IMG/VR virus record: IMGVR_UViG_3300028840_008160
Span: 124,001-188,000 of that record
DNA length: 64,000 nt
Direction: 5' to 3' (one strand)
Shown here: one piece after another, positions 1 to 64,000 of the stretch
How the letters are laid out: every line of letters begins with the position of its first letter
How positions within the stretch are numbered: position 1 is the first letter of the stretch
Notes under the pieces: generated by a model
What the model was told of the DNA's origin: nothing
Databases searched by the model: none
Seen by the model: the letters and a program-made list of their open reading frames with translations, nothing else
Made by a program: the position numbers and the translations under genes

Positions 1-1
1 T

Positions 2-2275
2 GATATTGATACTGTTCGTATTGTTGTTGATGATATTGAATATTCAACAAGCAAAAACTCATCATTCTTTTCTTATTCAGGCACGCCGTTTGCTACACAA
101 GTTCAAGTAGGGCCTGTTGCTAGTATACCAAATTTTGATAAATTAGAGAGTGCAGTCATTTATGCTAATGATTTTGCTGGTAATGCTTTAGATCCTGAAG
201 TCATTCAAGTCATACCAGTTGATAATGAACCGCCTTACATTAGACGTTTTTGGCCAAGAGATAAAGCTAATGATGTGTCAAGAGATACAAATATCGTATT
301 TGAGATCAACGATGACATTTCTACTGTTGATATTAGAACAGTTAAAGTTAAAGTCGCTGAAACAGAGTATCAATTAGTTACTAAAGATGTAATTGATATT
401 GAATATTCTGGGTTGGGCAATCAAATTTTTATTGATGTTCGCAATCATAGTTTGTTTATAACAGTTGATGGCATCGTAATTATTAATATTAATTTAACTC
501 ATGAAGATTATATCACATGTAAGAAAGTTGCGACATTTATTGATGGTTTGCCAGGTTTTAGTACAACGATAGATCGTGAAAATGACCAAATATTAAGTAC
601 TGACCTTATTGGTTTGTATCATGTAAGAATTGATCCGACGATTACATTGTCTGTTGCTACTTTTGAAGACAATGTGAACATAAACTATATGCCGAGAGAT
701 CGAGGTTATTTAATCGCAATTACACCGACAGAAACATTTGATGATAATTACACTGTAATTACTAGAATTGAAGCATCTGATTTTACTGGTAATGAAATGC
801 CAGTTGAACAATATTCGTTTGTTTGTAAAGACATAACTACTCCATCTAGAGATATAAGATATAGATGGTATGATTATCATGTTGACATCATTAACAGAAT
901 TAAAAGCAATTTAGAAAGCACGTATAATAAATATACTGATTCAACAGTGTTTCACGGTTATTTTAGGTCGTTAGCACTCGAAATTGCTAGAGCAATGCAA
1001 ATAGCTGAAGATTATCGTGATGATGTTTATTATGATGGCGGAACAACAAGATCAGAATTGTTGTATCAAAATATTGGATATTTACTTAAAACGCCACCAC
1101 AAGAAGAGTATACACATAATGAATATAGACAGATTTTAATGGCAGTTATGTATATGTTATTTCATGGATCAACTAAACAAAGTCTACTTACTGGTTTAGG
1201 TGTGTTTTTAGGTATTCATGATTTGTCAATTACTGAAAATAGCTTGACAGAAAGCAGTGATATTTCACAACAATTTAGTTTTACGTTTGACGTGTCAATA
1301 GGTGATAATCATATAAGAAATTGGGAAGATTTTAATGAAAACATTGATGCCGTATTGCGTATTGTTAAACCGGCTCATACTTATTTCTTGATAAGATATT
1401 TATTTTCTGAAATTGTTAGAACAAAAGATATTGTTGATGAGATTATTAAATGGCATTTTGAATATTATGGTACTGAAGACGTAAGAACTGACTGTGCTGA
1501 AAAGTACAAAGTAGCTGAAACAATCACAGAAGACGTTTCAAATCAATTTAGTGGTTCAAACAATTGTTGTACGGCTTTTTATACGCCGATTTTAAGTTGG
1601 GACGAAACAACAATAACTACTACACCATCTGATATACAAGTTACTGCGTCTGGTGGACCAATAAATGTGATTTCTGTCGACGGCTTTACTGGCGAAATTT
1701 GTTTCGATCGTAATCCGGGACCTGCAGAAATAGTTGAAATTATCTATAAGTTTAATAAATACGTTATTTACAGGAAGATCGGTTTTTATCTGAACACATA
1801 TACACTTACAGGTGGAGGGTTTGATCCAGCTCAACCATATCTGCTAAATCAAACTGGTAATCCTGTAATTGTTATGATTGCGTATGATAATCCAGAAGAA
1901 ATGCATGCTCATATTTGCGAAGCTGGATTATTTATTGATGTTCATTATCCTATTAGTGAGAAACTATGGACGTCACCTGTTGAGAGAATAATATTTGACG
2001 TTGTTGAATCTAAAGAAGAAGTAGTTAATTTTGATGTAAAGTCTCAATTGACAAGTCTTATAACAAACTTGATTGAAGAACCATTTGGAACAATACGAGA
2101 ATCAGTAAGTATTGCATTAACATTTTCTGAACAAGCAGAGTTTATCGTGTCAGAACACGGTGAAGCGGAAGAAACTAATCCAAATCCGTTTGAAACAAAT
2201 GATCCGAATTCGCTTCTTAATACGTCTTCTGACATGCTGTTCTTCTTAATTAAACGAGTATTTGGAGATATCTAA
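2..2275 (+). CDS. Virion structural (baseplate/tail) protein, 5'-truncated by window edge
   Basis: Frame is open from position 2, upstream of the track's GTG at 275; beta-rich acidic sequence and baseplate-wedge-like 'VLRIVKPAHT' motif. Confidence 0.6.
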   Translation, partial: DIDTVRIVVDDIEYSTSKNSSFFSYSGTPFATQVQVGPVASIPNFDKLESAVIYANDFAGNALDPEVIQVIPVDNEPPYIRRFWPRDKANDVSRDTNIVFEINDDISTVDIRTVKVKVAETEYQLVTKDVIDIEYSGLGNQIFIDVRNHSLFITVDGIVIININLTHEDYITCKKVATFIDGLPGFSTTIDRENDQILSTDLIGLYHVRIDPTITLSVATFEDNVNINYMPRDRGYLIAITPTETFDDNYTVITRIEASDFTGNEMPVEQYSFVCKDITTPSRDIRYRWYDYHVDIINRIKSNLESTYNKYTDSTVFHGYFRSLALEIARAMQIAEDYRDDVYYDGGTTRSELLYQNIGYLLKTPPQEEYTHNEYRQILMAVMYMLFHGSTKQSLLTGLGVFLGIHDLSITENSLTESSDISQQFSFTFDVSIGDNHIRNWEDFNENIDAVLRIVKPAHTYFLIRYLFSEIVRTKDIVDEIIKWHFEYYGTEDVRTDCAEKYKVAETITEDVSNQFSGSNNCCTAFYTPILSWDETTITTTPSDIQVTASGGPINVISVDGFTGEICFDRNPGPAEIVEIIYKFNKYVIYRKIGFYLNTYTLTGGGFDPAQPYLLNQTGNPVIVMIAYDNPEEMHAHICEAGLFIDVHYPISEKLWTSPVERIIFDVVESKEEVVNFDVKSQLTSLITNLIEEPFGTIRESVSIALTFSEQAEFIVSEHGEAEETNPNPFETNDPNSLLNTSSDMLFFLIKRVFGDI

Positions 2276-2410
2276 ATGCAGAAACAAGTATCTGAAAAGA
2301 AAAAGCCAAAAGTTAAGCCATATATTGATGAGTTTAAGAAAATTAATGGTGATGCTAGTATTGGCATTATGAAACATAAAGATGGTAGAGTTGAGAAACG
2401 CAAATTCTAA
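2276..2410 (+). CDS. Small basic protein (44 aa)
   Basis: ATG directly after upstream TAA; MQKQVSEKKKPKVKPYIDEFKKINGDASIGIMKHKDGRVEKRKF. Confidence 0.45.
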   Translation: MQKQVSEKKKPKVKPYIDEFKKINGDASIGIMKHKDGRVEKRKF

Positions 2411-2427
2411 TATTTAGGAGGATTAAT

Positions 2428-2940
2428 ATGTTAATTGATCGTAACTTACAGATCAAGCACGGTGAAATTTTCATGACAATGGAGCATAAAGATGGGACAA
2501 TCGAACGTCATCATGTCGAGAATGTTATTGTTGATGATGCTTCATTACTTATGGCTGAATTGATGAAAGAAAGCAGTGGTGTTGATGGCATCATGGTTCT
2601 TGCTGTAGGTACAGGCGATCCAGGTTGGGATTTACAGAATCCACCTATTGCGACAGCTGCTCAGTCGCAGCTAGTTAATGAATTGGAACGTAAAACGTTT
2701 GAGCAATCTTATTATGTTGATGGCGGCGGTTTACCGACAGTGACAAGAACAAATATTGTCGATTTTGAGACTAAGTATAATGAGACAGAAGCTGTTGGCG
2801 CTTTAGTTGAAATGGGATTATTTGGTGGCACTGGTGCAACTACTCCGGGTAGTGGTACAATGGTTAATTATCATACATTTCCTGTGTGGAACAAGCCGGC
2901 CACATCAACTCTTACTATTGTGTGGAGATTGACATTCTAA
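2428..2940 (+). CDS. Baseplate/tail-collar-type structural protein
   Basis: SD AGGAGG; 'LAVGTG', 'EAVGALVEMGLF', 'LTIVWRLTF' resemble tail-collar/fibre-attachment proteins. Confidence 0.6.
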   Translation: MLIDRNLQIKHGEIFMTMEHKDGTIERHHVENVIVDDASLLMAELMKESSGVDGIMVLAVGTGDPGWDLQNPPIATAAQSQLVNELERKTFEQSYYVDGGGLPTVTRTNIVDFETKYNETEAVGALVEMGLFGGTGATTPGSGTMVNYHTFPVWNKPATSTLTIVWRLTF

Positions 2941-5672
2941 TGAAGCATTTTGGACGGATTCAATCTGAGTTTATGATGAGAGCATCTCGTGATGGCATTA
3001 ATGTACCAGAAGGGACGCTTTTGTCTGTTTACAAAGTTGCAAAAGCTCCACCAAAAGGCAAAAACAAACCAGGTAGTTTTATTGCATTAAAAGGTCAAGA
3101 TGAAGTTCCTAATCCAAATCCTCATGGTAAAAAGCCAACTGTTAAAATAATTTCTTTGTCAAGAGCTGATAAGGGTACGCCTCAAAGACGATTATTTGAA
3201 ACTTTGTATAAAGCTTGGAAGAACACTGGGTCGTATTCTTCTGTTGTTAAAGAGATGAAAGCTAAAGGAAAAGTTAAAGAAACAGCAGAAAAAGTTAAAG
3301 ACCGAGCTGAAGAGATAAAGCGTTTAAAGCAAGAATTAGCTAAAGCTAAAAAAGAAACATCAAAAGAACAACGTGCTCGTCAAAAGCTTGAAGGTAAAAG
3401 ACAACAACTTGAAGAAAAATTAAAACGTAAGCCGAAAGAAAAAGTTGTTGAAAAAGCAGTAGAACCTAAGAAGCAGGTTCAACCAGAAAAAGTTGTTGAA
3501 CCTGAACCTAAAGCTGTCGAACCAGAAGTTAAAGAAGAGCCAAAGACAGAGATTCAAGAACAACATGAAGAATCAATTCAAGAAGAAGAAAAGAACGATG
3601 AGCAATATCAAGAAGTAGAAGCGGTCAAAACTGATATTTTAGAACAAGTTGGTGATAGAACAAGTAAAAGATATCAAGAGACTATTAAGAGAATTGATCG
3701 TAATGAAGACAAATTATATCGTGATGCTGATTTTTTAGAAAACCCACCACCTCCAAAGGCGTCAAGTATTGAGGCGATGAAGAAAGATGCAGATGCTATT
3801 AATCGAGCATTATCAGCATTAGATGTTAAAGGTGCGACTATAGAAGACACAGTAAACAGTCCAAATGTCGTGTCATATAAATTGAAATTTGACACTGATA
3901 AAAATAAAGCAAAAGGTATGAGATCATTGCTTTCTGGAGGCGCTAAAGACGTCGTTAGTTCTTTAGTTGGTAAGAAAGAAAACGTAACGATCTCAGAAGA
4001 CAGAGACGCAGGAACTATCGATATTCATGTACCAAAAGGCACAAGTCTTAAAGATAGAGATACTGTTTACTTCAAAGATTTGATAACTGATGACGATTTT
4101 GTAAAAGCGTCAAAGAATCCTACTAAATTACCTGTAGCATTAGGTAAGGATGAAAATAACAAAGCTATTTTATATGATTTTAGTGACACTCCTCATTTAC
4201 TTGTTTCTGGTGCAACAAAATCAGGTAAATCAGTGTTTATGCAAGGCATAATCAATTCTATTCAGATGAGTAAATCACCAGACGAAGTACAATTAGTATT
4301 AATTGATGTAGCTAAAAAAGGTGCTGAATTTGGTATGTATGATGGTAGTGCTTATCTGGCTAGAGATGTTGCTACTACTGCTAAAGACGCAGAACAATCT
4401 CTTAGAGCTGTGCACGATGAAGTTGGTCGCAGAAACAAATTTTTTAGAGATGTAAGCGAACAAACAGGGCTCAATATTAAGAATATTGAACAGTGGAATA
4501 AGTTTATCACTCAAAATCCAGATGAAATGAGTGATGAAGACCGTGCCGCTTATGATAAGATTCCAGAAGATCAACGTAAAAAGATGCCAAGATTAGTTAC
4601 TGTTGTCGATGAGGCTGCTGATCTTCTTAATAAAGATATCAATCCAAATGCTCAAAGAATAGCGTCAATGCTTGACAGCTTATTAGCTGTTGCTAGATCT
4701 GCTGGTGCTCATGTAGTAATCGCGACTCAATCACCTGCAAAACAAACTATACCAGGAAAGTTACAGAAGAATCTTGGTGCAAAGATGACGCTAAGATTGC
4801 AAAATCAAAATGATGCTGAGAATATTGGTACGCCTGATGCGACTGATTTACTAATGTATGGCGATGGATTTTTTGAAGATCCAACAACTGGTCGCAATAT
4901 TAGAGTACAATCTGGTTATGTTAGTGAAAATGAATCTTCTGAAATTGCTCAAAAAGCTAAAGGTAAGAGTGAACGATTAAAGTCTAAACGTGAACAGGTC
5001 GCCGAACAACGAAAGCAAGAAGAGATTACTGAGTTAGAAAAACCGACAACAGATATGAAAGATCTTGATCAATTTAGATCAGATATGTTAAGAGTAAGAC
5101 AACGTTTAGATGAAGCAAGATCAAAGATGGAAAGGATTTTAGCTGAATCTGCTGAACGTGAAAAAGCAAGGCGTCAAAGAACGGAAGATATAGAAGGAAA
5201 AGAATTTGAAGAAACTGAACGCAGCCGTGCTATAGAAGAAGATGAAGCAGCTCGTAAAAGACGAGTAGAACAAGCAGAATTACAAAGTGAATTTCCCGAG
5301 TTAGAAGTATCAGAACCAGAACTTCCTGAAGAAGCAAGAGAACCAGAAATTCCTGAAGAAGTAAAGTCACCAGAAGAAAAAGCTGTGCCTGTAAGTTCTG
5401 AAGGAGAACCTATTGACGATGAAGATGAAGTGTCTAAAGCAATAGAAGAAATGACAAAAGCACAGCCTATAACTGAAAGTGATATTGCTAAAGCACCAAC
5501 ACCACTGCCACCGGAACGAAGGCAAAGTCTTCTTGATAGAGCAAGAAAATTATTTGGCAAGAAAAAGAGTAGTTCAATACAATTTAATGGTTTTGTTGAC
5601 AATTTAGAATCAGCGGTCGATGACACTATTATTGATTCTTCAATTGATAACTCGCAAAGTTTCTTTTCATAG
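2940..5672 (+). CDS. FtsK/SpoIIIE-family ATPase with long charged low-complexity N- and C-terminal extensions
   Basis: PHLLVSGATKSGKS (Walker A), VVDEAADL (Walker B), HVVIATQSP; ATG 2940 overlaps upstream TAA. Confidence 0.85.
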   Translation: MKHFGRIQSEFMMRASRDGINVPEGTLLSVYKVAKAPPKGKNKPGSFIALKGQDEVPNPNPHGKKPTVKIISLSRADKGTPQRRLFETLYKAWKNTGSYSSVVKEMKAKGKVKETAEKVKDRAEEIKRLKQELAKAKKETSKEQRARQKLEGKRQQLEEKLKRKPKEKVVEKAVEPKKQVQPEKVVEPEPKAVEPEVKEEPKTEIQEQHEESIQEEEKNDEQYQEVEAVKTDILEQVGDRTSKRYQETIKRIDRNEDKLYRDADFLENPPPPKASSIEAMKKDADAINRALSALDVKGATIEDTVNSPNVVSYKLKFDTDKNKAKGMRSLLSGGAKDVVSSLVGKKENVTISEDRDAGTIDIHVPKGTSLKDRDTVYFKDLITDDDFVKASKNPTKLPVALGKDENNKAILYDFSDTPHLLVSGATKSGKSVFMQGIINSIQMSKSPDEVQLVLIDVAKKGAEFGMYDGSAYLARDVATTAKDAEQSLRAVHDEVGRRNKFFRDVSEQTGLNIKNIEQWNKFITQNPDEMSDEDRAAYDKIPEDQRKKMPRLVTVVDEAADLLNKDINPNAQRIASMLDSLLAVARSAGAHVVIATQSPAKQTIPGKLQKNLGAKMTLRLQNQNDAENIGTPDATDLLMYGDGFFEDPTTGRNIRVQSGYVSENESSEIAQKAKGKSERLKSKREQVAEQRKQEEITELEKPTTDMKDLDQFRSDMLRVRQRLDEARSKMERILAESAEREKARRQRTEDIEGKEFEETERSRAIEEDEAARKRRVEQAELQSEFPELEVSEPELPEEAREPEIPEEVKSPEEKAVPVSSEGEPIDDEDEVSKAIEEMTKAQPITESDIAKAPTPLPPERRQSLLDRARKLFGKKKSSSIQFNGFVDNLESAVDDTIIDSSIDNSQSFFS

Positions 5673-5675
5673 GAA

Positions 5676-5909
5676 ATGATTATGCAAAAAGAATCAATAA
5701 TTAAACAATGTCCTAAAAAAGACAAAGATGACAGACCAGACAGTCAGCAACGTTGGTGTCTTTATACGCACGACGGTGACAGACTTTTAGGTCGTCACCC
5801 ATCAAAAGAAAAAGCACAAGCTCAAGAACGAGCTGTTCAAAGTCATAAACATGGATCTGTTGAACAAATTGTAAATAGTGTTGTAAAAGATGGTATCAAA
5901 TTAATATAG
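5676..5909 (+). CDS. Small phage protein
   Basis: ORF track; tightly packed between neighbours. Confidence 0.6.
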   Translation: MIMQKESIIKQCPKKDKDDRPDSQQRWCLYTHDGDRLLGRHPSKEKAQAQERAVQSHKHGSVEQIVNSVVKDGIKLI

Positions 5910-5917
5910 GAGATCAC

Positions 5918-8827
5918 GTGTCGGCAAACAATTTAGATTACAGTTATGACGGGTCTGATATTTCCAGAACATTACAACCTGGTAATAGATCTTTTGATAC
6001 GGTTGTGATGCAACAGGGCAAGCCTTTGCTTGACTCTGAGTATAATCTATTATTTGACATTTTGTCAGGTAAGTCGCAAGACAATTTTACAGATCAAGCT
6101 CAAAGCGGATTCATGAAAGCTGACACGTATGAATTTGATGCTTTATGGGTTGATAAGTTTAAGATGGCACAAGATGTAGCGATTGTCAATGGTTGGAGGC
6201 TAGATGTTGTTCCTTTTGGAGATGAGTTTGTTCAATTGTCGCCTGCATCTGTAGGTTCAGGAAACCAACGATGGGATTTTGTTTTTCTTGAAGTATGGAA
6301 GACAATTTTAGTTGCCGGTTCAACTGAGCACAAACCATCGGCATCGCAAATTTATAGAGATGGAAATGTACAAAATACAACGGGAAATTATTCAGACGAT
6401 ATTCTGGATCCTGTTGTTACATTTGAGACGACTAGACGAGTACAAATTCAATATCGAATTCGAATTCAAGAAGATGTTGTGGCACCAACACATCAGAATG
6501 TAAATATATTTGATGCGTCAACATTTGCACAAGGTGGAGCTGCAATACCTATTGATCCATATACATTTTCAAATCAAGGTGCATCAATTGGTGATTATGG
6601 ATTATGGAAAGCTGGAAATGGAGATGCTGCTTCAAGAGCACAATTATTGACAGTTGATGGTCATGTTTATGCAATACCATTAGCGTTTGTGTTTAGACGA
6701 GCAATTGCACCGTACATTGATGAGGATACTGACGGACAGCAAGCATCTGCAACTGATATTACTTCTGGCATGTCTGATAGAATTGATGGATTATTTTATG
6801 ATTCTGTTGCACAAACAGATGTTATTGATTTGCGGCATCAGATAATAGCTGGTAATTATGTAGATTTTGATAAGATTCTTGAAAAAGCAATTCAGGATTT
6901 ATTGACTGGTGAAAATGATGTTAGAAGACCGGTTGCAATTCGATATGAAGCTATTAGTGATATTCCTATTACAGGCTATTCAATATTAAATACTGACAAT
7001 GTTTGTGATAAAACTAGATCTGTATGGAGTGATTTGCAGACCACAGTGCTTTCTAACACGATAAGAATAAATATTGGAAATACTGACACTGGTCAAGATT
7101 TCTATACTAGCAGAGCATCAGGTTTGTGGCAAATTGGCGACACAATTACTGTTAAGATACCTAATGGCGCACCTACCGGCACAATTATTCTTGGCACTGA
7201 TGATAGTAATCTAGCAACAAAACCATGGGTATATAGAAATAATGGAGCAACATTAATAGATGTTGCCGGCTCTTGGTCGGGTACAGGTACAGTACAGGCT
7301 GTATTTACAGTTGATGAAAATTTGTCAAATGAAGAATTTTGGATTGTTTACGATGTTCAATATCCAAATAATCAAGGCTTAACGTATGTTCCAGATCTAA
7401 TGTTGAAATTAGAATATTCAAATGCTGCAGCTTATCCAAATAATGTAACTGCGTACATGCCACATGCTGGTGTTGTAAGATCAGGAACTAATTTACTTAA
7501 CAATTCACTTGTTGTTGCTAGAAATTCTAAACAATTAAATTTTGAACATATTAGTACATTTAATAATTATGCAGCAAACTACATAGTTAACAAACGTAAT
7601 AAACAGTTACAGATATCGCCGATCATTTCATCAACTGATGATGTTGATAGCGGTACTAGATCAATGTATGTTAGTAATTATGATGCATCAACTAAAAGAC
7701 TATATTTACCGTTTCAAACTAGTAAGGTTTGGTTTGTTAGAGGCGTTTATGACGCTCAATCTGGTGGAAATGAACTTGTTACAGAAACATATTTGACTCA
7801 GAATCCTGCTTTAATATCTGGGGATGTTTTTCAGCATCCTTCAGCAAATTATTCATTTGCATTCATAACATCAGTTGTATATGATCCGCTTGGGGCAGCT
7901 ACAGAATTGGTTGTTAATAGCGGTGGTGATTATTGGCCTGTATATAGACAAAATTCATCTGGTGATCAGAATTTATTTGTACTAGTAGATAGTAACGGCG
8001 ACGTATATCATCCACCATCTGCTAATCCTGCTGATTATGTGATTAGTCATAGAAGTATTCCAACAAATAAAGTAAATGGTTACACTGTAAATAGTCCATC
8101 ACCGACTGATAATTGGTTGCAATTACGAGCTGATGTGACAACAATCATAAATGGGCAGACTTTGTGGGTAGATATTGATTTTATTGGTGAACCACATGAT
8201 GGTGCTCAAATAAAGATTGCTTATGAATATTTGCCATATCAAGGACTGGTAGAAAATACTGGAGCCGAACTGACAGCAAAACTTAAATCATTGGCCGGTT
8301 TTATTCATTCTGATGGTACAGGCAATGTAACAGCAAATATTGATCCAGTAAAATATCCTAGAACATTAGTGTCATATTTACCGACGCCAATCAATTTAGA
8401 ATTACAATTGACTGGCGATTCTATTGCTGGTGCAGGAACAATTGGGTTATTTAATTCGCAAAATTTATGTTATGCTAATGCAGAGATACTCGATTATTCT
8501 AACGATAATGAACAACCATTGAAAATTAATGACATCATAACTGCAAAGTTCAATGGTGGATTAGTTGCAATGGAGCGTGGTGGAAATGATGCAACAACTA
8601 GCAAATCATTAATGATACCAGATACAGTAGGATCTGATTATCGTCAGGCTGTTATTTTTGGTTTGGCTGTGGCAAAAATAGGAATTGCAGTTCAAAATGA
8701 ACTAGTTTTATTCGTGTGGACATTTACTGATAATGTTACTGAAAATTTGTTTTCATCGGGTGACGGTTTACATATTGGCGTGGACATGTACTTTATAAAG
8801 AAAAGACCATTGATTAAGTTTGATTGA
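5918..8827 (+). CDS. Large virion structural (tail/baseplate) protein
   Basis: 969 aa, beta-rich; N-terminal 'VVMQQGKPLLDSEYN' motif resembling myophage baseplate/tail proteins. Confidence 0.6.
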   Translation: MSANNLDYSYDGSDISRTLQPGNRSFDTVVMQQGKPLLDSEYNLLFDILSGKSQDNFTDQAQSGFMKADTYEFDALWVDKFKMAQDVAIVNGWRLDVVPFGDEFVQLSPASVGSGNQRWDFVFLEVWKTILVAGSTEHKPSASQIYRDGNVQNTTGNYSDDILDPVVTFETTRRVQIQYRIRIQEDVVAPTHQNVNIFDASTFAQGGAAIPIDPYTFSNQGASIGDYGLWKAGNGDAASRAQLLTVDGHVYAIPLAFVFRRAIAPYIDEDTDGQQASATDITSGMSDRIDGLFYDSVAQTDVIDLRHQIIAGNYVDFDKILEKAIQDLLTGENDVRRPVAIRYEAISDIPITGYSILNTDNVCDKTRSVWSDLQTTVLSNTIRINIGNTDTGQDFYTSRASGLWQIGDTITVKIPNGAPTGTIILGTDDSNLATKPWVYRNNGATLIDVAGSWSGTGTVQAVFTVDENLSNEEFWIVYDVQYPNNQGLTYVPDLMLKLEYSNAAAYPNNVTAYMPHAGVVRSGTNLLNNSLVVARNSKQLNFEHISTFNNYAANYIVNKRNKQLQISPIISSTDDVDSGTRSMYVSNYDASTKRLYLPFQTSKVWFVRGVYDAQSGGNELVTETYLTQNPALISGDVFQHPSANYSFAFITSVVYDPLGAATELVVNSGGDYWPVYRQNSSGDQNLFVLVDSNGDVYHPPSANPADYVISHRSIPTNKVNGYTVNSPSPTDNWLQLRADVTTIINGQTLWVDIDFIGEPHDGAQIKIAYEYLPYQGLVENTGAELTAKLKSLAGFIHSDGTGNVTANIDPVKYPRTLVSYLPTPINLELQLTGDSIAGAGTIGLFNSQNLCYANAEILDYSNDNEQPLKINDIITAKFNGGLVAMERGGNDATTSKSLMIPDTVGSDYRQAVIFGLAVAKIGIAVQNELVLFVWTFTDNVTENLFSSGDGLHIGVDMYFIKKRPLIKFD

Positions 8828-8893
8828 AGTTGTAAACTTTGATTTTCTATTGACATATAAAATCTTGAGCTTGCCGAAAGAAAAGAGGAAATT

Positions 8894-8924
8894 AGGGCTG
8901 GCTGTAAAGTCAGCCCTTTTGTTT
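8894..8924 (+). terminator. Intrinsic terminator
   Basis: AGGGCTGGC-tgtaaa-GTCAGCCCT then T-run. Confidence 0.8.
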
Positions 8925-8925
8925 G

Positions 8926-8946
8926 CTATAGATTTAAACGTGATTA
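8926..8946 (+). promoter_or_regulatory. Promoter-like motif CTWYG-N9-RTGAYTA, 7 nt before helicase ATG
   Basis: ctata-gatttaaac-gtgatta; recurs at 12 or more sites upstream of genes. Confidence 0.6.
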
Positions 8947-8953
8947 GAACACT

Positions 8954-10411
8954 ATGTTGGCCTTATTACAAGTAGGCAATGTAAATGCTAAGATTGTTGG
9001 TGATTTGACTCAGTCAATAATAGATGATTTGTCTGCTTCAATGTCTTATAAAACGAATGAATACAATGGTTATACTTTTGTTGAAGTTGAATATCATTTA
9101 TTTAATAGATTGCAGCAATCGTTGCCAACGGGCTTATGTTCAAATGCTATTAACGTTTTACGTAAGCACGATATTGAGTATGAAATTGTAGATAAAAGAA
9201 CTACCCCTGATAAAACTGCGCAATTAAAACTGCACGAAGTAACGCCTTATAAATTTCAAAAGACAATTATTAATGACGCGATAACAAGTCAAAGGTTTGT
9301 GATTCAAGTAGCTACTGGTGGCGGCAAAACTGTGATAGCTGCTGCAATTTTAGCTAAGTTGAATATGAAGTCTATGTTTGTTGTTCATACTGGTGATTTA
9401 TTTGAACAAGCATATGATGAATTAACGCGATTGTTGAAAATACCTATAGGTAGAATTGGTGGCGGTTTGTGTGATATACAACAAATCAATGTTGTAATGA
9501 TACAGACAGTTCATGCTGTAATAGGTAAAGCGTATATACCGTTTGATGATGTTGAAAAAGATCAGATGAAAGATGATGATATTGTTCAAAAAAGTTATCA
9601 ACGAAATAAAGACATTACTAAGTTTATACAGTCGGTAGAATGTGTATTAATTGACGAATGTCATCATCTTCGAGCCGACTCGTATATAGCTGTAATGAAA
9701 GCTTGTAAAACAGCTTTTTATAGAGGCGGATTATCTGCTACTCCGTGTAATGAAGATGGTCGAGATATAATTCTTCAAGCATATGCAGGTAGAATTATTG
9801 GTAAAATAACTGCTTCATATCTAATTAGACACAAGTTTCTTACACCGCCAAAGATTTATTATTTATGTGGCACGAAAAACAAACAATACAAGTTTAGACG
9901 AAAAACGTATAGATCGATATATAAGACATATATCGTAAACAGCAATTTTCGAAATACATTGATTGTTGATTGCGTAAGACGATTGCGAGAACTTAATAAG
10001 ACAGTACTGATTACTGTAACAATGAAGAATCATGGTAAGAAATTACTTAAACTGTTAAGTGATGAAAAAATAGATGCTGAATTCATTTTTAGTGGCGTAC
10101 ATAAATTAAAGAGAAAAGAGCATATCGAACGAGTAAGACAGAGAACACTTGGTGTTATTATTGGTACTAGTCTGGCTGATGAAGGGTTGAATATACCGTC
10201 ATTAGATTCATTGATTCTTGCAGGTGGTGGTAAGTCGCCGACTAGAATGATACAACGCATCGGTAGGACGTTAAGAAAAGCTGACGGCAAAGATTATTCT
10301 ATTGTTATTGATTTTAAAGACAATGTCAGATATTTGACTGGTCATTATAAGAAAAGACGAGCAATTTGTGAGCAAGAAGATGCTTTTGAAATTATTGATT
10401 GTTTTGAATGA
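8954..10411 (+). CDS. UvsW-like superfamily 2 helicase
   Basis: ATGGGKT, DECHH, LSAT, QRIGRTLR motifs. Confidence 0.88.
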   Translation: MLALLQVGNVNAKIVGDLTQSIIDDLSASMSYKTNEYNGYTFVEVEYHLFNRLQQSLPTGLCSNAINVLRKHDIEYEIVDKRTTPDKTAQLKLHEVTPYKFQKTIINDAITSQRFVIQVATGGGKTVIAAAILAKLNMKSMFVVHTGDLFEQAYDELTRLLKIPIGRIGGGLCDIQQINVVMIQTVHAVIGKAYIPFDDVEKDQMKDDDIVQKSYQRNKDITKFIQSVECVLIDECHHLRADSYIAVMKACKTAFYRGGLSATPCNEDGRDIILQAYAGRIIGKITASYLIRHKFLTPPKIYYLCGTKNKQYKFRRKTYRSIYKTYIVNSNFRNTLIVDCVRRLRELNKTVLITVTMKNHGKKLLKLLSDEKIDAEFIFSGVHKLKRKEHIERVRQRTLGVIIGTSLADEGLNIPSLDSLILAGGGKSPTRMIQRIGRTLRKADGKDYSIVIDFKDNVRYLTGHYKKRRAICEQEDAFEIIDCFE

Positions 10412-10508
10412 TATACATTTTCCAGCTCAGCAGCTAGATATTAGCTGCTATTTTTATGTAAATTTTTGGAAATAATTTGTGAAAAATTAGAATAACAAGG
10501 AGAAAAAG

Positions 10509-10880
10509 ATGACGTCAAATGTATTGCTTATTTCATTGATTGCTATTGCTGTCATAATAGTCGTAGTAGTGTTAGTTAAATTTCCTAAATTTCAAAAATA
10601 CGGTAAATATGTACTTATCATACTTCCTGGTGTCATATTACTTTTATGGGCTATTTTAAAACCTAAAAAGAAAACTGACGATGTAAAAGAGACGACGACT
10701 CAATTTAAAGAACAACTTAATGAAATTAAAGCAGACTTACATGAAGTAAATACAGTTGCTGAATTAAAAACTAAATATGCTAAAGAAGAGAATAAAGAAA
10801 AAATGGAAGAATTAAAAGCTGTAACTAAAACGACTGATAAAGTTAAAAGACGTAAGAAACTAGCTGAAATGATAGGATAA
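10509..10880 (+). CDS. Two-TM membrane protein with charged C-terminal tail (holin-like)
   Basis: Two hydrophobic segments then Lys/Glu-rich tail; adjacent to spanin candidate. Confidence 0.5.
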   Translation: MTSNVLLISLIAIAVIIVVVVLVKFPKFQKYGKYVLIILPGVILLLWAILKPKKKTDDVKETTTQFKEQLNEIKADLHEVNTVAELKTKYAKEENKEKMEELKAVTKTTDKVKRRKKLAEMIG

Positions 10881-10884
10881 TATC

Positions 10885-11409
10885 ATGAAAATCATGTGGA
10901 TTTTGTTGTTGATGTTTGTTGTTGGTTGTCAAAGGACAGTATTAAAACAAGATATCATATATGGTTTTATGCCTGATTCAATGCACATAATGGATAGTTT
11001 ACTGACGACAGTATCTGAAGCACCTGATTTGAAAGATTATGATGATTTTAAGTCTGTTGATATTAATGGTGGTACTGGCAATGTTTGTGTTGATGACGAA
11101 TGCGATAGTGTGACGCAAATATCGTTGCAACGCGGAATATTAGTGTCTGATCGAACAGCGTATGAATTAGCTTATAACAGAATTGCAATAACAGATGTAA
11201 ATAGACGGTTGGTAATTGCTAATGAATTGTTTACTGAGTATTATAAGCAAATTAAAATAGCTGAAAATTTGTATGATAAAAGAATTCAATATTTAGAGAA
11301 AGCTTGTGAAAGATCATGGTTTGAACAAAACAGCATATATTTTGGATTTCTAGCAGGTATTATAACTACTGTTGCTATTCAATATGCTGTAATTGAAGTT
11401 GCAAAATAA
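10885..11409 (+). CDS. Lipoprotein with C-terminal TM helix (unimolecular spanin candidate)
   Basis: Lipobox-like VVGC after hydrophobic signal; C-terminal IYFGFLAGIITTVAIQYAVI. Confidence 0.5.
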   Translation: MKIMWILLLMFVVGCQRTVLKQDIIYGFMPDSMHIMDSLLTTVSEAPDLKDYDDFKSVDINGGTGNVCVDDECDSVTQISLQRGILVSDRTAYELAYNRIAITDVNRRLVIANELFTEYYKQIKIAENLYDKRIQYLEKACERSWFEQNSIYFGFLAGIITTVAIQYAVIEVAK

Positions 11410-11498
11410 ATAGGCGTATATAGTGTTGATTGGGGGCTATAATATGCTCCCTTTTTTTGTGGTAAATCTTTTGCAAAATTAGCCGTATAATAAAAAGT

Positions 11499-12407
11499 AT
11501 GGATGCGATATTTGAAATAGAACGAGTGTTTTTTGAGAAATATATAAATGAATTAAGTAGTGACGCATTCAAAGTATTAGCAAAACTACTTTACTTAGCT
11601 AAGACGACTGAATCTGACATTGAAATTAAAACTAATAGATTGCTTAGACGTGTGATTGGTGTAAACGTCGCATATTCAAGTAGTATATGGAATGAGTTAA
11701 TCGAATATGGTGTTGTGACGAAAAAAGTTCGTAAAGGCAAGATTGTATATGTTCTGAATAGTAAAAAAATTCGTAATGATAATGCCGAATTTGAGATACA
11801 AGCTCAAAAAGTAAGAAGTTTATCTGTTGCTGTATACAATATAGACAGAGTAATACCTGAAGCATTTACAGGTTTAGATGATGATGTTATTAGACGAAAG
11901 ATAAAGTCAACTTTTGAAAATGTTAGTGATGAGTTGTTTGAGGAGTTAGTTAAAACTGTTCAATTGTTGAAATCATATCATACTGATCGTGAAAAACGAT
12001 TTCGTTTGTCAGATTTAGGAAAGTTTTTAATTGGCTTGGTTAAATATGATAATTCAGTAGTAAAAGAAGTATGTTATAGATATAACAACAATAGCAAAAT
12101 TGCTGGAATGCGAGGGCTTAGATACGTTTTAAGGATGGCACAAGGTATCAGTTTAGATAAGAAAAATATTAAGAAAGATACTGTGGACGACGAGAAGATA
12201 ATTGAGAAAAGAAAAACTGAAGGTGAACAAAAATTTGCTATCAAACTAGCTTTAGGCAACATTAATGGCAGTTTAATTTACAATAGATTGTTAAAGAATC
12301 AAGAATATGAAAAGTTAACGGATTATTGGCATAAAGGTGTCATAATATTAGAAGCCGCAAATAGAAAGAATGAAATATTTAATGATTATGGTTGGCTAAA
12401 AACATAA
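11499..12407 (+). CDS. Putative replication initiator / HTH DNA-binding protein
   Basis: N-terminal winged-HTH-like pattern; precedes loader and DnaB genes. Confidence 0.45.
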   Translation: MDAIFEIERVFFEKYINELSSDAFKVLAKLLYLAKTTESDIEIKTNRLLRRVIGVNVAYSSSIWNELIEYGVVTKKVRKGKIVYVLNSKKIRNDNAEFEIQAQKVRSLSVAVYNIDRVIPEAFTGLDDDVIRRKIKSTFENVSDELFEELVKTVQLLKSYHTDREKRFRLSDLGKFLIGLVKYDNSVVKEVCYRYNNNSKIAGMRGLRYVLRMAQGISLDKKNIKKDTVDDEKIIEKRKTEGEQKFAIKLALGNINGSLIYNRLLKNQEYEKLTDYWHKGVIILEAANRKNEIFNDYGWLKT

Positions 12408-12432
12408 GTGAAAAATTGTATATGAGTTAACT

Positions 12433-13200
12433 ATGAATTTAAAACGAAAATTTCTAGATCATTATTTCAGAATGTATGAAGCTTCTGAATTTGACGGCCT
12501 TAGACGAATCGTTAAAGATGAAACTAATGAAATGACTCGTCATATGATTCTTGCAAATATTCCAATGGGTTATCAAGGATATACAATTGATAATGTTTTA
12601 GACACATGGAGCGCAGATATTGCAAATGATGATGCTATTGAAAATTTCACATTATATTACAATAATTTAGAAAGAGCTAGAGAAAACGGAACTGGATTAT
12701 TTTTTACTGGAACACATGGTTTAGCAAAGACGACGGCTGCTATTGTTATTCTTAAACATGCGTTAGCACAAAGTTTTACAACATATTTTATTTCTATGAG
12801 TGATCTTGCAGAATTTGTTACATCAGGTTGGAAAGATTATAACATTAAACTTAAATATCAATATATTGTGACACATGTAGATTTTTTAGTTGTTGATGAT
12901 ATTGGTCGTAATTATAACATACAATCAAATCAATCTACTCAATTTCTTGACAAATTATTTGTAACAAGATGTAACCAACGCAAGTCAACAATTTTGACAT
13001 CTAAACATGGTATTTATGAAGGTGATACAATATTTAATGAATCATTGTTAACATTACTTAAAGCAAGTTTGATTGAAATAAAAGTTGTTGGTAGCGATAT
13101 TAGAGAACATAAATCAACAATGTTGATAGATCAACTTAAAGAGGATACATCTAAGAAGAAAACAGATAAGACTGGTAAACGAGGAAAGAAAATTGGCTAA
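12433..13200 (+). CDS. DnaC/IstB-like helicase loader ATPase
   Basis: GTHGLAKT Walker A variant, FLVVDDIG Walker B; upstream of DnaB. Confidence 0.8.
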   Translation: MNLKRKFLDHYFRMYEASEFDGLRRIVKDETNEMTRHMILANIPMGYQGYTIDNVLDTWSADIANDDAIENFTLYYNNLERARENGTGLFFTGTHGLAKTTAAIVILKHALAQSFTTYFISMSDLAEFVTSGWKDYNIKLKYQYIVTHVDFLVVDDIGRNYNIQSNQSTQFLDKLFVTRCNQRKSTILTSKHGIYEGDTIFNESLLTLLKASLIEIKVVGSDIREHKSTMLIDQLKEDTSKKKTDKTGKRGKKIG

Positions 13201-14620
13201 ATTGTTTACATCAATTAGAAGTGAAAATAAACTTCTTAAAGGTTTAATTTGTCATGACGATCAAAATAGTCAGTCGACTATACGTAATATTGAAAAAGTT
13301 ATTGCTGAAAATGTGAACCCTGATTGTTTTACATCTGATTTTAGAAGCTGGTTATATTCTGCAATTGTGTCTCATTATCATGCTTATTCAACTGAATTGA
13401 CTGTTGATTTACTGAATCAAAAAATTGTAAGAAGATATAAAAAAGAACAACCAATAAGTGATGCTAAGTCGTTATTAGTAAAGATTTTAAATCGCCCATT
13501 TGAACAGAGTGAATTAGAACCATTAATTGATGAACTAAAAAATTTACAACATATTCGAAAGATTTCGGAAACTACCGAGGATGTTTTACAAACACTGAGA
13601 TTAATAAAAGAAAATACTGCTATTGAAGTTAATGCAGCACCATTACTTGCTAAGTTAGAATCGACAATTGAATCAATTAAGGAGCAAAATACAAGAGAAC
13701 GAGTAATTGAAGAAGATGCGTTTTTGAATATAGAACATGACATGGATTTCATCCGTGATTGTCATGATAATCCTGAAAAATATAGAGGTATTGATACAGG
13801 AATTGAACCATTAACATTAGCGACTAATGGTTGGCATGGTGGTGAACTTATTACAGTAATGGGAAGAACTGGACAAGGAAAATCTATAGTAATGTTGAAT
13901 TTTGCATATTCGGCATGGTTGAGCGGACGAAACATTATGTATGTTACAATAGAAATGCCGATATTACAACAAAAAAGACGACTTTATTCAAGGATGACGA
14001 CAGTTGAATATTTTAAGATGAAGAATGCTCATCTATTGTCAAACGAAGAATTGATTTATGTTGAAGAAAAAATCAAACGAATGAAGATTGAGCATGACAA
14101 TGTTTTTATGATTTTAGATGCACCATCAATGTGTACGGCGAATTTTATTGAAAACAGAATTTTGAATTTTGAGAAAAGTTCAGGTAAAAGAATTGAACTT
14201 GTTATTATTGATCCTATTTATTTAATGAGGCCAAACCAAAAAGATGATGATCCTGTTGGTGCAATATCTTGGGACCTCAAATTATTAGCTAGGAAATTAG
14301 ATGTTCCAGTTATAAATGCAAATCAGATTAATAGAGAAGGTCATAAAAGACATCTTGCTGGTAGAGAAATGGATGCAATGGATTCTTCTAGTTCTGATAG
14401 ACTTGGTCAAAATTCAGATGTAATGTTAGGCATATTCTCTGATGAACAACAATGGTTAAAAATGTCAATTGTCAAATACAGAGACGGAAAGGGACCAACA
14501 TTATATTTAAAACGAAAATTTGATGTGATGAAGATTGAATATGATGAAGAATATAATCCTCATGATGATATTATGGCACAAATTTTAGGGCAGGATAACA
14601 CTAATGGAGACAATGAATAA
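13193..14620 (+). CDS. dnaB: DnaB-like replicative helicase
   Basis: GRTGQGKS, TIEM, VIIDPIYLM, ANQINR, IVKYRDG motifs. Confidence 0.88.
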   Translation: MAKLFTSIRSENKLLKGLICHDDQNSQSTIRNIEKVIAENVNPDCFTSDFRSWLYSAIVSHYHAYSTELTVDLLNQKIVRRYKKEQPISDAKSLLVKILNRPFEQSELEPLIDELKNLQHIRKISETTEDVLQTLRLIKENTAIEVNAAPLLAKLESTIESIKEQNTRERVIEEDAFLNIEHDMDFIRDCHDNPEKYRGIDTGIEPLTLATNGWHGGELITVMGRTGQGKSIVMLNFAYSAWLSGRNIMYVTIEMPILQQKRRLYSRMTTVEYFKMKNAHLLSNEELIYVEEKIKRMKIEHDNVFMILDAPSMCTANFIENRILNFEKSSGKRIELVIIDPIYLMRPNQKDDDPVGAISWDLKLLARKLDVPVINANQINREGHKRHLAGREMDAMDSSSSDRLGQNSDVMLGIFSDEQQWLKMSIVKYRDGKGPTLYLKRKFDVMKIEYDEEYNPHDDIMAQILGQDNTNGDNE

Positions 14621-14840
14621 TTCTGATGAGAACAAAGATGTTAAGCAGCAGTTATTTGATTTTCAATTTGTATGTGAAATAACAGTTGCTTCAATCATTT
14701 TATTTCTAACTGAAGCTGGTTATGAAAAAAGCGAAGATGTCGACGAAAATCGTGTAGCTGATTTTGTTTTAAAACGGTTTCTAGAGATTGTAGAATCAAT
14801 TACAGATGATGCAAAGACGAACGAATATGAAGATACTTAA
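14604..14840 (+). CDS. Hypothetical acidic protein
   Basis: ORF track; overlaps both neighbours. Confidence 0.5.
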   Translation: METMNNSDENKDVKQQLFDFQFVCEITVASIILFLTEAGYEKSEDVDENRVADFVLKRFLEIVESITDDAKTNEYEDT

Positions 14841-15517
14841 TGGCAACGACACCTAAAGATATTGAAGTCTGCTATTATAGACTAAACAATGCTGTTTTGT
14901 TAGGTGACACAGACAAAGCCAGAATGTATCTTGACATTCTTCGACATGAATTTGAGAATTATGAAGATTGCTTTAGTATACTTAAAACTGATGATCGATG
15001 GGAACATCTTAAACAATTAGGACGTGCAGTCGATAATGGTTTAGTTGTTAAAAATTACAATTATAATGACAACAGCGACGATGTAGAAGAGGCTGATAAG
15101 GATGAAGATAGAGCAGAAGATGAACAATCGTTAGTTAAAGTTGTTTGTGATAATATTGACGTTTTACGTGACATTTTGAATGCATCGAATGATTTATTTA
15201 TTTACAATATAGAACAACCGACAAAATATGGTAGAGTAGATGTAGTATTAAGAGATAAAGATATTGTTTATTTAGTCGAAGTAAAAAAGAGTCATGCAAG
15301 ATACAGTGTCATTAGTCAAATTGAAAAATACATGTTAGATTTTAGATTGAAATTGATTTTGAAAATGTGGCGAGATGTTGTTGGTGTTGTTATTGCAAAT
15401 GGATTTATCGGTCGAGTATCAAAAGAACTCGTAAAATTAGGCGTTATTCCGATAAAATACAGAATTAAGAACGATACATTGATTTTACGGAGACTTCATG
15501 CCAAGAAAACGGCATAA
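14840..15517 (+). CDS. NucS/EndoMS-like PD-(D/E)XK nuclease
   Basis: E...GRVDVVLRD...VYLVEVK...ISQIEKY motif series. Confidence 0.65.
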   Translation: MATTPKDIEVCYYRLNNAVLLGDTDKARMYLDILRHEFENYEDCFSILKTDDRWEHLKQLGRAVDNGLVVKNYNYNDNSDDVEEADKDEDRAEDEQSLVKVVCDNIDVLRDILNASNDLFIYNIEQPTKYGRVDVVLRDKDIVYLVEVKKSHARYSVISQIEKYMLDFRLKLILKMWRDVVGVVIANGFIGRVSKELVKLGVIPIKYRIKNDTLILRRLHAKKTA

Positions 15518-15657
15518 AAAAAGAATTATTATACCAGAGCTTTTGTCTAAATCGTTAGAAATATCGACAAAAGTACAAAAACATGAGAGTAAAAAATTAG
15601 AAAAAAATTTAGATGATAAACTATTAAAGTTCAAATTTTTATGTAGCGGAGGACAAG

Positions 15658-16947
15658 ATGATTGCTAGTTTGCAAGAACAAGCCAGACCATACAAATTGA
15701 TATTTACAGAAGATGCTGAAGAAATTAAAAAGTTGATGAACAAGACATATGATCGATTGAAAGAAACTGTTGAAGTTTCAGGATTTAGAAAAGGTCATGT
15801 GCCAAGGCAAGTTGCTGAAAAACAAAAATGGTTTAATAAATTTCAGATGTATCGACCCGTGTTTGATGAACTATATATTCGTGCAGTTAACGAATTAAAA
15901 ATAGATGTAGTTGATGCATTTGATTTTGAAGTTAAAGGCCCGTTTGAAGATACTTCACCAGTGACGATTCAAGCTACTGTATTTTTAATGCCTGTTGTAG
16001 AGTCATTTGACATTAATACTGTTAAAGTTCAAAAGAAAGTTACTAATGTAACAGAAGAAATGATTGATGATCAAATTAAGATTCATCTTGACAAATGTGC
16101 GACTTTTACAGCTGTTGATGATCCTGAGTATAAGATTAAAAACGGTGATGTGCTTATCATTGATTATGAAGGAAAAATAAATGGTAAGACATTTAAAGGT
16201 GGAACAGCAAAATTGTTTAAATACATTGTAGGGCAGACAAGATTTATTGAAGGTTTTGCTGAACAACTTTTGACATTTAAATCTGGTGAGTCTGGAGTTG
16301 TTAAAGTCAAATTTCCAGACAATTATTCGTCGACGGAATTACAAGGTAAAGATGCAGAGTTTAATGTGACTGTTCGCAAAGTTGATTCTAGAAGCAATGT
16401 AACGATTGAAGATCTTGCACGGCGTGATAATAAAACAGTACAACAATTTAGAGATGATATTAAAGCTAAACTCATAGTTGATCATGAAAGAATTAATGAA
16501 GAACAATTTAATAGTGATGTATTAGCTGCATGTGTGACAGCTGCTAGTATAGAACCTATTCCAACAAAGATGATTACATGGGAGATTGACAATGAGTGGC
16601 ATCAATTATTGTATCGTTTAAACATGACTGAAGAACAATATTTGAAAGATCGGCCAGAAAGTAAAACAGCATTTTATGCACAAAGACATATTAGAACAGA
16701 AAAAAAAGTACAAATAAAAGTTTTTCTAGATTACATTTGTGAACAACAAAAAATTACTGTTACTGAAGAAGAAGTTGCTGATTTTATTAAGGGTAGATCG
16801 GCAATGCTACAAAAATCTGATGAAGAACGTAAAGAAATATTTGAAAATTTGAAAAAGGAAGCAAATTATAAGGCTGCAGAATCAGCAGTGAAAAACGATA
16901 AGGCAACAGCATATCTTGTAGAATGTATTAGAGTAAAATTGCAATGA
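15658..16947 (+). CDS. tig: Trigger factor (ribosome-associated chaperone/PPIase)
   Basis: GFRKGHVP ribosome-binding signature, FKBP domain (IDYEG...FKGG...FIEGFAEQL...FPDNY), full three-domain length. Confidence 0.92.
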   Translation: MIASLQEQARPYKLIFTEDAEEIKKLMNKTYDRLKETVEVSGFRKGHVPRQVAEKQKWFNKFQMYRPVFDELYIRAVNELKIDVVDAFDFEVKGPFEDTSPVTIQATVFLMPVVESFDINTVKVQKKVTNVTEEMIDDQIKIHLDKCATFTAVDDPEYKIKNGDVLIIDYEGKINGKTFKGGTAKLFKYIVGQTRFIEGFAEQLLTFKSGESGVVKVKFPDNYSSTELQGKDAEFNVTVRKVDSRSNVTIEDLARRDNKTVQQFRDDIKAKLIVDHERINEEQFNSDVLAACVTAASIEPIPTKMITWEIDNEWHQLLYRLNMTEEQYLKDRPESKTAFYAQRHIRTEKKVQIKVFLDYICEQQKITVTEEEVADFIKGRSAMLQKSDEERKEIFENLKKEANYKAAESAVKNDKATAYLVECIRVKLQ

Positions 16948-17759
16948 TTACATTAAACTTCAATTTATCTGCTTCTACAATTAATTCATTTGTAGCATGT
17001 CCTTGGGCATTTAAGCAAGATAAAATTCTTAATAGAGAAACAATTCAACTGCCTAGCGCTGCATTAGTTTTGGGTCAAGCATTTCATAAGTTGCTAGAAA
17101 TGTTTTATACTAAAAAAACATGGCGAACTTACGATTTATTTCGATCTTGGGAACAGATGTTTGATACTGAAGCAAAAATTCAAAATGCTAAAGATTTGCC
17201 GTATTTAAAGTATGCTAAAGCATCTGGGTTTTCTATGATTAAGAATTGGGTTACAATGGCAAAAGAAAATCATTGGTTGCAAGAAGCATATAGATTTGAT
17301 TCTAATATTAGTGGCATTGAATATGAATTTTTATTACCGTATGATAACGATAGATTCAAAATTAATGTTCATGGGTTCATGGATTTAGTAATTGAAGTAA
17401 ATGGCAGAATTTATATATTAGATTGGAAATCAGGGAAACATCATGCCGAGGATTATTTTAGGCAAGCTGTTTTATATAGTTGGGCATTATATAAGCAACA
17501 TGGTTTAGTTGAAGATTGCGTGCGCTTCGTGCATCCAACAAAGAAAGTAAATGAGATTATTGATGTTGTCGTTAGAGACAAAGATTATTATCAAATAGCT
17601 GACATAGTCAATGAAATTTTTAATGCTATTTCATCTGATAATTTTGAGAAACGCCGAGATGAAAAGCGCTGCAAATGGTGTAGATGGACAGATTGTTCAA
17701 ACAATACTAATATTGAATTAAAAGAATTGACACGTCAAGAGACTACTCTGCTGAGTTAA
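16944..17759 (+). CDS. PD-(D/E)XK exonuclease (Cas4/RecB-like)
   Basis: SAS..CP, GQAFH, GFMDLV, ILDWKSG, C-terminal CKWC...C. Confidence 0.8.
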   Translation: MITLNFNLSASTINSFVACPWAFKQDKILNRETIQLPSAALVLGQAFHKLLEMFYTKKTWRTYDLFRSWEQMFDTEAKIQNAKDLPYLKYAKASGFSMIKNWVTMAKENHWLQEAYRFDSNISGIEYEFLLPYDNDRFKINVHGFMDLVIEVNGRIYILDWKSGKHHAEDYFRQAVLYSWALYKQHGLVEDCVRFVHPTKKVNEIIDVVVRDKDYYQIADIVNEIFNAISSDNFEKRRDEKRCKWCRWTDCSNNTNIELKELTRQETTLLS

Positions 17760-17867
17760 TCAATCTTCATTTCTATTATCTTTATTTTCAAACTTTTCAC
17801 CAAATCATAACTTCGTTATTTTTAGTGATTAATCTTCTTAGTTAATAAAAAGAAGAAGAGGTGAATT

Positions 17868-19472
17868 ATGACAGAAGCAACAGCAATTTGTGCTGCAAGA
17901 AAGCATGTGCAGTCGAAAGACCAGACAAACGAGATAGCTTTGACCGGTGAAGCTATGATAGCTTTTATCTCTGGTGCTCAAACCAATGTTGGTAAGTCGA
18001 CGTTTTATAATTTGAAATCTGAGCAGCAACAGGCTCTAGTGGATCAGCATGCCCCAATGCTAAATAACGCAAGACCTTTTTATTCATTGATGATATTGCC
18101 GCAGGGCGTAAACGATGTTAACAAACAATTGATAGCATGGAACTTGATCGAGCATACACTTCCGGCAAACGAAGAGTATACAGATAGTGAAGGTTTGCGA
18201 CACAAACACTCACAGCAAACAAAATGGGAGAATGAACTCATATTACAAGCCTTTGAAAACATGTCAGTGCCACGAGTGTTTGATTTTATTGCTGATTTAC
18301 AAAAGCGCCGTGTGACAAAAAAGAGAGCGTTGTATTTGATTAGAGCATATTTACAACGTAATAGAAGCAAATGGCCATTGTGGGCTATCAAATATAGAAC
18401 AGATTTCAAACGAGCATTACGTCATGTTCATGTCAAGTTCAATAATAATGATCGTAATAACGATCCTGTGCTTATTACAATTTGGCGGTATTTAAAATAT
18501 AATGAACATGAAAATTGCCCACAGTTAATTCAAGATTATGTGGCTGTTCAAAATGGAGATCAGAGTAAATTAGCCAATTTACCATCGTCAGTAGCTGAAG
18601 GCTTCATGACAAAGTTTGGGCTATCGACTGATGAATTTTGGAAATTGTTTACTTCGGGTGGAGGTCAGTTTACACAAAAAGAAAAACGCACAAAAGCTGA
18701 ATCTGTCAGGAAAGCTGGTGCAAGTACTGGCTTTAATATGAAAAGTGCAAGATTGTTTGATTTGCTAGTTTATTTGAGATCACTTGATCAATTGCCAAAA
18801 CCTGAAGCAGAGATTAGAGAACTTTTGACAATGAAAGCAAAAGAAGTCGCAAAAACTTTGGCTTTTTCACTGGAAAAAGTTGGATTGATATTGGACACTT
18901 CAATCAGCATGAGTGGTACAAAAGATCAACCTTACCATCCTATGCTTAGGGGACTTGCAATAAGTTTGGTTTTAGAACAAGTATCTGAAGGTTTCAAGGA
19001 GTATAGGACAACTGAATCAAACCAGTTGTTTCCTGTACTTAAAAATCAATCAAATTATGCTGGAGCTTTGATAAAAGCTCTTAAAGATGGTTGTGAAACA
19101 ATAATTTTCGTTGGTGATGGATATGAGAATGCGCCTTTTGAAGGAATGTTGCATTCAATGCTTTATGCATTGAAGAAAAAGATTGATAAGAAGAATAAGA
19201 TTATGATTCTTCATTTTAATCCTGTATTTGCATCAGAAGCAATGGATGTACGAAGTTTATCATCTGTAGCTGCATCAATTGGAATAAGAACTGTTGATGG
19301 ATTAAATGAAGCAATGTTTTTGGCTGTCGCGAAGCATAAGCCAATGTTGGCTGTTGCAAAATTTGCTGGGCATTTACTTAAATTGCAAAAACCAAAGACT
19401 GCAGAATTAATGCCACAAGCAATTAGAAAAGCAATTGCAGACAAGAAGTTGTTGACTGATGAGAAAGTTTAG
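17868..19472 (+). CDS. Helical N-domain + C-terminal vWA protein (Ro60/TROVE-like architecture)
   Basis: MIDAS-like LDTSISMSG and GDGYEN after a long basic helical region; length similar to Ro60. Confidence 0.6.
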   Translation: MTEATAICAARKHVQSKDQTNEIALTGEAMIAFISGAQTNVGKSTFYNLKSEQQQALVDQHAPMLNNARPFYSLMILPQGVNDVNKQLIAWNLIEHTLPANEEYTDSEGLRHKHSQQTKWENELILQAFENMSVPRVFDFIADLQKRRVTKKRALYLIRAYLQRNRSKWPLWAIKYRTDFKRALRHVHVKFNNNDRNNDPVLITIWRYLKYNEHENCPQLIQDYVAVQNGDQSKLANLPSSVAEGFMTKFGLSTDEFWKLFTSGGGQFTQKEKRTKAESVRKAGASTGFNMKSARLFDLLVYLRSLDQLPKPEAEIRELLTMKAKEVAKTLAFSLEKVGLILDTSISMSGTKDQPYHPMLRGLAISLVLEQVSEGFKEYRTTESNQLFPVLKNQSNYAGALIKALKDGCETIIFVGDGYENAPFEGMLHSMLYALKKKIDKKNKIMILHFNPVFASEAMDVRSLSSVAASIGIRTVDGLNEAMFLAVAKHKPMLAVAKFAGHLLKLQKPKTAELMPQAIRKAIADKKLLTDEKV

Positions 19473-19725
19473 ATCACATAAAGAATTAGTTGATGTACTG
19501 AAAAAAGTACAGACTAGCATTTGTGCTTATAGATCTGCTGCTTTTTGTGATTGTAAATATGGTGTGCAAAATGTTGGAAAATCAACTGAATCTGGTAATG
19601 GTTGTCCTGAAGTTAGAGAAGTAATTGCATTGTTTTCTGTATTAACACCATTTGAATATGAACGGCTTACAAAACGAATTTATAAAGAAAAATTGAAAAA
19701 AGTGAGGGTGTCATGGCACAAATGA
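19459..19725 (+). CDS. Small Cys-rich protein
   Basis: CAY...CDCKYG...GCPE; overlaps both neighbours. Confidence 0.55.
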   Translation: MRKFRSHKELVDVLKKVQTSICAYRSAAFCDCKYGVQNVGKSTESGNGCPEVREVIALFSVLTPFEYERLTKRIYKEKLKKVRVSWHK

Positions 19726-20777
19726 TACAACTACAAGATTTGTTGAAAGGTTATGTTGTTGATCGTGAAAATATTCAAAGTGTCGGCAATATGACAATGA
19801 TTCCAATTATTGCTGATGTTGAGTTTACAAACGTTGCCGATGTAAACGATGTGACGTTGAAACGAGATCCAGCATATAATACATTAGAATTTCAGAATGC
19901 TAGTGGAAATATCGGCATTGCTTTGCAAGGATGGACATTGATTGATAACAATCAGCGTGCTCAGGATAGAACAATTCCCTATGCTCATTTGATTAAAGCA
20001 GCAAATGCTAAACTTATTCCTGCAAATTGTGTTCAAGCACATCAAGGCGGACATTTTGATGCGTCAAAGGTTGATCAGGAATCTTTTATGGTTTTGCCGC
20101 CATCATTGCGAGGGCTTGCTTTGAAGAAGTCAACATATAGTTCAGCTGACTATAGTGCATTATGGGAATCACTTGGTAAATGGGCAAAAGGTGTGGATTG
20201 CTATAGTAATGGATTACAACTTTTTTACAGCAAGTTTGAAGATAAACTTGAACAATTCGTTGCGCAGTTTGAGCCTGTTGAAAAGCAATTGGGCTCGATT
20301 GTATTGATTAATGGTAAATTAGTTGCTATTGATTTGATGCCAAAATATAAGAATTGGAATTCAGTCTGGCGAGCGATTATTCGTGATAGTTATGGTGCTG
20401 AAGCTGTTCGAGTAATCGAAAATGAAGGAGCTATCAACATTCATCCTTCGTTGGACCTTTCAAGTATTAACACGATTGATGATCTTGAAGAAGCATACGA
20501 AAACATGAAAAATGATTTTTATGATTCTTTGCAAAACATGCTCAATCAAACTTTGCAGATGCATGTTAGTAATACTATTCTTGATCAAGCTGGCGAATTG
20601 ACAATGATGAAGTTTGAAAGCGACGAGTATACTGGTCAAGGCGTCGTTCATGGCGATGAACATTTTGTTTATTTGTCTGTAGTGAATTCATCGTCTAAAC
20701 CAAGTGGAAGTCGACCACAGCAGTTTCAATCACTGCGGAGAACGCCTTATAGCGGTACGTCATTCAATTTTAGATAA
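19713..20777 (+). CDS. ARPP-family-like protein
   Basis: IQSVGNMTMIPI, AQDRT, ANCVQ, FVAQFE, LGSIVLING...DSYG resemble ARPP (DUF6569-like) domains, from recall. Confidence 0.55.
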   Translation: MAQMIQLQDLLKGYVVDRENIQSVGNMTMIPIIADVEFTNVADVNDVTLKRDPAYNTLEFQNASGNIGIALQGWTLIDNNQRAQDRTIPYAHLIKAANAKLIPANCVQAHQGGHFDASKVDQESFMVLPPSLRGLALKKSTYSSADYSALWESLGKWAKGVDCYSNGLQLFYSKFEDKLEQFVAQFEPVEKQLGSIVLINGKLVAIDLMPKYKNWNSVWRAIIRDSYGAEAVRVIENEGAINIHPSLDLSSINTIDDLEEAYENMKNDFYDSLQNMLNQTLQMHVSNTILDQAGELTMMKFESDEYTGQGVVHGDEHFVYLSVVNSSSKPSGSRPQQFQSLRRTPYSGTSFNFR

Positions 20778-20786
20778 GATGAAAAG

Positions 20787-20859
20787 CTACGATTTTCATC
20801 ATGACTAAAGCTTCAGGTAAAATACCTGTTAATCTTCGTGATTTTAAGGTATATTTATC
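20787..20859 (+). promoter_or_regulatory. Tandem promoter-like motifs heading tRNA operon 1
   Basis: ctacg-N9-atgacta (20787-20807) and aatcttcgtgattttaaggtatatttatc (20831-20859, repeated at 31409). Confidence 0.6.
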
Positions 20860-20875
20860 TTGCTCTTTGAAAGTA

Positions 20876-21012
20876 TTGAAAGTGGCGCTTTAGAGCAAGA
20901 CTTCAGAAAAAGTAGCTCAGTTGGTAGAGCGTCAGTTTATTCAACTGAATGTCATGGATTCAAATTCCATCTTTTTTACCTTAAAAGGTTTTGTTCACTT
21001 TCGCCCTTTCAA
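20876..21012 (+). ncRNA. Y-RNA-like RNA 1 (closing stem enclosing a tRNA-like cloverleaf)
   Basis: 5' TTGAAAGTGGCG..GAGCAAGAC pairs with 3' GTTTTGTTC..CGCCCTTTCAA; interior has D, anticodon-like and T arms. Confidence 0.65.
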
Positions 21013-21054
21013 TTCTTTTTATAAGTAGAATATAGGTAACGGAAGGAATATTAA

Positions 21055-21138
21055 ATGACTTCACTGACTTGTAATAGCAATTACTTTACAAGTAGTTTTT
21101 CCAATTACGGAAAAACTGATCAGTGGGGTTTTGCATAG
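21055..21138 (+). CDS. Attenuator leader peptide 1 (MTSLTCNSNYFTSSFSNYGKTDQWGFA)
   Basis: SD GGAAGGA; rich in Asn, AGY-Ser, Phe, Cys codons matching downstream tRNAs. Confidence 0.75.
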   Translation: MTSLTCNSNYFTSSFSNYGKTDQWGFA

Positions 21139-21203
21139 GTTTCTAACTCAAAGCAAAACGAAATTCAAAGCTCCACTGATCTAACGGTCGGTGGGGCTTT
21201 TTT
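21118..21203 (+). terminator. Attenuator 1 antiterminator/terminator
   Basis: 21118-21133 pairs with 21166-21181, which otherwise forms terminator 21167-21203. Confidence 0.8.
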
Positions 21204-21230
21204 AATGGGAGAATGTTAATGAAAATCAAT

Positions 21231-21306
21231 GCTGCTTTAGCTCAGTCGGTAGAGCAAGGGACTGAAAATCCCTGTGTCCGCAGTTCAATTCTGCGAGGCG
21301 GTACCA
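21231..21306 (+). tRNA. tRNA-Phe(GAA)
   Basis: Cloverleaf; aggga-ctGAAaa-tccct; CCA. Confidence 0.95.
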
Positions 21307-21314
21307 TTTTTCAT

Positions 21315-21390
21315 GCCGTTGTAACTCAGTTGGTAGAGTGCTGGACCGAAAATCCAGTGGTCGGCGGTTCAAATCCGCCCGGCGGCACCA
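21315..21390 (+). tRNA. tRNA-Phe(GAA), C33 variant
   Basis: ctgga-ccGAAaa-tccag; CCA. Confidence 0.88.
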
Positions 21391-21613
21391 AAAGGAAACA
21401 AAATGAATGACAAACGAGTTCAGAGATTGATTGATGAACAAATTTGCTGTTCATTTGCTGAAGCGCGCAGATTAGTTGCCGCTATATCAGATGATTGTTT
21501 TGATTCATTTGTCGAAAGGCAAAAACGAAAAAGAGTAACATGGGTCGCAAGCCAATTCGTAAACCGACCCTTTTGTGGCCAAAGGAGGTAATTACTGGTA
21601 CGTAGCTATTTAC

Positions 21614-21701
21614 TGACGAGTAGCCTAGCGGCAAGGCAGTTGGCTGTTAACCAACCGTGACGCAAGTCCAATCGGGGGTTCGAATCCCTCCTCGTCAGCC
21701 A
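21614..21701 (+). tRNA. tRNA-Asn(GTT) with long variable arm
   Basis: gttgg-ctGTTaa-ccaac; 18-nt variable region; CCA. Confidence 0.85.
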
Positions 21702-21720
21702 AGTTCTTTGACATTTTTAC

Positions 21721-21995
21721 TGGCGTGTAGCTCAGTTGGCAGAGCAGTTGGCTGAATTTCGGCCCACTACATAGTAATATGTAGTTGCAAACTCTTTAAA
21801 TTCAGGGAAAGCTAAGTCATTTGTGATATGCTAATCCTGAGCGAAGCTCGAAAGAGAACGTGCAGAGACTATAATAGGAGCATCCAATTTTAGGATGATG
21901 GGATAGTCCAGACTACAAACAGTTTATACTGGCAGTGAAAACTGTAGTTAGTATGGTTAACCAACATGTCGTAGGTTCGAACCCTACCACGCCAG
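21721..21995 (+). tRNA. tRNA-Asn(GTT) split by group I intron
   Basis: Exons 21721-21753 and 21956-21995 rejoin to gttgg-ctGTTaa-ccaac. Confidence 0.9.
21754..21955 (+). mobile_element. Group I intron in tRNA-Asn anticodon loop (no ORF)
   Basis: P1 with U.G at splice site; AAATTCAGGGAA, AATCCTGAGC, GCAGAGACTA, GATAGTCC core elements; terminal G. Confidence 0.9.
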
Positions 21996-22063
21996 CTTTC
22001 TTTTCTCTTTGTCTGACACAAAACGGTGGATAAAGATAGCTAACGAATTTGTTGGACAATAAA

Positions 22064-22150
22064 GGAGGATTAGCGTAACCAGGTAACGCAGCAGATTGCT
22101 AATCTGTGAACTGAAAGGTTTTGGGGGTTCAAATCCCTCATCCTCCGCCA
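22064..22150 (+). tRNA. tRNA-Ser(GCT)
   Basis: gcaga-ttGCTaa-tctgt; long variable arm; CCA. Confidence 0.92.
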
Positions 22151-22443
22151 TGAAAATAAGGAGTAATTATGCATAAGGAGTTTCTTTATCACATGTTTAT
22201 GCGGAAAAGTATTTCAATTAACTCAGATTCAATTTGATGATTTTGATTGTGGGATGATGGGTTATTTGAAATGTCAATGTGGTAATGTGATTATGCCTCA
22301 TTGTGAAAGTCGCAAAGTTCAAATCAACGTAATTGATGTTGAAGGAGAAGATAATGGTTGGGCTTGATTAGAACTTAAATGAAATTCTACTTTTATCATA
22401 TAATAAAACAAAAAATAGTTTCACATTTTAACGGAAGGATTAT

Positions 22444-22836
22444 ATGATGAAAGTAGAAATCAAAAAACTTGGCGAAGAAGTTATTTGTGATGCTTTAGTT
22501 CAAGTTGATTATCTCAATAATCCGGATAAATTAAAAGAAGTTTGTTTAAGTTCGTTGAAAAAAGGTGATTGTCAAATTGTATCAGATCAAGCAGCTATTT
22601 TTCATCAATTTTCAGATGACAAAGATGGTCACGGAGATGGAGTAACAGGGTTGATCGTTATTAAAGAATCTCATTTTCATATAAGTACATGGCCAGAAGA
22701 ACAATATATACAGATTAACGTTAATACTTGTGGTCATATTGCTAAACCGTTAATTGCATTAAACTGGTTATTGTTTGAAATGAGAGTTGTAAAAAGTACA
22801 TTACAAGTGATTGAACGAGGAGTGTTGTTGAAGTGA
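22444..22836 (+). CDS. speD: S-adenosylmethionine decarboxylase proenzyme
   Basis: GVTG...ESH...TWPE...TCG signature. Confidence 0.88.
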   Translation: MMKVEIKKLGEEVICDALVQVDYLNNPDKLKEVCLSSLKKGDCQIVSDQAAIFHQFSDDKDGHGDGVTGLIVIKESHFHISTWPEEQYIQINVNTCGHIAKPLIALNWLLFEMRVVKSTLQVIERGVLLK

Positions 22837-22911
22837 AAAAGAAGAAAAAGACAAAAAGACAACCTTGTAATAGAGATTGTGCTAATTGTAATAAAATTCT
22901 TTGTTAAGATT

Positions 22912-23598
22912 ATGTCAAATTATACTGGACAATTTGCTGGACAAGGTCATATCTGGAAGAGAGGAAAAACTGACATTGAATTATTTGGGCCAGAGAAAGC
23001 AAAATTAATTGGTAAAAAAATATCTAAAGCGTTAAAAGGTAAAAGTACTGGTATAGCTAAGAATGCTGACGCAGAACTGTTGCGACGAAAGCGTATTTCA
23101 GATGGCATGAAAAAAGCACATCGTGAAGGTCGTGCTAATAAATGGAAAAGAACAAATTCGTTTGCAGAACAAATGTTTGAAGCTTTTTTGATTAAGAAGA
23201 ATTATAAAAAAGGTGTTGATTTTGTACGAGAAAAAAGGTTTGGATTGTTTTCAGTTGATTTTTTCTTTCCAGAAAAAAATTTAGCAATCGAAATAGATGG
23301 ACAAGCACATTTTAGATATGAACATTTGAAACAACGTGATAAAGTAAAAGATAATTTTTTAAATAGTAAAGGCATAATTGTTTTACGAATTATTTGGAAA
23401 GTATTGTTTCATCATGCTAAAATTACATTTAATCAAATTGAAAAATTGATAATTCAAAATGATAGAATTGCAATTGAAAAATTTATGCTTGATCAATTTG
23501 ATAAATTGTTAATGATGAAAAATGATAAGCATAAATATACAAAAGTAATGAAAGACGGTGTAGCAGAGTTGGTTTCATGCTCTAGACTGCAAATCTAG
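22912..23598 (+). CDS. DUF559/Vsr-like endonuclease (homing-type)
   Basis: VDFF...LAIEIDG..H...RD..KD.FL..KG..VLRI; 3' end runs into tRNA-Cys. Confidence 0.75.
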   Translation: MSNYTGQFAGQGHIWKRGKTDIELFGPEKAKLIGKKISKALKGKSTGIAKNADAELLRRKRISDGMKKAHREGRANKWKRTNSFAEQMFEAFLIKKNYKKGVDFVREKRFGLFSVDFFFPEKNLAIEIDGQAHFRYEHLKQRDKVKDNFLNSKGIIVLRIIWKVLFHHAKITFNQIEKLIIQNDRIAIEKFMLDQFDKLLMMKNDKHKYTKVMKDGVAELVSCSRLQI

Positions 23599-23630
23599 GT
23601 ACGTGGGTTCAAATCCCACCACCGTCTCCA
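23554..23630 (+). tRNA. tRNA-Cys(GCA)
   Basis: ctaga-ctGCAaa-tctag; U73; CCA. Confidence 0.92.
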
Positions 23631-23636
23631 AAATAT

Positions 23637-23923
23637 AGTTGCTCTGGGCTTACGCGCTTAATGAAAGTTGGGTGAGGAAACTCGGGACACCACTGCTGAA
23701 GGTAGGAGATAGGCACCTTAAAAGACGGCTCAAACAATAATTAGTATGACTTTGATGGGTATGTCCAAGCCGAATGAAAGTCCATCAGCCTATCGTTTTT
23801 ACTACCGAGGGTGCAACTCCAAGCAGACCTAGAGGGTGAGCAGCTCGATGATGGTCGGGTCGGAGGCATTAGTCAGATGTAAGCCGCCCGAAAGGGTACA
23901 GAATCCCGGTTATAGGAGCAACT
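23637..23923 (+). ncRNA. rnpB: RNase P RNA (compact, divergent)
   Basis: GAGGAAACTCGGGAC (CR-I-like) and ACAGAATCCCGGTTA (CR-V-like) form P4; P1 AGTTGCTCT/GGAGCAACT. Confidence 0.8.
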
Positions 23924-23948
23924 TTTTCTTTTGAAGGAGTTTATAAAT

Positions 23949-24034
23949 GGGTGAGTAGCTCAGTTGGTCAGAGCGCCGGGCCGTTAACCCGGAGGCCCAT
24001 TGGGATTTCGTGGGTTCGAATCCCACCTTGCCCT
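23949..24034 (+). tRNA. tRNA-Asn(GTT)-like, C33 and long variable arm
   Basis: ccggg-ccGTTaa-cccgg; 17-nt variable region. Confidence 0.75.
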
Positions 24035-24066
24035 CTTTCTACGCAAATAGATATGATTACTATAAC

Positions 24067-26496
24067 ATGTTAGAGATTATAGGGAAACATTCAACTGCTA
24101 AAATAATGGTTGACGAAGTTGAAGATTCGTGCATGACACAAATCAAAAATTTCGTTGATCATCCTGCATTTACTAATCCAATCGCAATCATGCCAGATAC
24201 ACATGCCGGTATCGGATCTGTTATTGGGTTCACTATGAGGTTGACTAATAAAGTAATACCAAATGTTATTGGCGTTGACATTGGTTGTTTTATTAAGTCG
24301 ACAAAAGTTTCTTTAGCTGATGGTCGTGAGTTAACATTTGAACAATTGATCGAAGAACATGACAAAGGTTTGAGAAATTTTTGTTTTTCAAAAGATGACA
24401 AAGGCAATATTGTTATTGAAGAGATTTTTAGTCCTAGAAAAACAAGAACCGTGACTGAGTTAATTGAGATTACATTAGATAATGATGAAGTGATTACGTG
24501 TACTGTTGATCATATTTTTTATGATATTAATTGTCAAGAGGTTAAAGTTAGTGATATTAATAAAGGACAATCGCTTTATCCTTTATATATTGAAAAATCT
24601 GGAACAGTTCAAGATGAATTGTCAAAAATTAGTAAGAAGTTCAAATTACGCGATTATTTAGTCGTGTACAATCCCAAAACATATAAGTATGATTATATTC
24701 ATATTTTAGCTGATGATTATAATTTACGACATCATGTTTATGAAAAATCAAAATCAATTAGACATCACATTGATTTTGATAAACACAACAATAATCCGAC
24801 AAATATTACAAGAATGCAATGGAAAGATCATTTTGTTTTGCATTCAAAACATGCGAAGCAGCAAAATATTAAAGGGAAATCTGGTTGGTCAGCTGCTTGG
24901 AGAAAAAATAAAGATCGTTTTTCTGAGATGTCATCTAAAAAAATGAAAAAATTGCATGAAGATGCTTTGTTTAAAGAAAGATTGAAAATTAGAGCTAAAA
25001 CAAATAGAAAAAAATATCTAGAATCAGATGCTTTTTATGAAATGACTAGAGATGCAGGTAATAGAGGAAAAAAATATCTTGTTGCATATTCAAAATCAGA
25101 AAAAGGTAGGAACAAATCATCTGAGATTGGCAGGAATGTAGTAAATCAAAAATATCGTTGTTCTATTTGTAATAAGACAATAAAAAGTGCACGGGCATGC
25201 CCTAATCATTTTAACAGAAAAGATCATAAGCAATGTAATTTGAATATGTCTGATATGATATTGTTAAAAAATCACACAGTAAAAAGTATAAAGCGAATTA
25301 GTTGCGAGCCAACAGATGTGTATTGTTTTACGACTAGATTTAGTAATTTTGCATTAGCATCAGGTGTGTTCGTTCATAATTGTGGCATGTTGTCTATTAA
25401 CATTGGTAAAACTTTGCCGATATCGTTAGAGGATTTTGATACAAAAATTCGTCAGAGAATTCCGTTTGGGCAAGAAGTGCATGATGAAGCAGTTATTCGT
25501 ATGGATACGGACTTTCCATGGAAAATTGCAATAAGTAAAGCTGAAGCATTTGCTGCAGCGTTTCGCGAATCTTATAGAGATATCAGTGTTCCAAGATATT
25601 GTATGGACTGGTTTCTTGAAAAATGTGATACTATTGGTGGTGGAGCAAGACGAGTAATTAATTCATTAGGAACACTTGGCGGAGGAAATCATTTTATCGA
25701 AACTGGTGTTTCAACAACAGGTGGTGATTACTGGATTACTATACATTCTGGGTCAAGGAATTTTGGATTAAAAGTTTGTAATTACTGGCAAAGTATTGCA
25801 GCTAAGTCTTTCAAAAAAGAAAGAACTGGAAAGATTCAAGAGCAAATAGAAGAAGCAAAACGTACTCTTGAAGGAAAAGAGTTGTACGATAGAATTAAAG
25901 AAATTAAACGGTCAACATCAACAAGAGGTATTGACATAACACATCTTGAATGGTTGGAAAATGAAGTCGCTGATGGTTATTTATTTGATATGATATTTGC
26001 TCAATTGTATGCTAGTGTTAATAGATCATATATGGCTAAGTTGATTTGTGATGTACTTGGAGTAGAAATACAAGATTCGATTGAGTCTATTCATAACTTT
26101 ATAGATTTTAATGACTTCATCATTAGAAAAGGTGCTATTAGTTCGTATATTGGTGAACCAATGATTATACCATTTAATATGCGTGATGGTATACTTATTT
26201 GTGAAGGAAAATCGAACAAAGAATGGAATTATTCTGCGCCTCATGGTGCAGGCAGATTGATGAGCAGAACTCAAGCAAATAAACGAATTGATTTAGACAC
26301 ATTTAAGAGTCAAATGAACGGGATTTTTTCTACATCAGTGTGCAAGTCGACATTGGATGAAGCACCGGATGCTTATAAGAGTTCTACAATGATAGAGCAG
26401 GCTATTGAACCAACAGCTGCGATTTTAAACAGGATAAAACCAATTCATAATATGAAAGATTCAAGTGAGTTTCAATTTAGAAGAAAGAAGCAATAA
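24067..26496 (+). CDS. rtcB: RtcB RNA ligase containing an intein
   Basis: MPDTHAG, GVDIG|CG, GTLGGGNHF, HSGSR, HGAGR, DEAP.AYK; ATG 24067. Confidence 0.93.
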   Translation: MLEIIGKHSTAKIMVDEVEDSCMTQIKNFVDHPAFTNPIAIMPDTHAGIGSVIGFTMRLTNKVIPNVIGVDIGCFIKSTKVSLADGRELTFEQLIEEHDKGLRNFCFSKDDKGNIVIEEIFSPRKTRTVTELIEITLDNDEVITCTVDHIFYDINCQEVKVSDINKGQSLYPLYIEKSGTVQDELSKISKKFKLRDYLVVYNPKTYKYDYIHILADDYNLRHHVYEKSKSIRHHIDFDKHNNNPTNITRMQWKDHFVLHSKHAKQQNIKGKSGWSAAWRKNKDRFSEMSSKKMKKLHEDALFKERLKIRAKTNRKKYLESDAFYEMTRDAGNRGKKYLVAYSKSEKGRNKSSEIGRNVVNQKYRCSICNKTIKSARACPNHFNRKDHKQCNLNMSDMILLKNHTVKSIKRISCEPTDVYCFTTRFSNFALASGVFVHNCGMLSINIGKTLPISLEDFDTKIRQRIPFGQEVHDEAVIRMDTDFPWKIAISKAEAFAAAFRESYRDISVPRYCMDWFLEKCDTIGGGARRVINSLGTLGGGNHFIETGVSTTGGDYWITIHSGSRNFGLKVCNYWQSIAAKSFKKERTGKIQEQIEEAKRTLEGKELYDRIKEIKRSTSTRGIDITHLEWLENEVADGYLFDMIFAQLYASVNRSYMAKLICDVLGVEIQDSIESIHNFIDFNDFIIRKGAISSYIGEPMIIPFNMRDGILICEGKSNKEWNYSAPHGAGRLMSRTQANKRIDLDTFKSQMNGIFSTSVCKSTLDEAPDAYKSSTMIEQAIEPTAAILNRIKPIHNMKDSSEFQFRRKKQ
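24286..25380 (+). mobile_element. Intein with HNH endonuclease domain in RtcB
   Basis: Starts CFIKSTKV, ends GVFVHN before Cys+1; internal HHIDFDKHNNNPTNI. Confidence 0.9.
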
Positions 26497-26597
26497 TGTT
26501 GTAGAGTAATTTCAAACCACCATAGGTTTTCAAGCCTCCTTAACGTTACATTTCTTTTGAATTGTTGATTTTTTCATTAACTCAAAAGGAGTGTAAC

Positions 26598-26906
26598 ATG
26601 TCTAAGTTTATAGAACTCAAAAATATTCTCAAGAATCTTGCTAATGAGATCAAAGCTGCAAAAATTGAGCTTAAAGATTATCAGCGCGAACATGGTGGCG
26701 ATAGCGGTAGTCATTTATTCAACGTATATAAGCTTAAGTACGAATTTCGACATAAGCATATTGCTTACAGTCAATTGAGAGGTCGGACGTATGAAGAAAT
26801 TGAAAAAAGCTGCAGTCGTGCTGGTGAACCTAATTTTGAACTCATTAAAGGGATTATGGCAGAATATGGAACCAAAACCACTGAAGATGTACGTGCTTGT
26901 GCGTGA
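26598..26906 (+). CDS. Hypothetical protein (RHKHIAY..LRG motif)
   Basis: SD AAGGAG, ATG 26598. Confidence 0.65.
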   Translation: MSKFIELKNILKNLANEIKAAKIELKDYQREHGGDSGSHLFNVYKLKYEFRHKHIAYSQLRGRTYEEIEKSCSRAGEPNFELIKGIMAEYGTKTTEDVRACA

Positions 26907-27177
26907 CGACTTAAGCACGGTATATAAGTGTGTTCAAGGATTACATGCTGCCATAGAGTATTATGAAACAGGAAATGATACTGATTGGCACAATGACACA
27001 GTTGTTACTTTGGCTGTGCCGAATGAGCGGCGGCTTAGAGAATGGGCATGGATGTTACAATATAAACATAAGAAAAAGTTTGTACCATTCTTTGAACCTG
27101 ATCTTCACGGTCAAATGACGTCAATTGCGTGCATTGACACCGGTGAAGTATTTCGAAAGTTGCCGTTAGCTAAATGA
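26866..27177 (+). CDS. Peptidyl-tRNA hydrolase Pth2-like protein
   Basis: MYVLVRDDL...VQGLHA...VVTL...FFEPDL...TSIA. Confidence 0.7.
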   Translation: MEPKPLKMYVLVRDDLSTVYKCVQGLHAAIEYYETGNDTDWHNDTVVTLAVPNERRLREWAWMLQYKHKKKFVPFFEPDLHGQMTSIACIDTGEVFRKLPLAK

Positions 27178-27449
27178 ACTGTGTAATCTGCGAACGCGAG
27201 GTACCGGGTGAACGGTTTCTTGAAAAGCATCATTTGATTCCAAAATGTGGCAAGGGAAAAGACACTGTAAAAGTATGTGTTGATTGCGGTGATCAGATTC
27301 ATGTATTATTTACTGAAAAGGAACTACGAGACATATACAATACAGTTGAAAAGTTGAAATCAAATGAGCGAATGCAGAAGTGGATTAGATGGATTCAAAA
27401 AAGACCAACATTTGGTACTGTTTGTATGAAAAGAAAAAAGCGCCTATAG
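27174..27449 (+). CDS. Small HNH-family protein
   Basis: CVIC, HHLIPK, CVDC. Confidence 0.7.
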   Translation: MNCVICEREVPGERFLEKHHLIPKCGKGKDTVKVCVDCGDQIHVLFTEKELRDIYNTVEKLKSNERMQKWIRWIQKRPTFGTVCMKRKKRL

Positions 27450-27511
27450 TTCAGTGGTAGAACAACGGTCCCTAAAACCGTGTGTCGTGGGTTCAAATCC
27501 CTCTGGGCGCA
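27440..27511 (+). tRNA. Amber-suppressor-like tRNA (CTA)
   Basis: acggt-ccCTAaa-accgt; cloverleaf with one T-stem mismatch. Confidence 0.7.
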
Positions 27512-27520
27512 TAAAATTGA

Positions 27521-27547
27521 AGAGGAGTAAATAACTCCTCTTTTTTT
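27521..27547 (+). terminator. Intrinsic terminator ending tRNA operon 1
   Basis: AGAGGAGT-aaata-ACTCCTCT then T-run. Confidence 0.8.
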
Positions 27548-27561
27548 GTGTAGAAATACAT

Positions 27562-28260
27562 ATGAAACCAACTAATGAAGATCTTGAATGGACTAATACA
27601 ATTGAGAGTATTGATGTAGATGCTTACATTGAAGAGCCAAGTAGAAGAGATTATGATCAATATTACGACGAATTTAAGTCGGCAGGATTGACGCGTGATT
27701 TATTTGATCGCATGTACCCATTATTATATCAATCTGTGTGGAGTACATTCGCTTTATTTAAACTTGCTAAATCTGTAAAACGATCAGGGATAATTGCAGA
27801 GATTGGATCAGCTAAAGGTGGCAGTTTAATTACAATGTTTTTAGCTAATCCAACATGCGTTTATTATTGTATTGACCCGTTTGAACCATATAATGCTATA
27901 TCTTTGGATTCTATACAAGAAAATCGTGTGTTTAGCAATTTTTTAGCTGCGTCATATGAAACATTTTTGAAAAATATTGAGCCATTTAGTGTTAATAAAA
28001 TTATTGTAAAATTAAAATCAGATGAGGCTATAACGCAATTACAAAACATTAAGTTTGACATGATTTTTATAGATGGTTGTCACGAATATGAATATGTAAA
28101 ACGCGATATTCAAAATTATAAATTGTTACTTAATGATAACGGCATTTTATGCGGACATGATTTTCATCCTAGATTTAATGGTGTAATTAAAGCAGTTAAA
28201 GAATGCATTGATGGTTATTTTGTTATTCAAAGATCGTCTATATGGGTTACATTATATTAG
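27562..28260 (+). CDS. Class I SAM methyltransferase (Methyltransf_24-like)
   Basis: EIGSAKGGS, IFIDGCHEY, GILCGHDF. Confidence 0.82.
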   Translation: MKPTNEDLEWTNTIESIDVDAYIEEPSRRDYDQYYDEFKSAGLTRDLFDRMYPLLYQSVWSTFALFKLAKSVKRSGIIAEIGSAKGGSLITMFLANPTCVYYCIDPFEPYNAISLDSIQENRVFSNFLAASYETFLKNIEPFSVNKIIVKLKSDEAITQLQNIKFDMIFIDGCHEYEYVKRDIQNYKLLLNDNGILCGHDFHPRFNGVIKAVKECIDGYFVIQRSSIWVTLY

Positions 28261-28316
28261 TTTTTATAATTCAATAATTACTCTAGGAAACATATAAATT
28301 AATCAGAGGAGGAATA

Positions 28317-28643
28317 ATGGCAATTCAAAAAACTGTTACATTAGCTAATGATGTCGTGTTGACAGATGCTTATCACAGAATTGAGAGTATACACTATTCC
28401 AATTCAGAAAGTGCAACAAAAATTCGATTAGAAATATTTAAAGATGCTTCTGCATCGGCTGCAGCAAAGCCTGCAGTTGACGCAGTTGATATTGCAGTTA
28501 TTGATGCTTCATTTGAAACTTATTTTGGTATTACTGTGCTAGACGAAGTTAATAAAAATGTGGTGAAACAAGCTTACGAATATATTAAAACTCTGACAGA
28601 TGTTAATGGTTGGGATTATACTACGGGCACGTCTGACGTGTAA
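28317..28643 (+). CDS. Hypothetical phage protein
   Basis: Strong SD GAGGAGG; followed by a hairpin and T-run. Confidence 0.65.
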   Translation: MAIQKTVTLANDVVLTDAYHRIESIHYSNSESATKIRLEIFKDASASAAAKPAVDAVDIAVIDASFETYFGITVLDEVNKNVVKQAYEYIKTLTDVNGWDYTTGTSDV

Positions 28644-28728
28644 GTTTGATAAGAAGAATTTCCTGAGAAGAAAGCTGCAAGATCACAAATTGCAGCTTTT
28701 CTTTTGTTTTCAAGATGATTAACAAACT

Positions 28729-29028
28729 ATGGCGAAGAAAAAAATAGAGAGCAGTTTTGATATAAATAAGCCATTAGATAGATTGTTCTTACGTATAATG
28801 CATATTTGCGATGCGACAAATCAGCCATTTGTTTTAGGATATTGTCAAACAACTGCCGAGTATTCATTAACTATTGGTAATGAATTAAATCAACAACATT
28901 TTAATGGTGACATTAAAGATATTGAATTACAATTGTCTACGACATTGCCATGGAAATATTGTGCAGAATGCAGTACACATTATTATGGTGGTCGATGCTC
29001 ATGTCAACGATTTTTATATTCTTCGTAA
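28729..29028 (+). CDS. Hypothetical protein
   Basis: ORF track; promoter-like motif ends 7 nt upstream. Confidence 0.55.
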   Translation: MAKKKIESSFDINKPLDRLFLRIMHICDATNQPFVLGYCQTTAEYSLTIGNELNQQHFNGDIKDIELQLSTTLPWKYCAECSTHYYGGRCSCQRFLYSS

Positions 29029-29181
29029 TCTAAGTTGATTACTTTTACATGACTATGTTAGTTTGTGAAATTTTAGTTCTTCGAAAATTGAATGACGGTG
29101 CATTGAAGCATCGTGTTTGGGATAAGAAAGCTATTTTAGCATACAAAATAAGTGATGAAGTAATTCTTAAGGAATATTCGA

Positions 29182-29787
29182 ATGAGAGCAGATAAATTGA
29201 TCAGAAAATTAGGCGAACGGTATGGCGATCGTGTCGTAATCAATTCTGAATATCATATTCAAGTCGATTCTGACAAAGGACTTCATGATATTTGGTTAAA
29301 TCGTCATGGTGAAATAAAGTTCAAACCAGCCGGCAATCGCAATATTATAGAGCATACTTCTGTTGAAATTATTTTCAAAACGATAGATTCTATGAAGAAA
29401 ACGCATGTTGAATCTATGCAAGAAATGCTTGACGTTGCGCAATTTATTGGTCAATGTGAACAACAAGCAGATAAAATTGGTAATGGTATATTTGCTGATG
29501 CAGGTTTTAAAGATGGCAAAGCTAGAATAGCTGCTGTTATGATGTTAAACGGTGACATTGAAGCTAAAGCGACAACAGTAAAAGCTGACAATATCATTCA
29601 CGCAGAACAAATAGCAATCGAGCTTGCTTTAGATTTGCAAAGAGAACATTCTGATATACTTACTGTTTATAATGACAATCAAACTGCTTGTAAGAACATG
29701 CAAAATAAAGGATATGATTGCGTCAAATGGTTATCAAGAAAATTTACAAAAGCAGCTGACAAGATAGGCAATATGAGGTCAGCGTGA
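29182..29787 (+). CDS. RNase H-like domain protein
   Basis: ADAG, AE..AI, YND, AAD acidic residues in the C-terminal half. Confidence 0.6.
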   Translation: MRADKLIRKLGERYGDRVVINSEYHIQVDSDKGLHDIWLNRHGEIKFKPAGNRNIIEHTSVEIIFKTIDSMKKTHVESMQEMLDVAQFIGQCEQQADKIGNGIFADAGFKDGKARIAAVMMLNGDIEAKATTVKADNIIHAEQIAIELALDLQREHSDILTVYNDNQTACKNMQNKGYDCVKWLSRKFTKAADKIGNMRSA

Positions 29788-30443
29788 GCGGTGTATTTTT
29801 ACTCAATAGAAACATTGATGTTTCATATCTTGATGATCTTCTTTTAAAAAATGAGCAGTTACAAGTTGTTGATGATTCTGTCTATCAAAATATTCCACAA
29901 GAACATTTAGCATTATGGTGTCATAACAAAGGTATATATGGATTGCCGACAACAGAATTAGTTGACTGGTTAAAATCACATATAGTCAAAGACAAGACAA
30001 TAGAAATAGGCGCAGGAAATGGAGCTCTTGGTAGAACATTAGGAATTCCAATAACTGATTCTTGTATGATGAACGATCCACTAATTGCATCGCTATATGC
30101 TCTTCAAGGTCAGCCTATAACATCATATCCAGACGATATTATTGAAATGGATGCTGTTAGTGCCGTGAAACATTTTAAACCATCAGTTGTTATTGGCAAT
30201 TGGGTAACACATAAATACCGTGAAGATGAACATTGGCGCGGCGGAAATGTATTTGGCATTGATGAAGATTTTATTCTTGATAATGTTAATAAATATATTG
30301 TGATTGGCAATTCTACTGTTCATATGAACAAACGAATTTTGGATAGAGATCATACAAAAGTGTCATTTTCATGGGTACGTAGTCGATCAATGAATTCATA
30401 TGCTAACATTATTTATATTTGGGATAAAAATTGTGAGTATTGA
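29784..30443 (+). CDS. SAM-binding-fold hypothetical protein
   Basis: IEIGAGNG motif. Confidence 0.55.
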   Translation: MSGVFLLNRNIDVSYLDDLLLKNEQLQVVDDSVYQNIPQEHLALWCHNKGIYGLPTTELVDWLKSHIVKDKTIEIGAGNGALGRTLGIPITDSCMMNDPLIASLYALQGQPITSYPDDIIEMDAVSAVKHFKPSVVIGNWVTHKYREDEHWRGGNVFGIDEDFILDNVNKYIVIGNSTVHMNKRILDRDHTKVSFSWVRSRSMNSYANIIYIWDKNCEY

Positions 30444-30673
30444 ATGGGCATATGATGAGCGTACATGTACGCACGTTTTTGGTTGTAAACCAACTGATGG
30501 TGGTGGATGTTTTAAAGATGAAGTTGACGGTAAATGGTATGGTAATGTCGTTATTGAGGAACATAGCACTGTTTATGGTTTAGGACCGTATGATTCTATG
30601 CAACAGGCAAAAACAGATGTTGAATGTAAATATAACAATCTTAAACGGCATACTTTAATATAAGGAGGAAAAT

Positions 30674-31336
30674 ATGGACATAACAATAGATCTTGGTGAA
30701 TTCTCAAGATCAACAAGACGAGCTATTAGAAAAGCTTTGCAAAAACCACATTTATCGGACATGATAGATGATCAACAGGCTCAAACATTGTTAAAGTACT
30801 TAGCTATGACTATCAATGATGAATTGTCTGGCGATGTTATAGAAATGGGTTGCTGTTGGGGAGTTAGTGCTGTATATGAGCAAGCATTATTAAACGAAAT
30901 GGAATCAGATAAAAAATTGTATTTATATGATTCATTTGAAGGACTACCAGAAAAAATGCTGCAAGATGATAATGAAGTTGACATAAAATTTTATGAAGGA
31001 ATGATGAGAACAACTGTTGAAAAATTAAAAGACAATTTTAAAAAATGTGAGTTGCAAGAACCGAATGTGATAAAAGGCTGGTTTGATGAAATTCCAGAAA
31101 ATAAATTTCCAAAACAAGTATGTTTTGCATTTTTTGATTGTGATTTTTATACATCAATGAAAGATTGTTGGACAATTATTTATCCCAAATTAGTTAAGGG
31201 AGCTCGTGTTGTTGTACATGATTATAATTGGGAAGTTTTGCCCGGTGTAAAAATCGCATGCGATGAATTTCTTGCTGACAAGCCTGAAAAAATAGAAGAT
31301 TTAGGATGTCGGATGGGGCTTGTAATAAAAAAATAG
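30674..31336 (+). CDS. TylF/MycF/NovP-family O-methyltransferase
   Basis: YDSFEGLP, KGWF, DCDFY, HDY. Confidence 0.85.
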   Translation: MDITIDLGEFSRSTRRAIRKALQKPHLSDMIDDQQAQTLLKYLAMTINDELSGDVIEMGCCWGVSAVYEQALLNEMESDKKLYLYDSFEGLPEKMLQDDNEVDIKFYEGMMRTTVEKLKDNFKKCELQEPNVIKGWFDEIPENKFPKQVCFAFFDCDFYTSMKDCWTIIYPKLVKGARVVVHDYNWEVLPGVKIACDEFLADKPEKIEDLGCRMGLVIKK

Positions 31337-31340
31337 TTTT

Positions 31341-31437
31341 CTACGCATTTCAAAGTGATTATCTTTTTATCTATGGATTAAAACTGAATTAAAAAGAAAA
31401 AACCTTTCAATCTTCGTGTTTTTAAGGTATATTTATC
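31341..31437 (+). promoter_or_regulatory. Tandem promoter-like motifs heading tRNA operon 2
   Basis: ctacg-N9-gtgatta (31341-31361) and 29-bp near-copy of 20831-20859 at 31409-31437. Confidence 0.6.
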
Positions 31438-31460
31438 AGGAATTTAAACGGGATAGACTA

Positions 31461-31589
31461 ATGCAAACTCCAAGAATCCATACAGCTTCGCTTATAAAGC
31501 ATGTACATGCAGCTGTCATGGTCTTGTCCTCATTATCATGGCTACTCGAAGGAGAAGGTTATGATAAAACGAGGGCAGGTGGGGTTTGA
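31461..31589 (+). CDS. Attenuator leader peptide 2 (MQTPRIHTASLIKHVHAAVMVLSSLSWLLEGEGYDKTRAGGV)
   Basis: Contains cognate codons for 19 of 21 elongator anticodons in operon 2. Confidence 0.75.
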   Translation: MQTPRIHTASLIKHVHAAVMVLSSLSWLLEGEGYDKTRAGGV

Positions 31590-31654
31590 TGGAATAAACG
31601 AAACGATCTGAAAATCAAACCCCGCCGATCCAAAAGATCGACGGGGTTTTTTTT
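31578..31654 (+). terminator. Attenuator 2 antiterminator/terminator
   Basis: GGTGGGGTTTGAT (31578-31590) pairs with ATCAAACCCCGCC (31614-31626), the left arm of terminator 31617-31654. Confidence 0.8.
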
Positions 31655-31673
31655 GCTCTTGGGTGATAGTCAT

Positions 31674-31751
31674 GGTGATAGTAGCTCAGCTGGTTAGAGC
31701 ACTGGATTGTGGTTCCAGATGTCGGGGGTTCGAATCCCCTCTATCACCCCA
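31674..31751 (+). tRNA. tRNA-His(GTG)
   Basis: G-1:C73; ctgga-ttGTGgt-tccag. Confidence 0.93.
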
Positions 31752-31816
31752 AAGATTTTGATTGTGCTCTTTGACAGTCTCGGTAGTTGTTGCAAGCACA
31801 TTGTTGATGTAAACAA

Positions 31817-31900
31817 GCCGAAGTGGTGGAATTGGCAGACACGCTAGGTTCAGAGCTTAGTGAGAGCAATCTCATGCTGGTTCAAGTCCAGTCTTCGGCA
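31817..31900 (+). tRNA. tRNA-Leu(CAG)
   Basis: Type II cloverleaf. Confidence 0.9.
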
Positions 31901-31947
31901 TGACAATATACGATGTGGGAGTATTTTGGAAACTTCCACATCGTTCT

Positions 31948-32030
31948 GCGGTCGTGGTGGAATGGCAGACACGCTACTTTGAGGTGGTAGTGAGAGCAAT
32001 CTCGTGAAGGTTCAAGTCCTTTCGACCGCA
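31948..32030 (+). tRNA. tRNA-Leu(GAG)
   Basis: Type II cloverleaf. Confidence 0.9.
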
Positions 32031-32041
32031 TTAAATTTTGC

Positions 32042-32117
32042 GGAGACGTAGTTCAGTTGGTAGAACGCTGGATTGTCGATCCAGAGGCCGCGGGTTCAAA
32101 CCCCGTCGTTTCCGCCA
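32042..32117 (+). tRNA. tRNA-Asp(GTC)
   Basis: ctgga-ttGTCga-tccag; CCA. Confidence 0.9.
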
Positions 32118-32348
32118 AATTAAATTTGGTATGTAATGACAAGATGGGTTCGATTCCCATAACTTCTCTTCTAAAGAAGTGCTGGAAGCAATTTACTATG
32201 GATGTTATAGTAAAAATGAACGCGCGCAGGGTAATCGTAATTGATCCTATCATAGACGCGCATAAGAAACTGTTAGTCCAGTTTCATTGTAGAACTTAAT
32301 GATGGTACAAATGAAGTTACAGATGAAAATTATGATTATGGGATTTGC

Positions 32349-32423
32349 AGGCGTATAGCTCAATGGTAGAGCATTGGTCTCCAAAACCAACGGTTGCGGG
32401 TTCAAGTCCTGCTGCGCCTGCCA
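32349..32423 (+). tRNA. tRNA-Trp(CCA)
   Basis: ttggt-ctCCAaa-accaa; CCA end. Confidence 0.93.
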
Positions 32424-32581
32424 TTACTTGAAAGGTTCTAATGGTACAAATTGTAAGAGTTAAATGCAAAGAATGTAATCACAGATTTACACATGTTAAA
32501 GTAGATGAAGCAATGATTACATGTCCGATTTGTCAGTCAGATACGTTAATTGAACAAGTTTTTCATGAAATTAAAGTTTAA

Positions 32582-32657
32582 GCGGGCGTAGCTCAATTGA
32601 TAGAGTTCCACCCTTCCAAGGTGGCTGTTGTGGGTTTGAGTCCCATCGCCCGCTCCA
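32582..32657 (+). tRNA. tRNA-Gly(TCC)
   Basis: ccacc-ctTCCaa-ggtgg; CCA. Confidence 0.9.
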
Positions 32658-32661
32658 ATAT

Positions 32662-32748
32662 GGGTAGGCTGCGGAGACGGTGAGTCGCGGAAGACTGTAA
32701 ATCTTCTCCCTTCGGGGTGTGGGGGTTCGAATCCCTCCCTGCCCACCA
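32662..32748 (+). tRNA. tRNA-Tyr(GTA)
   Basis: gaaga-ctGTAaa-tcttc; long variable arm. Confidence 0.92.
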
Positions 32749-32754
32749 TTTTTT

Positions 32755-32828
32755 GGTCCGGTAGTGTAGTTGGTTAACACGGTACTCTCTCAAGGTACAG
32801 ATCACGAGTTCGATCCTCGTCCGGACTA
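32755..32828 (+). tRNA. tRNA-Glu(CTC)
   Basis: gtact-ctCTCaa-ggtac. Confidence 0.88.
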
Positions 32829-32880
32829 TTGCTTATGACAACAGATTTAATCGTCTGTTGACAGTTCGTTTTTCTAAAAC

Positions 32881-32954
32881 GGCCCGGTAGTGTAGCTGGT
32901 TAACACAACGCCCTTTCAAGGCGTAGATCGCGCGTTCAAGCCGCGTCCGGGCTA
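32881..32954 (+). tRNA. tRNA-Glu(TTC)
   Basis: acgcc-ctTTCaa-ggcgt. Confidence 0.9.
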
Positions 32955-33184
32955 TTTTAGGAGGATGAATGATATTTCTAAACTATCTAAATTGTGGAAT
33001 TGTTCGCATACACAAGTTAGACGATATTTACGAGATAATGATATGACATTTAACATGTTGAAGAAATGAATGCTGTATTCAACGTTATTTTGAATGCAGA
33101 GACGCGGAGTTCGATTCTCCCATGGGCTACCAACATTTAACAAAGGAGGAAAATATGACTTAACATCTTAACAGGAGTTAAGTT

Positions 33185-33439
33185 ATGTCAAGATCGTATC
33201 GAAAGCCCTGGTGCGTTGATGGTTACGGAACGAAAGGTAAGAAAATTAGCAAACGATTTGCTAATAAGACTGTTCGTAATGCTGATGATGTTCCAAATGG
33301 AAAAGCATATCGAAAATATTTTGAATCGTGGAACATTTCTGATTACAGATTTTTTATGGACAGTGAACCTTACTTTTCAAGAATTACTTTACAGTGGGAA
33401 GAACCACTGACACCTACGTGGAAGGCGCGTAGAAAGTGA
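33185..33439 (+). CDS. Small basic hypothetical protein
   Basis: SD AGGAG; MSRSYRKP...WKARRK. Confidence 0.65.
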   Translation: MSRSYRKPWCVDGYGTKGKKISKRFANKTVRNADDVPNGKAYRKYFESWNISDYRFFMDSEPYFSRITLQWEEPLTPTWKARRK

Positions 33440-33444
33440 AGTTT

Positions 33445-33518
33445 GCGGTAGTCGCATAGTGGCCAATTGCGCCACGTTGCCAACGTGGATGTCGGGAGTT
33501 CGAATCTCCCCTACCGCA
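33445..33518 (+). tRNA. tRNA-Gly(GCC)
   Basis: ccacg-ttGCCaa-cgtgg. Confidence 0.88.
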
Positions 33519-33535
33519 TTTATTTTGAAAATAAA

Positions 33536-33687
33536 AGGAAGTGGTGCTCTAGAATAAGACTTCAGAAAATCTTTTTACAGGTTCGAGTCCTGTTCTCCCC
33601 GCTATTATGGGGAGATAGCCAAATTGGTAAGGCAAAAGATCGCTAATCTTTGATAATTTTCATGGTTTTATTCACTTTCACCCTTTC
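33536..33687 (+). ncRNA. Y-RNA-like RNA 2 with circularly permuted tRNA-like domain (YrlA-like layout)
   Basis: Same closing stem as 20876; interior order T-arm, loop-closed acceptor stem (TCTCCCC/GGGGAGA), D-arm. Confidence 0.7.
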
Positions 33688-33694
33688 TTTTTAT

Positions 33695-33771
33695 GGGCGC
33701 ATAACTCAGCGGTACAGAGTACCTGCCTTACAAGCAGGAGGTCGTAGGTTCAAATCCTACTGTGCCCACCA
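33695..33771 (+). tRNA. tRNA-Val(TAC)
   Basis: cctgc-ctTACaa-gcagg; CCA. Confidence 0.93.
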
Positions 33772-33778
33772 TATTTAT

Positions 33779-33851
33779 CGCGGGGTGTAGCAGTTGGTAG
33801 CTTGTTGGGCTCATAACCCAACGGTCGTCGGTTCGAGTCCGACCCCCGCTA
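33779..33851 (+). tRNA. tRNA-fMet(CAT)
   Basis: CGCGGGG start, 1:72 mismatch, GGG/CCC in anticodon stem. Confidence 0.9.
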
Positions 33852-33921
33852 TTTACGCAGACTTAGATGGCCGGAGTCACTGCCCCTAGGGTATGTAAGG
33901 CCGCATCGACAGTCTGCAAAT

Positions 33922-33957
33922 GCCAGTGTGGCGGAATGGTAGACGCGCTAGTTCTAA
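33922..33957 (+). pseudogene. 5' half of a tRNA-Leu truncated next to endonuclease gene
   Basis: GCCAGTG-TG-GCGGAATGGTAGACGC-GCTAG then no 3' half. Confidence 0.65.
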
Positions 33958-33995
33958 TCTTTTGATATGAGAGTTTCTAATAAAAGGAAGTTCTC

Positions 33996-34748
33996 GTGTA
34001 CAAATGTGAAATATGTGGTAGAAAATTTGAAAAAGCTCAGCAAAAAGGTGGCCATGTTTATTATTGTCGTGCAAAACGTGATGGTATAGATTTACGGCCT
34101 GGCGACAGATTTGCTAAAGGTCGCGGCTGGGCGAAAGGTTTAACAAAAGATACTCATTCTGGTTTGATGAACATGTCAAGGCGGCATTCTGGACGGTTAA
34201 AGGGAAGGACTGATACACCTTATACAACTTGGCGAAAAGATAAAGAAAAAAGTAGAAAAGCAAACTTAAAATTATCAATTACACGAAAACGATTATTTGC
34301 TGACGGCAAATTAACAGTACCTGTTGCTAGCAAACGAGGACAATCGTCAATTTTTATTTATAATAGTAATAGGTATCATTTTCGTAGTAGATACGAGTTT
34401 GTTTTTGCGTTGTTTCTAGCGCACAAAAATATCATATTTAATTATGAAAATGTTCGTGTTGAATACAATAGTATAACAAGAATTTGTGATTTTGAAGTAA
34501 ATGGCAAACTTTACGAAATAAAAGGCTATCATTCTGATAAAGATATAATTGTGAAAAATACATTTACAACTTCAGGATTTGATGTTAAGTTTGTTTATAG
34601 ACCGTTTATCAAATTGGCTAGAAAGTATTTACATCGTCGCGGTTATGACATAAAACATTTGCTAGAACAAATTAAACAATATAGAGATCAAAATCGTATT
34701 TTTGAATTTGAATTTTGCCACAGTGGAGAAATTGGTATACTCGCATGA
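33996..34748 (+). CDS. Putative homing endonuclease (Zn finger + PD-(D/E)XK)
   Basis: CEIC, FRSRYE, CDF...YEIKG; ends inside tRNA-Leu(TAG). Confidence 0.7.
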   Translation: MYKCEICGRKFEKAQQKGGHVYYCRAKRDGIDLRPGDRFAKGRGWAKGLTKDTHSGLMNMSRRHSGRLKGRTDTPYTTWRKDKEKSRKANLKLSITRKRLFADGKLTVPVASKRGQSSIFIYNSNRYHFRSRYEFVFALFLAHKNIIFNYENVRVEYNSITRICDFEVNGKLYEIKGYHSDKDIIVKNTFTTSGFDVKFVYRPFIKLARKYLHRRGYDIKHLLEQIKQYRDQNRIFEFEFCHSGEIGILA

Positions 34749-34799
34749 TTTAGGGTCATGTGCATTTTATGCATAAGGGTTCGAGTCCCTTCTGTGGCA
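34717..34799 (+). tRNA. tRNA-Leu(TAG)
   Basis: catga-ttTAGgg-tcatg; type II. Confidence 0.85.
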
Positions 34800-34885
34800 T
34801 TTAAGGAGGAATGAAATGAGAGTTAAGCTATGTCCTACACAAGTTTTTGATGGCCGAATATGCATGACAAATCAATGTTATGTAT

Positions 34886-34958
34886 AGGGGCATAGCTCAG
34901 GGGTTAGAGCGACGGCCTTAAGCCGTGTCTGTCGTGGGTTCAATTCCCACTGCCCTCA
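34886..34958 (+). tRNA. tRNA-like RNA with 5-nt anticodon loop (CTTAA)
   Basis: Normal D and T arms; acggc-cttaa-gccgt. Confidence 0.6.
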
Positions 34959-35008
34959 TTGTGAAAACTATGAAATCAATAGCATACAATTCTCTAAAAG
35001 GAGATTGT

Positions 35009-35332
35009 ATGAATGAAAAAGACGATGATCTTCGACCAGCGACTAATGATGAAATGATACAACATGCTAAAGAGCTTATTGATAGCTGCGAAACTGAAGA
35101 TGATTATAAAAAAATGGAAAACTTTATGGGTTGTGCAATTATCATTGCAGCTGCAAATCTAGAAGTAAGAGAAGGCGTTGAACAACTTCTTGAGAATAAA
35201 GCTAAAGAATTTGGTTTGAAATATAAACGAATGAGTAGATTTTTTCTTAAACAAAGTGACAAGAAAATCTTAGCTTTAGCAAAAAAGATTGTTAGAATGG
35301 TTTACAAAAAAGTATTGGCAGAAAACATATAA
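35009..35332 (+). CDS. Hypothetical protein
   Basis: SD AGGAG before ATG 35009. Confidence 0.55.
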   Translation: MNEKDDDLRPATNDEMIQHAKELIDSCETEDDYKKMENFMGCAIIIAAANLEVREGVEQLLENKAKEFGLKYKRMSRFFLKQSDKKILALAKKIVRMVYKKVLAENI

Positions 35333-35415
35333 GCCCAGGTGGTGGAATGGCAGACACTGAAGACTTAAAATCTTCTGGGATTTATCCCGTACCGGTTCGA
35401 ATCCGGTCCTGGGCA
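35333..35415 (+). tRNA. tRNA-Leu(TAA)
   Basis: gaaga-ctTAAaa-tcttc; type II. Confidence 0.92.
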
Positions 35416-35423
35416 TTTAGATT

Positions 35424-35942
35424 ATGTCTAAGATTGTGATTAATAGACATGAGCTTAAAAAAGCTGTTGTGCAGTCTAGAACATACAAAGATGTTTTTCG
35501 GCATCTTTGTATTACTGGAACAGGACATCATTATCGTATAGTTAAACGATTAGTAAAGCAGAGTGGTTTGAGCATTGATCATTTTGTTGGTCGAGGATGG
35601 AATAAAGGACTGAAGCTTAAAGGGATTAGACAAAAACCATTAAATGAAATTTTAATTGAAAATTCAACATATACAAATACGAATAGACTTCGTAAGAGAC
35701 TTATTGATGAAGGTATTTTCGAACAAAAATGTAACAATTGTAAACGAACAAAGTGGTGTAATAAGCAAATACCTTTAGAATTAGAACATAAGAATGGAAT
35801 TAAGCATGATTTTAGAATAGAGAATTTAGAACTTTTATGTCCTAATTGTCATGCTCAAACACGATTTTATCGCGGGCGAAATATGAAAAGTGCGAGAAAG
35901 AAAAATGAAGCACATCTGGTTGTTTTTCTATCATGTGTTTAG
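35424..35942 (+). CDS. HNH endonuclease
   Basis: CNNC...LELEHKNG...N.ELLCPNCH. Confidence 0.85.
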   Translation: MSKIVINRHELKKAVVQSRTYKDVFRHLCITGTGHHYRIVKRLVKQSGLSIDHFVGRGWNKGLKLKGIRQKPLNEILIENSTYTNTNRLRKRLIDEGIFEQKCNNCKRTKWCNKQIPLELEHKNGIKHDFRIENLELLCPNCHAQTRFYRGRNMKSARKKNEAHLVVFLSCV

Positions 35943-36010
35943 TGTTGTAGAAGTTATATTACTAATGCCTGCAATTTTTGTTGAGCTGGCATTTACTAGA
36001 AGATTTTTAT

Positions 36011-36084
36011 CGCGGGGTAGAGCAGTCTGGTAGCTCGTTAGGCTCATAACCTAAAGGTCGGCGGTTCAAATCCGCTCCCCGCTA
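36011..36084 (+). tRNA. tRNA-fMet(CAT)
   Basis: CGCGGGG start, 1:72 mismatch, ctCATaa loop. Confidence 0.88.
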
Positions 36085-36088
36085 TTTT

Positions 36089-36164
36089 GCCTCCTTAGCT
36101 CAGTTGGTAGAGCAACTGACTCTTAATCAGTAGGTCGTAGGTTCGATCCCTACAGGGGGTACCA
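36089..36164 (+). tRNA. tRNA-Lys(CTT)
   Basis: actga-ctCTTaa-tcagt; CCA. Confidence 0.93.
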
Positions 36165-36165
36165 A

Positions 36166-36339
36166 TTTACTTGACATTCAGCGAGCCTATTACGCTGGAG
36201 TCTTTAAGGTTTGCATGAGGATAACCGTAATTGGCCTCAATTGAAATGCATAAGCCTGACTGCGAGAGAGTAGGCGGGATCGGTAAAAGTCCGGGGAAGT
36301 ATCTGTGGAAGGTTGCCCTTAAATTCAATGTCAAGTAGG
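36166..36339 (+). ncRNA. Unclassified structured RNA
   Basis: Ends pair (TACTTGACATT/AATGTCAAGTA); GC-richer interior; fills the gap between two tRNAs. Confidence 0.5.
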
Positions 36340-36340
36340 T

Positions 36341-36413
36341 GCGATAGTAACTCAGTTAGTAGAGTATCTGCTTCCCAAGCAGAATGTCGCGGGTTCGAGT
36401 CCCGCCTATCGCT
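36341..36413 (+). tRNA. tRNA-Gly(CCC)
   Basis: tctgc-ttCCCaa-gcaga. Confidence 0.88.
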
Positions 36414-36429
36414 TATTTTGAAAGGAGAG

Positions 36430-36669
36430 ATGATGGGATATGCGATTTTAGGGAAACACAGTATCACTTGTTTTAGAGGCGGAACACCTTTAGCAAATAT
36501 GAAAATGAAGGTGAAAGACAGAAAAAATAACGAGTGGTATTGTAAATGTTCAGAAGAAGAATTCAATCGCTATCCTGATTCTCGATCTGTTGAAGTATAT
36601 GATAATAAAGGACGTTTAGCAAAGAAGTTTCTTAAAGGATTTTTGACAATTGTTGAAATGCGCTCATAG
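36430..36669 (+). CDS. Hypothetical protein
   Basis: SD AAGGAG before ATG 36430. Confidence 0.5.
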   Translation: MMGYAILGKHSITCFRGGTPLANMKMKVKDRKNNEWYCKCSEEEFNRYPDSRSVEVYDNKGRLAKKFLKGFLTIVEMRS

Positions 36670-36732
36670 CTCAATTGGTAGAGCAATGCCCTTTTAAGGC
36701 ATGGGTTTCAGGTTCAAGTCCTGATGGGCGTA
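36660..36732 (+). tRNA. tRNA-Lys(TTT)
   Basis: atgcc-ctTTTaa-ggcat. Confidence 0.9.
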
Positions 36733-36845
36733 TTTAGACTTAAATGATCTCATTTGATATAATTTGGAGGTGCAGAATGTTTAACAAACGGTACAAACGA
36801 AAACGAAAGACATTCTGCCCGTAGTCGTGATGGCTACGGGCTTAT

Positions 36846-36927
36846 GGGCTCGTGGCCAAGTGGTAGCCGAAAGGCGAAGGCAACGGACTTAATCCGTGGA
36901 TCGGGGGTTCGAATCCCTCCGGGCCCA
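36846..36927 (+). tRNA. tRNA-like RNA with 5-nt anticodon loop (CTTAA) and D-loop hairpin insert
   Basis: acgga-cttaa-tccgt; GCC-GAAA-GGC inserted in D loop. Confidence 0.6.
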
Positions 36928-36948
36928 TTAACTTTGGAAAGATTCATA

Positions 36949-37395
36949 ATGGATAAACCGATATTAGGCTTTTTTGGTGAGTACAGGTTCCTTTCAAATT
37001 TTCATTTATGCGAGATTGTTTACAAAGGAATAACATTTCCTAGTACTGAACACGCGTTTCAAGCTGATAAGGCTACAAATGAAGAATTAAGACAATATAT
37101 TGCTGATCTACCTACATGTAGAGCAGCGAAAAAGGCAGGCGGAACAATTGACCTTCGTGCTCATTGGGAAACTGATAAGATTCAAGTAATGATCGACATT
37201 ACTAGAATAAAATATCAGATACCAGAACTTAAAGAAAAATTACTTGCTACTGGGCAAGCATATTTAGAAGAAACAAACACATGGAATGATAAATTTTGGG
37301 GTGTTTGTAATGGTGTTGGACAAAATCAACTCGGTAAGACATTAATGCAAGTGCGATATGAATTAAGATGGATTGGTCAAGACAAATATACTTGA
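36949..37395 (+). CDS. NADAR-family (YbiA-like) protein
   Basis: FLSNF, STEHAFQA.K, LLATG, D.FWG, G.NQLGK.LM.VR. Confidence 0.9.
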   Translation: MDKPILGFFGEYRFLSNFHLCEIVYKGITFPSTEHAFQADKATNEELRQYIADLPTCRAAKKAGGTIDLRAHWETDKIQVMIDITRIKYQIPELKEKLLATGQAYLEETNTWNDKFWGVCNGVGQNQLGKTLMQVRYELRWIGQDKYT

Positions 37396-37582
37396 AAAAA
37401 TGCGTATATGAATCAGAAAGTTTGGAATGTACAAGCTCGCAGAGGTGGTCCATATTGCGAACATTTTAGATGTCCAAGAATCAAGAGAAAGACGGGCAAA
37501 TGTGACGGAAAATGCAGTAAACATGGAACAACAAGCGCTAGAATTGGAATAAAACGAGCTAGACAACATATGAAACAGATAA

Positions 37583-37668
37583 GCCGGGATGGTGGAACGG
37601 CAGACACAACGGACTCAAAATCCGTCGAAGGCAACTTCATGAGGGTTCAAGTCCCTCTCCCGGCACCA
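37583..37668 (+). tRNA. tRNA-Leu(CAA)
   Basis: acgga-ctCAAaa-tccgt; type II; CCA. Confidence 0.93.
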
Positions 37669-37676
37669 TTTTAATT

Positions 37677-38090
37677 ATGAATCTTACGTCAACACCAGTA
37701 AGACGAAAAAATTATTTTGTTGAAGCATTACAGCAAAGCGCTTTACCAGAGCCATTTGCTTTACCAGAGCCATTTGTTACATACAACGACATTCATAATT
37801 TTTTTCGCAAACGAGGATTTAATAATGTACGAATTGAACCTGGTGATTTTGGTAGGATTGATATTTATATAAAAGAGTATTGGTTTAATTTAAATAAGTT
37901 GTTAAAACAAGTTGATGAAGTAAAACTTGTTGGCATATTAGTTTCGTTGCACAGACCAACATTTTGGCAATGGTTAATGACAATAAAAATTGTTAGAGTT
38001 TGTCGATATAAGTTGATAAAAATTGGTCGTCGATATAGAAAAAGATCAAGACCAATTGTTTCAAAATTCGATGTAATAACGGAGGATTAG
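37677..38090 (+). CDS. Hypothetical protein
   Basis: ORF track; tandem ALPEPF duplication. Confidence 0.5.
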   Translation: MNLTSTPVRRKNYFVEALQQSALPEPFALPEPFVTYNDIHNFFRKRGFNNVRIEPGDFGRIDIYIKEYWFNLNKLLKQVDEVKLVGILVSLHRPTFWQWLMTIKIVRVCRYKLIKIGRRYRKRSRPIVSKFDVITED

Positions 38091-38166
38091 GATAACGGTA
38101 ATCAAAAAACAACATATAAAATGGAAGATAGGAAAAAGTAGCGTTAGACGATTTTTAAAAGTTTAT

Positions 38167-38258
38167 GGAGGAGTGCCGGAGTCTGGTTTATCGGAGCAGT
38201 CTTGAAAACTGTCGGTCGTTCACACGGCCCGTAGGTTCAAATCCTACCTCCTCCGCCA
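38167..38258 (+). tRNA. tRNA-Ser(TGA)
   Basis: gcagt-ctTGAaa-actgt; long variable arm; CCA. Confidence 0.93.
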
Positions 38259-38279
38259 TATCTTTGCTAGTAAGAAGTC

Positions 38280-38651
38280 TTGTATGATTTAAAAGGAGAT
38301 GATAGATTGAGAGTTTTAGTGTTAGATGATTCAAAGATTAGATTAATTCAATTCAGACAGAATTTGATTGGTCACAATGTCAGGTGTGTTACAACTGTTA
38401 GAGAGACGATTGATTCTTTGGCAGATGAAGACTGGGATTATTTGTTTTTGGATCATGATCTTGGTGGTCAAGTTAATGTACCATCGGGTCCAGGTACAGG
38501 ATATGAAGTCGCTCAATGGCTAGTTGAACATCCTGATAGACAACCTGAACACATTGTTCTTCATAGTTTTAATGAAAATGGACGAAAGAACATGCAATCA
38601 TTGCTTCCTGAAGCTATGATGTGTCCTGGTGCATGGACAAAAATAAGGTAG
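38280..38651 (+). CDS. Cyclic-phosphate-processing receiver-domain protein
   Basis: VLDD, LFLDHDLG, GYEVA.WL, VLHS.N..G. Confidence 0.75.
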   Translation: MYDLKGDDRLRVLVLDDSKIRLIQFRQNLIGHNVRCVTTVRETIDSLADEDWDYLFLDHDLGGQVNVPSGPGTGYEVAQWLVEHPDRQPEHIVLHSFNENGRKNMQSLLPEAMMCPGAWTKIR

Positions 38652-38732
38652 GTTAGGATAATTGGTAATCCAGCAGTTTCGAAAACTGCCGACCGCAAGG
38701 TCTTGGGGGTTCAAATCCCTCACCTACCGCCA
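38647..38732 (+). tRNA. tRNA-Ser(CGA)
   Basis: gcagt-ttCGAaa-actgc; CCA. Confidence 0.92.
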
Positions 38733-38737
38733 AAATT

Positions 38738-39028
38738 ATGGACGAGCCAGAGTTTAAACAGTTTAAAGAACAGCTTGATCACTTAGATCAAGAAATAATG
38801 ATGGGTACTGTTAAATCTGTTTTGTTTGTTGACGGCCCAAAAGCAGGAGAAACATTGTTGATGAATTGGAAAGATGGTAAGCCTTGTCATCTGAAAATGT
38901 TTATGATTGTGCCCAGAATGTTTAAATTATCTGAGCCAGTAAAAAAAGCTGAATATGAATGGAATATTGATGACGAAGTGTTTGAATTTACAGGACGAAC
39001 AAAAGTTGATTTTGCAAGGGATTTATGA
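38738..39028 (+). CDS. Hypothetical protein
   Basis: ORF track. Confidence 0.5.
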   Translation: MDEPEFKQFKEQLDHLDQEIMMGTVKSVLFVDGPKAGETLLMNWKDGKPCHLKMFMIVPRMFKLSEPVKKAEYEWNIDDEVFEFTGRTKVDFARDL

Positions 39029-39248
39029 ATGGAAGGTATAGAACAATTAACAACTGCATTTGCTGAAATTGAAAAACACGAACTCAAAGTGAATACTATT
39101 ATTTGTACAGCTTGTGGTTGTGTTTTATCTGTTAATGATGATAATAAACCATGTGAACATCTTAGAGAATTAGGGAAAGCGTTTGAATTAAAAGATTGAA
39201 TTATTAAAACAAGGAAAAACAATTGTCTCAAAAGAGCCAGGTAATTCA

Positions 39249-39473
39249 ATGACACCATTGTTGAAGTCGAGGCAACCTGTAAGAATTGCTCCAGTTACAA
39301 TAGATGAAGTTGATGTTGGTGACATCGTATATTGTAAGGTGAGAGGAAATTGTTATACGCATTTGGTGAAAGCAAAAAGTTCTAGAGGTTGTCTAATTGG
39401 CAATAATCATGGACGAATTAATGGTTGGACGAAACAAGTTTACGGCAAAGTCATTGAAATTTTGGAGGGTTAA
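39249..39473 (+). CDS. Small peptidase S24/S26-fold-like protein
   Basis: GNSMTP just at the start, VGDIVYCKV, HLVK; true start may lie upstream. Confidence 0.45.
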   Translation: MTPLLKSRQPVRIAPVTIDEVDVGDIVYCKVRGNCYTHLVKAKSSRGCLIGNNHGRINGWTKQVYGKVIEILEG

Positions 39474-39553
39474 ACCCGTAACTGGTAGCGGTGTAGATTG
39501 GAAATCTACGGCTTGTAAAAGTCCTGAGGGTTCAAGTCCCTCACCCTCCGCCA
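39464..39553 (+). tRNA. tRNA-Ser(GGA)
   Basis: gtaga-ttGGAaa-tctac; CCA. Confidence 0.9.
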
Positions 39554-39582
39554 TCTTTGTATTTCAGTATGATTAGATAGAC

Positions 39583-40008
39583 ATGAATCAAATACTTTGC
39601 GAAACACCGATGCATTTTATAGCAAAAGCATTGTCAAATGTTATATTTCTTGAAGCTAGATGGTTGCCTGATAACAATGATAAAGGATTGAATGTTAAGG
39701 ACATTATAGATTTACCTTATCATGTAATAGAATCAGTGCCTGTGATAATAACTCCATCATTAGAAATAGTGATAACTAAACCAATAGAATTGAAATTTGA
39801 AAACAAGACAATGTTCTACTGTGTTTTTTATCATCAAAGTTCAAAGTCAGTTTGTATTCCTAATTGGTTTCCAATGGTTATGTGGGGAGAGCCAACAACA
39901 TCATACACAATTTCTAGCAAAAATATTCCAAGTAATAGTATTGCTGGTATCCAGATGTCAGATATACCGTCTTTTAATAAGTTTGACATATTAGTAGGCG
40001 AGAATTGA
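39583..40008 (+). CDS. Hypothetical protein
   Basis: ORF track; promoter-like motif ends 7 nt upstream. Confidence 0.55.
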   Translation: MNQILCETPMHFIAKALSNVIFLEARWLPDNNDKGLNVKDIIDLPYHVIESVPVIITPSLEIVITKPIELKFENKTMFYCVFYHQSSKSVCIPNWFPMVMWGEPTTSYTISSKNIPSNSIAGIQMSDIPSFNKFDILVGEN

Positions 40009-40059
40009 TATAGATTTGATAATGAGATTCACAATAAATTTAACATACAGAAGGGCTTT

Positions 40060-40881
40060 ATGGACACACAAGTAATTGAAAAGAAATTCGAGTCGATGGG
40101 AGCTCGAGTGAAATTTTCGGAACCTGCAGTTCGCGATGGCAATCTGTCGATTGATATTCGTCGTGATAAGGAAGGTGAATACTTCGATTTGAGAGTCAAA
40201 AAAGAGATTGAGATGTTAGTACTTGATGTTCAAAAAGCTGATCGACATCTTCTTCTCATGGCACGTGATCCGGATAATCCGAAAGCAAAGTTTCTTTGCG
40301 GGCATGATGAACGTCACTGGTTCACATGCGCAATTCCTGAAGGCAAGGTTACTTCGGTTATTCAAGCAAAACAGGCATTGAAGCCGAAGGAACTACAGAA
40401 TCTTGAAGCACGTGAAGGATTGAAAACAAAAAGAGCTCATAAACGTCATCGCCGGTTGAATTCTGGAATAAAAGTTCACCGTCAAGGTGAGTTCATGTTT
40501 ATTCCGCACAAAGATTTTCAGCCGTCAAAAGGATTTTCAACAGTTGTTTTGAAGAATGAGCCAATGCAAAGAGGCGGTGGAAATGCGCATATGGCTCAGT
40601 TCCTTTACAGGCGTGGTGGAACAACTGTTTGGGTGTCAGCTTATTCGCCTGAAGCAAGAAATGGATTGACACAAAGGCAGTATGATTCAATAAGAAAGAG
40701 AGATCCAGAATCGGGACGTTACAATTGGCGGACAATGGTTCGTGATCCTGAAGTATTTGTAAAAGGTCATATCACACATGTCGAACACAAAACATTGGAT
40801 CTCGGTGATGTGTGGCACAAAGTAGTATTAAATACAGAAAATCAGGCTCGTGCTGCTAGAAATGTAGCATTTCTTGACTAA
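40060..40881 (+). CDS. Hypothetical basic protein
   Basis: 273 aa; FLCGHDERHWF, RQGEFMF.P, EH..L motifs. Confidence 0.7.
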   Translation: MDTQVIEKKFESMGARVKFSEPAVRDGNLSIDIRRDKEGEYFDLRVKKEIEMLVLDVQKADRHLLLMARDPDNPKAKFLCGHDERHWFTCAIPEGKVTSVIQAKQALKPKELQNLEAREGLKTKRAHKRHRRLNSGIKVHRQGEFMFIPHKDFQPSKGFSTVVLKNEPMQRGGGNAHMAQFLYRRGGTTVWVSAYSPEARNGLTQRQYDSIRKRDPESGRYNWRTMVRDPEVFVKGHITHVEHKTLDLGDVWHKVVLNTENQARAARNVAFLD

Positions 40882-40883
40882 TT

Positions 40884-40957
<74 letters not shown>

Positions 40958-41011
40958 TTGTTCGAATCTTTATAATTCAACTCATAACAGAATAAGGAAT
41001 AATGTCGTTAT

Positions 41012-41032
41012 CTACGCTAATCTACATGATTA
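41012..41032 (+). promoter_or_regulatory. Promoter-like motif heading tRNA operon 3
   Basis: ctacg-ctaatctac-atgatta. Confidence 0.65.
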
Positions 41033-41052
41033 TAGTATCACGAGGATAAATC

Positions 41053-41169
41053 ATGAAAAACTTAACGCAGACATATCATTTTATATCAAGGCCTGATGCG
41101 CAGGTCAGTGATATGGACATGCGTCAAGTCACCTGTGCCGCAACAACAATTAGAAACGGAGCGACATAG
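41053..41169 (+). CDS. Attenuator leader peptide 3 (MKNLTQTYHFISRPDAQVSDMDMRQVTCAATTIRNGAT)
   Basis: SD GAGGA; has cognate codons for all 12 tRNA species in operon 3. Confidence 0.78.
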   Translation: MKNLTQTYHFISRPDAQVSDMDMRQVTCAATTIRNGAT

Positions 41170-41234
41170 GTAGGGTTTGGAATCAAAATTATTGAATTTC
41201 AAGCCCTGCCGAGGAAACTCGACGGGGCTTTTTT
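41169..41234 (+). terminator. Attenuator 3 antiterminator/terminator
   Basis: GGTAGGGTTTGGA (41169-41181) pairs with TTCAAGCCCTGCC (41198-41210), left arm of terminator 41201-41234. Confidence 0.8.
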
Positions 41235-41267
41235 AATGAGGAGACTAGAATGAAAATGACAATAAAT

Positions 41268-41343
41268 ACCAGTGTAGTTCAGTTGGTAGAACGTTGGAAT
41301 CATAATCCAAAAGTCGGGAGTTCGAGTCTCCCCGCTGGTACCA
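41268..41343 (+). tRNA. tRNA-Met(CAT), elongator (or Ile2)
   Basis: ttgga-atCATaa-tccaa; CCA. Confidence 0.85.
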
Positions 41344-41453
41344 CAATCACTTTAACAAAGGATCATCAAGTGCCAAATAAAACAAGGAATACTGGTTATT
41401 TGATGTATGACACTTTGACGCAAAACAACAACATTATGAAAGGATTGTAGGAT

Positions 41454-42023
41454 ATGTCTTCAGTAATTGTATTAACACAGAACTGGCAATACTGGGATGA
41501 GGTTGATGTTGGTAAAGTTGTCAAATGGTTTTTAAAAGGTAAAATCAGGGTTGTTGCGGCTGATGAAAACGAAAAAATCAAGTGTTCGTTGGAAATCAAA
41601 CGGCCGCTGGTTGTACAATTACTGAAGTTTGCTGGATACAAGATCAAAAGTGATGAAGTGAAATGGAGTAAAGAAGCAGTGTTCCAGCGTGACAAGAATA
41701 TTTGTCAATTCTGGCACTATGATGAAATGGGGAAGAAATTCAAATATACTTGTACCGCAGATGAAAGAACTCTTGAACATATCATTCCTGTTTCAAGAGG
41801 AGGAACTAACACTTTTGAGAATACTGCTTGCGCATGTACGAGGTGTAACGTTGTTGTCAAAGGTAATAAAACACCTGAAGAAGCTGGATTGAAATTGATT
41901 AGACAGCCTTTTGTACCAAGAAATAAGAAAGGACAGTTCGCGACAATTCAATTCACTTACGACCCAAATAAGGTGTCGCATAGATTTTACATGGAGAAGA
42001 TTTTGGGTCAAATGGTAGAATGA
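41454..42023 (+). CDS. HNH endonuclease
   Basis: VFQRD, TLEHIIPVSRGG.N.FEN...AC..CN..KG. Confidence 0.85.
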   Translation: MSSVIVLTQNWQYWDEVDVGKVVKWFLKGKIRVVAADENEKIKCSLEIKRPLVVQLLKFAGYKIKSDEVKWSKEAVFQRDKNICQFWHYDEMGKKFKYTCTADERTLEHIIPVSRGGTNTFENTACACTRCNVVVKGNKTPEEAGLKLIRQPFVPRNKKGQFATIQFTYDPNKVSHRFYMEKILGQMVE

Positions 42024-42047
42024 GCTGGTAGAAATACCAGCTCGTAT

Positions 42048-42120
42048 GCCACCATAGCTCAGCTGGTAGAGCACCTCACTTGTAATGAGGACGTCGCGGG
42101 TTCGATCCCTGCTGGTGGCT
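42048..42120 (+). tRNA. tRNA-Thr(TGT)
   Basis: cctca-ctTGTaa-tgagg. Confidence 0.93.
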
Positions 42121-42189
42121 TTTCTCTGAAAGCAACGAGTTCAAAACTATCTACTAGCTTTATAGTTTTAATACTATAAGGAGGTAGAT

Positions 42190-43077
42190 ATGATGGACCA
42201 AAAACATAAATGTAAGTTTTGTGATAAGTCATTTGAAACAGGACAAAAGCTTGGAACACATATCGCTTTTATCCACAAACGCAATCAAAAAGCGATAAAT
42301 GAAGCTCTTATAAGAAAAAGAATTACGATTACTAGAATTTGTGAAGTTTGTGGAAACAAATTTGATATTGAGCAAATTGTTAATAAAGATGGTTCGATAA
42401 AACTTGGAGGACGACGACGTTGTTCTACAAAATGTAGTAAAACACGAGAGTTTACTAAGGAACAAAATAAGAAAAAAGGTGGAAACAGAAAACGAACGTG
42501 TTATAATCGAGTATGTGAACAATGTGGTAAGCCTTTTACAACGACAAGAAAGAAAAAGAGATTTTGTAATAGAAGTTGTGCAATAACATTTAGAAATAAG
42601 CAGCCACAGAATAAGTTACAATGGTTGAAAATTTGCATTAAGACAACTTCGCATAAAGCACTTAGTGGAGTCACTGGAATACGAAAAGATGTTTGTAAGA
42701 AAACAAAATTCAAATCTTCGTGGGAAGCTGATTTTGCCAGAATACTTAATTATAACGGTTTGAAATGGGAGTATGAGCCAAAGACGTTCAAATTAAAAGA
42801 TGGTCGAAATTATACGCCTGATTTTAGAGTTAATGGTTCATATATTGAAATAAAGAATTTTTTACGAAAATCAGATGTTAATAGACACGAGTTGTTTGCA
42901 GAATGTAATGAAAGATTTTATTTGATTTGTGGATATCAAATTTTTTATGGTTTGATATCATTATATATAGACAATATCAGATTTGAATGTGAAACAAAGG
43001 CTAGGAGAAGTATTCAAAGTAATGATATTGATGTTGAAAGTGCGAAGAAGATTTTTGCTGGTGTAGCTCAGTGGTAG
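42190..43077 (+). CDS. Putative homing endonuclease (Zn fingers + PD-(D/E)XK)
   Basis: Several CxxC; FKSSWEA, YEPKTF, YTPDF, IEIK; ends inside tRNA-Thr. Confidence 0.75.
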   Translation: MMDQKHKCKFCDKSFETGQKLGTHIAFIHKRNQKAINEALIRKRITITRICEVCGNKFDIEQIVNKDGSIKLGGRRRCSTKCSKTREFTKEQNKKKGGNRKRTCYNRVCEQCGKPFTTTRKKKRFCNRSCAITFRNKQPQNKLQWLKICIKTTSHKALSGVTGIRKDVCKKTKFKSSWEADFARILNYNGLKWEYEPKTFKLKDGRNYTPDFRVNGSYIEIKNFLRKSDVNRHELFAECNERFYLICGYQIFYGLISLYIDNIRFECETKARRSIQSNDIDVESAKKIFAGVAQW

Positions 43078-43131
43078 AGCACTACTTTGGTAAAGTAGAG
43101 GTCGTGGGATCGTTACCCATCTCCAGCTCCA
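43057..43131 (+). tRNA. tRNA-Thr(GGT)
   Basis: ctact-ttGGTaa-agtag; atypical T loop ATCGTTA; CCA. Confidence 0.85.
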
Positions 43132-43190
43132 CTTTAACGAAAGGATGACATAATGGCACCATTCAGTATTTAACTGATAAGGAGGCTATT

Positions 43191-43421
43191 ATGTCTCATC
43201 CCCGTAATAGACGGGAACGCTTTCTGTTTGGAAAGCTGAAAGGTGAAAAACGTGCTAGAGGGATGTCGGCAGCAGAGACAGTTGTCCCTGAATGGTTTGA
43301 AAGAACAAGCCGAATGCTTCGAAACACAACAAAAATTTGTTCTAGTTTAAGATGTTGTGGCAATCCTCGTAGAAGAGGAGAACTTACATTACAAGAAATA
43401 AAGGAGAATCAGAAAATATAG
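43191..43421 (+). CDS. Small basic Cys-containing protein
   Basis: SD AAGGAGG; CS...CCGNPRR...TLQE. Confidence 0.65.
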   Translation: MSHPRNRRERFLFGKLKGEKRARGMSAAETVVPEWFERTSRMLRNTTKICSSLRCCGNPRRRGELTLQEIKENQKI

Positions 43422-43496
43422 CGCTGTAACTCAGTTGGTTAGAGTGGCACTCTGATAAGGTGTTGGTCGGTGGTTCAAATCCACTCAGCGCTACCA
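43420..43496 (+). tRNA. tRNA-Ile(GAT)
   Basis: gcact-ctGATaa-ggtgt; CCA. Confidence 0.9.
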
Positions 43497-43500
43497 TAAT

Positions 43501-43577
<77 letters not shown>

Positions 43578-43586
43578 TAAAGTTTC

Positions 43587-43662
43587 GGGGCCATAGCTCA
43601 ATTGGGAGAGCACCAGCTTTGCAAGCTGGGGGTTCGGGGTTCAAGCCCCCGTGGTTCCACCA
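43587..43662 (+). tRNA. tRNA-Ala(TGC)
   Basis: G3.U70; ccagc-ttTGCaa-gctgg. Confidence 0.93.
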
Positions 43663-43727
43663 ATTTATGCCGGCATATTGCTGATTAAAGCGACAGCTGC
43701 GCTTAAAAGCGATCCCTGCCGGTTCCT

Positions 43728-43800
43728 GGGGCTGTAGCTCAGTTGGGAGAGCGCAACGTTCGCAATGTTGAGGTCGCAGGTTCGATCCCTGTCAGCTCCA
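43728..43800 (+). tRNA. tRNA-Ala(CGC)
   Basis: G3.U70; caacg-ttCGCaa-tgttg. Confidence 0.92.
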
Positions 43801-43842
43801 AATGGAAATTAGTAGAAAGGTTTTACATATAAGAATAAAAAC

Positions 43843-43915
43843 GGGGCCATAGCTCAGTTGGGAGAGCGCGACGCTGGCAGCGTTGAGGTCGCAGGTTCGA
43901 TCCCTGTTGGCTCCA
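43843..43915 (+). tRNA. tRNA-Ala(GGC)
   Basis: G3.U70; cgacg-ctGGCag-cgttg. Confidence 0.92.
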
Positions 43916-43924
43916 TTAAATTTT

Positions 43925-44001
43925 GGACCGGTAGTTCAGTTGGTTAGAACGCTGGCCTGTCAAGCCAGAGGTCGCGAGTTCAAGTCTCGTCCGGTCCGCC
44001 A
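43925..44001 (+). tRNA. tRNA-Asp(GTC)
   Basis: ctggc-ctGTCaa-gccag; CCA. Confidence 0.94.
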
Positions 44002-44009
44002 ATTTTTGT

Positions 44010-44083
44010 GCCTCCTTAGCTCAGCTGGATAGAGCAACGGATTTCTAATCCGTAGGTCGTAGGTTCAAATCCTACAGGAGGTG
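44010..44083 (+). tRNA. tRNA-Arg(TCT)
   Basis: acgga-ttTCTaa-tccgt. Confidence 0.92.
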
Positions 44084-44094
44084 CTATATTTTTT

Positions 44095-44168
44095 GGGCTA
44101 GTAACTCAGTTGGTTAGAGTAGCGGACTCATAATCCGTCAGTCCGGGGTTCAAGTCCCTGCTAGCCCA
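44095..44168 (+). tRNA. tRNA-Ile2/Met(CAT)
   Basis: GGGCTAG Ile-type acceptor; ctCATaa loop. Confidence 0.85.
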
Positions 44169-44172
44169 TTTT

Positions 44173-44246
44173 GCTCCTATAGCTCAATTGGATAGAGTGC
44201 GGGTTTCCTAAACCTGAGGTTGTAGGTTCAAATCCTACTAGGAGCA
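44173..44246 (+). tRNA. tRNA-Arg(CCT)
   Basis: cgggt-ttCCTaa-acctg. Confidence 0.9.
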
Positions 44247-44504
44247 TTTGTAAAGTTATGTTGATAACCTCATAAATTTTAAGAAAAGTTAAACATAAGT
44301 AAAGGTGAGGGCATCAACATGGATGAGTTAAAACAACAACTTATTGAAGAAGCCACAATAAAACATGAAAAAATCTACCCTGTAGGAAGAAGAGAAGGTT
44401 TTGAAGAATGTTTTACAGTGCATGAAGACAAATTAGTTTTTTGGTTCAATAGAGAAGATCAATCTACTAGTATTCTAACAAAACAAATTTCGAACTGAGG
44501 AGAT

Positions 44505-44741
44505 ATGGATTCTGAAAAAGAAAAAACGATTAAGTTAATCATTGCAGAAAAGTTAGGTGTATCAGAGAACAAAGTCGTACCACAAATGGATTTTGTTAAT
44601 GATCTTGGTGCTGATTCGCTTGATATGGTGGAATTAATTATGGCATATGAAGATCATTTTGATATTGATATTCCTGATGCTGAAGCAGAACATATCAAAA
44701 CTGTAAAAGATGCAATAGAATTACTTGATCGTAAGATATGA
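44505..44741 (+). CDS. acpP: Acyl carrier protein
   Basis: DLGADSLDMVELIMA.E..F.I.IPD. Confidence 0.93.
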   Translation: MDSEKEKTIKLIIAEKLGVSENKVVPQMDFVNDLGADSLDMVELIMAYEDHFDIDIPDAEAEHIKTVKDAIELLDRKI

Positions 44742-45061
44742 ATTTAAAAATAATGGCAGATTTTTGTTCGTCAGGCATCTGGCGATTAGATACTGGTGGA
44801 ATGGTTGATTACGATAAACTCAATTTACCTACAGAATTGGTAAAAGAGTTTGAAGAATGGATTGAGTATTATGATAGTGAATGTACTAGTAAGATAACGT
44901 ATTTAGTATTAGTAAAGAAAGAAACATCACTACACAATAGAGGACGAAAATTAGCAAAAAAGATCAAGTTATTATTTCCTAATAGTCGAATTGAGTATTG
45001 GGGAGAAACGGTAAGAGATGGTAAGATTAGTTTGATAAAAGAAGTAATTGAGGGCCCGTAG
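44738..45061 (+). CDS. Hypothetical protein
   Basis: ATGA overlap with acpP. Confidence 0.55.
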   Translation: MNLKIMADFCSSGIWRLDTGGMVDYDKLNLPTELVKEFEEWIEYYDSECTSKITYLVLVKKETSLHNRGRKLAKKIKLLFPNSRIEYWGETVRDGKISLIKEVIEGP

Positions 45062-45125
45062 CTCAGATGGTTAGAGTACTTGCTTGACATGCAAGGGGTC
45101 GCTGGTTCAATTCCAGTCGGGCCCA
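45052..45125 (+). tRNA. tRNA-Val(GAC)
   Basis: cttgc-ttGACat-gcaag. Confidence 0.9.
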
Positions 45126-45141
45126 TTTTTTATGTAGGAAG

Positions 45142-45921
45142 ATGAAGATGAAAGTATATGTTGCAGGTGACACTCATGGCGGTATGCGCAACGATTTTAG
45201 CAAGCTTGGAGCCATGAGATTTCCAGAAGGTAAAGAATTGACAATAGATGATGTTGTCATAGTTTGTGGTGACTTTGGTCTAACATGGCCTGACACAATT
45301 GAACAAGGCAAAGGACAACAAGAATATTGGATGAAGTGGTTATTATCTAAGCCGTGGACTACATGTTTTGTAGATGGTAATCATGAGAATCATGATCATT
45401 TGTTGAGTTTGCCAGTTAAAGAAATGTTTGGTGGCAAAGTTGGTGTCCTTCACAATAAGATTTATCATTTGAAACGGGGTGAAATCTACAAGTTTGATGA
45501 CAAGAAAATCTTTTGCATGGGTGGAGCAAAGACAACTGATATGCCTGGTCGTATTGAAGGATATAGTTGGTTTCGTGCTGAGATTCCATCATCGGAAGAA
45601 ATGTACTATGCTATTGACAATTTAGAAACTCATGGAAATGAAGTTGATTTTATTGTGGCTCATACATTGCCAGATAGCATGATTAAATGTTATGTGTACA
45701 AGAACGATTTGACTATTGACTTTGATAATCCAGGGCATATGTTGATTGTTGATGAAGTGACGAAAAATCTGTATGAACGATATACTGATCCAACAGCAAG
45801 ATTTTTGAGGGAAGTCTGTAGTAGAGTGAAATTTAGTCATTTCTATTGTGGTCATTTTCATGATGATTGCACAATGAGTAAGTTTACAATCCTTTATGAT
45901 AATGTTGTTAGAATCATTTAA
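45142..45921 (+). CDS. Calcineurin-like metallophosphoesterase
   Basis: GDTHG, GDFG, DGNHE, GHFH. Confidence 0.9.
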   Translation: MKMKVYVAGDTHGGMRNDFSKLGAMRFPEGKELTIDDVVIVCGDFGLTWPDTIEQGKGQQEYWMKWLLSKPWTTCFVDGNHENHDHLLSLPVKEMFGGKVGVLHNKIYHLKRGEIYKFDDKKIFCMGGAKTTDMPGRIEGYSWFRAEIPSSEEMYYAIDNLETHGNEVDFIVAHTLPDSMIKCYVYKNDLTIDFDNPGHMLIVDEVTKNLYERYTDPTARFLREVCSRVKFSHFYCGHFHDDCTMSKFTILYDNVVRII

Positions 45922-45934
45922 GAAAGGATGACAG

Positions 45935-46690
45935 ATGAGACTAATCACTTTGCTTCTATTGTTAATTTCTTGTACTACTATATCTGAATTTACAAATGTA
46001 TCTGTTACAAACAATTCAGCAGACAATGTGCAATGTTTTTTAACTGTTCCTGGTGGTGATAGTCCTATTGGAAAATTTGGTATTTCTTCAGATAGTATTA
46101 AACCTGGTGGAACAACAGGTTGGTTTTGGTTAAAAAAAGGTCAAACAGCAAATTTGAATAGTACCAAACCAGCTATGGGTTATATAATCACTTTTGGAGA
46201 TCAGAATCAAAATTGTTCTCAGGCAATAGCTAATGGTTGGCCGACAGGAATAAATAATTTTGAGTTTACAATTAATTGCTGGGACAAAACATCAAATCCC
46301 AGTGCAACTGGTGGGAATGAATCTGCAGATATTACAAATGTTGACGGTGTCAACGCAATCATTGGTTATTCTGTTGATACTACTTCGAGTGTGGGAAGAA
46401 AATATTGGGATTATTCTCTTACAGATGATTCTGGAAAACTTTTAATGTTTGAATCTGTTAAGAATAGCGGAGAATTATTTGGTGATTGTAATGTGCCCGG
46501 AATCTTTCCTTATGATTGTGATGTTTGTTATACTCATTCTATAGATGCACCAAAACCTTGCTTTGAGTTTCCAAAAGATTACAAATGTTCTGATTCGCTT
46601 GCGCAGGGCAAACTATATACTTGTCAGATTAACCGGCCAGGGCAAGGTGGCACAATTAAAGTTGAGTTTTTTGGATTTATTCAAAAATAA
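45935..46690 (+). CDS. Exported Cys-rich lipoprotein, possibly thaumatin-like
   Basis: LISC lipobox-like; VTNN, FEFT, ADITNVDGVNA echo thaumatin motifs. Confidence 0.5.
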   Translation: MRLITLLLLLISCTTISEFTNVSVTNNSADNVQCFLTVPGGDSPIGKFGISSDSIKPGGTTGWFWLKKGQTANLNSTKPAMGYIITFGDQNQNCSQAIANGWPTGINNFEFTINCWDKTSNPSATGGNESADITNVDGVNAIIGYSVDTTSSVGRKYWDYSLTDDSGKLLMFESVKNSGELFGDCNVPGIFPYDCDVCYTHSIDAPKPCFEFPKDYKCSDSLAQGKLYTCQINRPGQGGTIKVEFFGFIQK

Positions 46691-46699
46691 GTTAAAAAG

Positions 46700-46720
46700 C
46701 TACGACTATTTACATGATTA
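46700..46720 (+). promoter_or_regulatory. Promoter-like motif heading tRNA operon 4
   Basis: ctacg-actatttac-atgatta. Confidence 0.65.
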
Positions 46721-46768
46721 TTAAACTACGGATTGATAATCCTTTGATATTTAATCTAATGACAGAAA

Positions 46769-46860
46769 TTGAAAGTGGTGCTTAGAGGAAAACTTCAGAA
46801 TAATAACCTATCGCTAATTGGTAATTTGTTTCTCGTTTTCTTCGATCATCACCCTTTCAA
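46769..46860 (+). ncRNA. Y-RNA-like RNA 3 (minimal, no tRNA domain)
   Basis: TTGAAAGTGGTG..GAGGAAAAC-TTCAGAA pairs with GTTTTCTTC..CACCCTTTCAA. Confidence 0.6.
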
Positions 46861-46882
46861 ATTCTTATAAAGGAACAAAATC

Positions 46883-46945
46883 ATGGTATACGCAAATAAC
46901 ATTCGCCGACCCCAGCCGCAACAACCACGGAGATTGTATGCATAG
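46883..46945 (+). CDS. Attenuator leader peptide 4 (MVYANNIRRPQPQQPRRLYA)
   Basis: SD AAGGA; run CGC CGA CCC CAG CCG CAA CAA CCA CGG matches all downstream anticodons. Confidence 0.82.
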   Translation: MVYANNIRRPQPQQPRRLYA

Positions 46946-47006
46946 GTGAGGTTGTCGAATTTAATGACTCGAAAAAGAGCCTCACCAAAAATGAGGCTCT
47001 TTTTTT
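46945..47006 (+). terminator. Attenuator 4 antiterminator/terminator
   Basis: GGTGAGGTT (46945-46953) pairs with AGCCTCACC (46978-46986); terminator 46972-47006. Confidence 0.82.
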
Positions 47007-47024
47007 ATGCTCTTTGACAATTAA

Positions 47025-47101
47025 CGGGATGTAGCGCAGTCTGGTAGCGCACTTGGTTTGGGACCAAGGTGTCGGAGGTTCAAATCCTCTCATCCCGACC
47101 A
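47025..47101 (+). tRNA. tRNA-Pro(TGG)
   Basis: cttgg-ttTGGga-ccaag; CCA. Confidence 0.94.
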
Positions 47102-47105
47102 TTAC

Positions 47106-47180
47106 TGGCCCGTCGGCAAGCGGTAAGCCTCTGGGTTTTGGTCCCAGCATTCGGAGGTTCGAATCCTTCCGGGCCAGCCA
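47106..47180 (+). tRNA. tRNA-Gln(TTG)
   Basis: ctggg-ttTTGgt-cccag; CCA. Confidence 0.92.
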
Positions 47181-47187
47181 AACATTT

Positions 47188-47264
47188 CGGGGTGTAGCGC
47201 AGCCTGGTAGCGCATCTGCTTTGGGAGCAGAGGGTCGGAGGTTCAAATCCTCTCACCCCGACCA
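47188..47264 (+). tRNA. tRNA-Pro(TGG)
   Basis: tctgc-ttTGGga-gcaga; CCA. Confidence 0.94.
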
Positions 47265-47270
47265 ATTTAA

Positions 47271-47411
47271 TGGAGGAGACATGAGGTTCAAGTCCTCATT
47301 CATCTGAATCTTACTACTGGTCTAGAACAGCTGGTAGGAGCAACTTTGGCGATAACGTAAAAGCCTTGGAAGTTAAGATGATCGTTCAACTGGCAAAGGA
47401 TACCTTCGCCA
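47271..47411 (+). ncRNA. Permuted tRNA-like RNA with large insert
   Basis: T-arm first, TCATCT/AGATGA stem enclosing about 80 nt, then D-arm-like segment; ends pair. Confidence 0.5.
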
Positions 47412-47416
47412 TTTAC

Positions 47417-47492
47417 TGGGGTGTAGCTCAATTGGTAGAGCATCGGCCTTTGGAGCCGAGTGTTGTTGGTTCAAATCCAACCACTCCAGCCA
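47417..47492 (+). tRNA. tRNA-Gln(TTG)
   Basis: tcggc-ctTTGga-gccga; CCA. Confidence 0.92.
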
Positions 47493-47511
47493 AAATATAT
47501 TAGGAGAAAAA

Positions 47512-47757
47512 ATGAATCAGATCGACAATTGTTGGTTGAAAGATATGGAAGGTTGTGATTTAGAATGTGGTGATCATTGTGGATATTATAAGTTTTTGCA
47601 AGTGATGAAAGATTTAATCAATAATTGGAGAGAAAGTTCAGAACATGCTAATCGTAATAATGACGAGCAAGCAGCTGGAATATTTCAATTATGTGCTAAC
47701 GAATTAGAATGTTCTTTGAAAACTGGTAGTGATAAAGTAGAACGCATTGGGGTATAG
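47512..47757 (+). CDS. Hypothetical protein
   Basis: SD AGGAG. Confidence 0.55.
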   Translation: MNQIDNCWLKDMEGCDLECGDHCGYYKFLQVMKDLINNWRESSEHANRNNDEQAAGIFQLCANELECSLKTGSDKVERIGV

Positions 47758-47823
47758 TTCAATTGGTAGAACGCCTGACTCTGGATCAGGAAGTCTGAGG
47801 TTCGAGTCCTCATACCCCAGCCA
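47748..47823 (+). tRNA. tRNA-Gln(CTG)
   Basis: cctga-ctCTGga-tcagg; CCA. Confidence 0.93.
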
Positions 47824-47831
47824 TAAATTAT

Positions 47832-47908
47832 GCCCGCGTAGCTCAATTGGATAGAGCGTCTGGCTACGGACCAGGAGGTTGAGGGTTCGAATCCTTCCGC
47901 GGGTGCCA
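47832..47908 (+). tRNA. tRNA-Arg(ACG)
   Basis: tctgg-ctACGga-ccagg; CCA. Confidence 0.93.
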
Positions 47909-47915
47909 TATTTTT

Positions 47916-47992
47916 CGGGCAGTGGCGCAGTCTGGTAGCGCACTTGAATGGGGTTCAAGGGGTCGGAGGTTCAAATCCTCTCTGCCCGACCA
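47916..47992 (+). tRNA. tRNA-Pro(GGG)
   Basis: cttga-atGGGgt-tcaag; CCA. Confidence 0.93.
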
Positions 47993-48007
47993 TTTTTGAG
48001 AATTATT

Positions 48008-48361
48008 ATGCAAAGTTTACACGGGTTAAGCCGAAACAAGTTATATGTTGATGATCCGCATGTGCAATCGCATGCAGCATTGTCTTTATTGGTGACCAAA
48101 TTAGGTGAAGAAAGTCATAAAGAATGGCTGACATTTCGAGTAAAATATTTAAGTCAATTCGAATCATTAGTTTGCCATTATTGTGGAAAAGAAGGATTGT
48201 TAATTGAAACTGATGATGAAGAGCATCTTGCTACCGTTGATCATGTAGTTCCATTGTCGAAAGGTGGAGCCGAATTTGATCCTGAAAATTTAGTTGTGGC
48301 TTGCCTTTCGTGCAATGGTAACAAGAAAGACAAGGATTATGATCGATATACGAACGATTAA
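48008..48361 (+). CDS. HNH endonuclease
   Basis: [26 protein letters not shown]. Confidence 0.85.
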
Positions 48362-49325
48362 AAACGGCTATTGGTGGGATTCTATTGGCAAATTTGATGC
48401 GTTAGTTAATAACGAATTGTCGTTAAGAGAATTAACTATGCAAATAACTGATAGATGCAACATGAATTGTATTAAATGTAATAAGCGAAATTTTACATTT
48501 GAAGATATGAAATCTGAAGATGTTGTTAGAATCATAAACGAATCATGTGATCTAGGGCTAAAGCATATTCATTTTACTGGAGGCGAGCCAACACTGCATG
48601 CTGATTTTGTTGATTTTGTCAAATTATGTAGAAGTAAAGATTTACGAATAGACATGTCTACGAATGGTATGTTTAATTATGAAATGGGTAAGTCATTAGT
48701 TGATGCAGGTATTAATTCAATAAATGTTTCATGGGATTACATAGACAAAGAACCTGAATGTATCAGCTTTATCGGTGACTTTCCAATTAAAGTGTTTTTG
48801 AATCATATGGTGATACCAGATAATTATGATAAGTTGTGTGATTTTTTACTTCATGTGTTTAATTTGAAGTTCATTGAAGATATTCAGTTAATGCCGCCAA
48901 GAGGAGATGCGCAAAAGTTCACAAAAGAACAAATTAATGATTTTTGTCAAGCAGTTGATAAATCACATGTCTTAAGTAGATCTATTGTATCAGGCAAACG
49001 TCGTTTTCCAATGGTTGCTTATAAGATTTGTGATCTTTTAACTGATAGTGAGGCAGATAAAGGTATTTATCATGAACGAATAAGTTGGCCATGTCATAGG
49101 TCAAAAGCTGAATTACGAGTCGGTTGCAAAGGATTTGTAACATGTACTTATTTATATCGTGATGGTCATATTACATGTGGTTTAGATCATTCGGTAAAAG
49201 ATGCATGGGAAAAGTGTATGATTGAATGTGAATCTATACCACCTGTAAAACATATGTGTGATTTTAGTTGCAGTCCTGAAGTATGTTATTTCAATTATTT
49301 TGTTGAGAATAGAATGCCCTCGTAG
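48339..49325 (+). CDS. Radical SAM protein
   Basis: CNMNCIKC, FTGGEP, STNG. Confidence 0.88.
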   Translation: MIDIRTIKNGYWWDSIGKFDALVNNELSLRELTMQITDRCNMNCIKCNKRNFTFEDMKSEDVVRIINESCDLGLKHIHFTGGEPTLHADFVDFVKLCRSKDLRIDMSTNGMFNYEMGKSLVDAGINSINVSWDYIDKEPECISFIGDFPIKVFLNHMVIPDNYDKLCDFLLHVFNLKFIEDIQLMPPRGDAQKFTKEQINDFCQAVDKSHVLSRSIVSGKRRFPMVAYKICDLLTDSEADKGIYHERISWPCHRSKAELRVGCKGFVTCTYLYRDGHITCGLDHSVKDAWEKCMIECESIPPVKHMCDFSCSPEVCYFNYFVENRMPS

Positions 49326-49392
49326 TTCAATTGGATAGAGCACTAGATTCCGAATCTAGAAGTTGGAGGTTCAAATCCTCTCGAGGGTGCCA
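49316..49392 (+). tRNA. tRNA-Arg(CCG)
   Basis: ctaga-ttCCGaa-tctag; CCA. Confidence 0.92.
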
Positions 49393-49467
49393 CGGGGTAT
49401 AGCTCAGTCTGGTTAGAGCGCTGCGTTCGGGACGCAGAGGTCGTCAGTTCAAATCTGACTACCCCGA
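49393..49467 (+). tRNA. tRNA-Pro(CGG)
   Basis: ctgcg-ttCGGga-cgcag. Confidence 0.93.
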
Positions 49468-49511
49468 TTATCTTCGATTTAATGCATGATTATCATTCAA
49501 AGAGGTTAAAT

Positions 49512-50903
49512 ATGTCAATGGAAAAACTCTACGAATCGCTTCACAGACGTTTACGTCCCGAAGATGTCGCAGAACTTATTTTAAAAGTTTTGCACCCTAA
49601 TCTGACACGTTCTGAACGTGATGAGCTTAATAAAATCGCTAAGCATTCATTAAAGCGCGGAATGTATTCGTTTACTTCAATGGCTCAAGATTTTCATTGT
49701 GCTATTGCACCTGATCGCCAAGTAAAGAAAGCAAAGGAGTTGTTTGAAACTGCATATAAAATTGATTGTACTGACCCTGAAGCAGTACTTGCGTTGATTC
49801 GTACTATTTCCAAAGAGATAGAGAAAACTGTCGGTAAAGGTGATTTCAAAGACGACAGAATGAATCGCGAAGCACGTAAATCACATGGACTTGACATTTC
49901 TCGTCGTCGGTATAACAAATTGTTCAGATTTCTTGGCAGATTTGAACAAAAAGTTGAGAAGTATGTGTTTGAAATGCGCAAAGAACGTGCTACACGCGTT
50001 TCAAAATCGGGTCTTGCGTTTAAAGTTTCCGAGAAAGATTTTATGAAGTCAAAAGAAGCAGCATGCTTTGTTGCTTATTTTACTGCAAGAAAGAATCGCA
50101 GAAGTGTATTTACTAATTCATCGCAAGATCGTGCATATGATAATTTGTCAAAACTTTTATTGAACAAATTTAAATCAAATCCTTGTCGAGCAGGTTGGCG
50201 AATTATAGCTAGAGTGATGCCTGATGCTGAAATTGTTGCAAAATTAACAAAGAAAGACAAGATGGAATTGTTTGCGACATGGATTGATGTTCTTAATGAC
50301 ATTGCTGATATGCTTAAGACTGTGTGGTTGGGTAGCCGGTTCAATCGAGAAACTATGGTTGTTTCTCGCGGTGATGATTCAAGCACATGGAATTCTTTGG
50401 CTGGCGCATGGAACACTGCACGTCAAGGATGGTTCAGTCTTGTTTATGCTCTTGGCATGGATAAGATGCTTGAAACTGTTTGTTTTGGTAAGGTTATGAG
50501 ATTGATGGCTGCTGATGTTGTTCGTTGGCATCAGTCAAGTGGTGGTCAACTTGAGCCTGATACTTTGGTATGGGCCACATTACCAGCTCCATGGGAAGTC
50601 TTTTCGGGCGAAAAAGAATGTTCAAAGCAAATAGTTGAAGGTGTTTGCAAAAAGAATAATGTTGATCCTGTTCGAAAGAATTGGATAATGCCAATTAAGT
50701 CAAGATCAGCTGTTGAATTTAAACCGACGCCTGAACTTGTTCATGGTGTAACAGTGTCGCATCCAGGGTTGGCTAATATTCTTAAGAAAGCTGGATGGTT
50801 TTCTGGAAAGCAAGCTGTTCCAGTTTCAGAAGCAGTTGTAGTTGATCATGATGAACATGGAGCAGTTGTAGGAGCAAACTTTGCAAATGCGTCGTCGATA
50901 TAG
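49512..50903 (+). CDS. Basic helical protein of unknown function
   Basis: SD AGAGG; promoter-like motif at 49472; stop codon lies inside the following tRNA-like gene. Confidence 0.75.
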   Translation: MSMEKLYESLHRRLRPEDVAELILKVLHPNLTRSERDELNKIAKHSLKRGMYSFTSMAQDFHCAIAPDRQVKKAKELFETAYKIDCTDPEAVLALIRTISKEIEKTVGKGDFKDDRMNREARKSHGLDISRRRYNKLFRFLGRFEQKVEKYVFEMRKERATRVSKSGLAFKVSEKDFMKSKEAACFVAYFTARKNRRSVFTNSSQDRAYDNLSKLLLNKFKSNPCRAGWRIIARVMPDAEIVAKLTKKDKMELFATWIDVLNDIADMLKTVWLGSRFNRETMVVSRGDDSSTWNSLAGAWNTARQGWFSLVYALGMDKMLETVCFGKVMRLMAADVVRWHQSSGGQLEPDTLVWATLPAPWEVFSGEKECSKQIVEGVCKKNNVDPVRKNWIMPIKSRSAVEFKPTPELVHGVTVSHPGLANILKKAGWFSGKQAVPVSEAVVVDHDEHGAVVGANFANASSI

Positions 50904-50966
50904 CTCAGTGGTAGAGCGCACGGCTCTTGGACCGTGTGGACGCTGGTTCGAGCCCAGCTGTCGACG
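50894..50966 (+). tRNA. tRNA-like RNA with 8-nt anticodon loop (CTCTTGGA)
   Basis: cacgg-ctcttgga-ccgtg; normal D and T arms. Confidence 0.6.
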
Positions 50967-50975
50967 CTATACTAT

Positions 50976-51047
50976 GACCTTGTAGCTCAGCGGTAGAGCT
51001 GTCGGCTCCTAACCGACTGGACGCTGGTTCGAGCCCAGTCAAGGTCA
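50976..51047 (+). tRNA. tRNA-like RNA, CCT anticodon, paralogous to 50894
   Basis: gtcgg-ctCCTaa-ccgac; same variable loop and T arm as neighbour. Confidence 0.65.
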
Positions 51048-51048
51048 C

Positions 51049-51082
51049 AAAATCGAGCAGTCAAAAACTGCTCGATTTTTTT
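51049..51082 (+). terminator. Intrinsic terminator
   Basis: AAAATCGAGCAGT-caaaa-ACTGCTCGATTTT then T-run. Confidence 0.85.
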
Positions 51083-51120
51083 ATGTAAAATTATCAATGT
51101 GATTAGTAAAAAAAAAGTAT

Positions 51121-51861
51121 ATGATAACGTTAAGAGATCATCACTTTAAAGGTATTCAAATTGATATTAATGTCGAATGCAATCTTATGTGTTATAATTG
51201 CAATAGATCTTGCAGACAAGCACCTAGTAATGAAATGATGACAATTGATCAGATCAAGAAGTTCATTGATGAAAGTATTCAAGCAAATTATTGTTGGCCA
51301 CAAATTGATATTCTCGGCGGTGAACCGACATTGCATCCAAAGTTTCTAGACATTGTTCAGTTATTTAACGATTATAGACAAGTACATAATCCAAATTGTG
51401 TTTTGAAAATTGTTACTAACGGTTACACGGATGAAACAAATAGATTGATTGATGAAGCAAATAAAATCACACACTTATGGGTTGAAAATACATTCAAGAA
51501 ATCTGTTGTACAATCATTTAATCCATTCAATGTCGCGCCAATAGATACTCTTAGTGACATAGATTATTCAGCTGATTGCTGGATTTTGCAGTTATGTGGC
51601 AAAGGCTTGTCATTCAGTGGATATTATTTGTGTGCTGTTGCAGCATCTATTGACAGAATTTTTGGGTTTGATATTGGTCTAAAACATTTGACTGACATTA
51701 ATCAAGATGCACTTAAGAAGCAGTTAATAAAATTATGCCCATTATGTGGGCATTGGCAAATTCCAAATGATAAGTACGTTAATGAAGAAATAATGTCAAA
51801 AACATGGGTGGAAGCATATGCACGATACAAGCAATGTCGACCGAGATTGTCTTTATATTGA
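51121..51861 (+). CDS. Radical SAM protein
   Basis: CNLMCYNC, GGEPTLHP, VTNG. Confidence 0.88.
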   Translation: MITLRDHHFKGIQIDINVECNLMCYNCNRSCRQAPSNEMMTIDQIKKFIDESIQANYCWPQIDILGGEPTLHPKFLDIVQLFNDYRQVHNPNCVLKIVTNGYTDETNRLIDEANKITHLWVENTFKKSVVQSFNPFNVAPIDTLSDIDYSADCWILQLCGKGLSFSGYYLCAVAASIDRIFGFDIGLKHLTDINQDALKKQLIKLCPLCGHWQIPNDKYVNEEIMSKTWVEAYARYKQCRPRLSLY

Positions 51862-52543
51862 AGGATTGATGGTTAGTTCTGGCTATGGTGACTATCTAAA
51901 AGTAACGTTGCCGTTGAACAAGTCATATTTTGATAACCTCGTGATAATAACTACAGTTGATGATTTCGAAACGCAATCAGTTTGCAAACAAAATGATATT
52001 AGATATTTGTTGTCCGATGAAATTCATAAGGATGGTGCAGGAATAAACCGAGGATTGACGTACAATAAAGCTGTAAAGAAGTTGAACAGATCTGGTTGGA
52101 TATTGTTTTTTGATGCTGATATTATTTTGCCTGTTAATTTTAGAACACTCTTACAACAGCAGCAATTAGATACTGAGTATTTGTACTACACTGGTCGTGT
52201 TGGTCCAGTTGATGACATCAAAAATCAAATAATAAGTTTTCTAGAAAATCGAGAGTTGATACATTCATGGGAGATGGGATCTGAATTTGCTAATCAAGGT
52301 CCATGGGGTTACTTTCAGTTATTCAACGTCAATGCGACAACATTAAGACATGATGAATGTTGGTACCCAGAAAACTTTCATGGTGTAGGTGAATCAGATA
52401 ATCAGTTTCAGTTGAAATGGGGTGACAAGAAACGCTTGTTACCACAACCTCAGTTTAGAGTAGCGCATTTGTATCACCAGTTGTCTTATGATGGTGAAGG
52501 CTTAAATTGGAATGGAAGAAGAACGCCAAAGCTTTGCTTATGA
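51818..52543 (+). CDS. GT-A fold glycosyltransferase-like protein
   Basis: WILFFDADI (DxD), GYFQLF, ESD, V.HL.H. Confidence 0.7.
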   Translation: MHDTSNVDRDCLYIEGLMVSSGYGDYLKVTLPLNKSYFDNLVIITTVDDFETQSVCKQNDIRYLLSDEIHKDGAGINRGLTYNKAVKKLNRSGWILFFDADIILPVNFRTLLQQQQLDTEYLYYTGRVGPVDDIKNQIISFLENRELIHSWEMGSEFANQGPWGYFQLFNVNATTLRHDECWYPENFHGVGESDNQFQLKWGDKKRLLPQPQFRVAHLYHQLSYDGEGLNWNGRRTPKLCL

Positions 52544-52559
52544 AGGTGACTAAACTACC

Positions 52560-53171
52560 ATGTATTTAATTGTTGATTTTGAAGCTACGTGTTGGAAGAA
52601 AGACACTCCTGAAGGGCGTCGTAAAACTAATCGTAATGAAAATGAAATCATTGAGATTGGTGCTGCGATTGTCAATGATAGTTTTCAGATGATATCATCT
52701 TTAGGTTTGTTTGTTAAGCCGATATTGAATCCTGTGTTGTCAGATTTTTGTAAACAACTTACTACAATAACGCAAGAAGATATTGATAATGCTGAACCAT
52801 TGTCAAAAGCATGGATTAAATTTGAAAATGATGTAAGACTTATCACAGATAAAATGTTATCAGAGTTCGTGTTTTGTTCGTGGGGTCATTATGATAGACG
52901 ACAACTAAAGCGTGATTTAGATAGACACGGATTACAGTTTCCATTTACATATCATGTTAGTCTGAAACACGATTTTTTAGATCGAACAGGAAAAAGGTTT
53001 GGCGTTGGTCAAGCTTTACAGTATTTTGGATTGCAATTTGAAGGGACACAGCATAGAGGTGTTGATGATGCAAAAAATATTGCAAGAATTTTTGCTATAG
53101 AATGGAAATCAACAGGTTTTATATTAAGAGATGATCATAAATGCGCGACACAAGATATGTTGAAAAGCTGA
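52560..53171 (+). CDS. DEDDh 3'-5' exonuclease (ERI-1/KapD-like)
   Basis: VDFEATC, EIIEIG, WG.YD, HRG.DDA. Confidence 0.9.
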   Translation: MYLIVDFEATCWKKDTPEGRRKTNRNENEIIEIGAAIVNDSFQMISSLGLFVKPILNPVLSDFCKQLTTITQEDIDNAEPLSKAWIKFENDVRLITDKMLSEFVFCSWGHYDRRQLKRDLDRHGLQFPFTYHVSLKHDFLDRTGKRFGVGQALQYFGLQFEGTQHRGVDDAKNIARIFAIEWKSTGFILRDDHKCATQDMLKS

Positions 53172-53232
53172 GACAATTAGATTGATTATCTGTTTATTTG
53201 GATTATTAACATATCTGGCTCTTTGAAAATTT

Positions 53233-53873
53233 GGGGGTGTACTGGTTATCGACGTGTGGTGTGAACTATGAGTTGCATGTCGAGGATAGTCGTTGGCCTC
53301 GTTAATCATCGGCTAAAACCATAACTGCCAAAGCTAATAACTTTGCGGTTGCTTTCGCTCGTCAGTTCGCTGACAATGTACGCTTCGGCGTCATGGCGGG
53401 AGCGCTCCAAGCTGCCTAATTAAAGGCAGCAAAGAAACAGGACGACGCCGCTGATTCTGTTTCTCAGCTAGCGGCTGGATTCTTAAGTGGGTTCGGCTTA
53501 AGAGTTAAGAAATACAGACCGATTCGTGGGGAATAGTTGGTCATCTACCTACCCGGCGTCTTATTAAAAGTTGACTAAACATGTAGTAACTTGTACGGAT
53601 TGTCACACGGACAGGGGTTCGATTAATTTGGTCGCTTTAGTTGGTAACAACTATTGAAAAGTGGGTGAATTCAAGGAACTCTAAATCAAGTAATTGACAT
53701 GACAACCTTGAGCCAAGTCGGTTGAAGAGCAAATGTAAACCGAAAGGTGCAGAGACTAAGAGGTGAGAAGCTCAATCAATAATCCTCTATTAGCGCCCAT
53801 CATCCAATACCATGGATGAAGAAATAGTCCACACCATCATGAAAATGATGGATTATGTGTCCCCTCACCTCCA
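53233..53873 (+). ncRNA. ssrA: tmRNA interrupted by group I intron
   Basis: GGGGGTG/CACCTCC-A acceptor with G3.U70; tag frame 53327-53419 ending ALQAA. Confidence 0.92.
53624..53859 (+). mobile_element. Group I intron in tmRNA T-loop (no ORF)
   Basis: GAATTCAAGGAA, ACCTTGAGCCAAG, GCAGAGACTA, AATAGTCC, terminal G; removal restores AGGGG-TTCGATT-CCCCT. Confidence 0.88.
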
Positions 53874-53990
53874 TTAATTGATAAGCCGTTATTGAGATCG
53901 AAACACTTAATAACGGCTTTCTTTTGTTGTTCAAATGTAGTGCATAAACACAATATTAAGAGTTCGAGACCGAACACTTCGAGAATTATT

Positions 53991-54914
53991 ATGGACATTA
54001 AAAAACTTCAAGAACAAATCAACAATGTTTACATTGGCGCTTTTGGATCAACGCCGTTACGCCAAAGATTAGAAGACATTCATGGCGAAGCAGATGAACT
54101 TTGTAGATTTACTGATTTACGTAATCTTCGAGAAGAAGCTGGTGATTTGTTAAGTTCATTAATACAGCTTTGTAATGAAGCTAATTGGGATGTTTCAGAA
54201 CTCATTAATGAAAATTTAGAAAAAATCAAAAAACGTTTGCAACAATATCATGGACTAGGTCGAAAGAAAACTATTGCTTTATTTGGTGGCGCATTCGATC
54301 CAATTACAATTGGTCATATAGAAGTTGCTAAACTAGTACTAGATACTAGTAAAACATTTGATGAAGTATGGTTCATGCCATGTTACCAGCATATGTATAA
54401 CAAAGAAATGGCAGCCGCTAAACATCGCTTGCAGATGTGTAATTTAGCGATAGAAGATGCTAGAATGAAAGTATTTGATTTCGAAATTAAACACAAGTTA
54501 GCGGGCGAAACATATCATACTGTAAAACAATTGCTAGGAACAGATTTTGCAAAGCACACATATGATTTCAGTATGATAATTGGAATGGATAACGCTAATA
54601 CATTTCACCAATGGGTTAATTTCGAAGATCTTGAAAGAATGCTTAGATTTGTTGTAGTTCCTCGAAAAGGAGAGACGAGGGATGAATCTGTAGATTGGTA
54701 TTTACATAGACCCCATATATACCTATCTCCTGATAATAGTATACCTCAGATATCTTCTAGTAAGATCAGAGAATGGTTACAGACATTCTATATCAACGCA
54801 TTACATGGTGGACGACAGGACGAATATCATCATGTCGTTGATTTACTAGAGAAGAATCTATCACTTAAAGTATTTGATTATATACGAAGTTGCGAACTAT
54901 ATGTCAAATCTTGA
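53991..54914 (+). CDS. MazG-like domain fused to NadD-type nucleotide adenylyltransferase
   Basis: EADEL...REEAGDLL; FGGAFDPITIGH, IIGMD, ISSSKIR. Confidence 0.82.
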   Translation: MDIKKLQEQINNVYIGAFGSTPLRQRLEDIHGEADELCRFTDLRNLREEAGDLLSSLIQLCNEANWDVSELINENLEKIKKRLQQYHGLGRKKTIALFGGAFDPITIGHIEVAKLVLDTSKTFDEVWFMPCYQHMYNKEMAAAKHRLQMCNLAIEDARMKVFDFEIKHKLAGETYHTVKQLLGTDFAKHTYDFSMIIGMDNANTFHQWVNFEDLERMLRFVVVPRKGETRDESVDWYLHRPHIYLSPDNSIPQISSSKIREWLQTFYINALHGGRQDEYHHVVDLLEKNLSLKVFDYIRSCELYVKS

Positions 54915-55269
54915 TTTACTAACTGGATTATTAAGACCATTGTTGGATGTTGGTATAGTGCTCGAGTTAGTTTGGCACGAAAAGTATGGTTATGGATTTA
55001 ATATAGAAGGTTTTTATAAGTCGGGAAAAGTAAGTATTTATTGCAACGATGTGCCAGATGAACATCAATACATTGTTTTTAGTAGATATGATCAAACTGA
55101 TTATATAGATAATTTTAAAGATCTAGTTATTATAAATTATGAATGGTGGTTGAAGTCGCATGATCGACATGATGGCTGGGCAAAGCCAGATTCAAAATGG
55201 ATACAATTTTTGATTAATGAGTCTCTTATTAAACAAATACAAGATATTAAGTATGAACCAGCAAGTTGA
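54901..55269 (+). CDS. Hypothetical protein
   Basis: ORF track. Confidence 0.55.
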   Translation: MSNLDLLTGLLRPLLDVGIVLELVWHEKYGYGFNIEGFYKSGKVSIYCNDVPDEHQYIVFSRYDQTDYIDNFKDLVIINYEWWLKSHDRHDGWAKPDSKWIQFLINESLIKQIQDIKYEPAS

Positions 55270-55274
55270 CAACA

Positions 55275-55708
55275 TGTCGCTTCTAGATTGAATGTTGAGT
55301 TTATTGCATGCTAAGAATGCTGTTCAATTGATTTGGGCAGCTTTTTTATTGTTGTCGCTTACTTCACGAGTAGATTACAAGTAGTGCATAATATTCGTTT
55401 TAAATAATCTAATAATAGGTTAATTAGGAATCTTTGTATGGTGCGTTCTAGCAAAATAAATTTAATTCAGATATACAGTGTCGCTTATACATGTTGTTAT
55501 TTATTAATAGTTATTTTAACAATTATGGCGTTAATTGGAATACATATGGCATTAAGTAATCTATTATCGTGGCGACATTGTAGTAAGATGAAAGTAATAA
55601 TGTACTAGAGTAATTTTTATATTTAATATAAGTACTAAACTAAATTTAAGATTAATTACGACACATTATGCTGATGGCGAACTAATTTATCAAGGTAATC
55701 AGTCGCTT
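55275..55708. repeat. AT-rich intergenic region with dispersed TGTCGCTT repeats (origin candidate)
   Basis: Copies at 55275, 55353, 55479; partial at 55702; inverted partial at 55571. Confidence 0.4.
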
Positions 55709-55779
55709 TGAGATCGTGCTATTTACATGTAAAAGTATATATACAAACAAACTTCAAGATGGAATGTGATTAAATAAAT

Positions 55780-56916
55780 ATGGATGAAAAGAAACACGAA
55801 AGATTTACAAAAGCTGAGTTAAAAAGGATTTATCAGATGGTTGACATTGATAAATTCTTTGATCATTATCGTGCAAGGATAGTTCATACAATAGGTAATG
55901 AAATCAGAATGTGTTGTATTTTACCGAATCATAAAGACAGCTCACCGTCAGCTAATTTCAACACTGAAAAAGCATTATATAACTGTTTTGTTTGTGGAGG
56001 CATGGGCTTTTTTAAGTTAGTTCAAGAATTAGAAGGATTTTCATCATTTGCTGAATCTGTTAATCATGTAAAAAAAATGGTAGGATATGATGAGAATCAA
56101 GAGTTGACTTACATAGATGTTTTACTTGAAGAATTAAAAGATATTCAAACTGAAGAAGATGATGATGAAGAGCCAGAATTTCTTGAAGTTAATTTATCAT
56201 TGCATACTGAGTTTGAAGATGCAATGAATCATTTTTCAATTGTAAAAAAACGTGTAAGTAAACGAATGATAGAATTATGGGACTTGAAGTATGCTGTTAG
56301 TGGATATTATCGAGAACGATTAGTTATTCCTATTAAATTAAAATCAAAGGTTATGTCGTTTGCAGCTAGAGATATGAGTGGTCGAGCTAACAAATGGTTA
56401 AGTACATTAGCTCAAGCTAAAAAAGACAAATTAACTGTCACTGAATTGGCAGAGTTACGAGAGAAATATGAATGTAAGAAGATATTATATCCACCAATTT
56501 TAGATAAATATGATGAAACTAAAAAGAACATCATATATGCTACAGCCATTAAATATTTGTTATTTAATTTAGATATGGCATTAGAGCGCACTAAAGATTA
56601 CGTAATTATTGTTGAAGGCGTATTTGATGCTATGAGGCTGTTTATATGGGGATACAATGCAGTAGCTTTACTTGGAACAAAGCTTAGTAAATATAATCGG
56701 TCTATGTTGTTAGCTAATTTTGATAGATTATATATAGCTTTAGATAATGACATCAAAGATAATGGCGATAATCCGGGTCAAGAAGCTGCAGCCAAAATTA
56801 TTGAAAGCATTCAAGGTGAGATAGAGGTGTTCAACATATTATTACCACCTGGAAAAGATCCCGATGATTGTACTAAAGATGAGTTTCAATTATGCTTTGA
56901 AATGTCGACTCAATAG
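55780..56916 (+). CDS. dnaG: DnaG-type primase
   Basis: C..H...C..C zinc finger, VEGVFDA, ALDND, KDPDD TOPRIM motifs. Confidence 0.88.
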   Translation: MDEKKHERFTKAELKRIYQMVDIDKFFDHYRARIVHTIGNEIRMCCILPNHKDSSPSANFNTEKALYNCFVCGGMGFFKLVQELEGFSSFAESVNHVKKMVGYDENQELTYIDVLLEELKDIQTEEDDDEEPEFLEVNLSLHTEFEDAMNHFSIVKKRVSKRMIELWDLKYAVSGYYRERLVIPIKLKSKVMSFAARDMSGRANKWLSTLAQAKKDKLTVTELAELREKYECKKILYPPILDKYDETKKNIIYATAIKYLLFNLDMALERTKDYVIIVEGVFDAMRLFIWGYNAVALLGTKLSKYNRSMLLANFDRLYIALDNDIKDNGDNPGQEAAAKIIESIQGEIEVFNILLPPGKDPDDCTKDEFQLCFEMSTQ

Positions 56917-57050
56917 TAGAAAAAAAAGTTAAATTGGTATGTACAAAATGGTTTGAGAAATATATATTAGGTTTATAATTTTCTGGGAGAGTTTATGTTT
57001 TCTACACCCACATACTATCATCAACCTACCATAATGGGGAGTTCAGGCAT

Positions 57051-57761
57051 ATGGATTATTTATCTGATGAACAACTGATAAACGATTATAGAATTCAACA
57101 AACAGCAGCTCAAAAGACGAGGGTCTTTAAGCTGCTTTTGTCGCGCAGAAGGCAAGAAAAAAGTTCTTGGCAAATGGTTATTCGCAAATATGTATCGTGG
57201 CGCTTGTCAAGATCGAAAAACAGTTTCGATGTATATGATAAAGATGATTTGTATCAAAGATGTTTGTGTTGTTTTTACAAAGCTGTGTCAGATAAGTTCG
57301 ATCTTGCAAGAGGTGTTAAATTTTCAACTTATATGTATACGGCTTTGGAGAAGACAGTCAATCGAGTAATAGTTGAACTTAGAAAGAAAAAAAGAACGAT
57401 AGAGATTGATGGGAGAAGAATTAGTCCTCAACGTTTTACAGATAGTTTGCAAAAACCTATTGGGGAAGATACTAAAACTACACTTAGCGACATTGTTGCT
57501 GAACCAAATAACGACATTACTGATGATGAACGAATGTTAGCAGAATTGATTATTAAGAAATGTCAACATTATTTGACACCGATGCAATTTGAAATATTTA
57601 TCAATGGTGATATTAGAGGTATTATATCTGGTAAAGAGTTGGCTATAAAATATGGCAAATCAGAGCCTACAATATCAGCAATTAAAAAACGAAAAATTAC
57701 TAAAGCTCTTCGACGAGTTCGGGCTGAGTTGGTTGAGGAGTTTAACTTAGTGACTTCGTAA
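57051..57761 (+). CDS. Sigma70-family RNA polymerase sigma factor
   Basis: DDLYQ...KAV..KFDLARGVKFSTY (region 2), SLQKPI, C-terminal HTH. Confidence 0.8.
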   Translation: MDYLSDEQLINDYRIQQTAAQKTRVFKLLLSRRRQEKSSWQMVIRKYVSWRLSRSKNSFDVYDKDDLYQRCLCCFYKAVSDKFDLARGVKFSTYMYTALEKTVNRVIVELRKKKRTIEIDGRRISPQRFTDSLQKPIGEDTKTTLSDIVAEPNNDITDDERMLAELIIKKCQHYLTPMQFEIFINGDIRGIISGKELAIKYGKSEPTISAIKKRKITKALRRVRAELVEEFNLVTS

Positions 57762-57802
57762 TTTTTGTAAATCGACAGAAGGCATTAAGATACAATGTCT
57801 AT

Positions 57803-58312
57803 ATGGACTATAAATGGTATGCATTATTTGTTATGCAGGGAAAAGAATTTTACGTTAAAGACAAGTTAGAACTTATTTGTACTGAACTTGATAACATTGA
57901 CCGCGTATTATTACCCACCATAAAAGAAATTTCTGAAGTTCGTCGCAAAAAAATAGTTCGAAACATTCCTGTTTATCCTAGTTATCTTTTTATTCATGCT
58001 TATCTTGGTCGCGGTTTACAAACAATTATTTCTGAAGTTAATTATGTTGTGCGACTTTTAGGTCGGACTAAACCATTTGCGATTCCAGATAAGGAAATGG
58101 ACATTGTTCAAGCAATTGCTTCGGATAACAAAATTCATAGTGCGTTTTCATATAAGATTGGTGATGTTGTTGAAATTTTAGGCGGTCATTGTAAAGGTTT
58201 ATCTGGTCGTGTAATTGATATTATTGATACAAATAATCTCAAATTAGAGATTCAAATATTCAATAGAGCAATTTATACGACTATAAAGTTAGAAGATGCA
58301 AAAGCAGGTTAA
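57803..58312 (+). CDS. nusG: NusG/RfaH-family transcription factor
   Basis: WYALFV..GKE, YPSYLF (NGN); GDVVEILGG..KG (KOW). Confidence 0.88.
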   Translation: MDYKWYALFVMQGKEFYVKDKLELICTELDNIDRVLLPTIKEISEVRRKKIVRNIPVYPSYLFIHAYLGRGLQTIISEVNYVVRLLGRTKPFAIPDKEMDIVQAIASDNKIHSAFSYKIGDVVEILGGHCKGLSGRVIDIIDTNNLKLEIQIFNRAIYTTIKLEDAKAG

Positions 58313-58365
58313 ATGGTAGAGTTGGTGTAAATCGTCAGGTTGACTTTTATTATAGGCGGTACGAA

Positions 58366-58596
58366 ATGAAGTGTCTTTTTGAATCGGTAGATTGTGAGCA
58401 TAGAAATACTGGTGGGTGTTCAAGGGGCGACTGTGTGTTCGCACCGCAGGAAGCTAAGGAGCAACCTGCCGACATCCACCAACAGGCCCAGCCTACAATT
58501 TGCCCTTTGTATGTGCAGGGTCATATCTGTCGTTGGGGGCACGGTTATATTTGCGGTGCATCTCCGTGTAGCGATACGGGCAAACAGCAGGCGTAG
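58366..58596 (+). CDS. Small Cys-rich hypothetical protein
   Basis: ORF track; GC-richer than its flanks. Confidence 0.4.
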   Translation: MKCLFESVDCEHRNTGGCSRGDCVFAPQEAKEQPADIHQQAQPTICPLYVQGHICRWGHGYICGASPCSDTGKQQA

Positions 58597-58616
58597 GCCA
58601 GTTATTAGGATAGCTT

Positions 58617-59675
58617 ATGTCATATAAGCTTAGAAAATTTGAATGTGAACATTGTCATAATAAGTTTGAAAGAAAAGCTAAAAAGGCTAAGTATTGTAGT
58701 ACACAGTGTCAGATAGCTTATAAAAATCCAGGACTGAATTTTCATCCTTCTCAAACTGAGATATTTGCACAAAAAATATTTCATTGTGAATACTGCAAAG
58801 AACCATTTTCTTCTCGTGAAAATAAACGTCGAAAATATTGTAGCCACGAATGTCAGTTATTTGATTTAAAGGCTAAAAAGAAGATTACGGGTCGAAAAAA
58901 AACATGTAAAGATTATGATAAAGTATGTAAGACATGTGGTGATAGTTTTACTACAAAATCAAAAAATAGAAGATTTTGCAGCACATTGTGTTGGTACATG
59001 TCAGATGAATGTAGAAGAAAATGTTCACATGCTGTTAGATATAATGGTATTACATTTAGAAGTTCATGGGAAGCAATTATAGCTGAAAGTCTTGATAAAG
59101 CTTGCTTCAAATATGAGTACGAAAAACATACGTTTGATGTAGGTAATGACATAGGTAAGTATATACCAGATTTTTATATTCCTGAAAAAGATGTCTTCAT
59201 TGAAGTTAAGGGACAGTGGATAGGTGATGCAAAAAAGAAAGTTGCTAGATTCAAAGAATTGTATAGCGATAAACGATTGTATGTTATTGAGTCAGTCGAT
59301 TCGTTAAATATCTTTATGCTGCTGCAATATTTATATGGGCTGTCTCATTTTGATTTTGATTCAAAAGATGAAAATTATATCGAAGGTCGAGTGCGTTACG
59401 TATGCATGTTGATGATAGACGAGATTATTGAAGTTTTACGAGAAACAAATTATAAAGAACATAAGCAACCAAAAGTCGTAGATAGAGATCACCTTATTGA
59501 AGAAGTCGTTGACGTGTTCATATTTGTGTTAAATTTGATGCTGTTGTTGAAAGTTGATTTCAAAGAATTTAAACATGCATTTAAGCAGAAGTATACATTA
59601 AATAGATTTAGAATTCTTTTTCCACAGATTAAATTCAAATCAATCGCTACATTTTTTGAAGACGTAAATCATTGA
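58617..59675 (+). CDS. Zn-finger PD-(D/E)XK endonuclease fused to dimeric-dUTPase/MazG-like domain
   Basis: CxxC repeats, FRSSWE, YIPDF, IEVKG; C-terminal DEIIE, YKEHK, EEVVDVFIF. Confidence 0.7.
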   Translation: MSYKLRKFECEHCHNKFERKAKKAKYCSTQCQIAYKNPGLNFHPSQTEIFAQKIFHCEYCKEPFSSRENKRRKYCSHECQLFDLKAKKKITGRKKTCKDYDKVCKTCGDSFTTKSKNRRFCSTLCWYMSDECRRKCSHAVRYNGITFRSSWEAIIAESLDKACFKYEYEKHTFDVGNDIGKYIPDFYIPEKDVFIEVKGQWIGDAKKKVARFKELYSDKRLYVIESVDSLNIFMLLQYLYGLSHFDFDSKDENYIEGRVRYVCMLMIDEIIEVLRETNYKEHKQPKVVDRDHLIEEVVDVFIFVLNLMLLLKVDFKEFKHAFKQKYTLNRFRILFPQIKFKSIATFFEDVNH

Positions 59676-59732
59676 TTATTTAGGTGATTATTCTACTGAA
59701 CAATTATCTAGATATGTTAAAATAGAGATGAC

Positions 59733-61352
59733 ATGCAACCACGATTTGATACAAAGCAGATTACTGATTTCTTTCCGTTCCCTACCTATAGACCATATCA
59801 ACGAGAGACTGTTGAGCAAGTTCAACGTCATCTTTTGGATGGTGTTAAAGATATCATTTTAGAGATGCCAACTGGCTCCGGTAAATCACCTGTTGCAATA
59901 AGCGCAGGTTTATGGTCGAGTAATGCGTACGCATTAACATCTCAAAAGATTTTACAAGATCAATACGTTCGTGATTTTGAAGAAGGCATGGAAGTTGCTT
60001 TACTAAAAGGTCGTGGCAATTATGAATGCACTTTTATGGGTGCACCAACAATGTGTAATGAATGCTATGAACCTGCAAGAAAAAATTGTTATAAAACTGG
60101 TGTTTGTTTGTACCGTAATGCGAAGATGCGAGCTGCAGCAGCTAATGTGGCATTGATGAATTATTCATATTTTCTTAATGTCACTGATTGTGATCCTGGC
60201 GAAACATTCAAGCCTCGAAAATTACTTATATGTGATGAAGCTCATTTACTTGAGAAAGAATTAATGGGCCAAATTGAATTCATTTTATCTGAATTTACTT
60301 TTAAGCGAGTTGGTTATGAAGTACATATACCAACTTATGATACATTAGATGAATATCATCAATGGATTGAAGCCCATATTGGTAATATTGGTCGTGTTCT
60401 TCATGATAAAGAAGTTGAGTTGAAAAGTTTAAATGATGTTAGAGCTAGATTAAATCGATCATCTCACGAATTTCTTAAGTTGTCAGGTGAGGCTTCTGAA
60501 ATAACGTCACAAGCAGAAGAACTCGATAGATTATTTCGTAGAATGAAAACATTTTTGAATACGTTAAATCATGTTGAATGGATTTTTACTATTGAAAAAA
60601 CGCAAAAGCTTAAGATGAAAAAGATTGTATTTCGACCATTAACAGTTGATATGTTTGGTGTTGATACGTTATTTAGATTCGGTGAACAAAGACTCTATCT
60701 ATCTGCTACGATATTAGATAAGAACAGTTTTTGTCGAAGTCTTGGTCTTAATGCTGATGAAGCTGTATTTATTCGTGTACCATCAACATTTCCAGTACAA
60801 AATAGAAAGATTTATTTTACTAATTCTGGTTTTATGAATATGGCAAACATTGATGATACATTACCGAATATTGCTAGAGACTTAAATAGAGCACTTGAAT
60901 ATCATAAGACAGAAAAAGGAATTGTTCATTGTCATTCATATAAGATTGCTCAATTTATTGAGAATAATTGTGGTAATGATAGATTGCTTTTTCATACTAG
61001 TGAAAATAGAGAAGGCACACTAAATCGTTTTATGCGTGCTGAATATCCAGCTGTTTTGGTATCGCCATCAATGACAGAAGGTGTTGATTTAAAGGATGAT
61101 CTTGCTAGATGGGAAGTGATTGTTAAAATTCCGTATTTATATATCGGTGACAAACAGATAGCAAGACGAATGACTATTGATAGAGACTGGTATAACTGGC
61201 AAACATGTTTGACTTTAGTTCAAAGTTATGGTCGAATTTTTCGATCTGAACACGATTGGGGAACTGCATATATCTTCGATAGTGGTGCTAGGTCTTTCAT
61301 ACGAAAGAATAGGCACATTCTTCCCGATTGGTTTTTAGAAGCTTGCTCTTAA
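59733..61352 (+). CDS. DinG/XPD-family helicase
   Basis: RPYQ, PTGSGKS, Cys cluster, DEAH, LSAT, QSYGR..R. Confidence 0.88.
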   Translation: MQPRFDTKQITDFFPFPTYRPYQRETVEQVQRHLLDGVKDIILEMPTGSGKSPVAISAGLWSSNAYALTSQKILQDQYVRDFEEGMEVALLKGRGNYECTFMGAPTMCNECYEPARKNCYKTGVCLYRNAKMRAAAANVALMNYSYFLNVTDCDPGETFKPRKLLICDEAHLLEKELMGQIEFILSEFTFKRVGYEVHIPTYDTLDEYHQWIEAHIGNIGRVLHDKEVELKSLNDVRARLNRSSHEFLKLSGEASEITSQAEELDRLFRRMKTFLNTLNHVEWIFTIEKTQKLKMKKIVFRPLTVDMFGVDTLFRFGEQRLYLSATILDKNSFCRSLGLNADEAVFIRVPSTFPVQNRKIYFTNSGFMNMANIDDTLPNIARDLNRALEYHKTEKGIVHCHSYKIAQFIENNCGNDRLLFHTSENREGTLNRFMRAEYPAVLVSPSMTEGVDLKDDLARWEVIVKIPYLYIGDKQIARRMTIDRDWYNWQTCLTLVQSYGRIFRSEHDWGTAYIFDSGARSFIRKNRHILPDWFLEACS

Positions 61353-61422
61353 ATTTGTTGACTTTTACAGTAAATGATTAATTACTGTAGTGTTACTTTT
61401 AAGTTAACAAAGGAGTAGTGCA

Positions 61423-62013
61423 ATGGCTAAACGTCGGAAAAAAGATCCGGTAGAAGTAGCAGATGAATTGAATCAAACGGGTGAACTTCCTGAAGATGAA
61501 GAAACAGCAAAGCCGCCCAAATGGGTTAGGTATGATGAATTGAAGCCAATTGTTTCTGAACTTATTGAAATGTATCCGGAAAAGTTGAATCATATTAGAC
61601 CTTCTTCTATTGGCTATGCAGCATTTTCTAAGAAGCGGTCTGATGTCGCTGCAAAGGTATATCCTATGCGGCCTATGTTTGGTTTATTTTCAAACGTAGA
61701 ATATATTGTGGCTATTCATATTGAATCTTGGGTGTTGAAATCAGTATCTGAACGATATGTACTGATACTGCATGAGTTATTACATATACCAGCAGAAGGA
61801 TTTGATGAAAATAGTAATGATTATAGAAAGACTATAAAGCATGACATTCAAGATTTTGCTTTTGTGTTAGAACATTTTGGCATACATTGGGAAAATTCTG
61901 AGAAGATATTGAAAAAAAGGAAAGTAGATGAAGCACAAACAGAAGTCCAAGATACCGAATCAAAAGAAACAGTTGACGTTCGTGAAGACGAAGAAGACGA
62001 ATCAACAGAGTAA
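61423..62013 (+). CDS. Putative phage metallopeptidase
   Basis: HELLH and HDIQDF. Confidence 0.7.
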   Translation: MAKRRKKDPVEVADELNQTGELPEDEETAKPPKWVRYDELKPIVSELIEMYPEKLNHIRPSSIGYAAFSKKRSDVAAKVYPMRPMFGLFSNVEYIVAIHIESWVLKSVSERYVLILHELLHIPAEGFDENSNDYRKTIKHDIQDFAFVLEHFGIHWENSEKILKKRKVDEAQTEVQDTESKETVDVREDEEDESTE

Positions 62014-62014
62014 G

Positions 62015-62245
62015 ATGGCGATGTTGAAGAAGAATGACGTTGTCATTCTATCATTGAAAAATAGTTCAAAATATTTTCATCCTTTGCTTATAAAATTTGA
62101 GTCGGTAATCATATCAGCGACAAATGAACAGATTACTATACCAGCTCCGGTAAAAAGCGCGTCAGAAAAAACTTGGACGATTAAACATGATGACATTGAT
62201 TTGTTACTATTGAAAATTGGCAATGAAAAAAGCACTCTTAGTTGA
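62015..62245 (+). CDS. Hypothetical protein
   Basis: ATG right after upstream stop. Confidence 0.5.
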   Translation: MAMLKKNDVVILSLKNSSKYFHPLLIKFESVIISATNEQITIPAPVKSASEKTWTIKHDDIDLLLLKIGNEKSTLS

Positions 62246-63131
62246 CGCACATCATCTGTTAAGCCGAACATATCATGTTCCGTCTTTTCAGAATATGTCT
62301 ATAGAGATTGATGGTGAACGAGTACATACAGGCGCTGCATACGGATTTTTATTGTCATTGAAGAAATTTATTGAATTACATAAGCATAATGATGATGTTT
62401 TAATTGTGGTCTGGGATGGTGGTCGTGGATTTAGAGTAAAATTAAGTCCTACATATAAAGCAAACAGAACTAAAAGAACATCTGAGTTCATTGAACAGTT
62501 GAAATTAACTAGACAATTTTTACACGTCATGGGCGTAATGCAGTGTCAAGTCGCTGATGCTGAAGCAGATGATGTAATTGGCACATTAACTCGTAGAGCT
62601 AGAAGTACCGGTTATCAAGTTCTAATTTTATCTGGCGATAAAGATTTCAATCAATTAGTAAGTAAACACGTAAATATATTGAATCCAAAAGGCAAAGATG
62701 AATATATTTTAGTTACGCCACAATATGTAAAAGAAAAATATGGTATAACTCCTAGTTTATTTATCGATTATTTAGCTCTTCTAGGTGATTCGTCAGATAA
62801 TGTAGCTGGTTTAGAAGGCTGCGGAAAGAAAACTGCTTCTGAACTTGTTCAATGCAACGGTACAATTGAAGATATTATTGCAGCTAAAACTCTCTTTAAG
62901 TTTGGTCGTGATGGATCTAAAAAATCTGTAAGTAAAAAATTGGAAGAAAAAATTAAATTAGCCACTGATCAACTTAAATTATCAAAGCAGTTGGTTAGTA
63001 TAAGAACAACAGAAAATGCTGAAATAGAATATGATAAACCTAATTTTTTGACTCTCAAGGCGATGTTTAAAACTTATGGATTCAAGACATTTTTAAATAG
63101 GTTCAACGAGTTTGTTGCTGCGTTTTCTTAA
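62223..63131 (+). CDS. 5'-3' exonuclease / flap endonuclease
   Basis: LVDAHH, YKANR, EADDVIGT, SGDKD, GDSSDN..G..G.GKKTA. Confidence 0.92.
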   Translation: MKKALLVDAHHLLSRTYHVPSFQNMSIEIDGERVHTGAAYGFLLSLKKFIELHKHNDDVLIVVWDGGRGFRVKLSPTYKANRTKRTSEFIEQLKLTRQFLHVMGVMQCQVADAEADDVIGTLTRRARSTGYQVLILSGDKDFNQLVSKHVNILNPKGKDEYILVTPQYVKEKYGITPSLFIDYLALLGDSSDNVAGLEGCGKKTASELVQCNGTIEDIIAAKTLFKFGRDGSKKSVSKKLEEKIKLATDQLKLSKQLVSIRTTENAEIEYDKPNFLTLKAMFKTYGFKTFLNRFNEFVAAFS

Positions 63132-63320
63132 AACAATGATTTAAACACTGCGAACTTTACGACATACATGTATATAAGCATTTCACAACATAACAGTACT
63201 AATGTAATACGAGACCAACTTTTTTTGTAAATTTAAGCTTGCTACAAGTATATAATGACAAAGTAGACAATGGAAATAACTTATCAGTTTAACCGGCCTT
63301 AACCAAAATAGGAGGTGTTT

Positions 63321-63677
63321 ATGGCCACTCGCAGAAAGACAAAAGATCAGCAGTTTAGAATGCCTGATCTGATCACTGTCGTTCAGGAAGTTACAAGCCT
63401 TTCTCGCCGTGAATCAAAGGTGGCAATTCAAGCTGTTATTTATGCCATCAAGAAGGGTCTGGTGGAAAAAGGTTATGTGAAGATTCCTGGTTTTGGTAAG
63501 TTTGTCAAGGTTCACAAGGATGCAACTGAACGTAAGTCATTTGGTAAGATGACAAAAATTCCTGCAAAGGATGTCGTGAAGTTCCGTCCGTTGAAGAACC
63601 TCAAGCTGCTCACCAATGGACAGATTGAACTTGAAGTTTATGATGATGAGGAAGAAGAAGCAGACGACGAAGAATAA
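63321..63677 (+). CDS. HU/IHF-family DNA-binding protein with acidic tail
   Basis: VKIPGFGKF, IPAK.VVKFRP. Confidence 0.88.
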   Translation: MATRRKTKDQQFRMPDLITVVQEVTSLSRRESKVAIQAVIYAIKKGLVEKGYVKIPGFGKFVKVHKDATERKSFGKMTKIPAKDVVKFRPLKNLKLLTNGQIELEVYDDEEEEADDEE

Positions 63678-63702
63678 ACTTCATTCATTTCTGGATAAAG
63701 TC

Positions 63703-63732
63703 AAAGCTGGCGCTTATGCGCCAGCTTTTTTT
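63703..63732 (+). terminator. Intrinsic terminator
   Basis: AAAGCTGGCGC-ttat-GCGCCAGCTTT then T-run. Confidence 0.85.
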
Positions 63733-63788
63733 CTGTAAAGTTGACGATAAAAAATGTATAGAAAAATAAAATTGGAAGGATTGTAAAT

Positions 63789-63950
63789 ATGAAAATTAAA
63801 TGTTCACATTGCGGGTTAGAAAAAGAAAAGAAACGAACAGTCGTCAGAGCTGTCGATTCGCATAACAATTTAGTTGAATATTTTTGTAATGAATGCAAAA
63901 ATGTTACTGTCAAACTTGAAAATATAGAGGATGGGGCGTATGAAAAATGA
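63789..63950 (+). CDS. Small zinc-finger protein
   Basis: SD GGAAGG; CSHC...CNEC. Confidence 0.55.
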   Translation: MKIKCSHCGLEKEKKRTVVRAVDSHNNLVEYFCNECKNVTVKLENIEDGAYEK

Positions 63951-64000
63951 AGATGTTGTAGTTCAAAATGTGTTTGTTCCGTTTGTAAAAAAGATTAACA

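What the first reader, a model, noticed from the sequence alone, without database searches (positions are those of the whole stretch)
31461..31654. Attenuator 2: 16 consecutive leader codons all read by tRNAs of the largest block
TTG TCC TCA TTA TCA TGG CTA CTC GAA GGA GAA GGT TAT GAT AAA ACG are all cognate to tRNAs at 31674-40957, with CAT x3, AAG, GTA, TCG and GGG elsewhere in the leader; only CTG and GAG are missing. The leader has no Phe, Asn, Cys, AGY or CGN codons. Its terminator shares the GCCGA...TCGACGGGG pattern, including a C.A mismatch, with attenuator 3, suggesting common ancestry.
Basis: partly seen in the sequence, partly recalled or inferred. Interest (0 to 1): 0.82.

Follow-up and report, generated by a model that had tools for sequence, protein, structure and literature searches.

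The report
Leader-peptide attenuator gating phage tRNA genes
A huge uncultivated phage places a tiny translated "test" gene and a switchable transcription stop signal in front of each of its tRNA gene blocks, and the test gene is written in the codons read by the tRNAs behind it. This probably lets the phage make tRNAs only when they run short, an arrangement I could not find described anywhere.

Summary
ATG 31461 to TGA 31589 is a 42-codon ORF. Codons 22-37 (31524-31571) are all cognate to tRNAs of the block at 31675-40957. This is the longest such run among 442 short ORFs in the window.

The ORF is followed by an intrinsic terminator (31620-31646 plus T8). A stronger antiterminator helix (31578-31590 with 31614-31626) has a 5' arm that contains the leader's stop codon. 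This is the anatomy of a ribosome-mediated transcription attenuator.

Three sister units (21055-21203, 41053-41234, 46883-47006) precede the other tRNA blocks. Each leader matches its own block.

Relatives from metagenomes carry homologous units. In them both helices covary and the leader codons broadly follow the local tRNA set.

The same design also occurs in unrelated, cultured phiCbK-like Caulobacter phages.

Most likely mechanism: a ribosome that reaches the stop codon masks the antiterminator, so transcription terminates. A ribosome stalled on a hungry codon leaves the antiterminator free, so the tRNA genes are transcribed. The result would be demand-driven feedback on tRNA supply.

There are no expression data, so the regulation itself is inferred. 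I found no matching Rfam family and no paper describing this. I class it as a new variant of classical attenuation, of high interest.

The parts
31341..31361 (+). Motif A (CTACG-N10-rTGAyTA), a candidate phage promoter or regulator site
   Evidence: It occurs only 5 times in the window: 20787, 24039 (before RtcB), 31341, 41012 and 46700. It is conserved 20-100 nt upstream of homologous leaders in L011, L012/L132, L013 and L133. Its function is inferred.
31405..31433 (+). Sigma-70-like promoter (TTTCAA, 17 nt, TATATT), 'motif B'
   Evidence: Read directly from the sequence. A near-identical copy lies at 20835-20859. Related TTGATT-N17-TATATT promoters precede both leaders of L054. The transcription start is not mapped.
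31450..31453 (+). Shine-Dalgarno-like GGGA, 7 nt before the ATG
   Evidence: Sequence. It is weaker than the GGAAGGA, GAGGA and AAGGA of the sister leaders.
31461..31589 (+). Leader ORF 2: 42 codons plus TGA
   Evidence: Homologous ORFs: L011 2650-2775, L132 810-941, L133 395-535 (51-61% aa identity).
31524..31571 (+). Run of 16 codons cognate to block-2 tRNAs (the sensor codons)
   Evidence: P about 4e-4, rank 1 of 442 short ORFs.
31525..31577 (+). Hairpin H1 inside the leader. It coincides with the sensor run and may be an RNA polymerase pause hairpin
   Evidence: Present in the MFE fold. Conserved in all four type-2 leaders, but mostly by invariant sequence. The pause role is inference only.
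31578..31590 (+). Antiterminator 5' arm (GGTGGGGTTTGAT); contains the stop codon TGA 31587-31589
   Evidence: 13-bp helix in the MFE fold. Duplex -28 kcal/mol, z -5.2 against shuffles. Covariation in alignment A2.
31614..31626 (+). Antiterminator 3' arm; overlaps the terminator 5' arm at 31620-31626
31620..31654 (+). Intrinsic terminator: stem 31620-31630 / 31636-31646 with the C31625.A31641 mismatch, loop CAAAA, T8 at 31647-31654
   Evidence: -15.4 kcal/mol; covariation. The mismatched C pairs with G in the antiterminator.
31675..40957 (+). Block 2, the proposed regulated unit: 24 tRNA genes interspersed with small protein genes (HNH endonuclease, NADAR, a conserved 273-aa protein)
   Evidence: No other strong + strand terminator lies between 31654 and 41203.
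21055..21203 (+). Sister attenuator 1: leader MTSLTCNSNYFTSSFSNYGKTDQWGFA, antiterminator, terminator; precedes the Phe, Phe, Asn, Ser-gct, Cys, Asn tRNAs
   Evidence: It has a full 1:2 / 2:3 / 3:4 design. 10 of 26 codons are cognate against a 13.6% background.
41053..41234 (+). Sister attenuator 3; precedes the Met, Thr, Ile, Ala, Asp, Arg, Val tRNAs
   Evidence: 11 of 11 anticodons covered.
46883..47006 (+). Sister attenuator 4: leader MVYANNIRRPQPQQPRRLYA; precedes the Pro, Gln, Arg tRNAs
   Evidence: Nine consecutive cognate codons against a 9.7% background (analytic P about 9e-9). Sensor codons pair with the antiterminator 5' arm.

Best explanation
The element is a ribosome-mediated transcription attenuator that gates a 9.3-kb tRNA gene block of a roughly 330-kb uncultivated phage.

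Proposed sequence of events:
1. Transcription starts at a promoter about 25-120 nt upstream and produces a short leader mRNA that is translated.
2. The last part of the leader is written almost entirely in codons read by the tRNAs encoded behind the terminator.
3. If those charged tRNAs are plentiful, the ribosome keeps up with RNA polymerase and reaches the TGA. It then covers 31578-31590, so this segment cannot pair with 31614-31626. The terminator hairpin 31620-31646 forms and transcription stops 20 nt before tRNA-His.
4. If any of the sensed tRNAs is scarce, the ribosome stalls inside 31524-31562. The antiterminator forms first, being both more stable and transcribed earlier. The terminator is pre-empted and the tRNA block is transcribed.

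The net effect is negative feedback, with tRNA genes switched on by demand for exactly the tRNAs they encode. Four such units in series give each block its own sensor.

Shown here: the anatomy, the codon-to-tRNA match, its conservation, and helix covariation.

Inferred: that the ORF is translated, the sign of the response, the pause role of hairpin H1, and which polymerase is involved.

Unit 2 differs from units 1 and 4. It has no anti-antiterminator (1:2 pairing), so an untranslated transcript should read through.
For: Anatomy: the MFE fold of 31440-31665 contains the antiterminator, not the terminator (z -4.5). Masking a ribosome footprint at the stop codon switches the fold to the terminator. 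Masking one in the sensor run keeps the antiterminator.

The same layout holds in all 16 units examined:
- antiterminator duplex -18 to -32 kcal/mol, against -12 to -22 for the terminators;
- z -2.6 to -7.5;
- 5' arm spanning or abutting the stop codon;
- 8-13 nt overlap with the terminator 5' arm;
- stop-to-stem spacer of 25-36 nt.

Covariation over 9 type-2 and type-3 units:
- antiterminator 93.5% paired, with 6 pairs showing compensatory change;
- terminator 93.3% paired, with 5 such pairs;
- 0 of 500 shuffles reach the observed score, and slid controls are 29-54% paired;
- the shared columns covary with both partners.

Codon match:
- Each of the four window leaders fits its own block best; the true assignment is the best of 24.
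- Over 14 leaders, Fisher combined P is about 1e-30 (leaders share ancestry, so this overstates independence). 0 of 20000 block permutations reach the observed score. The other reading frames are not enriched, except for W2 +1.
- Where relatives partition tRNAs differently, the leaders follow. L054 leader A has 21 of 30 codons for a block of Phe, Asp, Met, Ile, Ser-gct (P 2e-9). L018 leader 4 lacks CGN codons and its block lacks CGN-reading Arg tRNAs. L011 leader 3 ends GCA ACA ATT AGA ATG before exactly Ala, Thr, Ile, Arg and Met tRNAs.

Other support:
- The only strong + strand terminators between 20 and 52 kb are the four attenuators plus two operon ends.
- Only about 20 nt separate the terminator from tRNA-His, which leaves no room for a separate promoter.
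- An independent lineage shows the same design. phiCbK-like Caulobacter and Brevundimonas phages have two conserved leader-plus-terminator units before tRNA clusters, with leader runs such as RQFVRQIQFVRVNR before Val, Ile, Val, Gln, Asn, Arg, Phe tRNAs. The runs vary with cluster content.
Against: - There are no transcript, ribosome-profiling or termination data. No RNA run was listed for this phage.
- For leader 2 alone, the cognate count is not significant (P 0.098) and the +1 frame scores as high. Block 2 reads 52% of all codons used, so specificity is lower than for units 1 and 4.
- Its SD (GGGA) is weak.
- It lacks a 1:2 pairing, so the classical 'no translation means termination' safeguard is absent.
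- The sensor run coincides with hairpin H1, so part of its sequence conservation may be structural.
- Fine-scale tracking is imperfect. The L011 and L012 leaders keep TCC and TTA codons without Ser-gga or Leu-taa genes in the fetched block. Phage Rogue kept Ser codons after losing its Ser tRNAs.
- The host, the transcribing polymerase and its response to intrinsic terminators are unknown.
- A leader cannot distinguish tRNA abundance from charging.
Confidence: 0.8

Rival explanations
1. It is a leader-peptide attenuator, but it reads general translational capacity or amino-acid starvation (how tightly ribosomes follow the polymerase) rather than the supply of the specific tRNAs encoded downstream. 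On this view the codon match would be a by-product of the phage's codon preferences.
For: Any attenuator of this geometry responds to any slowing of the ribosome. Leader 2 uses 14 amino acids, and block 2 reads 52% of codons. 40 of 41 leader-2 codons are cognate to some downstream phage tRNA in blocks 2-4.
Against: The null models already use the phage's own codon usage. Each leader matches its own block, not the others. Leaders with small blocks are extreme: 9.7% background against 9 consecutive codons, and 19% background against 21 of 30. Leader content shifts with block content between phages.
Confidence: 0.12
2. It is an ordinary operon-end terminator after a small, real or spurious, ORF. 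The tRNA block would be made by constitutive leak-through or from its own promoter, and the codon run would be chance.
For: The terminator is canonical. The total cognate count of leader 2 is not significant by itself, and the +1 frame scores equally.
Against: The upstream methyltransferase gene ends at 31336, and two promoter-like motifs lie between it and the leader. There are only about 20 nt between the T-run and tRNA-His. The antiterminator is conserved, with covariation, and always sits on the stop codon. The same construction appears four times in the window and in two unrelated phage lineages.
Confidence: 0.04
3. The small ORF encodes a functional micro-protein (leader 2 has a hydrophobic stretch, AAVMVLSSLSWLL). 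The terminator would simply end its transcript, and the conservation would be protein-level.
For: 51-61% amino-acid identity among four homologues. One homologue and the phiCbK-type leaders are annotated as hypothetical proteins.
Against: At identical amino acids, codon identity is higher in the leaders (0.59-0.90) than in a neighbouring conserved protein of the same genome pairs (0.45-0.52). That points to nucleotide-level constraint. The sister leaders (RRPQPQQPRR; CNSNYFTSSFSN) have no protein-like character. This reading also does not explain the stop codon embedded in an antiterminator.
Confidence: 0.04

Closest known systems
Leader-peptide attenuators of amino-acid biosynthesis operons (trp, his, leu, thr, ilv, pheA of enterobacteria)
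   Same: A short translated ORF carrying regulatory codons. An intrinsic terminator. An antiterminator that shares a strand with the terminator and is masked by a ribosome at the leader's stop codon. Units 1 and 4 of the window also have the 1:2 anti-antiterminator, with the regulatory codons in segment 1.
   Different: The regulated genes are tRNA genes, not enzymes. The regulatory codons are not repeats of one amino acid but a mixed list (up to 20 anticodons) that mirrors the tRNA genes downstream. The element is viral and occurs as four units in series. Unit 2 lacks the 1:2 pairing. No Rfam leader family matches.
pheST (phenylalanyl-tRNA synthetase) leader attenuator of E. coli (from general knowledge)
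   Same: Attenuation by cognate codons applied to a component of the translation machinery, giving feedback on the supply of charged tRNA.
   Different: It regulates a synthetase, senses one amino acid, and is cellular. Here the tRNA genes themselves are the output.
T-box riboswitches
   Same: A terminator/antiterminator decision taken according to tRNA status, upstream of translation-related genes.
   Different: A T-box binds uncharged tRNA directly through a specifier codon and the T-box sequence, without translation. No T-box match was found even at E up to 10. Here a translated ORF with its stop codon in the switch is the sensor.
Leader-plus-terminator units before the tRNA clusters of phiCbK-like phages (Karma gp083, CcrSC gp144, and unannotated ORFs)
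   Same: The same principle in an unrelated, cultured lineage: a leader rich in the amino acids of the following tRNA cluster, then an annotated rho-independent terminator with an alternative pairing.
   Different: No sequence homology to the window's units. High-GC hosts. The match is clearer at the amino-acid level than at the exact-codon level. These are annotated only as hypothetical proteins or terminators, and the phiCbK genome paper does not discuss them (PMC3556154).

Membership tests
Ribosome-mediated (leader-peptide) transcription attenuator | Short ORF with start codon and ribosome-binding site in the 5' leader of the regulated unit | tested here: met
   ATG 31461, GGGA 7 nt upstream, 42 codons. 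The ORF is conserved in L011, L132 and L133. Translation itself was not measured.
Ribosome-mediated (leader-peptide) transcription attenuator | Intrinsic terminator between the leader and the regulated genes | tested here: met
   Stem 31620-31646, T8 31647-31654, 20 nt before tRNA-His. Supported by covariation.
Ribosome-mediated (leader-peptide) transcription attenuator | Antiterminator mutually exclusive with the terminator, positioned so that a ribosome at the stop codon masks it | tested here: met
   31578-31590 pairs with 31614-31626, and the stop codon lies inside the 5' arm. Compensatory changes are seen in 6 pairs.
Ribosome-mediated (leader-peptide) transcription attenuator | Leader enriched in codons whose decoding reports the regulated pathway | tested here: met
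   Run of 16 (P 4e-4), 20 of 22 anticodons covered (P 1e-4), rank 1 of 442 ORFs. The family-wide match has combined P about 1e-30.
Ribosome-mediated (leader-peptide) transcription attenuator | Anti-antiterminator (segment 1:2 pairing) that enforces termination without translation | tested here: not met
   Free leader-2 RNA folds into the antiterminator. Hairpin H1 does not sequester the core 13-nt antiterminator arm. The feature is met in sister units 1 and 4. Not all known attenuators have it.
Ribosome-mediated (leader-peptide) transcription attenuator | Readthrough shown to depend on leader translation and on supply of charged tRNA | not testable with these tools
   No RNA runs were listed. 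Needs a bench assay.
T-box riboswitch (Rfam RF00230) | Match to the T-box covariance model (specifier loop, T-box sequence) | tested here: not met
   No T-box hit at gathering score in 19000-52000, nor at E up to 10 in 31330-31675.
Curated Rfam amino-acid operon leaders (Trp, His, Leu, Thr, Phe leaders) | Match to any of these covariance models | tested here: not met
   Only tRNA hits at gathering score. All 13 weak hits in 31330-31675 are far below their thresholds and none is a leader family.

The most novel reading that the evidence does not exclude
Phages with large tRNA sets run a bank of codon-barcoded sensors. Each tRNA block would be kept silent while host tRNAs suffice. It would be induced selectively when the particular tRNAs it encodes are depleted, for instance by host anticodon nucleases or by phage-induced decay of host tRNA. 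On this reading the attenuators are a damage-sensing counter-defence circuit, and they evolved at least twice (in the window's clade and in phiCbK-like phages). Motif A, shared with the RtcB tRNA-repair ligase gene, would tie them into one tRNA-maintenance regulon.
Probability: 0.3. Interest if true: 0.95.

Novelty: new variant of a known kind. Interest (0 to 1): 0.88.

Why it matters
Why phages carry tens of tRNA genes, and how they deploy them, is an open question. Codon-usage compensation, independence from a decaying host, and escape from tRNA-cleaving defences have all been proposed.

A leader whose codons list the tRNAs behind it would show that expression of these genes is coupled to demand for exactly those tRNAs. 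It would also turn the question into a testable one: deplete one tRNA and watch one block switch on.

It extends classical attenuation in three ways. The output is the sensed molecule itself. The sensor is combinatorial, reading up to 20 anticodons in one leader. And the element is viral.

The recurrence of the design in cultured Caulobacter phages provides an immediate experimental system. The leaders also give a sequence-only way to predict the transcription units of tRNA arrays in metagenomic phage genomes.

Tried and rejected
- Nucleotide search of 29000-33000 against cultured phages found only tRNA-to-tRNA hits.
- The neighbouring methyltransferase as a synteny anchor found only the source contig.
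- The 251-aa protein at 45935-46687 has homologues, but their loci carry no tRNAs, so it was useless as an anchor.
- The conserved 273-aa protein (40060-40878) worked.
- Exact-pattern scans gave the known relatives plus two chance hits, L130 and L131, which were discarded.
- More distant relatives of the marker protein (50% identity or less, including loci with 17-30 tRNAs) gave no significant leader in my scan within +/-10 kb. The units may be absent there, or missed.
- Four other tRNA-rich cultured phages (Atuin, phiRSL1, VCPH, Carin-5) show no such leader, so the design is not universal.
- No RNA sequencing run was listed. Read laying was not used because only DNA contigs were on offer.
- Rfam gave nothing.
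- The marker protein has no match among cultured phages or in the PDB.
- Equilibrium folding of whole leaders gives the terminator in many units. I rejected this as evidence against the antiterminator, because truncated (co-transcriptional) folds form the antiterminator in every unit inspected.
- Seven literature searches found no description of leader-peptide attenuators before tRNA genes.

Full report
**What the window is.** The 64-kb window comes from a 329.8-kb viral contig, IMGVR_UViG_3300028840_008160, found in sediment and seawater metagenomes. It has 35% G+C and nearly all genes are on the + strand. ARAGORN finds 56 tRNA genes, all on the + strand, and Rfam confirms them. They fall into four blocks:
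- B1, 21231-24035: Phe, Phe, Asn, Ser-gct, Cys, Asn.
- B2, 31675-40957: 24 genes.
- B3, 41268-45125: Met, Thr, Ile, Ala, Asp, Arg, Val.
- B4, 47025-51048: Pro, Gln, Arg.

**The observation.** The finding's coordinates are exact.
- ATG 31461 opens a 42-codon ORF ending at TGA 31587-31589.
- Codons 22-37 (31524-31571) are all cognate to B2 tRNAs.
- CAT x3, AAG, GTA, TCG, GGG, CTT and ATG add further B2 anticodons, so 20 of 22 sense anticodons are represented. Leu-cag and Glu-ctc are missing.
- The leader has no B1 codons (Phe, Asn, Cys, AGY) and no CGN.

Against the window's own codon usage (B2 codons are 52% of usage):
- A run of at least 16 has P about 4e-4.
- The anticodon coverage has P about 1e-4, with a null mean of 12.5.
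- Among 442 ATG-ORFs of 20-70 codons on both strands, this ORF has the longest B2 run (16; the next is 13).
- The plain count (26/41) is not significant, and the +1 frame scores 27/40. Taken alone, leader 2 is suggestive rather than compelling.

**Anatomy.**
- A canonical terminator follows: stem 31620-31630 / 31636-31646 with a C31625.A31641 mismatch, then T8. It ends 20 nt before tRNA-His.
In the minimum-energy fold of 31440-31665, 31578-31590 (which contains the TGA) pairs over 13 bp with 31614-31626 (which contains the first 7 nt of the terminator stem). The whole fold has z -4.5.
- Masking a ribosome footprint on the stop codon flips the predicted fold to the terminator. Masking a footprint in the sensor run keeps the antiterminator.
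- Upstream lie an SD-like GGGA (31450-31453), a sigma-70-like promoter (TTTCAA 31405-10, 17 nt, TATATT 31428-33), and motif A (CTACG-N10-rTGAyTA, 31341-31361).
- Motif A occurs only five times in the window: before each leader and before the intein-containing RtcB gene.

**Sister units in the window.** Three more units have the same construction.
- Leader 1 (21055-21138): 10 of 26 codons are Cys, Asn, AGY or Phe, against a 13.6% background.
- Leader 3 (41053-41169): covers 11 of 11 B3 anticodons.
- Leader 4 (46883-46945): nine consecutive codons, CGC CGA CCC CAG CCG CAA CAA CCA CGG, against a 9.7% background (analytic P about 9e-9). This is again the longest such run among the 442 ORFs.
- Of the 24 ways to assign leaders to blocks, the true one is the most surprising under the null.
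- Units 1 and 4 also have a segment-1:2 pairing in which the sensor codons pair with the antiterminator 5' arm. That is the full classical four-segment design. Unit 2 lacks it. Its sensor run instead forms hairpin H1 (31525-31577), directly upstream of the antiterminator.
- Between 20 and 52 kb, the only strong + strand terminators are these four plus two operon ends, at about 27541 and about 51076.

**Relatives.** A conserved 273-aa protein inside B2 (40060-40878; more than 900 homologues, many on contigs of 100-470 kb) served as an anchor.
- Syntenic relatives (52-64% identity) carry homologous units: L011 (types 2, 3, 4), L012/L132 (2, 3), L013 (3), L018 (4), L048 (3), L014 (3), L054 (two units with a different partition of tRNAs), plus L052 and L056.
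- A profile search with the leader peptides found a fourth type-2 leader, in L133.
- In all 16 units, an antiterminator duplex of -18 to -32 kcal/mol has its 5' arm on or next to the stop codon. The range is -30 to +18 nt relative to the stop codon's last base. It overlaps 8-13 nt of the terminator 5' arm.
- The terminators themselves are -12 to -22 kcal/mol, and the stop-to-stem spacer is 25-36 nt.
- In an alignment of nine type-2 and type-3 units, both helices are about 93% paired, with 6 and 5 pairs showing compensatory change. No shuffle out of 500 reaches the observed covariation, and slid controls drop to 29-54% paired.
- The shared strand covaries with both partners, which is the signature of a two-state switch.
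- The C.A mismatch in the terminator is conserved (G.A in L133). Its C pairs with G in the antiterminator, which biases the competition towards the antiterminator.

**Leader codons follow tRNA content.**
- L011's third block has only Met, Thr-tgt, Ile, Ala-tgc and Arg-tct, and its leader ends GCA ACA ATT AGA ATG.
- The window's larger B3 adds Thr-ggt, Ala-ggc, Ala-cgc and Val-gac, and its leader adds ACC, GCC, GCG and GTC.
- L018's fourth block lacks Arg tRNAs that read CGN codons, and its leader lacks CGN.
- L054 groups Phe, Asp, Met, Ile and Ser-gct in one block, and 21 of 30 leader codons are theirs (P 2e-9). Its other leader covers 15 of 15 anticodons of a block with Cys, His, Leu, Tyr, Trp, Thr, Ala and Ser tRNAs.
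- Over 14 leaders, the combined binomial P is about 1e-30. The leaders share ancestry, so this overstates independence.
- No permutation of blocks among leaders (0 of 20000) reaches the observed excess. Apart from W2 +1, the off-frames show at most modest cognate fractions.
- Tracking is not perfect. The L011 and L012 leaders keep TCC and TTA without the matching genes in the fetched block.
- At identical amino acids, codon identity is higher in type-2 leaders (0.59-0.90) than in the marker protein (0.45-0.52). This fits nucleotide-level constraint, though the numbers are small.

**An independent, cultured lineage.** While checking cultured tRNA-rich phages, I found the same principle in Caulobacter phage CcrSC and its phiCbK-like relatives. 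The region is conserved in 51 records.
- Leader A is the annotated hypothetical protein CcrSC gp144 / Karma gp083. In Karma, 38 of 44 residues are drawn from A, K, L, P, S, T. It stands before Pro, Pro, Thr, Lys, Lys, Leu x3, Ala, Ser, Ser tRNAs.
- Leader B is an unannotated ORF whose core run varies with the cluster behind it:

| Phage | Leader B core run | tRNA cluster |
|---|---|---|
| CcrSC | RQFVRQIQFVRVNR | Val, Ile, Val, Gln, Asn, Arg, Phe |
| Karma | RQFVRQIQVVRNIR | Phe, Val, Ile, Ile, Val, Gln, Gln, Arg |
| Colossus | RNNVRQIRVRQFN | Val, Ile, Ile, Val, Gln, Gln, Asn, Arg, Arg |
| Domovoi | RNNVQQIQVVRFNR | Val, Ile, Val, Gln, Asn |

- Each leader B is followed by a rho-independent terminator that GenBank annotates in Karma and Colossus. 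A leader segment can pair with its 5' arm.
- Rogue lost its Ser tRNAs but keeps the Ser codons.
- The phiCbK genome paper mentions neither leaders nor attenuation (PMC3556154).
- Four other cultured phages (Atuin, phiRSL1, VCPH, Carin-5) have no such unit.

**Mechanism.**
- *Shown:* the ORF, the terminator, an antiterminator with the stop codon inside it, conservation and covariation, and block-specific codon content.
- *Inferred from the established logic of trp/his-type attenuation:* a ribosome that reaches the stop codon covers the antiterminator 5' arm while the polymerase is transcribing the terminator, so transcription ends. A ribosome stalled on a hungry sensor codon (A site up to about 31562) leaves the arm free, so the antiterminator forms first and the tRNA block is transcribed.
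- This gives negative feedback on the supply of the charged tRNAs that the block encodes.
- For unit 2, an untranslated transcript should read through. H1 may act as a pause hairpin that holds the polymerase until a ribosome arrives. This last point is speculation.
- The attenuators stand in series, each behind its own promoter-like motif.

**Comparison and novelty.**
- The switch works like a classical leader-peptide attenuator and meets the sequence-testable defining features, except the 1:2 pairing in unit 2.
- It is not a T-box, and it matches no Rfam leader family.
- It differs from every described attenuator I know of or could find in regulating tRNA genes, in using a mixed codon list that mirrors those genes, and in being viral.
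- I class it as a new variant of a known kind.

**Limits.**
- There are no expression data.
- The host and the transcribing polymerase are unknown.
- The single-leader statistics for unit 2 are moderate.
- The library searched does not include most subscription-journal papers.

Noticed in passing
L134 18416-18535 and 25841-26005 (Caulobacter phage CcrSC, MH588547.2); L139, L140, L141, L142: Cultured phiCbK-like phages have two conserved leader-plus-terminator units before their tRNA clusters. The leader composition mirrors the cluster, for example RQFVRQIQFVRVNR before Val, Ile, Val, Gln, Asn, Arg, Phe tRNAs. One leader is annotated as a hypothetical protein (gp144 / gp083) and the other is unannotated.
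   Followed up: partly
window 20906-20980: A well-scoring tRNA (Rfam 64 bits) that ARAGORN reads with anticodon ATT. It sits between the promoter-like motifs and leader 1, so outside attenuator control. Its identity is unclear; it might be a mis-read anticodon loop or an Ile-type tRNA.
   Followed up: no
window 27440-27511 and 34885-34959: Two suppressor-type tRNAs, with anticodon CTA (reads TAG) and TTA (reads TAA). Leaders 1, 3 and 4 end in TAG and leader 2 in TGA. If the amber suppressor is active, ribosomes would read through those three leaders into the terminator region, which could change attenuation.
   Followed up: no
window 50894-50967; L012 18215-18364: tRNAs with an 8-nt anticodon loop (four-base 'anticodons' CTTG and CTTT) are conserved between the window and a relative. 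They may be frameshift-type or otherwise unusual decoders.
   Followed up: no
window 24039-26496: An RtcB tRNA/RNA ligase gene interrupted by an intein (Pfam RtcB plus Intein_splicing). It is preceded by the same motif A as the four leaders, which suggests co-regulation of tRNA repair and tRNA supply.
   Followed up: partly
window 40060-40881: A 273-aa protein with no Pfam or PDB match but more than 900 homologues, many on huge-phage contigs. It usually lies inside or next to tRNA arrays. Invariant motifs are CGHDERxW and RQGEF(M/F)F. It may be a tRNA-related enzyme.
   Followed up: partly
window 22879-23598, 35424-35942, 41454-42023, 47948-48361: HNH and DUF559 endonuclease genes are scattered between the tRNA genes. 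They are probably homing endonucleases that shuffle the arrays. NADAR (36844-37395), AdoMet decarboxylase (22444-22836) and radical SAM (48294-49325) genes also lie inside the blocks and would be co-regulated with them.
   Followed up: partly
window 36863-36920: A partial tRNA match (Rfam 37.9 bits, model positions 7-64) overlaps the start of the NADAR ORF. It may be a tRNA remnant.
   Followed up: no
L011 2864-3010; L132 1027 onward: In the relatives, a small SD-preceded ORF (MEKLEVSKCF... / MDKFEVSKCF...) lies between the type-2 terminator and the first tRNA. It is absent from the window.
   Followed up: no

What the first reader, a model, noticed from the sequence alone, without database searches (positions are those of the whole stretch)
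33536..46860. A three-member ncRNA family: one conserved closing stem with three different payloads
Copies at 20876, 33536 and 46769 share 5' GAAGTGGYGCT or GAAAGTGGYGCT...ACTTCAGAA and 3' ...TCRCCCTTTC, with covarying pairs (GGCG/CGCC vs GGTG/CACC; GAGCAAGAC, GAATAAGAC, GAGGAAAAC each with a matching complement). Payloads: a normal-order cloverleaf, a circularly permuted tRNA domain (T arm, loop-closed acceptor, D arm, as in YrlA), and a short loop. Copies 2 and 3 share ATCGCTAAT. Copies 1 and 3 lie between promoter motif and attenuator, so would be made even when the tRNAs are off.
Basis: partly seen in the sequence, partly recalled or inferred. Interest (0 to 1): 0.75.

Follow-up and report, generated by a model that had tools for sequence, protein, structure and literature searches.

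The report
Phage Y-RNA-like family beside hidden Ro60
Three small structured RNAs in a tRNA-rich giant phage share one bulged closing stem but carry different tRNA-like inserts. They belong to a wider family that sits next to a previously unrecognised Ro60-like protein paired with an ARPP enzyme, so they are most likely a new branch of the Ro60/Y-RNA quality-control system.

Summary
Exactly three loci in the 329.8-kb phage record (window 20878-21010, 33537-33687, 46771-46858, + strand) share a scaffold. It runs: 5-bp helix, one bulged U, 4-bp helix, internal loop, 9-11-bp helix, then invariant CAGAA. The payloads are a normal cloverleaf, a circularly permuted tRNA, and a short hairpin.

A covariance model finds more than 30 further members in related phage contigs. 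All eight closing-stem pairs show compensatory changes (97% paired against 74.5% when shuffled).

The unannotated 534-aa gene at 17868-19472 gets no Pfam hit. Its predicted structure matches Ro60 over its full length (TROVE ring plus vWA; Z 17.5 to Thermus phage Ro60, 13-14 to Xenopus, human and Deinococcus Ro60).

In relatives the RNAs lie directly beside this gene, up to 4-7 per locus, on the same strand. An ARPP-1 gene accompanies the Ro-like gene in essentially every locus, and one relative has the two fused.

Best reading: phage Y RNAs for a divergent Ro60. They lack the canonical CGAA/GNCGAA Ro motif and score below the Rfam YrlA threshold. Binding and transcription are untested. I rate it a new variant of a known kind.

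The parts
20878..21010 (+). Copy 1. H1a 20878-20882 / 21006-21010; bulged U 20883; H1b 20884-20887 / 21002-21005; internal loops 20888-20892 and 20997-21001; H2 20893-20903 / 20986-20996; unpaired CA 20904-20905. The payload is a normal-order tRNA-like cloverleaf at 20906-20980, with an A/U-only acceptor stem, anticodon loop UUAUUCA, and encoded ACC.
   Evidence: 93.9 bits
33537..33687 (+). Copy 2. H1a 33537-33541 / 33683-33687; bulged U 33542; H1b 33543-33546 / 33679-33682; H2 33552-33562 / 33664-33673. The payload is a circularly permuted tRNA: T arm 33577-33593, acceptor stem closed by an 8-nt loop 33594-33615, D arm 33618-33633, anticodon-arm-like hairpin 33635-33651.
   Evidence: YrlA 25.5 bits; tRNA 28.9 bits; 66.9 bits
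46771..46858 (+). Copy 3. H1a 46771-46775 / 46854-46858; bulged U 46776; H1b 46777-46780 / 46850-46853; H2 46785-46793 / 46835-46843; CAGAA 46796-46800. The payload is a short hairpin at 46806-46822 with loop AUCGCUAAU.
   Evidence: 49 bits
17868..19472 (+). Divergent Ro60-like protein of 534 aa: a TROVE-type helical ring plus a vWA domain, with the MIDAS DxSxS motif at residues 343-347. It is the proposed protein partner of the RNAs.
   Evidence: No Pfam or PDB sequence hit. AF2 model pLDDT 83. Foldseek top 13 hits are all Ro60. VIA-align Z 17.5 and 13-14 over about 400-417 residues. Top Swiss-Prot AFDB hits are RO60.
19713..20777 (+). ARPP-1 domain protein of 354 aa, the conserved neighbour of the Ro-like gene.
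   Evidence: PF20208, 89.9 bits. Adjacent to the Ro-like gene in essentially all ~55 loci. Fused to it in P0173.
19459..19725 (+). Small 88-aa ORF between the Ro-like and ARPP-1 genes. It is conserved only in the closest relatives.
24010..26496 (+). RtcB RNA ligase interrupted by an intein. This is RNA-repair context, as in bacterial rsr-yrlBA-rtcBA operons.
21055..21203 (+). Context downstream of copy 1: a leader ORF at 21055-21138 rich in Ser, Asn, Phe, Thr, Tyr and Cys codons, and a terminator-like hairpin plus U-run at 21173-21203. The tRNA genes Phe, Phe, Asn, Ser, Cys and Asn follow.
   Evidence: read directly from the sequence
46883..47015 (+). Context downstream of copy 3: a leader ORF at 46883-46945 rich in Pro, Gln and Arg codons, and a terminator at 46971-47005 plus U-run. 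The tRNA genes Pro, Gln, Pro, Gln, Gln, Arg and Pro follow.

Best explanation
The three elements are paralogous Y RNAs of a phage-borne, highly divergent Ro60 ribonucleoprotein.

Inferred: the shared scaffold is the handle bound by the Ro-like protein encoded at 17868-19472. The scaffold is a terminal helix with a one-nucleotide 5'-strand bulge, invariant 5'-strand letters (AGU at the bulge, CU in the internal loop), a second covarying helix, and an invariant CAGAA junction.

Inferred: the variable payload is the effector end. In copies 1 and 2 it is a tRNA-shaped module, and in copy 3 a hairpin resembling an anticodon loop. As proposed for bacterial YrlA, it would tether Ro to enzymes that recognise tRNA, or act as a tRNA decoy or competitor.

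Inferred: the RNP works with the always-adjacent ARPP-1 enzyme, inside a phage island of about 56 tRNA genes with RtcB, NADAR, cREC and RNase T-like genes. This points to surveillance or repair of tRNAs during infection.

Many tRNA modules in the family encode N73-CCA, even inside the loop that closes the permuted acceptor stem. The modules are therefore probably cut by RNase P and 3'-processing enzymes to expose a CCA end, as shown for M. smegmatis YrlA.

Shown here: the family, its structure and covariation, the Ro60 fold of the neighbour, and the gene-RNA-ARPP linkage.

Inferred only: binding, processing, expression and the biological role.
For: 1. Structure and covariation.
- A MAFFT alignment of 19 elements gives a closing stem in which 6 of 8 pairs show double changes.
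- In a 30-member model-fitted alignment, 97.0% of cells pair against 74.5% in shuffles (0/500). All 8 H1 pairs show double changes, and register slides give 38-60%.
- H2 strands match their own partner better than other members' partners: 8.1 against 5.8 contiguous bp.

2. Partner protein.
- Full-length Ro60 fold: Foldseek probability 1.0, top 13 hits all Ro60.
- VIA-align Z 17.5 to Thermus phage phiLo Ro60, and 13-14 to Xenopus, human and D. radiodurans Ro60 over about 400-417 residues. vWA-only matches reach Z 11.6 at most.
- RO60 proteins lead the Swiss-Prot AFDB hits.

3. Linkage.
- In L011 and L012, four elements lie tandemly within 0.1-0.8 kb after the Ro-like gene.
- In L025 they interleave with the Ro-like and ARPP genes.
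- In 9 distant contigs a weaker hit lies 250-470 nt upstream of the Ro-like start.
- All hits are on the Ro-like gene's strand.
- Whole-record searches place the hits beside the Ro-like gene.
- The held-out locus L211 gave three hits of 63-83 bits.
- Negative controls: 0 hits in 702 kb of unrelated viral loci that carry the 5' motif by chance.

4. Resemblance to known Y RNAs.
- YrlA is the best non-tRNA Rfam family for the permuted members: 25.5, 37.3, 28.6 and 26.6 bits.
- Y RNAs are defined by a long terminal stem holding the Ro site, and Ro60 mainly contacts the 5' strand (PMC4201824).
- Phage Ro60 binding phage-encoded Y-like RNAs has been shown for phiLo (PMC12135203).

5. tRNA modules are mimics or processable.
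- The anticodon differs between the orthologous copy 1 (AUU) and L007 (AAU), and both have C37.
- 12 of 31 modules encode NCCA, against about 0.5 expected by chance.

6. RNA-repair context: RtcB, NADAR, cREC_REC and RNase T.
Against: - No transcript evidence. Only DNA metagenome runs contain the region.
- No binding evidence. The complex prediction was not run.
- The canonical Ro-binding motif is absent (GGUCCGA, GNCGAAN0-1G, CGAA).
- Rfam YrlA scores are far below the gathering threshold.
- Pfam TROVE does not detect the protein or any relative scanned.
- Copies 2 and 3 lie 14 and 27 kb from the Ro-like gene.
- One relative (L008, Ro-like 63% identical) has the Ro-ARPP pair but no element within 10 kb on either side.
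- ARPP-1 is linked as tightly as Ro and could be the true RNA partner.
- The 30-member alignment was fitted to the model structure, which inflates the pairing counts somewhat.
- The model's E-values are rough.
Confidence: 0.68

Rival explanations
1. The scaffold is a leader-trailer helix of unusual tRNA precursors, both normal-order and circularly permuted. Its job would be to direct or delay maturation into working tRNAs, for example RNase P and 3' trimming with RtcB-type joining for the permuted genes. Ro would be only a neighbour or a chaperone of the precursor.
For: - Payloads score as tRNA (64 bits for copy 1).
- 12 of 31 modules encode NCCA, including inside the permuted acceptor loops.
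- An RtcB ligase lies 3 kb downstream.
- The elements sit inside tRNA arrays.
Against: - Short-hairpin members (copy 3, L011_a, L012_b, L025 6562-6632) keep the full scaffold with no tRNA to mature.
- The anticodon is not conserved between the orthologous copy 1 and L007, and position 37 is C.
- The scaffold's 5'-strand letters are invariant even where helices covary, which fits a protein-binding site.
- The break points would leave a long extra arm, not a normal tRNA.
Confidence: 0.15
2. The RNA's direct partner or substrate is ARPP-1, a predicted enzyme acting on ribose or ADP-ribose moieties, and not the Ro-like protein. The scaffold or its CCA end would be modified or de-modified by ARPP-1.
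For: - ARPP-1 is adjacent to the Ro-like gene in essentially every locus and is fused to it in P0173.
- In L025 the elements flank ARPP on both sides.
- A NADAR gene in the island hints at ADP-ribose chemistry.
- The ARPP prediction comes from PMC9503650.
Against: - ARPP has no known RNA-binding activity and occurs in many non-RNA contexts.
- The Ro fold has a documented mode of binding bulged terminal helices.
- This rival is not exclusive of the main reading; a three-part RNP is likely.
Confidence: 0.1
3. The elements are cis-acting 5' leader structures that regulate the leader-peptide attenuators of the downstream tRNA operons. They would not be free-standing RNAs.
For: Copies 1 and 3, and the elements L007_1 and L022_2, lie directly upstream of a leader ORF, a terminator and a tRNA array.
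Against: - Copy 2 lies between two tRNA genes with no leader ORF.
- In L011, L012 and L025 the elements are tandem arrays next to the Ro-like gene with no attenuator.
- The scaffold is independent of what follows it.
Confidence: 0.05
4. The elements are a dispersed repeat or the remnant of a mobile element, with no RNA-level function.
For: HNH and other homing endonuclease genes are frequent in the tRNA island.
Against: Compensatory changes in three helices persist across relatives whose Ro-like proteins are only 25-85% identical. The strand is constant and the position relative to one gene pair is constant.
Confidence: 0.02

Closest known systems
Bacterial YrlA / YrlB Y RNAs (Rfam RF02553; Chen et al. 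2014, PMC4201824)
   Same: - Encoded near a Ro60-type gene on the same strand, several paralogues per genome.
- The 5' and 3' ends pair in a long stem.
- One paralogue carries a T arm, a loop-closed acceptor stem and a D arm (copy 2).
- Another is a simple hairpin (copy 3, like YrlB).
- The acceptor loop can be an RNase P / CCA site, as in M. smegmatis YrlA.
- RtcB is nearby, as in the rsr-yrlBA-rtcBA operon.
   Different: - No GNCGAAN0-1G motif. A different invariant 5'-strand signature (AGU...CU...CAGAA) takes its place.
- Rfam scores of 25-37 bits against a gathering score of 69.
- Some members carry a complete normal-order cloverleaf that opens into the stem.
- Permuted members keep an anticodon arm and use two different break points.
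- The partner protein is invisible to Pfam TROVE and is always paired with ARPP-1.
Thermus phage phiLo Ro60 with Yrl1/Yrl2 (PMC12135203; PDB 9KOP, 9L5Y)
   Same: - A phage-encoded Ro60 with phage-encoded Y-like RNAs next to the gene.
- It is the best structural match of the window's protein (Z 17.5).
   Different: - The phiLo RNAs carry the CGAA motif in an internal bulge and have no tRNA modules.
- No ARPP partner is described.
- Sequence identity to the window's protein is about 11%.
Metazoan Y RNAs (hY1-hY5, Xenopus Y3)
   Same: A terminal helix with a single bulged nucleotide on the 5' strand a few pairs from the end, then a short helix, an internal loop and a further helix, with a variable effector loop. 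The comparison with the hY1 layout is from my own recall.
   Different: The conserved sequence is different (GGUCCGA), transcription is by pol III with a La-binding U-tail, and there is no tRNA-like domain.
Circularly permuted tRNA genes (Cyanidioschyzon merolae type)
   Same: The 3' half (T arm, acceptor 3' strand) precedes the 5' half (acceptor 5' strand, D arm), joined by a loop that often encodes CCA.
   Different: In those genes the precursor ends form a bulge-helix-bulge that is cut and ligated to give a normal tRNA. Here the ends form a conserved long bulged stem that is shared with non-tRNA members.

Membership tests
Y RNA (functional class: Ro60-bound ncRNA) | Encoded close to a Ro60 orthologue, on the same strand | tested here: met
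   Copy 1 lies 1.4 kb downstream of the Ro-like gene. In relatives the elements lie 0.03-5 kb away on the same strand, often immediately adjacent. Copies 2 and 3 are 14 and 27 kb away.
Y RNA (functional class: Ro60-bound ncRNA) | Long stem formed by the 5' and 3' ends, containing a bulged helix, with a variable internal or apical part | tested here: met
Y RNA (functional class: Ro60-bound ncRNA) | Conserved Ro-binding sequence (GGUCCGA in animals; GNCGAAN0-1G / CGAA in bacteria and phage phiLo) | tested here: not met
   The motif is absent from all three copies and from the relatives. The invariant letters are instead AGU, CU and CAGAA (definitions).
Y RNA (functional class: Ro60-bound ncRNA) | Physically bound and stabilised by Ro60 | not testable with these tools
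Rfam YrlA (RF02553) | Score at or above the gathering threshold (69 bits) | tested here: not met
   Copy 2 scores 25.5 bits. Relatives score 37.3, 28.6 and 26.6 bits. There were no gathering-level hits anywhere.
Rfam YrlA (RF02553) | tRNA-like module: T arm, loop-closed acceptor-like stem, D arm | tested here: met
   Copy 2, 33577-33633, aligns to these model parts. Copies 1 and 3 do not have this layout.
Ro60 / TROVE protein family (the neighbour at 17868-19472) | Pfam TROVE domain (PF05731) detectable by sequence | tested here: not met
Ro60 / TROVE protein family (the neighbour at 17868-19472) | HEAT-repeat ring closed by a vWA domain with a MIDAS motif (fold level) | tested here: met
   DxSxS at residues 343-347 is invariant across 29 homologues.
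tRNA (payload of copy 1) | Cloverleaf scoring above the Rfam tRNA threshold | tested here: met
   64 bits; ARAGORN call at 20906-20980.
tRNA (payload of copy 1) | Decoding-competent anticodon loop conserved among orthologues (purine 37, fixed anticodon) | tested here: not met
   The loop is UUAUUCA here and UUAAUCA in L007, so the anticodon is AUU against AAU, with C at position 37 in both.
ARPP-1 (PF20208) for 19713-20777 | Pfam score above the curated cut-off | tested here: met
   89.9 bits against a cut-off of 27.

The most novel reading that the evidence does not exclude
A large, so far unannotated clade of phage Ro60-like proteins forms a three-part RNP with ARPP-1 and a modular RNA 'handle'. 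The clade has about 640 clusters at 50% identity and is always paired with ARPP-1, sometimes fused to it. The same bulged stem presents interchangeable tRNA cargoes: intact cloverleaves, two different circular permutations with encoded CCA ends, or bare anticodon-like hairpins. The phage would use these as decoys, sensors or adaptors to protect or repair its own tRNA supply against host anticodon nucleases or ADP-ribose-type RNA damage. This would be a counter-defence use of the Ro/Y system, with a new recognition code between Ro and its RNA.
Probability: 0.3. Interest if true: 0.85.

Novelty: new variant of a known kind. Interest (0 to 1): 0.68.

Why it matters
Ro60 with Y RNAs is a conserved RNA-quality-control particle whose bacterial and viral roles are still unclear. 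Four things would follow if this reading is right:
- It reveals a big Ro60-like family in tRNA-rich phages that standard domain models miss.
- It gives that family a cognate RNA family with a different recognition signature.
- It links both to ARPP, an orphan predicted enzyme of ADP-ribose or ribose chemistry.
- It supplies natural 'payload swaps' on one scaffold (cloverleaf, two permutations, hairpin). These form a ready-made experimental series for asking what the tRNA-like domain of Y RNAs does.

It also places Y-like RNAs at the 5' end of leader-peptide-attenuated tRNA operons. That suggests coupling between tRNA supply sensing and tRNA surveillance.

Tried and rejected
1. An exact DNA pattern for the 5' half, searched in IMG/VR, gave 6 hits. 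All lay in one coding gene of unrelated phages and had no 3' complement, so they are chance.
None passed model R2, so it served as a negative control.
3. A purely structural descriptor (helix-bulge-helix-loop-helix) is unspecific: 335 hits in the window against about 260 in shuffles. Adding sequence anchors helped only by eye.
4. Model R1, built from two short members, was too narrow and performed poorly, especially with filters off.
5. MAFFT misaligned copy 3's 3' half and shifted the H2 register between subgroups. RNAalifold therefore did not return H2, and I tested H2 per sequence in a script instead.
6. The weaker R2 hits in the phage's own genome (window 36308-36491, 41237-41368 and others) are plain tRNAs with flanks.
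7. Sequence-level links of the 534-aa protein to TROVE failed: Pfam, PDB phmmer and hmmsearch.
8. Scans for canonical YrlA next to distant Ro-like genes, including bacterial Embleya and MAG loci, found none.
9. RNA-seq: no RNA run holds the locus. The RNA runs listed match only the neighbouring tRNA-Phe from other organisms.
10. Complex prediction did not fold the protein-RNA pair.
11. The RNAalifold-suggested pairing of the invariant CU with the AG of CAGAA cannot be tested because nothing varies there, and it is sterically unlikely across helix H2.
12. L008 (Ro-like 63% identical, with ARPP) has no element within 10 kb on either side, and its whole record is not held.

Full report
**Setting.** The window is bases 124001-188000 of a 329.8-kb IMG/VR virus record (35% G+C, CheckV completeness 67%). 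It holds 56 tRNA genes, a tmRNA and a group I intron. Its genes lie almost entirely on the + strand. No close relative exists among deposited phage genomes.

**Check of the observation.** Across the whole 329.8 kb, the 5' box, the ACTTCAGAA box and the 3' box coincide only at window 20878-21010, 33537-33687 and 46771-46858.

Each copy folds into the same scaffold. It has a 5-bp terminal helix (7 bp in copies 1 and 3 with the flanking UUG/CAA), one bulged U on the 5' strand, and a 4-bp helix GGYG/CRCC. Then come an internal loop of about 5+5 nt, a 9-11-bp helix, and the payload. The MFE z-scores are -4.5, -2.4 and -4.1.

The payloads are as described:
- Copy 1 holds a normal cloverleaf (tRNA model 64 bits). 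Its A/U-only acceptor stem opens directly into the scaffold.
- Copy 2 holds a permuted tRNA: T arm, 7-bp acceptor closed by an 8-nt loop, D arm, then an anticodon-arm-like hairpin. It matches Rfam YrlA below threshold (25.5 bits, gathering 69) and tRNA at 28.9 bits.
- Copy 3 holds a short hairpin whose loop shares AUCGCUAAU with copy 2.

**The neighbour is a hidden Ro60.** Pfam TROVE finds nothing in the whole record.

An AlphaFold2 model built on 29 homologues (pLDDT 83, pTM 0.81) matches Ro60 structures over its full length:
- The top 13 Foldseek PDB hits are all Ro60/TROVE, with probability 1.0.
- VIA-align gives Z 17.5 (401 residues, rmsd 4.0 Å) to Thermus phage phiLo Ro60. It gives Z 13-14 over about 405-417 residues to Xenopus, human and D. 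radiodurans Ro60. vWA-only matches reach Z 11.6 at most.
- In Swiss-Prot AFDB the leading hits are RO60 of Deinococcus, mouse, Xenopus, C. elegans and human, plus Tetrahymena p80.
- The MIDAS DxSxS motif is invariant.

The family is large: 640 clusters at 50% identity with E ≤ 1e-3. None of the 19 members scanned shows Pfam TROVE.

The next gene (19713-20777) is an ARPP-1 domain protein. An intein-containing RtcB follows 3 kb downstream. NADAR, cREC_REC, RNase T-like and metallophosphoesterase genes lie in the same tRNA island.

**The RNA family in relatives.** I fetched loci around homologues of the Ro-like protein from assemblies, IMG/VR and JGI metagenomes.
- L007 (Ro-like 84% identical) has an orthologue of copy 1 in the same place, followed by the same kind of leader ORF and terminator.
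- L011 and L012 (about 50% identical) each have four tandem elements starting within 100 nt of the Ro-like stop codon. Together they show all three payload classes.
- L025 has six or seven elements, interleaved as RNA-RNA-...-Ro-RNA-ARPP-RNA.
- L022, L028 and L029 also carry them.

A MAFFT alignment of 19 exactly bounded elements (A7) let RNAalifold recover the closing stem, with compensatory changes at 6 of 8 pairs. A covariance model built from it (R2) gave these results:
- It found only the three copies as strong hits in the phage's own genome.
- It found 30 hits at E < 1e-3 in 519 kb of Ro-containing loci, all on the Ro-like gene's strand.
- It found nothing at E ≤ 0.01 in 702 kb of unrelated viral loci that carry the 5' motif by chance.
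- It found nothing in bacterial or MAG loci holding very distant homologues.

On the 30-member model-fitted alignment, 97.0% of cells pair against 74.5% in shuffles (0/500). All eight H1 pairs show double changes, and sliding the register drops pairing to 38-60%. This alignment leans towards the structure, but the independent MAFFT result agrees.

H2 also covaries. Examples are GGGAGUUGG/CCAACUUCC, AGGAAUCUU/AGGAUUCCU and AAUAGACGG/CCGUUUGUU. Self-complementarity averages 8.1 contiguous bp against 5.8 for non-self pairings.

In nine contigs whose Ro-like proteins are only about 25% identical, weaker hits sit 250-470 nt upstream of the Ro-like start with the same layout.

Whole-record searches place the hits beside the gene. 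All four lie there in G003, and the best hit in the complete 175-kb G002 is 3.4 kb away. A held-out locus (L211, a 398-kb NCBI contig, Ro-like 52% identical) gave three new members at 63-83 bits, 3-5 kb after the Ro-ARPP pair.

**ARPP linkage.** tblastn finds an ARPP-1 homologue next to the Ro-like gene in essentially all of about 55 loci. One relative (P0173, 828 aa) is a Ro-like/ARPP-2 fusion. The paper that defined ARPP lists other neighbourhoods for it but not a TROVE partner (PMC9503650).

**Features of the RNAs that bear on mechanism.**
- The invariant letters lie on the 5' strand: AG-U at the bulge, CU in the internal loop, and CAG(A/G)A after H2. The helices around them covary. This fits the report that Ro60 contacts mainly the 5' strand of the Y RNA helix.
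- The layout of terminal helix, single 5' bulge, short helix, internal loop and helix parallels animal Y RNAs (my own recall of hY1).
- The canonical motifs (GGUCCGA, GNCGAAN0-1G, CGAA) are absent.
- The tRNA modules look like mimics. The orthologous copy 1 and L007 differ in the anticodon (AUU against AAU), and both have C37.
- 12 of 31 modules encode N73-CCA after the acceptor 3' strand, against about 0.5 expected. Seven of these are permuted members in which the CCA lies in the loop closing the acceptor stem. This points to RNase P and 3' processing, as shown for M. smegmatis YrlA.
- The permuted members use two different break points. Copy 2 is broken between the anticodon arm and the T arm. 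L011_b, L012_c and L025 are broken between the D arm and the anticodon arm.

**Comparison with what is known.** Bacterial and phage Y RNAs next to Ro60 are established (PMC4201824). A phage Ro60 binding two phage-encoded Y-like RNAs and host PNPase has been shown (PMC12135203). The rsr-yrlBA-rtcBA operon responds to tRNA damage, and YrlA has been proposed as a competitor of an anticodon nuclease (PMC7790460).

The present family shares the logic but fails the sequence-defined membership tests for both the RNA and the protein. It adds new payload architectures and an obligatory ARPP partner. I therefore rate it a new variant of a known kind.

**What remains unshown.** Transcription, processing, binding and function are all untested. 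Only DNA metagenome runs hold the locus. The AAAAGCTACGA motif upstream of copies 1 and 3 occurs nowhere else outside coding sequence. It is not shown to be a promoter, and it lies in a possible mini-ORF that is conserved with synonymous changes in L007. The statement that copies 1 and 3 would be made when the tRNAs are off is a reasonable inference from their position ahead of leader-ORF attenuators. It has not been tested.

Noticed in passing
window 21055-21203 and 46883-47015: Short leader ORFs followed by terminator-like hairpins precede tRNA arrays for the same amino acids. The first ORF (27 codons) is rich in Ser, Asn, Phe, Thr, Tyr and Cys and sits before tRNAs Phe, Phe, Asn, Ser, Cys, Asn. 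The second (20 codons) is rich in Pro, Gln and Arg and sits before tRNAs Pro, Gln, Pro, Gln, Gln, Arg, Pro. In the first, the ORF's 3' end GATCAGTGG is complementary to the terminator's 5' arm CCACTGATC, an anti-terminator. These look like leader-peptide attenuators that sense the supply of the very tRNAs they control. L007 has the same arrangement.
   Followed up: partly
window 20779-20808 and 46695-46705; L007 12928-12966: The motif AAAAGCTACGA occurs outside coding sequence only about 85-105 nt upstream of copies 1 and 3. Upstream of copy 1 it lies in a mini-ORF, MKSYDFHHD. L007 has MKSYDFCGDYVF with synonymous codon changes, which hints at a translated upstream peptide and not a promoter.
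   Followed up: partly
protein P0173: An 828-aa relative fuses the Ro-like domain (residues 8-432) to an ARPP-2 domain (residues 452-721). This gene fusion supports a functional Ro-ARPP partnership.
   Followed up: partly
window 24010-26496: The RtcB RNA ligase gene is interrupted by an intein (Intein_splicing / Hint hits at residues ~91-457).
   Followed up: no
window 36844-37395, 38280-38651, 52560-53171, 45142-45921: NADAR, cREC_REC (cyclic-phosphate-processing receiver), RNase T-like exonuclease and metallophosphoesterase genes are scattered among the tRNA genes. With RtcB and the Ro-like and ARPP genes, this makes an RNA-repair and ADP-ribose-processing island.
   Followed up: no
window 53241-53851: A tmRNA match (53241-53625, 102.7 bits) abuts and overlaps by 16 nt a group I intron match (53610-53851, 94.1 bits).
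   Followed up: no
window 27440-27511, 34885-34959, 50894-50967: There are suppressor-type tRNAs with anticodons CUA and UUA, and a tRNA with a four-base anticodon call (cttg, 8-nt loop). The long ORFs nevertheless read through with the standard code.
   Followed up: no
window 21614-21701 and 23949-24035: Two 'tRNA-Asn (GUU)' calls are 87-88 nt long, with long variable arms, which is unusual for Asn. Several Y-like payloads in relatives also carry GUU or AUU anticodon-like loops.
   Followed up: no
window 20910-21001 (run X2): One low-depth metagenome contig joins 20910 to 21001, skipping 90 nt: most of the cloverleaf and the H2 3' strand. It has a single contig of support with a 24-nt side at 85% likeness, so it is probably another strain or element and not a processed form.
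   Followed up: no
L012:11884-12057, L211:15973-16150: In some permuted members the loop closing the acceptor stem, just after an encoded GCCA, holds a 30-50-nt inserted hairpin. It looks like an intervening sequence between the 3' and 5' ends of the tRNA-like module.
   Followed up: no

What the first reader, a model, noticed from the sequence alone, without database searches (positions are those of the whole stretch)
41053..41234. Attenuator 3: leader samples every Thr/Ala/Ile/Met/Asp/AGR-Arg/Val(GTC) species of its block
The leader contains ACA, ACC, ATT, ATA, GCA, GCG, GCC, GAT/GAC, AGA, AGG, GTC and internal ATG. These match the 13 tRNA genes at 41268-45125 (12 species if one CAT tRNA is Ile2). 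The antiterminator segment starts at the TAG stop.
Basis: partly seen in the sequence, partly recalled or inferred. Interest (0 to 1): 0.82.

Follow-up and report, generated by a model that had tools for sequence, protein, structure and literature searches.

The report
Codon-matched attenuator controlling phage tRNA genes
A huge phage places a tiny translated "test" gene, built from the codons read by the 13 tRNA genes just downstream, in front of a switchable transcription stop. The phage probably makes those tRNAs only when the cell runs short of them, a kind of control I could not find described for tRNA genes.

Summary
Window 41053-41234 holds a 38-codon ORF with a Shine-Dalgarno site. Its TAG stop lies at the 5' edge of an antiterminator hairpin (41169-41210). 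That hairpin shares a strand with an intrinsic terminator (41203-41228 plus U-run to 41234), 34 nt before the first of 13 tRNA genes.

The leader contains a codon for all 12 tRNA species of its block. None of 13,156 same-length windows from real ORFs does (mean 6.9, maximum 11), and the signal is frame-specific.

It is one of four such units in the window (att1 21055-21203, att2 31461-31654, att3, att4 46883-47006). Each follows a promoter-like motif and each is matched to its own tRNA block.

Four related huge-phage genomes carry further elements of this design. Three have att3 homologues with compensatory changes in both helices and a conserved core, GCA/GCG ACA ATT AGA ATG, upstream of a Met/Thr/Ile/Ala/Arg block that in the fully mapped genome is exactly those five tRNAs. 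The fourth has an att4-type unit.

Best explanation: trp-type ribosome-mediated attenuation re-used as feedback on tRNA supply. No transcript data were available, so regulation is inferred. No Rfam family and no paper found describes it. Verdict: new variant of a known kind, high interest.

The parts
41012..41032 (+). Promoter-like motif CTACG-N10-TGATTA, directly upstream of the leader
   Evidence: Five exact + strand matches in the window (20787, 24039, 31341, 41012, 46700). Four of them precede the four attenuators. 1.56 matches are expected by chance at up to 1 mismatch. The same motif precedes the att3 homologues in L002, L003 and L004. Promoter function is inferred.
41042..41046 (+). Shine-Dalgarno sequence GAGGA, 6 nt before the ATG
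   Evidence: Read from the sequence. AAGGA- or AAGG-type sites precede the other leaders.
41053..41169 (+). Leader ORF, 38 codons plus TAG (MKNLTQTYHFISRPDAQVSDMDMRQVTCAATTIRNGAT)
   Evidence: Covers 12/12 tRNA species of its block; 0 of 13,156 background windows do. The signal is frame-specific. No Pfam match.
41060..41129 (+). Long hairpin inside the 5' two-thirds of the leader ORF; possible RNA polymerase pause or timing hairpin
   Evidence: Present in the minimum-energy fold of 41040-41245 (-63.8 kcal/mol, z = -5.2). The role is inferred only.
41128..41154 (+). Control codon run, codons 26-34: GTC ACC TGT GCC GCA ACA ACA ATT AGA. Eight of nine are read by block tRNAs
   Evidence: mask. Stalls with codons 24-33 in the A site are the only ones that favour or balance towards the antiterminator state; codon 34 is near balance. 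The run ends 14 nt before the antiterminator arm. The core ACA ATT AGA is conserved in L002, L003 and L004.
41131..41171 (+). Hairpin 1:2 (41131-41137 with 41165-41171, 41139-41141 with 41161-41163). A weak anti-antiterminator that overlaps 3 nt of the antiterminator arm
   Evidence: Minimum-energy fold. With no ribosome, the terminator state is favoured by 4.2 kcal/mol.
41169..41210 (+). Antiterminator hairpin; its 5' arm starts at the last base of the TAG stop
   Evidence: fold of 41165-41240, -28.1 kcal/mol, z = -5.0; -24.0 kcal/mol; sequesters 8 of 11 nt of the terminator's 5' arm. 97.5% of cells paired, with 2 compensatory pairs across 4 genomes.
41203..41234 (+). Intrinsic terminator: stem-loop 41203-41228 and U-run 41229-41234
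   Evidence: -16.8 kcal/mol. 95% of cells paired, with 3 compensatory pairs.
41268..45125 (+). Controlled block of 13 tRNA genes: Met, Thr x2, Ile x2, Ala x3, Asp, Arg-tct, CAT (probably Ile2), Arg-cct, Val-gac. ORFs are interspersed and the unit runs on to about 46690
   Evidence: The next promoter-like motif is at 46700.
21055..21203 (+). Sister attenuator att1: leader MTSLTCNSNYFTSSFSNYGKTDQWGFA plus terminator, before the Phe/Phe/Asn/Ser-gct/Cys/Asn block
   Evidence: (4/4 species).
31461..31654 (+). Sister attenuator att2: 42-codon leader plus terminator, before the 24-tRNA block from His to Thr-cgt
   Evidence: (20/22 species; 0 of 12,988 background windows).
46883..47006 (+). Sister attenuator att4: leader MVYANNIRRPQPQQPRRLYA plus terminator, before the Pro/Gln/Arg block
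   Evidence: nine consecutive block codons; 7/8 species; 0 of 13,912 background windows.

Best explanation
This is a ribosome-mediated (leader-peptide) transcription attenuator of the trp/his/thr type. It sits between a phage promoter and a block of 13 tRNA genes, and its sensor codons are the ones read by those tRNAs.

**Proposed mechanism** (anatomy shown; behaviour inferred):
1. Transcription starts just downstream of the motif at 41012-41032, and a ribosome loads at GAGGA/ATG.
2. If every tRNA needed is plentiful, the ribosome keeps up with the polymerase and reaches TAG (41167-41169). Its footprint then covers the antiterminator's 5' arm (41169-41182). The shared strand (41203-41210) pairs into the terminator instead, and transcription stops at 41234.
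3. If any one of the tRNAs read in the run GTC ACC TGT GCC GCA ACA ACA ATT AGA (41128-41154) is scarce or uncharged, the ribosome stalls there. The stall masks segment 1 and leaves 41169-41182 free.
4. The antiterminator then forms and the polymerase reads on into the tRNA genes.
5. The new tRNAs relieve the stall, which closes a negative-feedback loop.

The run acts as an OR gate over several tRNA species. The window carries four such units, so the phage's tRNA repertoire is split into four separately sensed regulons.
For: **Shown by sequence**
- SD, ORF, antiterminator, terminator and tRNA genes lie in the required order and register.
- In all nine mapped elements from four genomes, the strand pairing with the terminator's 5' arm begins -12 to +4 nt from the first base of the stop codon. 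A tenth element (L007) was read by eye from the sequence and has the same layout.
- Leader codons cover 12/12 species of the element's own block (P < 1e-4). This holds only in frame, and not for the neighbouring block.

**Comparative**
- The att3 homologues in L002, L003 and L004 keep both helices through compensatory changes. The shared strand co-varies with both partners.
- The peptide is about 30% identical while the adjacent protein is 63-64% identical. The core GCA/GCG ACA ATT AGA ATG is kept codon for codon. Ordinary synonymous-codon identity between these genomes is 45-51%.
- In L002/L094 the block is exactly Met-cat, Thr-tgt, Ile-gat, Ala-tgc, Arg-tct. Five consecutive codons giving one of each has a chance of 3.6e-6 per position, and occurs 0 times in 27,347 background positions.

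**Independent replicates**
- att1, att2 and att4 in the window, att2 and att4 in L002/L094, and an att4-type unit in L007 each match their own block.
- Arg codons follow the block's Arg tRNA genes in part. L007 has only Arg-cct in its block and uses AGG with no CGN. L094 has Arg-acg, Arg-ccg and Arg-cct and uses CGT, CGC, CGG and AGG. The window's att4 block also holds an Arg-cct gene (50976), yet its leader has CGC, CGA and CGG and no AGG; that is the one species it misses.

**Model test**
- Masking a 28-nt footprint codon by codon flips the energy balance to the antiterminator state only for A-site codons 24-33 (up to +2.5 kcal/mol). The balance is -9.5 to -15.7 kcal/mol at the last two sense codons and the stop.
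Against: - There is no direct evidence of translation, termination or regulated read-through. Only DNA runs hold the sequence, and no RNA run was listed.
- The host and the transcribing polymerase are unknown. The promoter motif is not sigma-70-like, and a phage-type polymerase might ignore intrinsic terminators.
- Equilibrium folding is a crude stand-in for a kinetic decision. For att1 and att4 the terminator state stays favoured at every stall position, only less so at the control run.
- In five of nine elements the naked RNA prefers the antiterminator, so the 'no translation' state differs between elements.
- Five of the 12 species of block 3 are sampled only outside the predicted control window.
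- Leaders of L003/L004 also hold GCC, GTC, GAT and ACC without matching tRNA genes in their block, so the match is not one-to-one in both directions.
- Only five genomes carry the system, so covariation rests on few independent lineages.
- Stalling reports charged tRNA. Amino-acid starvation would therefore also induce the block, although extra tRNA would not help then.
Confidence: 0.75

Rival explanations
1. It senses general translation capacity rather than particular tRNAs. Any slowing or uncoupling of ribosomes (host shut-off, ribosome shortage, stress) lets the antiterminator form. The tRNA block would then be switched on by poor translation overall, and the codon match would be secondary.
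For: The architecture responds to ribosome position, whatever the cause of delay. In five of nine elements the untranslated RNA folds into the antiterminator form. Part of the leader's codon match lies outside the predicted control window.
Against: It does not explain why each of ten leaders in five genomes matches its own block in frame and not the other blocks. It does not explain why the Arg codons of the L094 and L007 leaders follow their blocks' Arg tRNA genes. It does not explain why the core codons are kept at synonymous sites.
Confidence: 0.12
2. It is an ordinary small gene followed by a constitutive terminator that merely insulates two transcription units. The tRNA genes are transcribed by leak-through or from another start, and the alternative hairpin and codon content are coincidental.
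For: Small ORFs and hairpin-plus-U-run terminators are common in phage genomes. The generic scan finds terminator-like sites at about the chance rate (13 found, 10.0 expected). The plain codon count for att3 alone is only moderately significant.
Against: The antiterminator and terminator share a strand and co-vary three ways. The stop codon sits at the antiterminator arm in all nine mapped elements. Coverage statistics give P < 1e-4 for att2, att3 and att4. The peptide is poorly conserved apart from the codon core. No other promoter motif lies between the terminator and the tRNA genes.
Confidence: 0.04
3. The same switch works with the opposite or an additional input: read-through of the stop codon by the phage's own suppressor tRNA. 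A ribosome that reads through the leader's TAG, using tRNA-CUA encoded at 27440, would translate across both hairpins. That would abolish termination and lock the tRNA blocks on once the suppressor is made.
For: The frame after the leader stop stays open beyond the U-run in 7 of 10 elements. That includes all five TAG-ending ones and all four in the window, against 5 of 20 control frames. The window encodes tRNAs with anticodons CTA and TTA.
Against: The statistics are weak. att2 ends in TGA, and no TGA suppressor is seen in the window. The three L002/L094 leaders close soon after the stop. TAG, TAA and TGA all end long ORFs in the window (16, 25 and 20), so there is no sign of recoding here. 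This reading would add to the tRNA-sensing model rather than replace it.
Confidence: 0.06
4. It is a T-box-like or other ribosome-independent riboswitch, in which tRNAs bind the leader RNA directly through codon-anticodon pairing.
For: The regulated signal would again be tRNA, and the leader shows alternative terminator and antiterminator folds.
Against: No T-box or other Rfam family matches, even at E <= 10 on the 281-nt region. The matching triplets are in frame with an SD-preceded ATG in every genome, with no in-frame stop. Many different triplets would have to be read, whereas a T-box has one specifier.
Confidence: 0.03

Closest known systems
Leader-peptide transcription attenuators of enterobacterial amino-acid operons (trpL, hisL, pheL, leuL; multivalent thrL and ilvL)
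   Same: The layout is the same: a short SD-preceded leader ORF rich in reporter codons, mutually exclusive 1:2, 2:3 and 3:4 hairpins, a stop codon placed so that a terminating ribosome blocks the antiterminator, and an intrinsic terminator just before the first regulated gene. Use of several different reporter codons recalls the multivalent thr (Thr + Ile) and ilv (Leu/Val/Ile) leaders (my own knowledge of these textbook systems).
   Different: The regulated genes are tRNA genes, not biosynthetic enzymes. The reporter codons are one or a few of each of up to about 20 different isoacceptor-specific codons, not a tandem run of one amino acid. The signal restored by induction is the tRNA itself. 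The system is phage-encoded and present as a bank of four. There is no sequence similarity to the Rfam leader families.
pheST attenuator (pheM leader) controlling phenylalanyl-tRNA synthetase
   Same: A leader-peptide attenuator that regulates a component of the translation apparatus according to the supply of charged tRNA (my own knowledge).
   Different: It controls a synthetase, senses one amino acid, and is bacterial. Here tRNA genes are controlled and many species are sensed.
T-box riboswitches
   Same: They use the tRNA pool as the signal and choose between terminator and antiterminator.
   Different: A T-box binds one uncharged tRNA directly, without a ribosome, through one specifier codon and the conserved T-box sequence. 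Neither feature is present here, and here an ORF is conserved.
Phage tRNA gene clusters (T4, T5, huge phages) as codon supplements or counter-defence
   Same: These are large phage tRNA arrays with interspersed homing-endonuclease genes. Current proposals are that phage tRNAs replace host tRNAs that are depleted or cleaved by defence systems (PMC10264068, PMC11555353).
   Different: I found no report of demand-sensing regulation of such arrays. Eight full-text searches returned no description of leader-peptide attenuation of tRNA genes in phages or bacteria.

Membership tests
Ribosome-mediated leader-peptide transcription attenuator (trp/his/thr/ilv type) | Short leader ORF with a ribosome-binding site, immediately upstream of the regulated genes | tested here: met
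   GAGGA-N6-ATG and a 38-codon ORF at 41053-41169, with the first tRNA gene at 41268. An ORF plus SD is kept in L002, L003 and L004 despite about 30% peptide identity.
Ribosome-mediated leader-peptide transcription attenuator (trp/his/thr/ilv type) | Leader enriched in codons that report on the regulated product | tested here: met
   12/12 species of the block are covered, against 0 of 13,156 background windows. The signal is frame-specific and block-specific. The codons report tRNA isoacceptors rather than one amino acid.
Ribosome-mediated leader-peptide transcription attenuator (trp/his/thr/ilv type) | Mutually exclusive antiterminator and terminator hairpins that share one strand | tested here: met
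   41169-41210 competes with 41203-41228. Both helices are kept by compensatory changes in four genomes.
Ribosome-mediated leader-peptide transcription attenuator (trp/his/thr/ilv type) | Intrinsic terminator (G+C-rich stem followed by a U-run) before the first structural gene | tested here: met
   Stem of -16.8 kcal/mol plus T6 ending at 41234.
Ribosome-mediated leader-peptide transcription attenuator (trp/his/thr/ilv type) | Geometry: a ribosome at the stop blocks the antiterminator, and a ribosome stalled on the control codons allows it | tested here: met
   In silico only. Footprint masking favours the antiterminator for A-site codons 24-33 and the terminator at codons 37-39. The stop codon lies within -12 to +4 nt of the arm in nine elements.
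Ribosome-mediated leader-peptide transcription attenuator (trp/his/thr/ilv type) | Demonstrated translation of the leader and regulated read-through | not testable with these tools
   Only DNA runs hold the sequence; no RNA run was listed.
Ribosome-mediated leader-peptide transcription attenuator (trp/his/thr/ilv type) | Regulated genes encode amino-acid biosynthetic enzymes (or synthetases) | tested here: not met
   Downstream are 13 tRNA genes plus an HNH endonuclease, an acyl carrier protein and a metallophosphoesterase. This is why I file it as a variant, not a member.
Rfam leader families (Trp_leader, His_leader, Thr_leader, Leu_leader, Phe_leader) | Match to the family covariance model | tested here: not met
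   No such hit at the gathering threshold in the window, nor at E <= 10 on 40990-41270.
T-box riboswitch | Match to the T-box covariance model (specifier loop plus conserved T-box sequence) | tested here: not met
   No T-box hit.
Plain intrinsic terminator between operons | A hairpin plus U-run with no conserved competing structure or sensor ORF | tested here: not met
   The competing helix and the ORF are conserved and co-vary.

The most novel reading that the evidence does not exclude
The phage carries an isoacceptor-resolved 'tRNA homeostat': four codon-matched leader-peptide attenuators that each monitor, by trial translation, the cell's supply of the tRNAs encoded behind them. Each switches on only the block that is needed.

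This would let a huge phage compensate on demand for a host with a mismatched tRNA pool. It would also counter host tRNA loss caused by anticodon-nuclease defences or by the phage's own shut-off of the host.

A possible second layer: the phage's amber suppressor tRNA could carry ribosomes through the TAG-ended leaders and across the terminators, locking the blocks on.
Probability: 0.5. Interest if true: 0.93.

Novelty: new variant of a known kind. Interest (0 to 1): 0.88.

Why it matters
**Open question for phages.** Why phages carry tRNA genes, and how they use them, has been debated for decades: codon compensation, replacement of degraded host tRNAs, or escape from tRNA-cleaving defences (PMC10264068, PMC11555353).

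**What this finding adds.** A sensor that turns a tRNA block on when, and only when, the matching codons are hard to translate would be direct genetic evidence that these tRNAs are supplied on demand. It would also name the codons the phage expects to become limiting.

**Wider biology.** It would be the first leader-peptide attenuator I know of that controls tRNA genes, closing a direct feedback loop between tRNA supply and tRNA transcription. Bacteria are not known to have such a loop.

**Practical use.**
- The elements are compact (about 200 nt) and modular, so they could serve as reporters of the availability of individual tRNAs in living cells.
- The codon-coverage test used here could be used to search for further examples.

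Tried and rejected
- **Close relatives in GenBank phages:** none. Megablast of 39500-45500 hit only individual tRNA genes.
- **Generic promoter/terminator scan:** it missed the att3 terminator because of an internal C·A mismatch, and found terminator-like sites only at chance level. I replaced it with an energy-based scan.
- **More family members:**
  - An exact scan for the att3 core returned 40 loci, of which only the three known relatives were real.
  - A terminator pattern in IMG/VR hit only the same four contigs.
  - The same pattern, loosened, in JGI metagenomes gave 95 hits. Only copies of the same genomes were real, and L145 was an unrelated terminator before a tRNA-Trp.
  - A 5'-UTR motif scan hit only the window's contig and L002's contig.
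  - Three neighbouring proteins had no relatives by pattern search.
- **More distant relatives of the 273-aa neighbour protein (L005, L010, L012, L014):** no such leaders in the fetched stretches.
- **Transcript evidence:** two run searches found only DNA runs.
- **Stop-codon recoding as an explanation for the TAG:** rejected for this window, because all three stop codons end long ORFs.
- **Leader peptide as a conserved small protein:** rejected. Only M1, C28, T32, I33 and R34 are invariant, and there is no Pfam hit.
- **Known RNA families, T-box included:** rejected.
- **HNH gene as an anchor for relatives:** only 30% identical between genomes, so not used.
- **Literature:** eight full-text searches found no description of attenuation of tRNA genes.
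Full report
**Setting.** The window is part of IMG/VR contig IMGVR_UViG_3300028840_008160, 329.8 kb. It is about 35% G+C with all long ORFs on the + strand. ARAGORN finds 56 tRNA genes between 20.9 and 51.0 kb, and Rfam adds a tmRNA and a group I intron. Near-identical DNA is present in two public metagenome runs, one from sediment and one from seawater. No RNA run was listed. GenBank phages hold no close relative. This is an uncultivated huge phage.

**The observation.** The ORF at 41053-41169 is real: 38 codons, TAG stop, and GAGGA six nt before the ATG.
- Folding 41165-41240 gives a hairpin pairing 41169-41182 with 41197-41210 (fold energy -28.1 kcal/mol, z = -5.0).
- Folding the whole leader instead gives a terminator at 41203-41228 followed by U6, a hairpin 41131-41171, and a long hairpin at 41060-41129 (-63.8 kcal/mol, z = -5.2).
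- The strand 41203-41210 belongs to both helices, so the two are mutually exclusive.
- Thirteen tRNA genes follow at 41268-45125.

**Is the codon match more than chance?** Decoding was strict: G34 reads C and U, U34 is counted only through NNA, C34 reads G, and ATA is assigned to a putative Ile2.
- The leader covers all 12 species. None of 13,156 37-codon windows taken from long ORFs of the same window does (mean 6.9, maximum 11).
- In the other two reading frames coverage falls to 8/12 and 6/12, and matched codons fall from 21/37 to 10/37 and 9/37.
- Against the preceding block the leader scores 9/22, below the background mean.
- Simple counts for att3 alone are less striking (binomial P = 4.7e-3; longest run of six, P about 0.05).
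- The second CAT tRNA (44094) shares a 19-nt D-arm stretch with the phage's tRNA-Ile(GAT). Its only E. coli match, a weak one, is a tRNA-Ile. The CAT tRNAs at 33778 and 36010 look like initiators, starting CGCGGGG and, in 33778, with a GGG/CCC anticodon stem.

**It is one of four.** An energy-based terminator scan found the same arrangement at three other places. Each is immediately upstream of a run of tRNA genes, and each follows an exact copy of the motif CTACG-N10-TGAYTA. That motif has five exact + strand copies in the window, four of them here.

| Unit | Coordinates | Leader | tRNA block | Species covered |
|---|---|---|---|---|
| att1 | 21055-21203 | TGT AAT AGC AAT TAC TTT ACA AGT AGT TTT TCC AAT | Phe, Phe, Asn, Ser-gct, Cys, Asn | 4/4 |
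| att2 | 31461-31654 | 42 codons, 16 consecutive block codons | 24 tRNAs, His to Thr-cgt | 20/22 |
| att3 | 41053-41234 | 38 codons | 13 tRNAs, Met to Val-gac | 12/12 |
| att4 | 46883-47006 | CGC CGA CCC CAG CCG CAA CAA CCA CGG | Pro/Gln/Arg | 7/8 |

For att2 and att4, no background window reaches the observed coverage. For att1 the coverage test alone is not significant, because the block has only four species (P = 0.07).

**Relatives.** A search with the neighbouring 273-aa protein fetched 13 loci other than the window's own. Three of them (L002, L003, L004; 63-64% protein identity) have the same unit upstream of a tRNA-Met(cat)/Thr(tgt)/Ile(gat)/Ala(tgc)/Arg(tct) series.
- Each has the promoter motif, an SD, a 31-35-codon ORF, a stop at the antiterminator arm, and a terminator 6-12 nt before the first tRNA.
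- The peptides are only about 30% identical to the window's. M1, C28, T32, I33 and R34 are the only invariant positions.
- The three relatives share the core GCA/GCG ACA ATT AGA ATG. The window has GCA ACA ACA ATT AGA, without the ATG at that position.
- In L002/L094 the block is bounded by the next promoter motif and the next attenuator, and holds exactly those five tRNAs. Five consecutive codons giving one of each has a chance of 3.6e-6 per position and is never seen in 27,347 background positions.
- Codon identity at conserved residues of the neighbouring protein is only 45-51%. By my reading, the four shared core codons are identical between the window and each relative in 11 of 12 comparisons. 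Selection therefore appears to act on the codons, not only on the amino acids.
- The terminator is 95% paired with three compensatory pairs, and the antiterminator 97.5% paired with two. Sliding the partners by 1-3 columns collapses pairing to 30-50%. Positions on the shared strand change together with both of their partners.

**More replicates.**
- L002 also has an att2 homologue whose leader covers 14/14 species.
- L094 has an att4 homologue, MTIRRQPQQQRRPQPGRCMLK, that covers 8/8 species.
- A more distant 424-kb phage (L007) has MKIFFQQPQPQQPRNITWRGLLLK. Its nine-codon run covers all six tRNAs of its block. A run like that is expected at 5e-11 per position.
- The Arg codons follow the Arg tRNA genes in two of the three att4-type leaders. 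L007 uses AGG only, with Arg-cct alone in its block. L094 uses CGT/CGC/CGG and AGG, with Arg-acg, Arg-ccg and Arg-cct. The window's att4 uses CGC/CGA/CGG with Arg-acg and Arg-ccg, but has no AGG although an Arg-cct gene (50976) lies in its block.
- Pattern scans of IMG/VR and JGI metagenomes found no further genomes, so the system is known from five genomes.

**How it most likely works.** The anatomy is that of a classical leader-peptide attenuator. I masked a 28-nt ribosome footprint at each codon. I then compared the best fold containing the terminator with the best fold in which the terminator's 3' arm is kept free.

| Ribosome position (A site) | Energy of terminator state minus antiterminator state, kcal/mol | State favoured |
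|---|---|---|
| No ribosome | -4.2 | Terminator |
| Codons 1-22 | -1.9 to -4.2 | Terminator |
| Codon 23 | -1.2 | Terminator |
| Codons 24-33 | -0.1 to +2.5 (peak at GCA ACA ACA ATT) | Antiterminator or balanced |
| Codon 34 (AGA) | -0.5 | Near balance |
| Codons 35-36 | -2.0 and -4.6 | Terminator |
| Last two sense codons and stop (37-39) | -9.5 to -15.7 | Terminator, strongly |

- The favourable window coincides with the densest run of block codons (codons 26-34), which ends 14 nt before the antiterminator arm.
- In att1 and att4 the terminator stays favoured at equilibrium, but least so at the control run. The real decision is kinetic, so these numbers are only indicative.
- Inference: plentiful charged tRNA means the ribosome reaches the stop and transcription terminates. 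If any sensed tRNA is scarce, the ribosome stalls, the antiterminator forms, the tRNA block is transcribed and the stall is relieved.
- Not shown: translation, termination, regulation, and which polymerase reads these promoters.

Sampling of all 12 species is numerically true. By the model above, Met, Ile2, Arg-cct, Asp and Ala-cgc are sampled only outside the control window. The unit also includes protein genes: an HNH endonuclease (41454-42020), a zinc-finger/endonuclease-like ORF, an acyl carrier protein (44505-44738) and a metallophosphoesterase (45142-45918).

**Comparison with what is known.** The element works like the trp/his/thr/ilv attenuators, and like pheST in regulating a translation component. 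It is not a sequence member of any Rfam leader family or of the T-box family, and its regulated genes are tRNAs. Eight full-text searches found nothing on attenuation of tRNA genes in phages or bacteria. Recent work proposes that phage tRNAs replace host tRNAs lost to defence nucleases (PMC10264068, PMC11555353), which gives a plausible reason to sense tRNA supply. I rate it a new variant of a known kind, with high interest.

Noticed in passing
window 20787-20807, 24039-24059, 31341-31361, 41012-41032, 46700-46720: Conserved promoter-like motif CTACG-N10-TGAYTA, with five exact + strand copies. It is not sigma-70-like. Four copies head the attenuators and the fifth follows tRNA-Asn at 23949-24035. 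The same motif occurs in L002/L094, L003 and L004.
   Followed up: partly
window 41170-41253; also after the stops of att1, att2 and att4, and in L003, L004 and L007: The reading frame after the leader's stop codon stays open past the terminator's U-run in 7 of 10 elements. That includes all five TAG-ended ones and all four in the window, against 5 of 20 control frames. The window encodes tRNAs with anticodons CTA (27440-27511) and TTA (34885-34959). Suppressor-driven translation across the terminator is conceivable.
   Followed up: partly
window 27440-27511 and 34885-34959: Two suppressor-type tRNAs (anticodons CTA and TTA; Rfam tRNA scores 66.3 and 49.5 bits). TAG, TAA and TGA all end long ORFs in the window (16, 25 and 20), so there is no sign of recoding in this stretch.
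   Followed up: partly
window 53241-53851: A tmRNA gene (53241-53625, 102.7 bits) with a group I intron match (53610-53851, 94.1 bits) abutting or overlapping its 3' end.
   Followed up: no
window 50894-50967; L003 16215-16364: tRNA-like genes that ARAGORN reads with four-base anticodons: cttg in the window, cttg and cttt in L003. The window's scores 60.4 bits as a tRNA in Rfam. They may be quadruplet decoders or have odd anticodon loops.
   Followed up: no
window 20906-20980: A tRNA called Asn with anticodon ATT lies between the att1 promoter motif (20787) and the att1 leader (21055). It is therefore upstream of, and outside, the attenuator's control.
   Followed up: no
window about 20873-20905 and 46772-46800; L094 about 6277-6305: A conserved 5'-UTR motif, AAGTGGYGCTT(N)AGA..AA.A.TTCAGAA, lies between the promoter motif and the leader of att1 and att4 and of the att4 homologue in L094. 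Further shared blocks are seen (for example CTTCGTG.TTTTAAGGTATATTTATC in att1 and att2). An IMG/VR scan found the motif only in these two genomes.
   Followed up: partly
window 31461-31589: The att2 leader also covers 11 of 12 species of block 3 in its 5' half (P = 4e-3), and 29 of 32 species of blocks 2 and 3 together (background maximum 25). The att2 homologue in L002 does not cover its block 3 (2/5).
   Followed up: partly
window 41235-41267 and 21204-21230: The spacers between terminator and first tRNA of att3 and att1 share AATGRGGAGA...AATGAAAAT, which holds an SD-like GGAG plus ATG. In att3 this opens a 66-codon ORF (41250-41450) that runs across the tRNA-Met gene. It is not conserved in L002, L003 or L004.
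   Followed up: no
window 36863-36920: A partial tRNA match (Rfam model positions 7-64, 37.9 bits) that ARAGORN does not call. It is probably a truncated or decayed tRNA gene.
   Followed up: no
window 45052-45131: tRNA-Val(gac), the last tRNA of block 3, is followed directly by T6. Its acceptor and T-arm plus the T-run score as a terminator-like hairpin (-16.3 kcal/mol). The same is seen after several other tRNAs.
   Followed up: no
window 41454-43077: An HNH endonuclease gene (41454-42020) sits between tRNA-Met and tRNA-Thr. An HNH ORF only 30% identical occupies the same gap in L002. A C2H2 zinc-finger/endonuclease-like ORF (42190-43074) lies between the two tRNA-Thr genes.
   Followed up: partly
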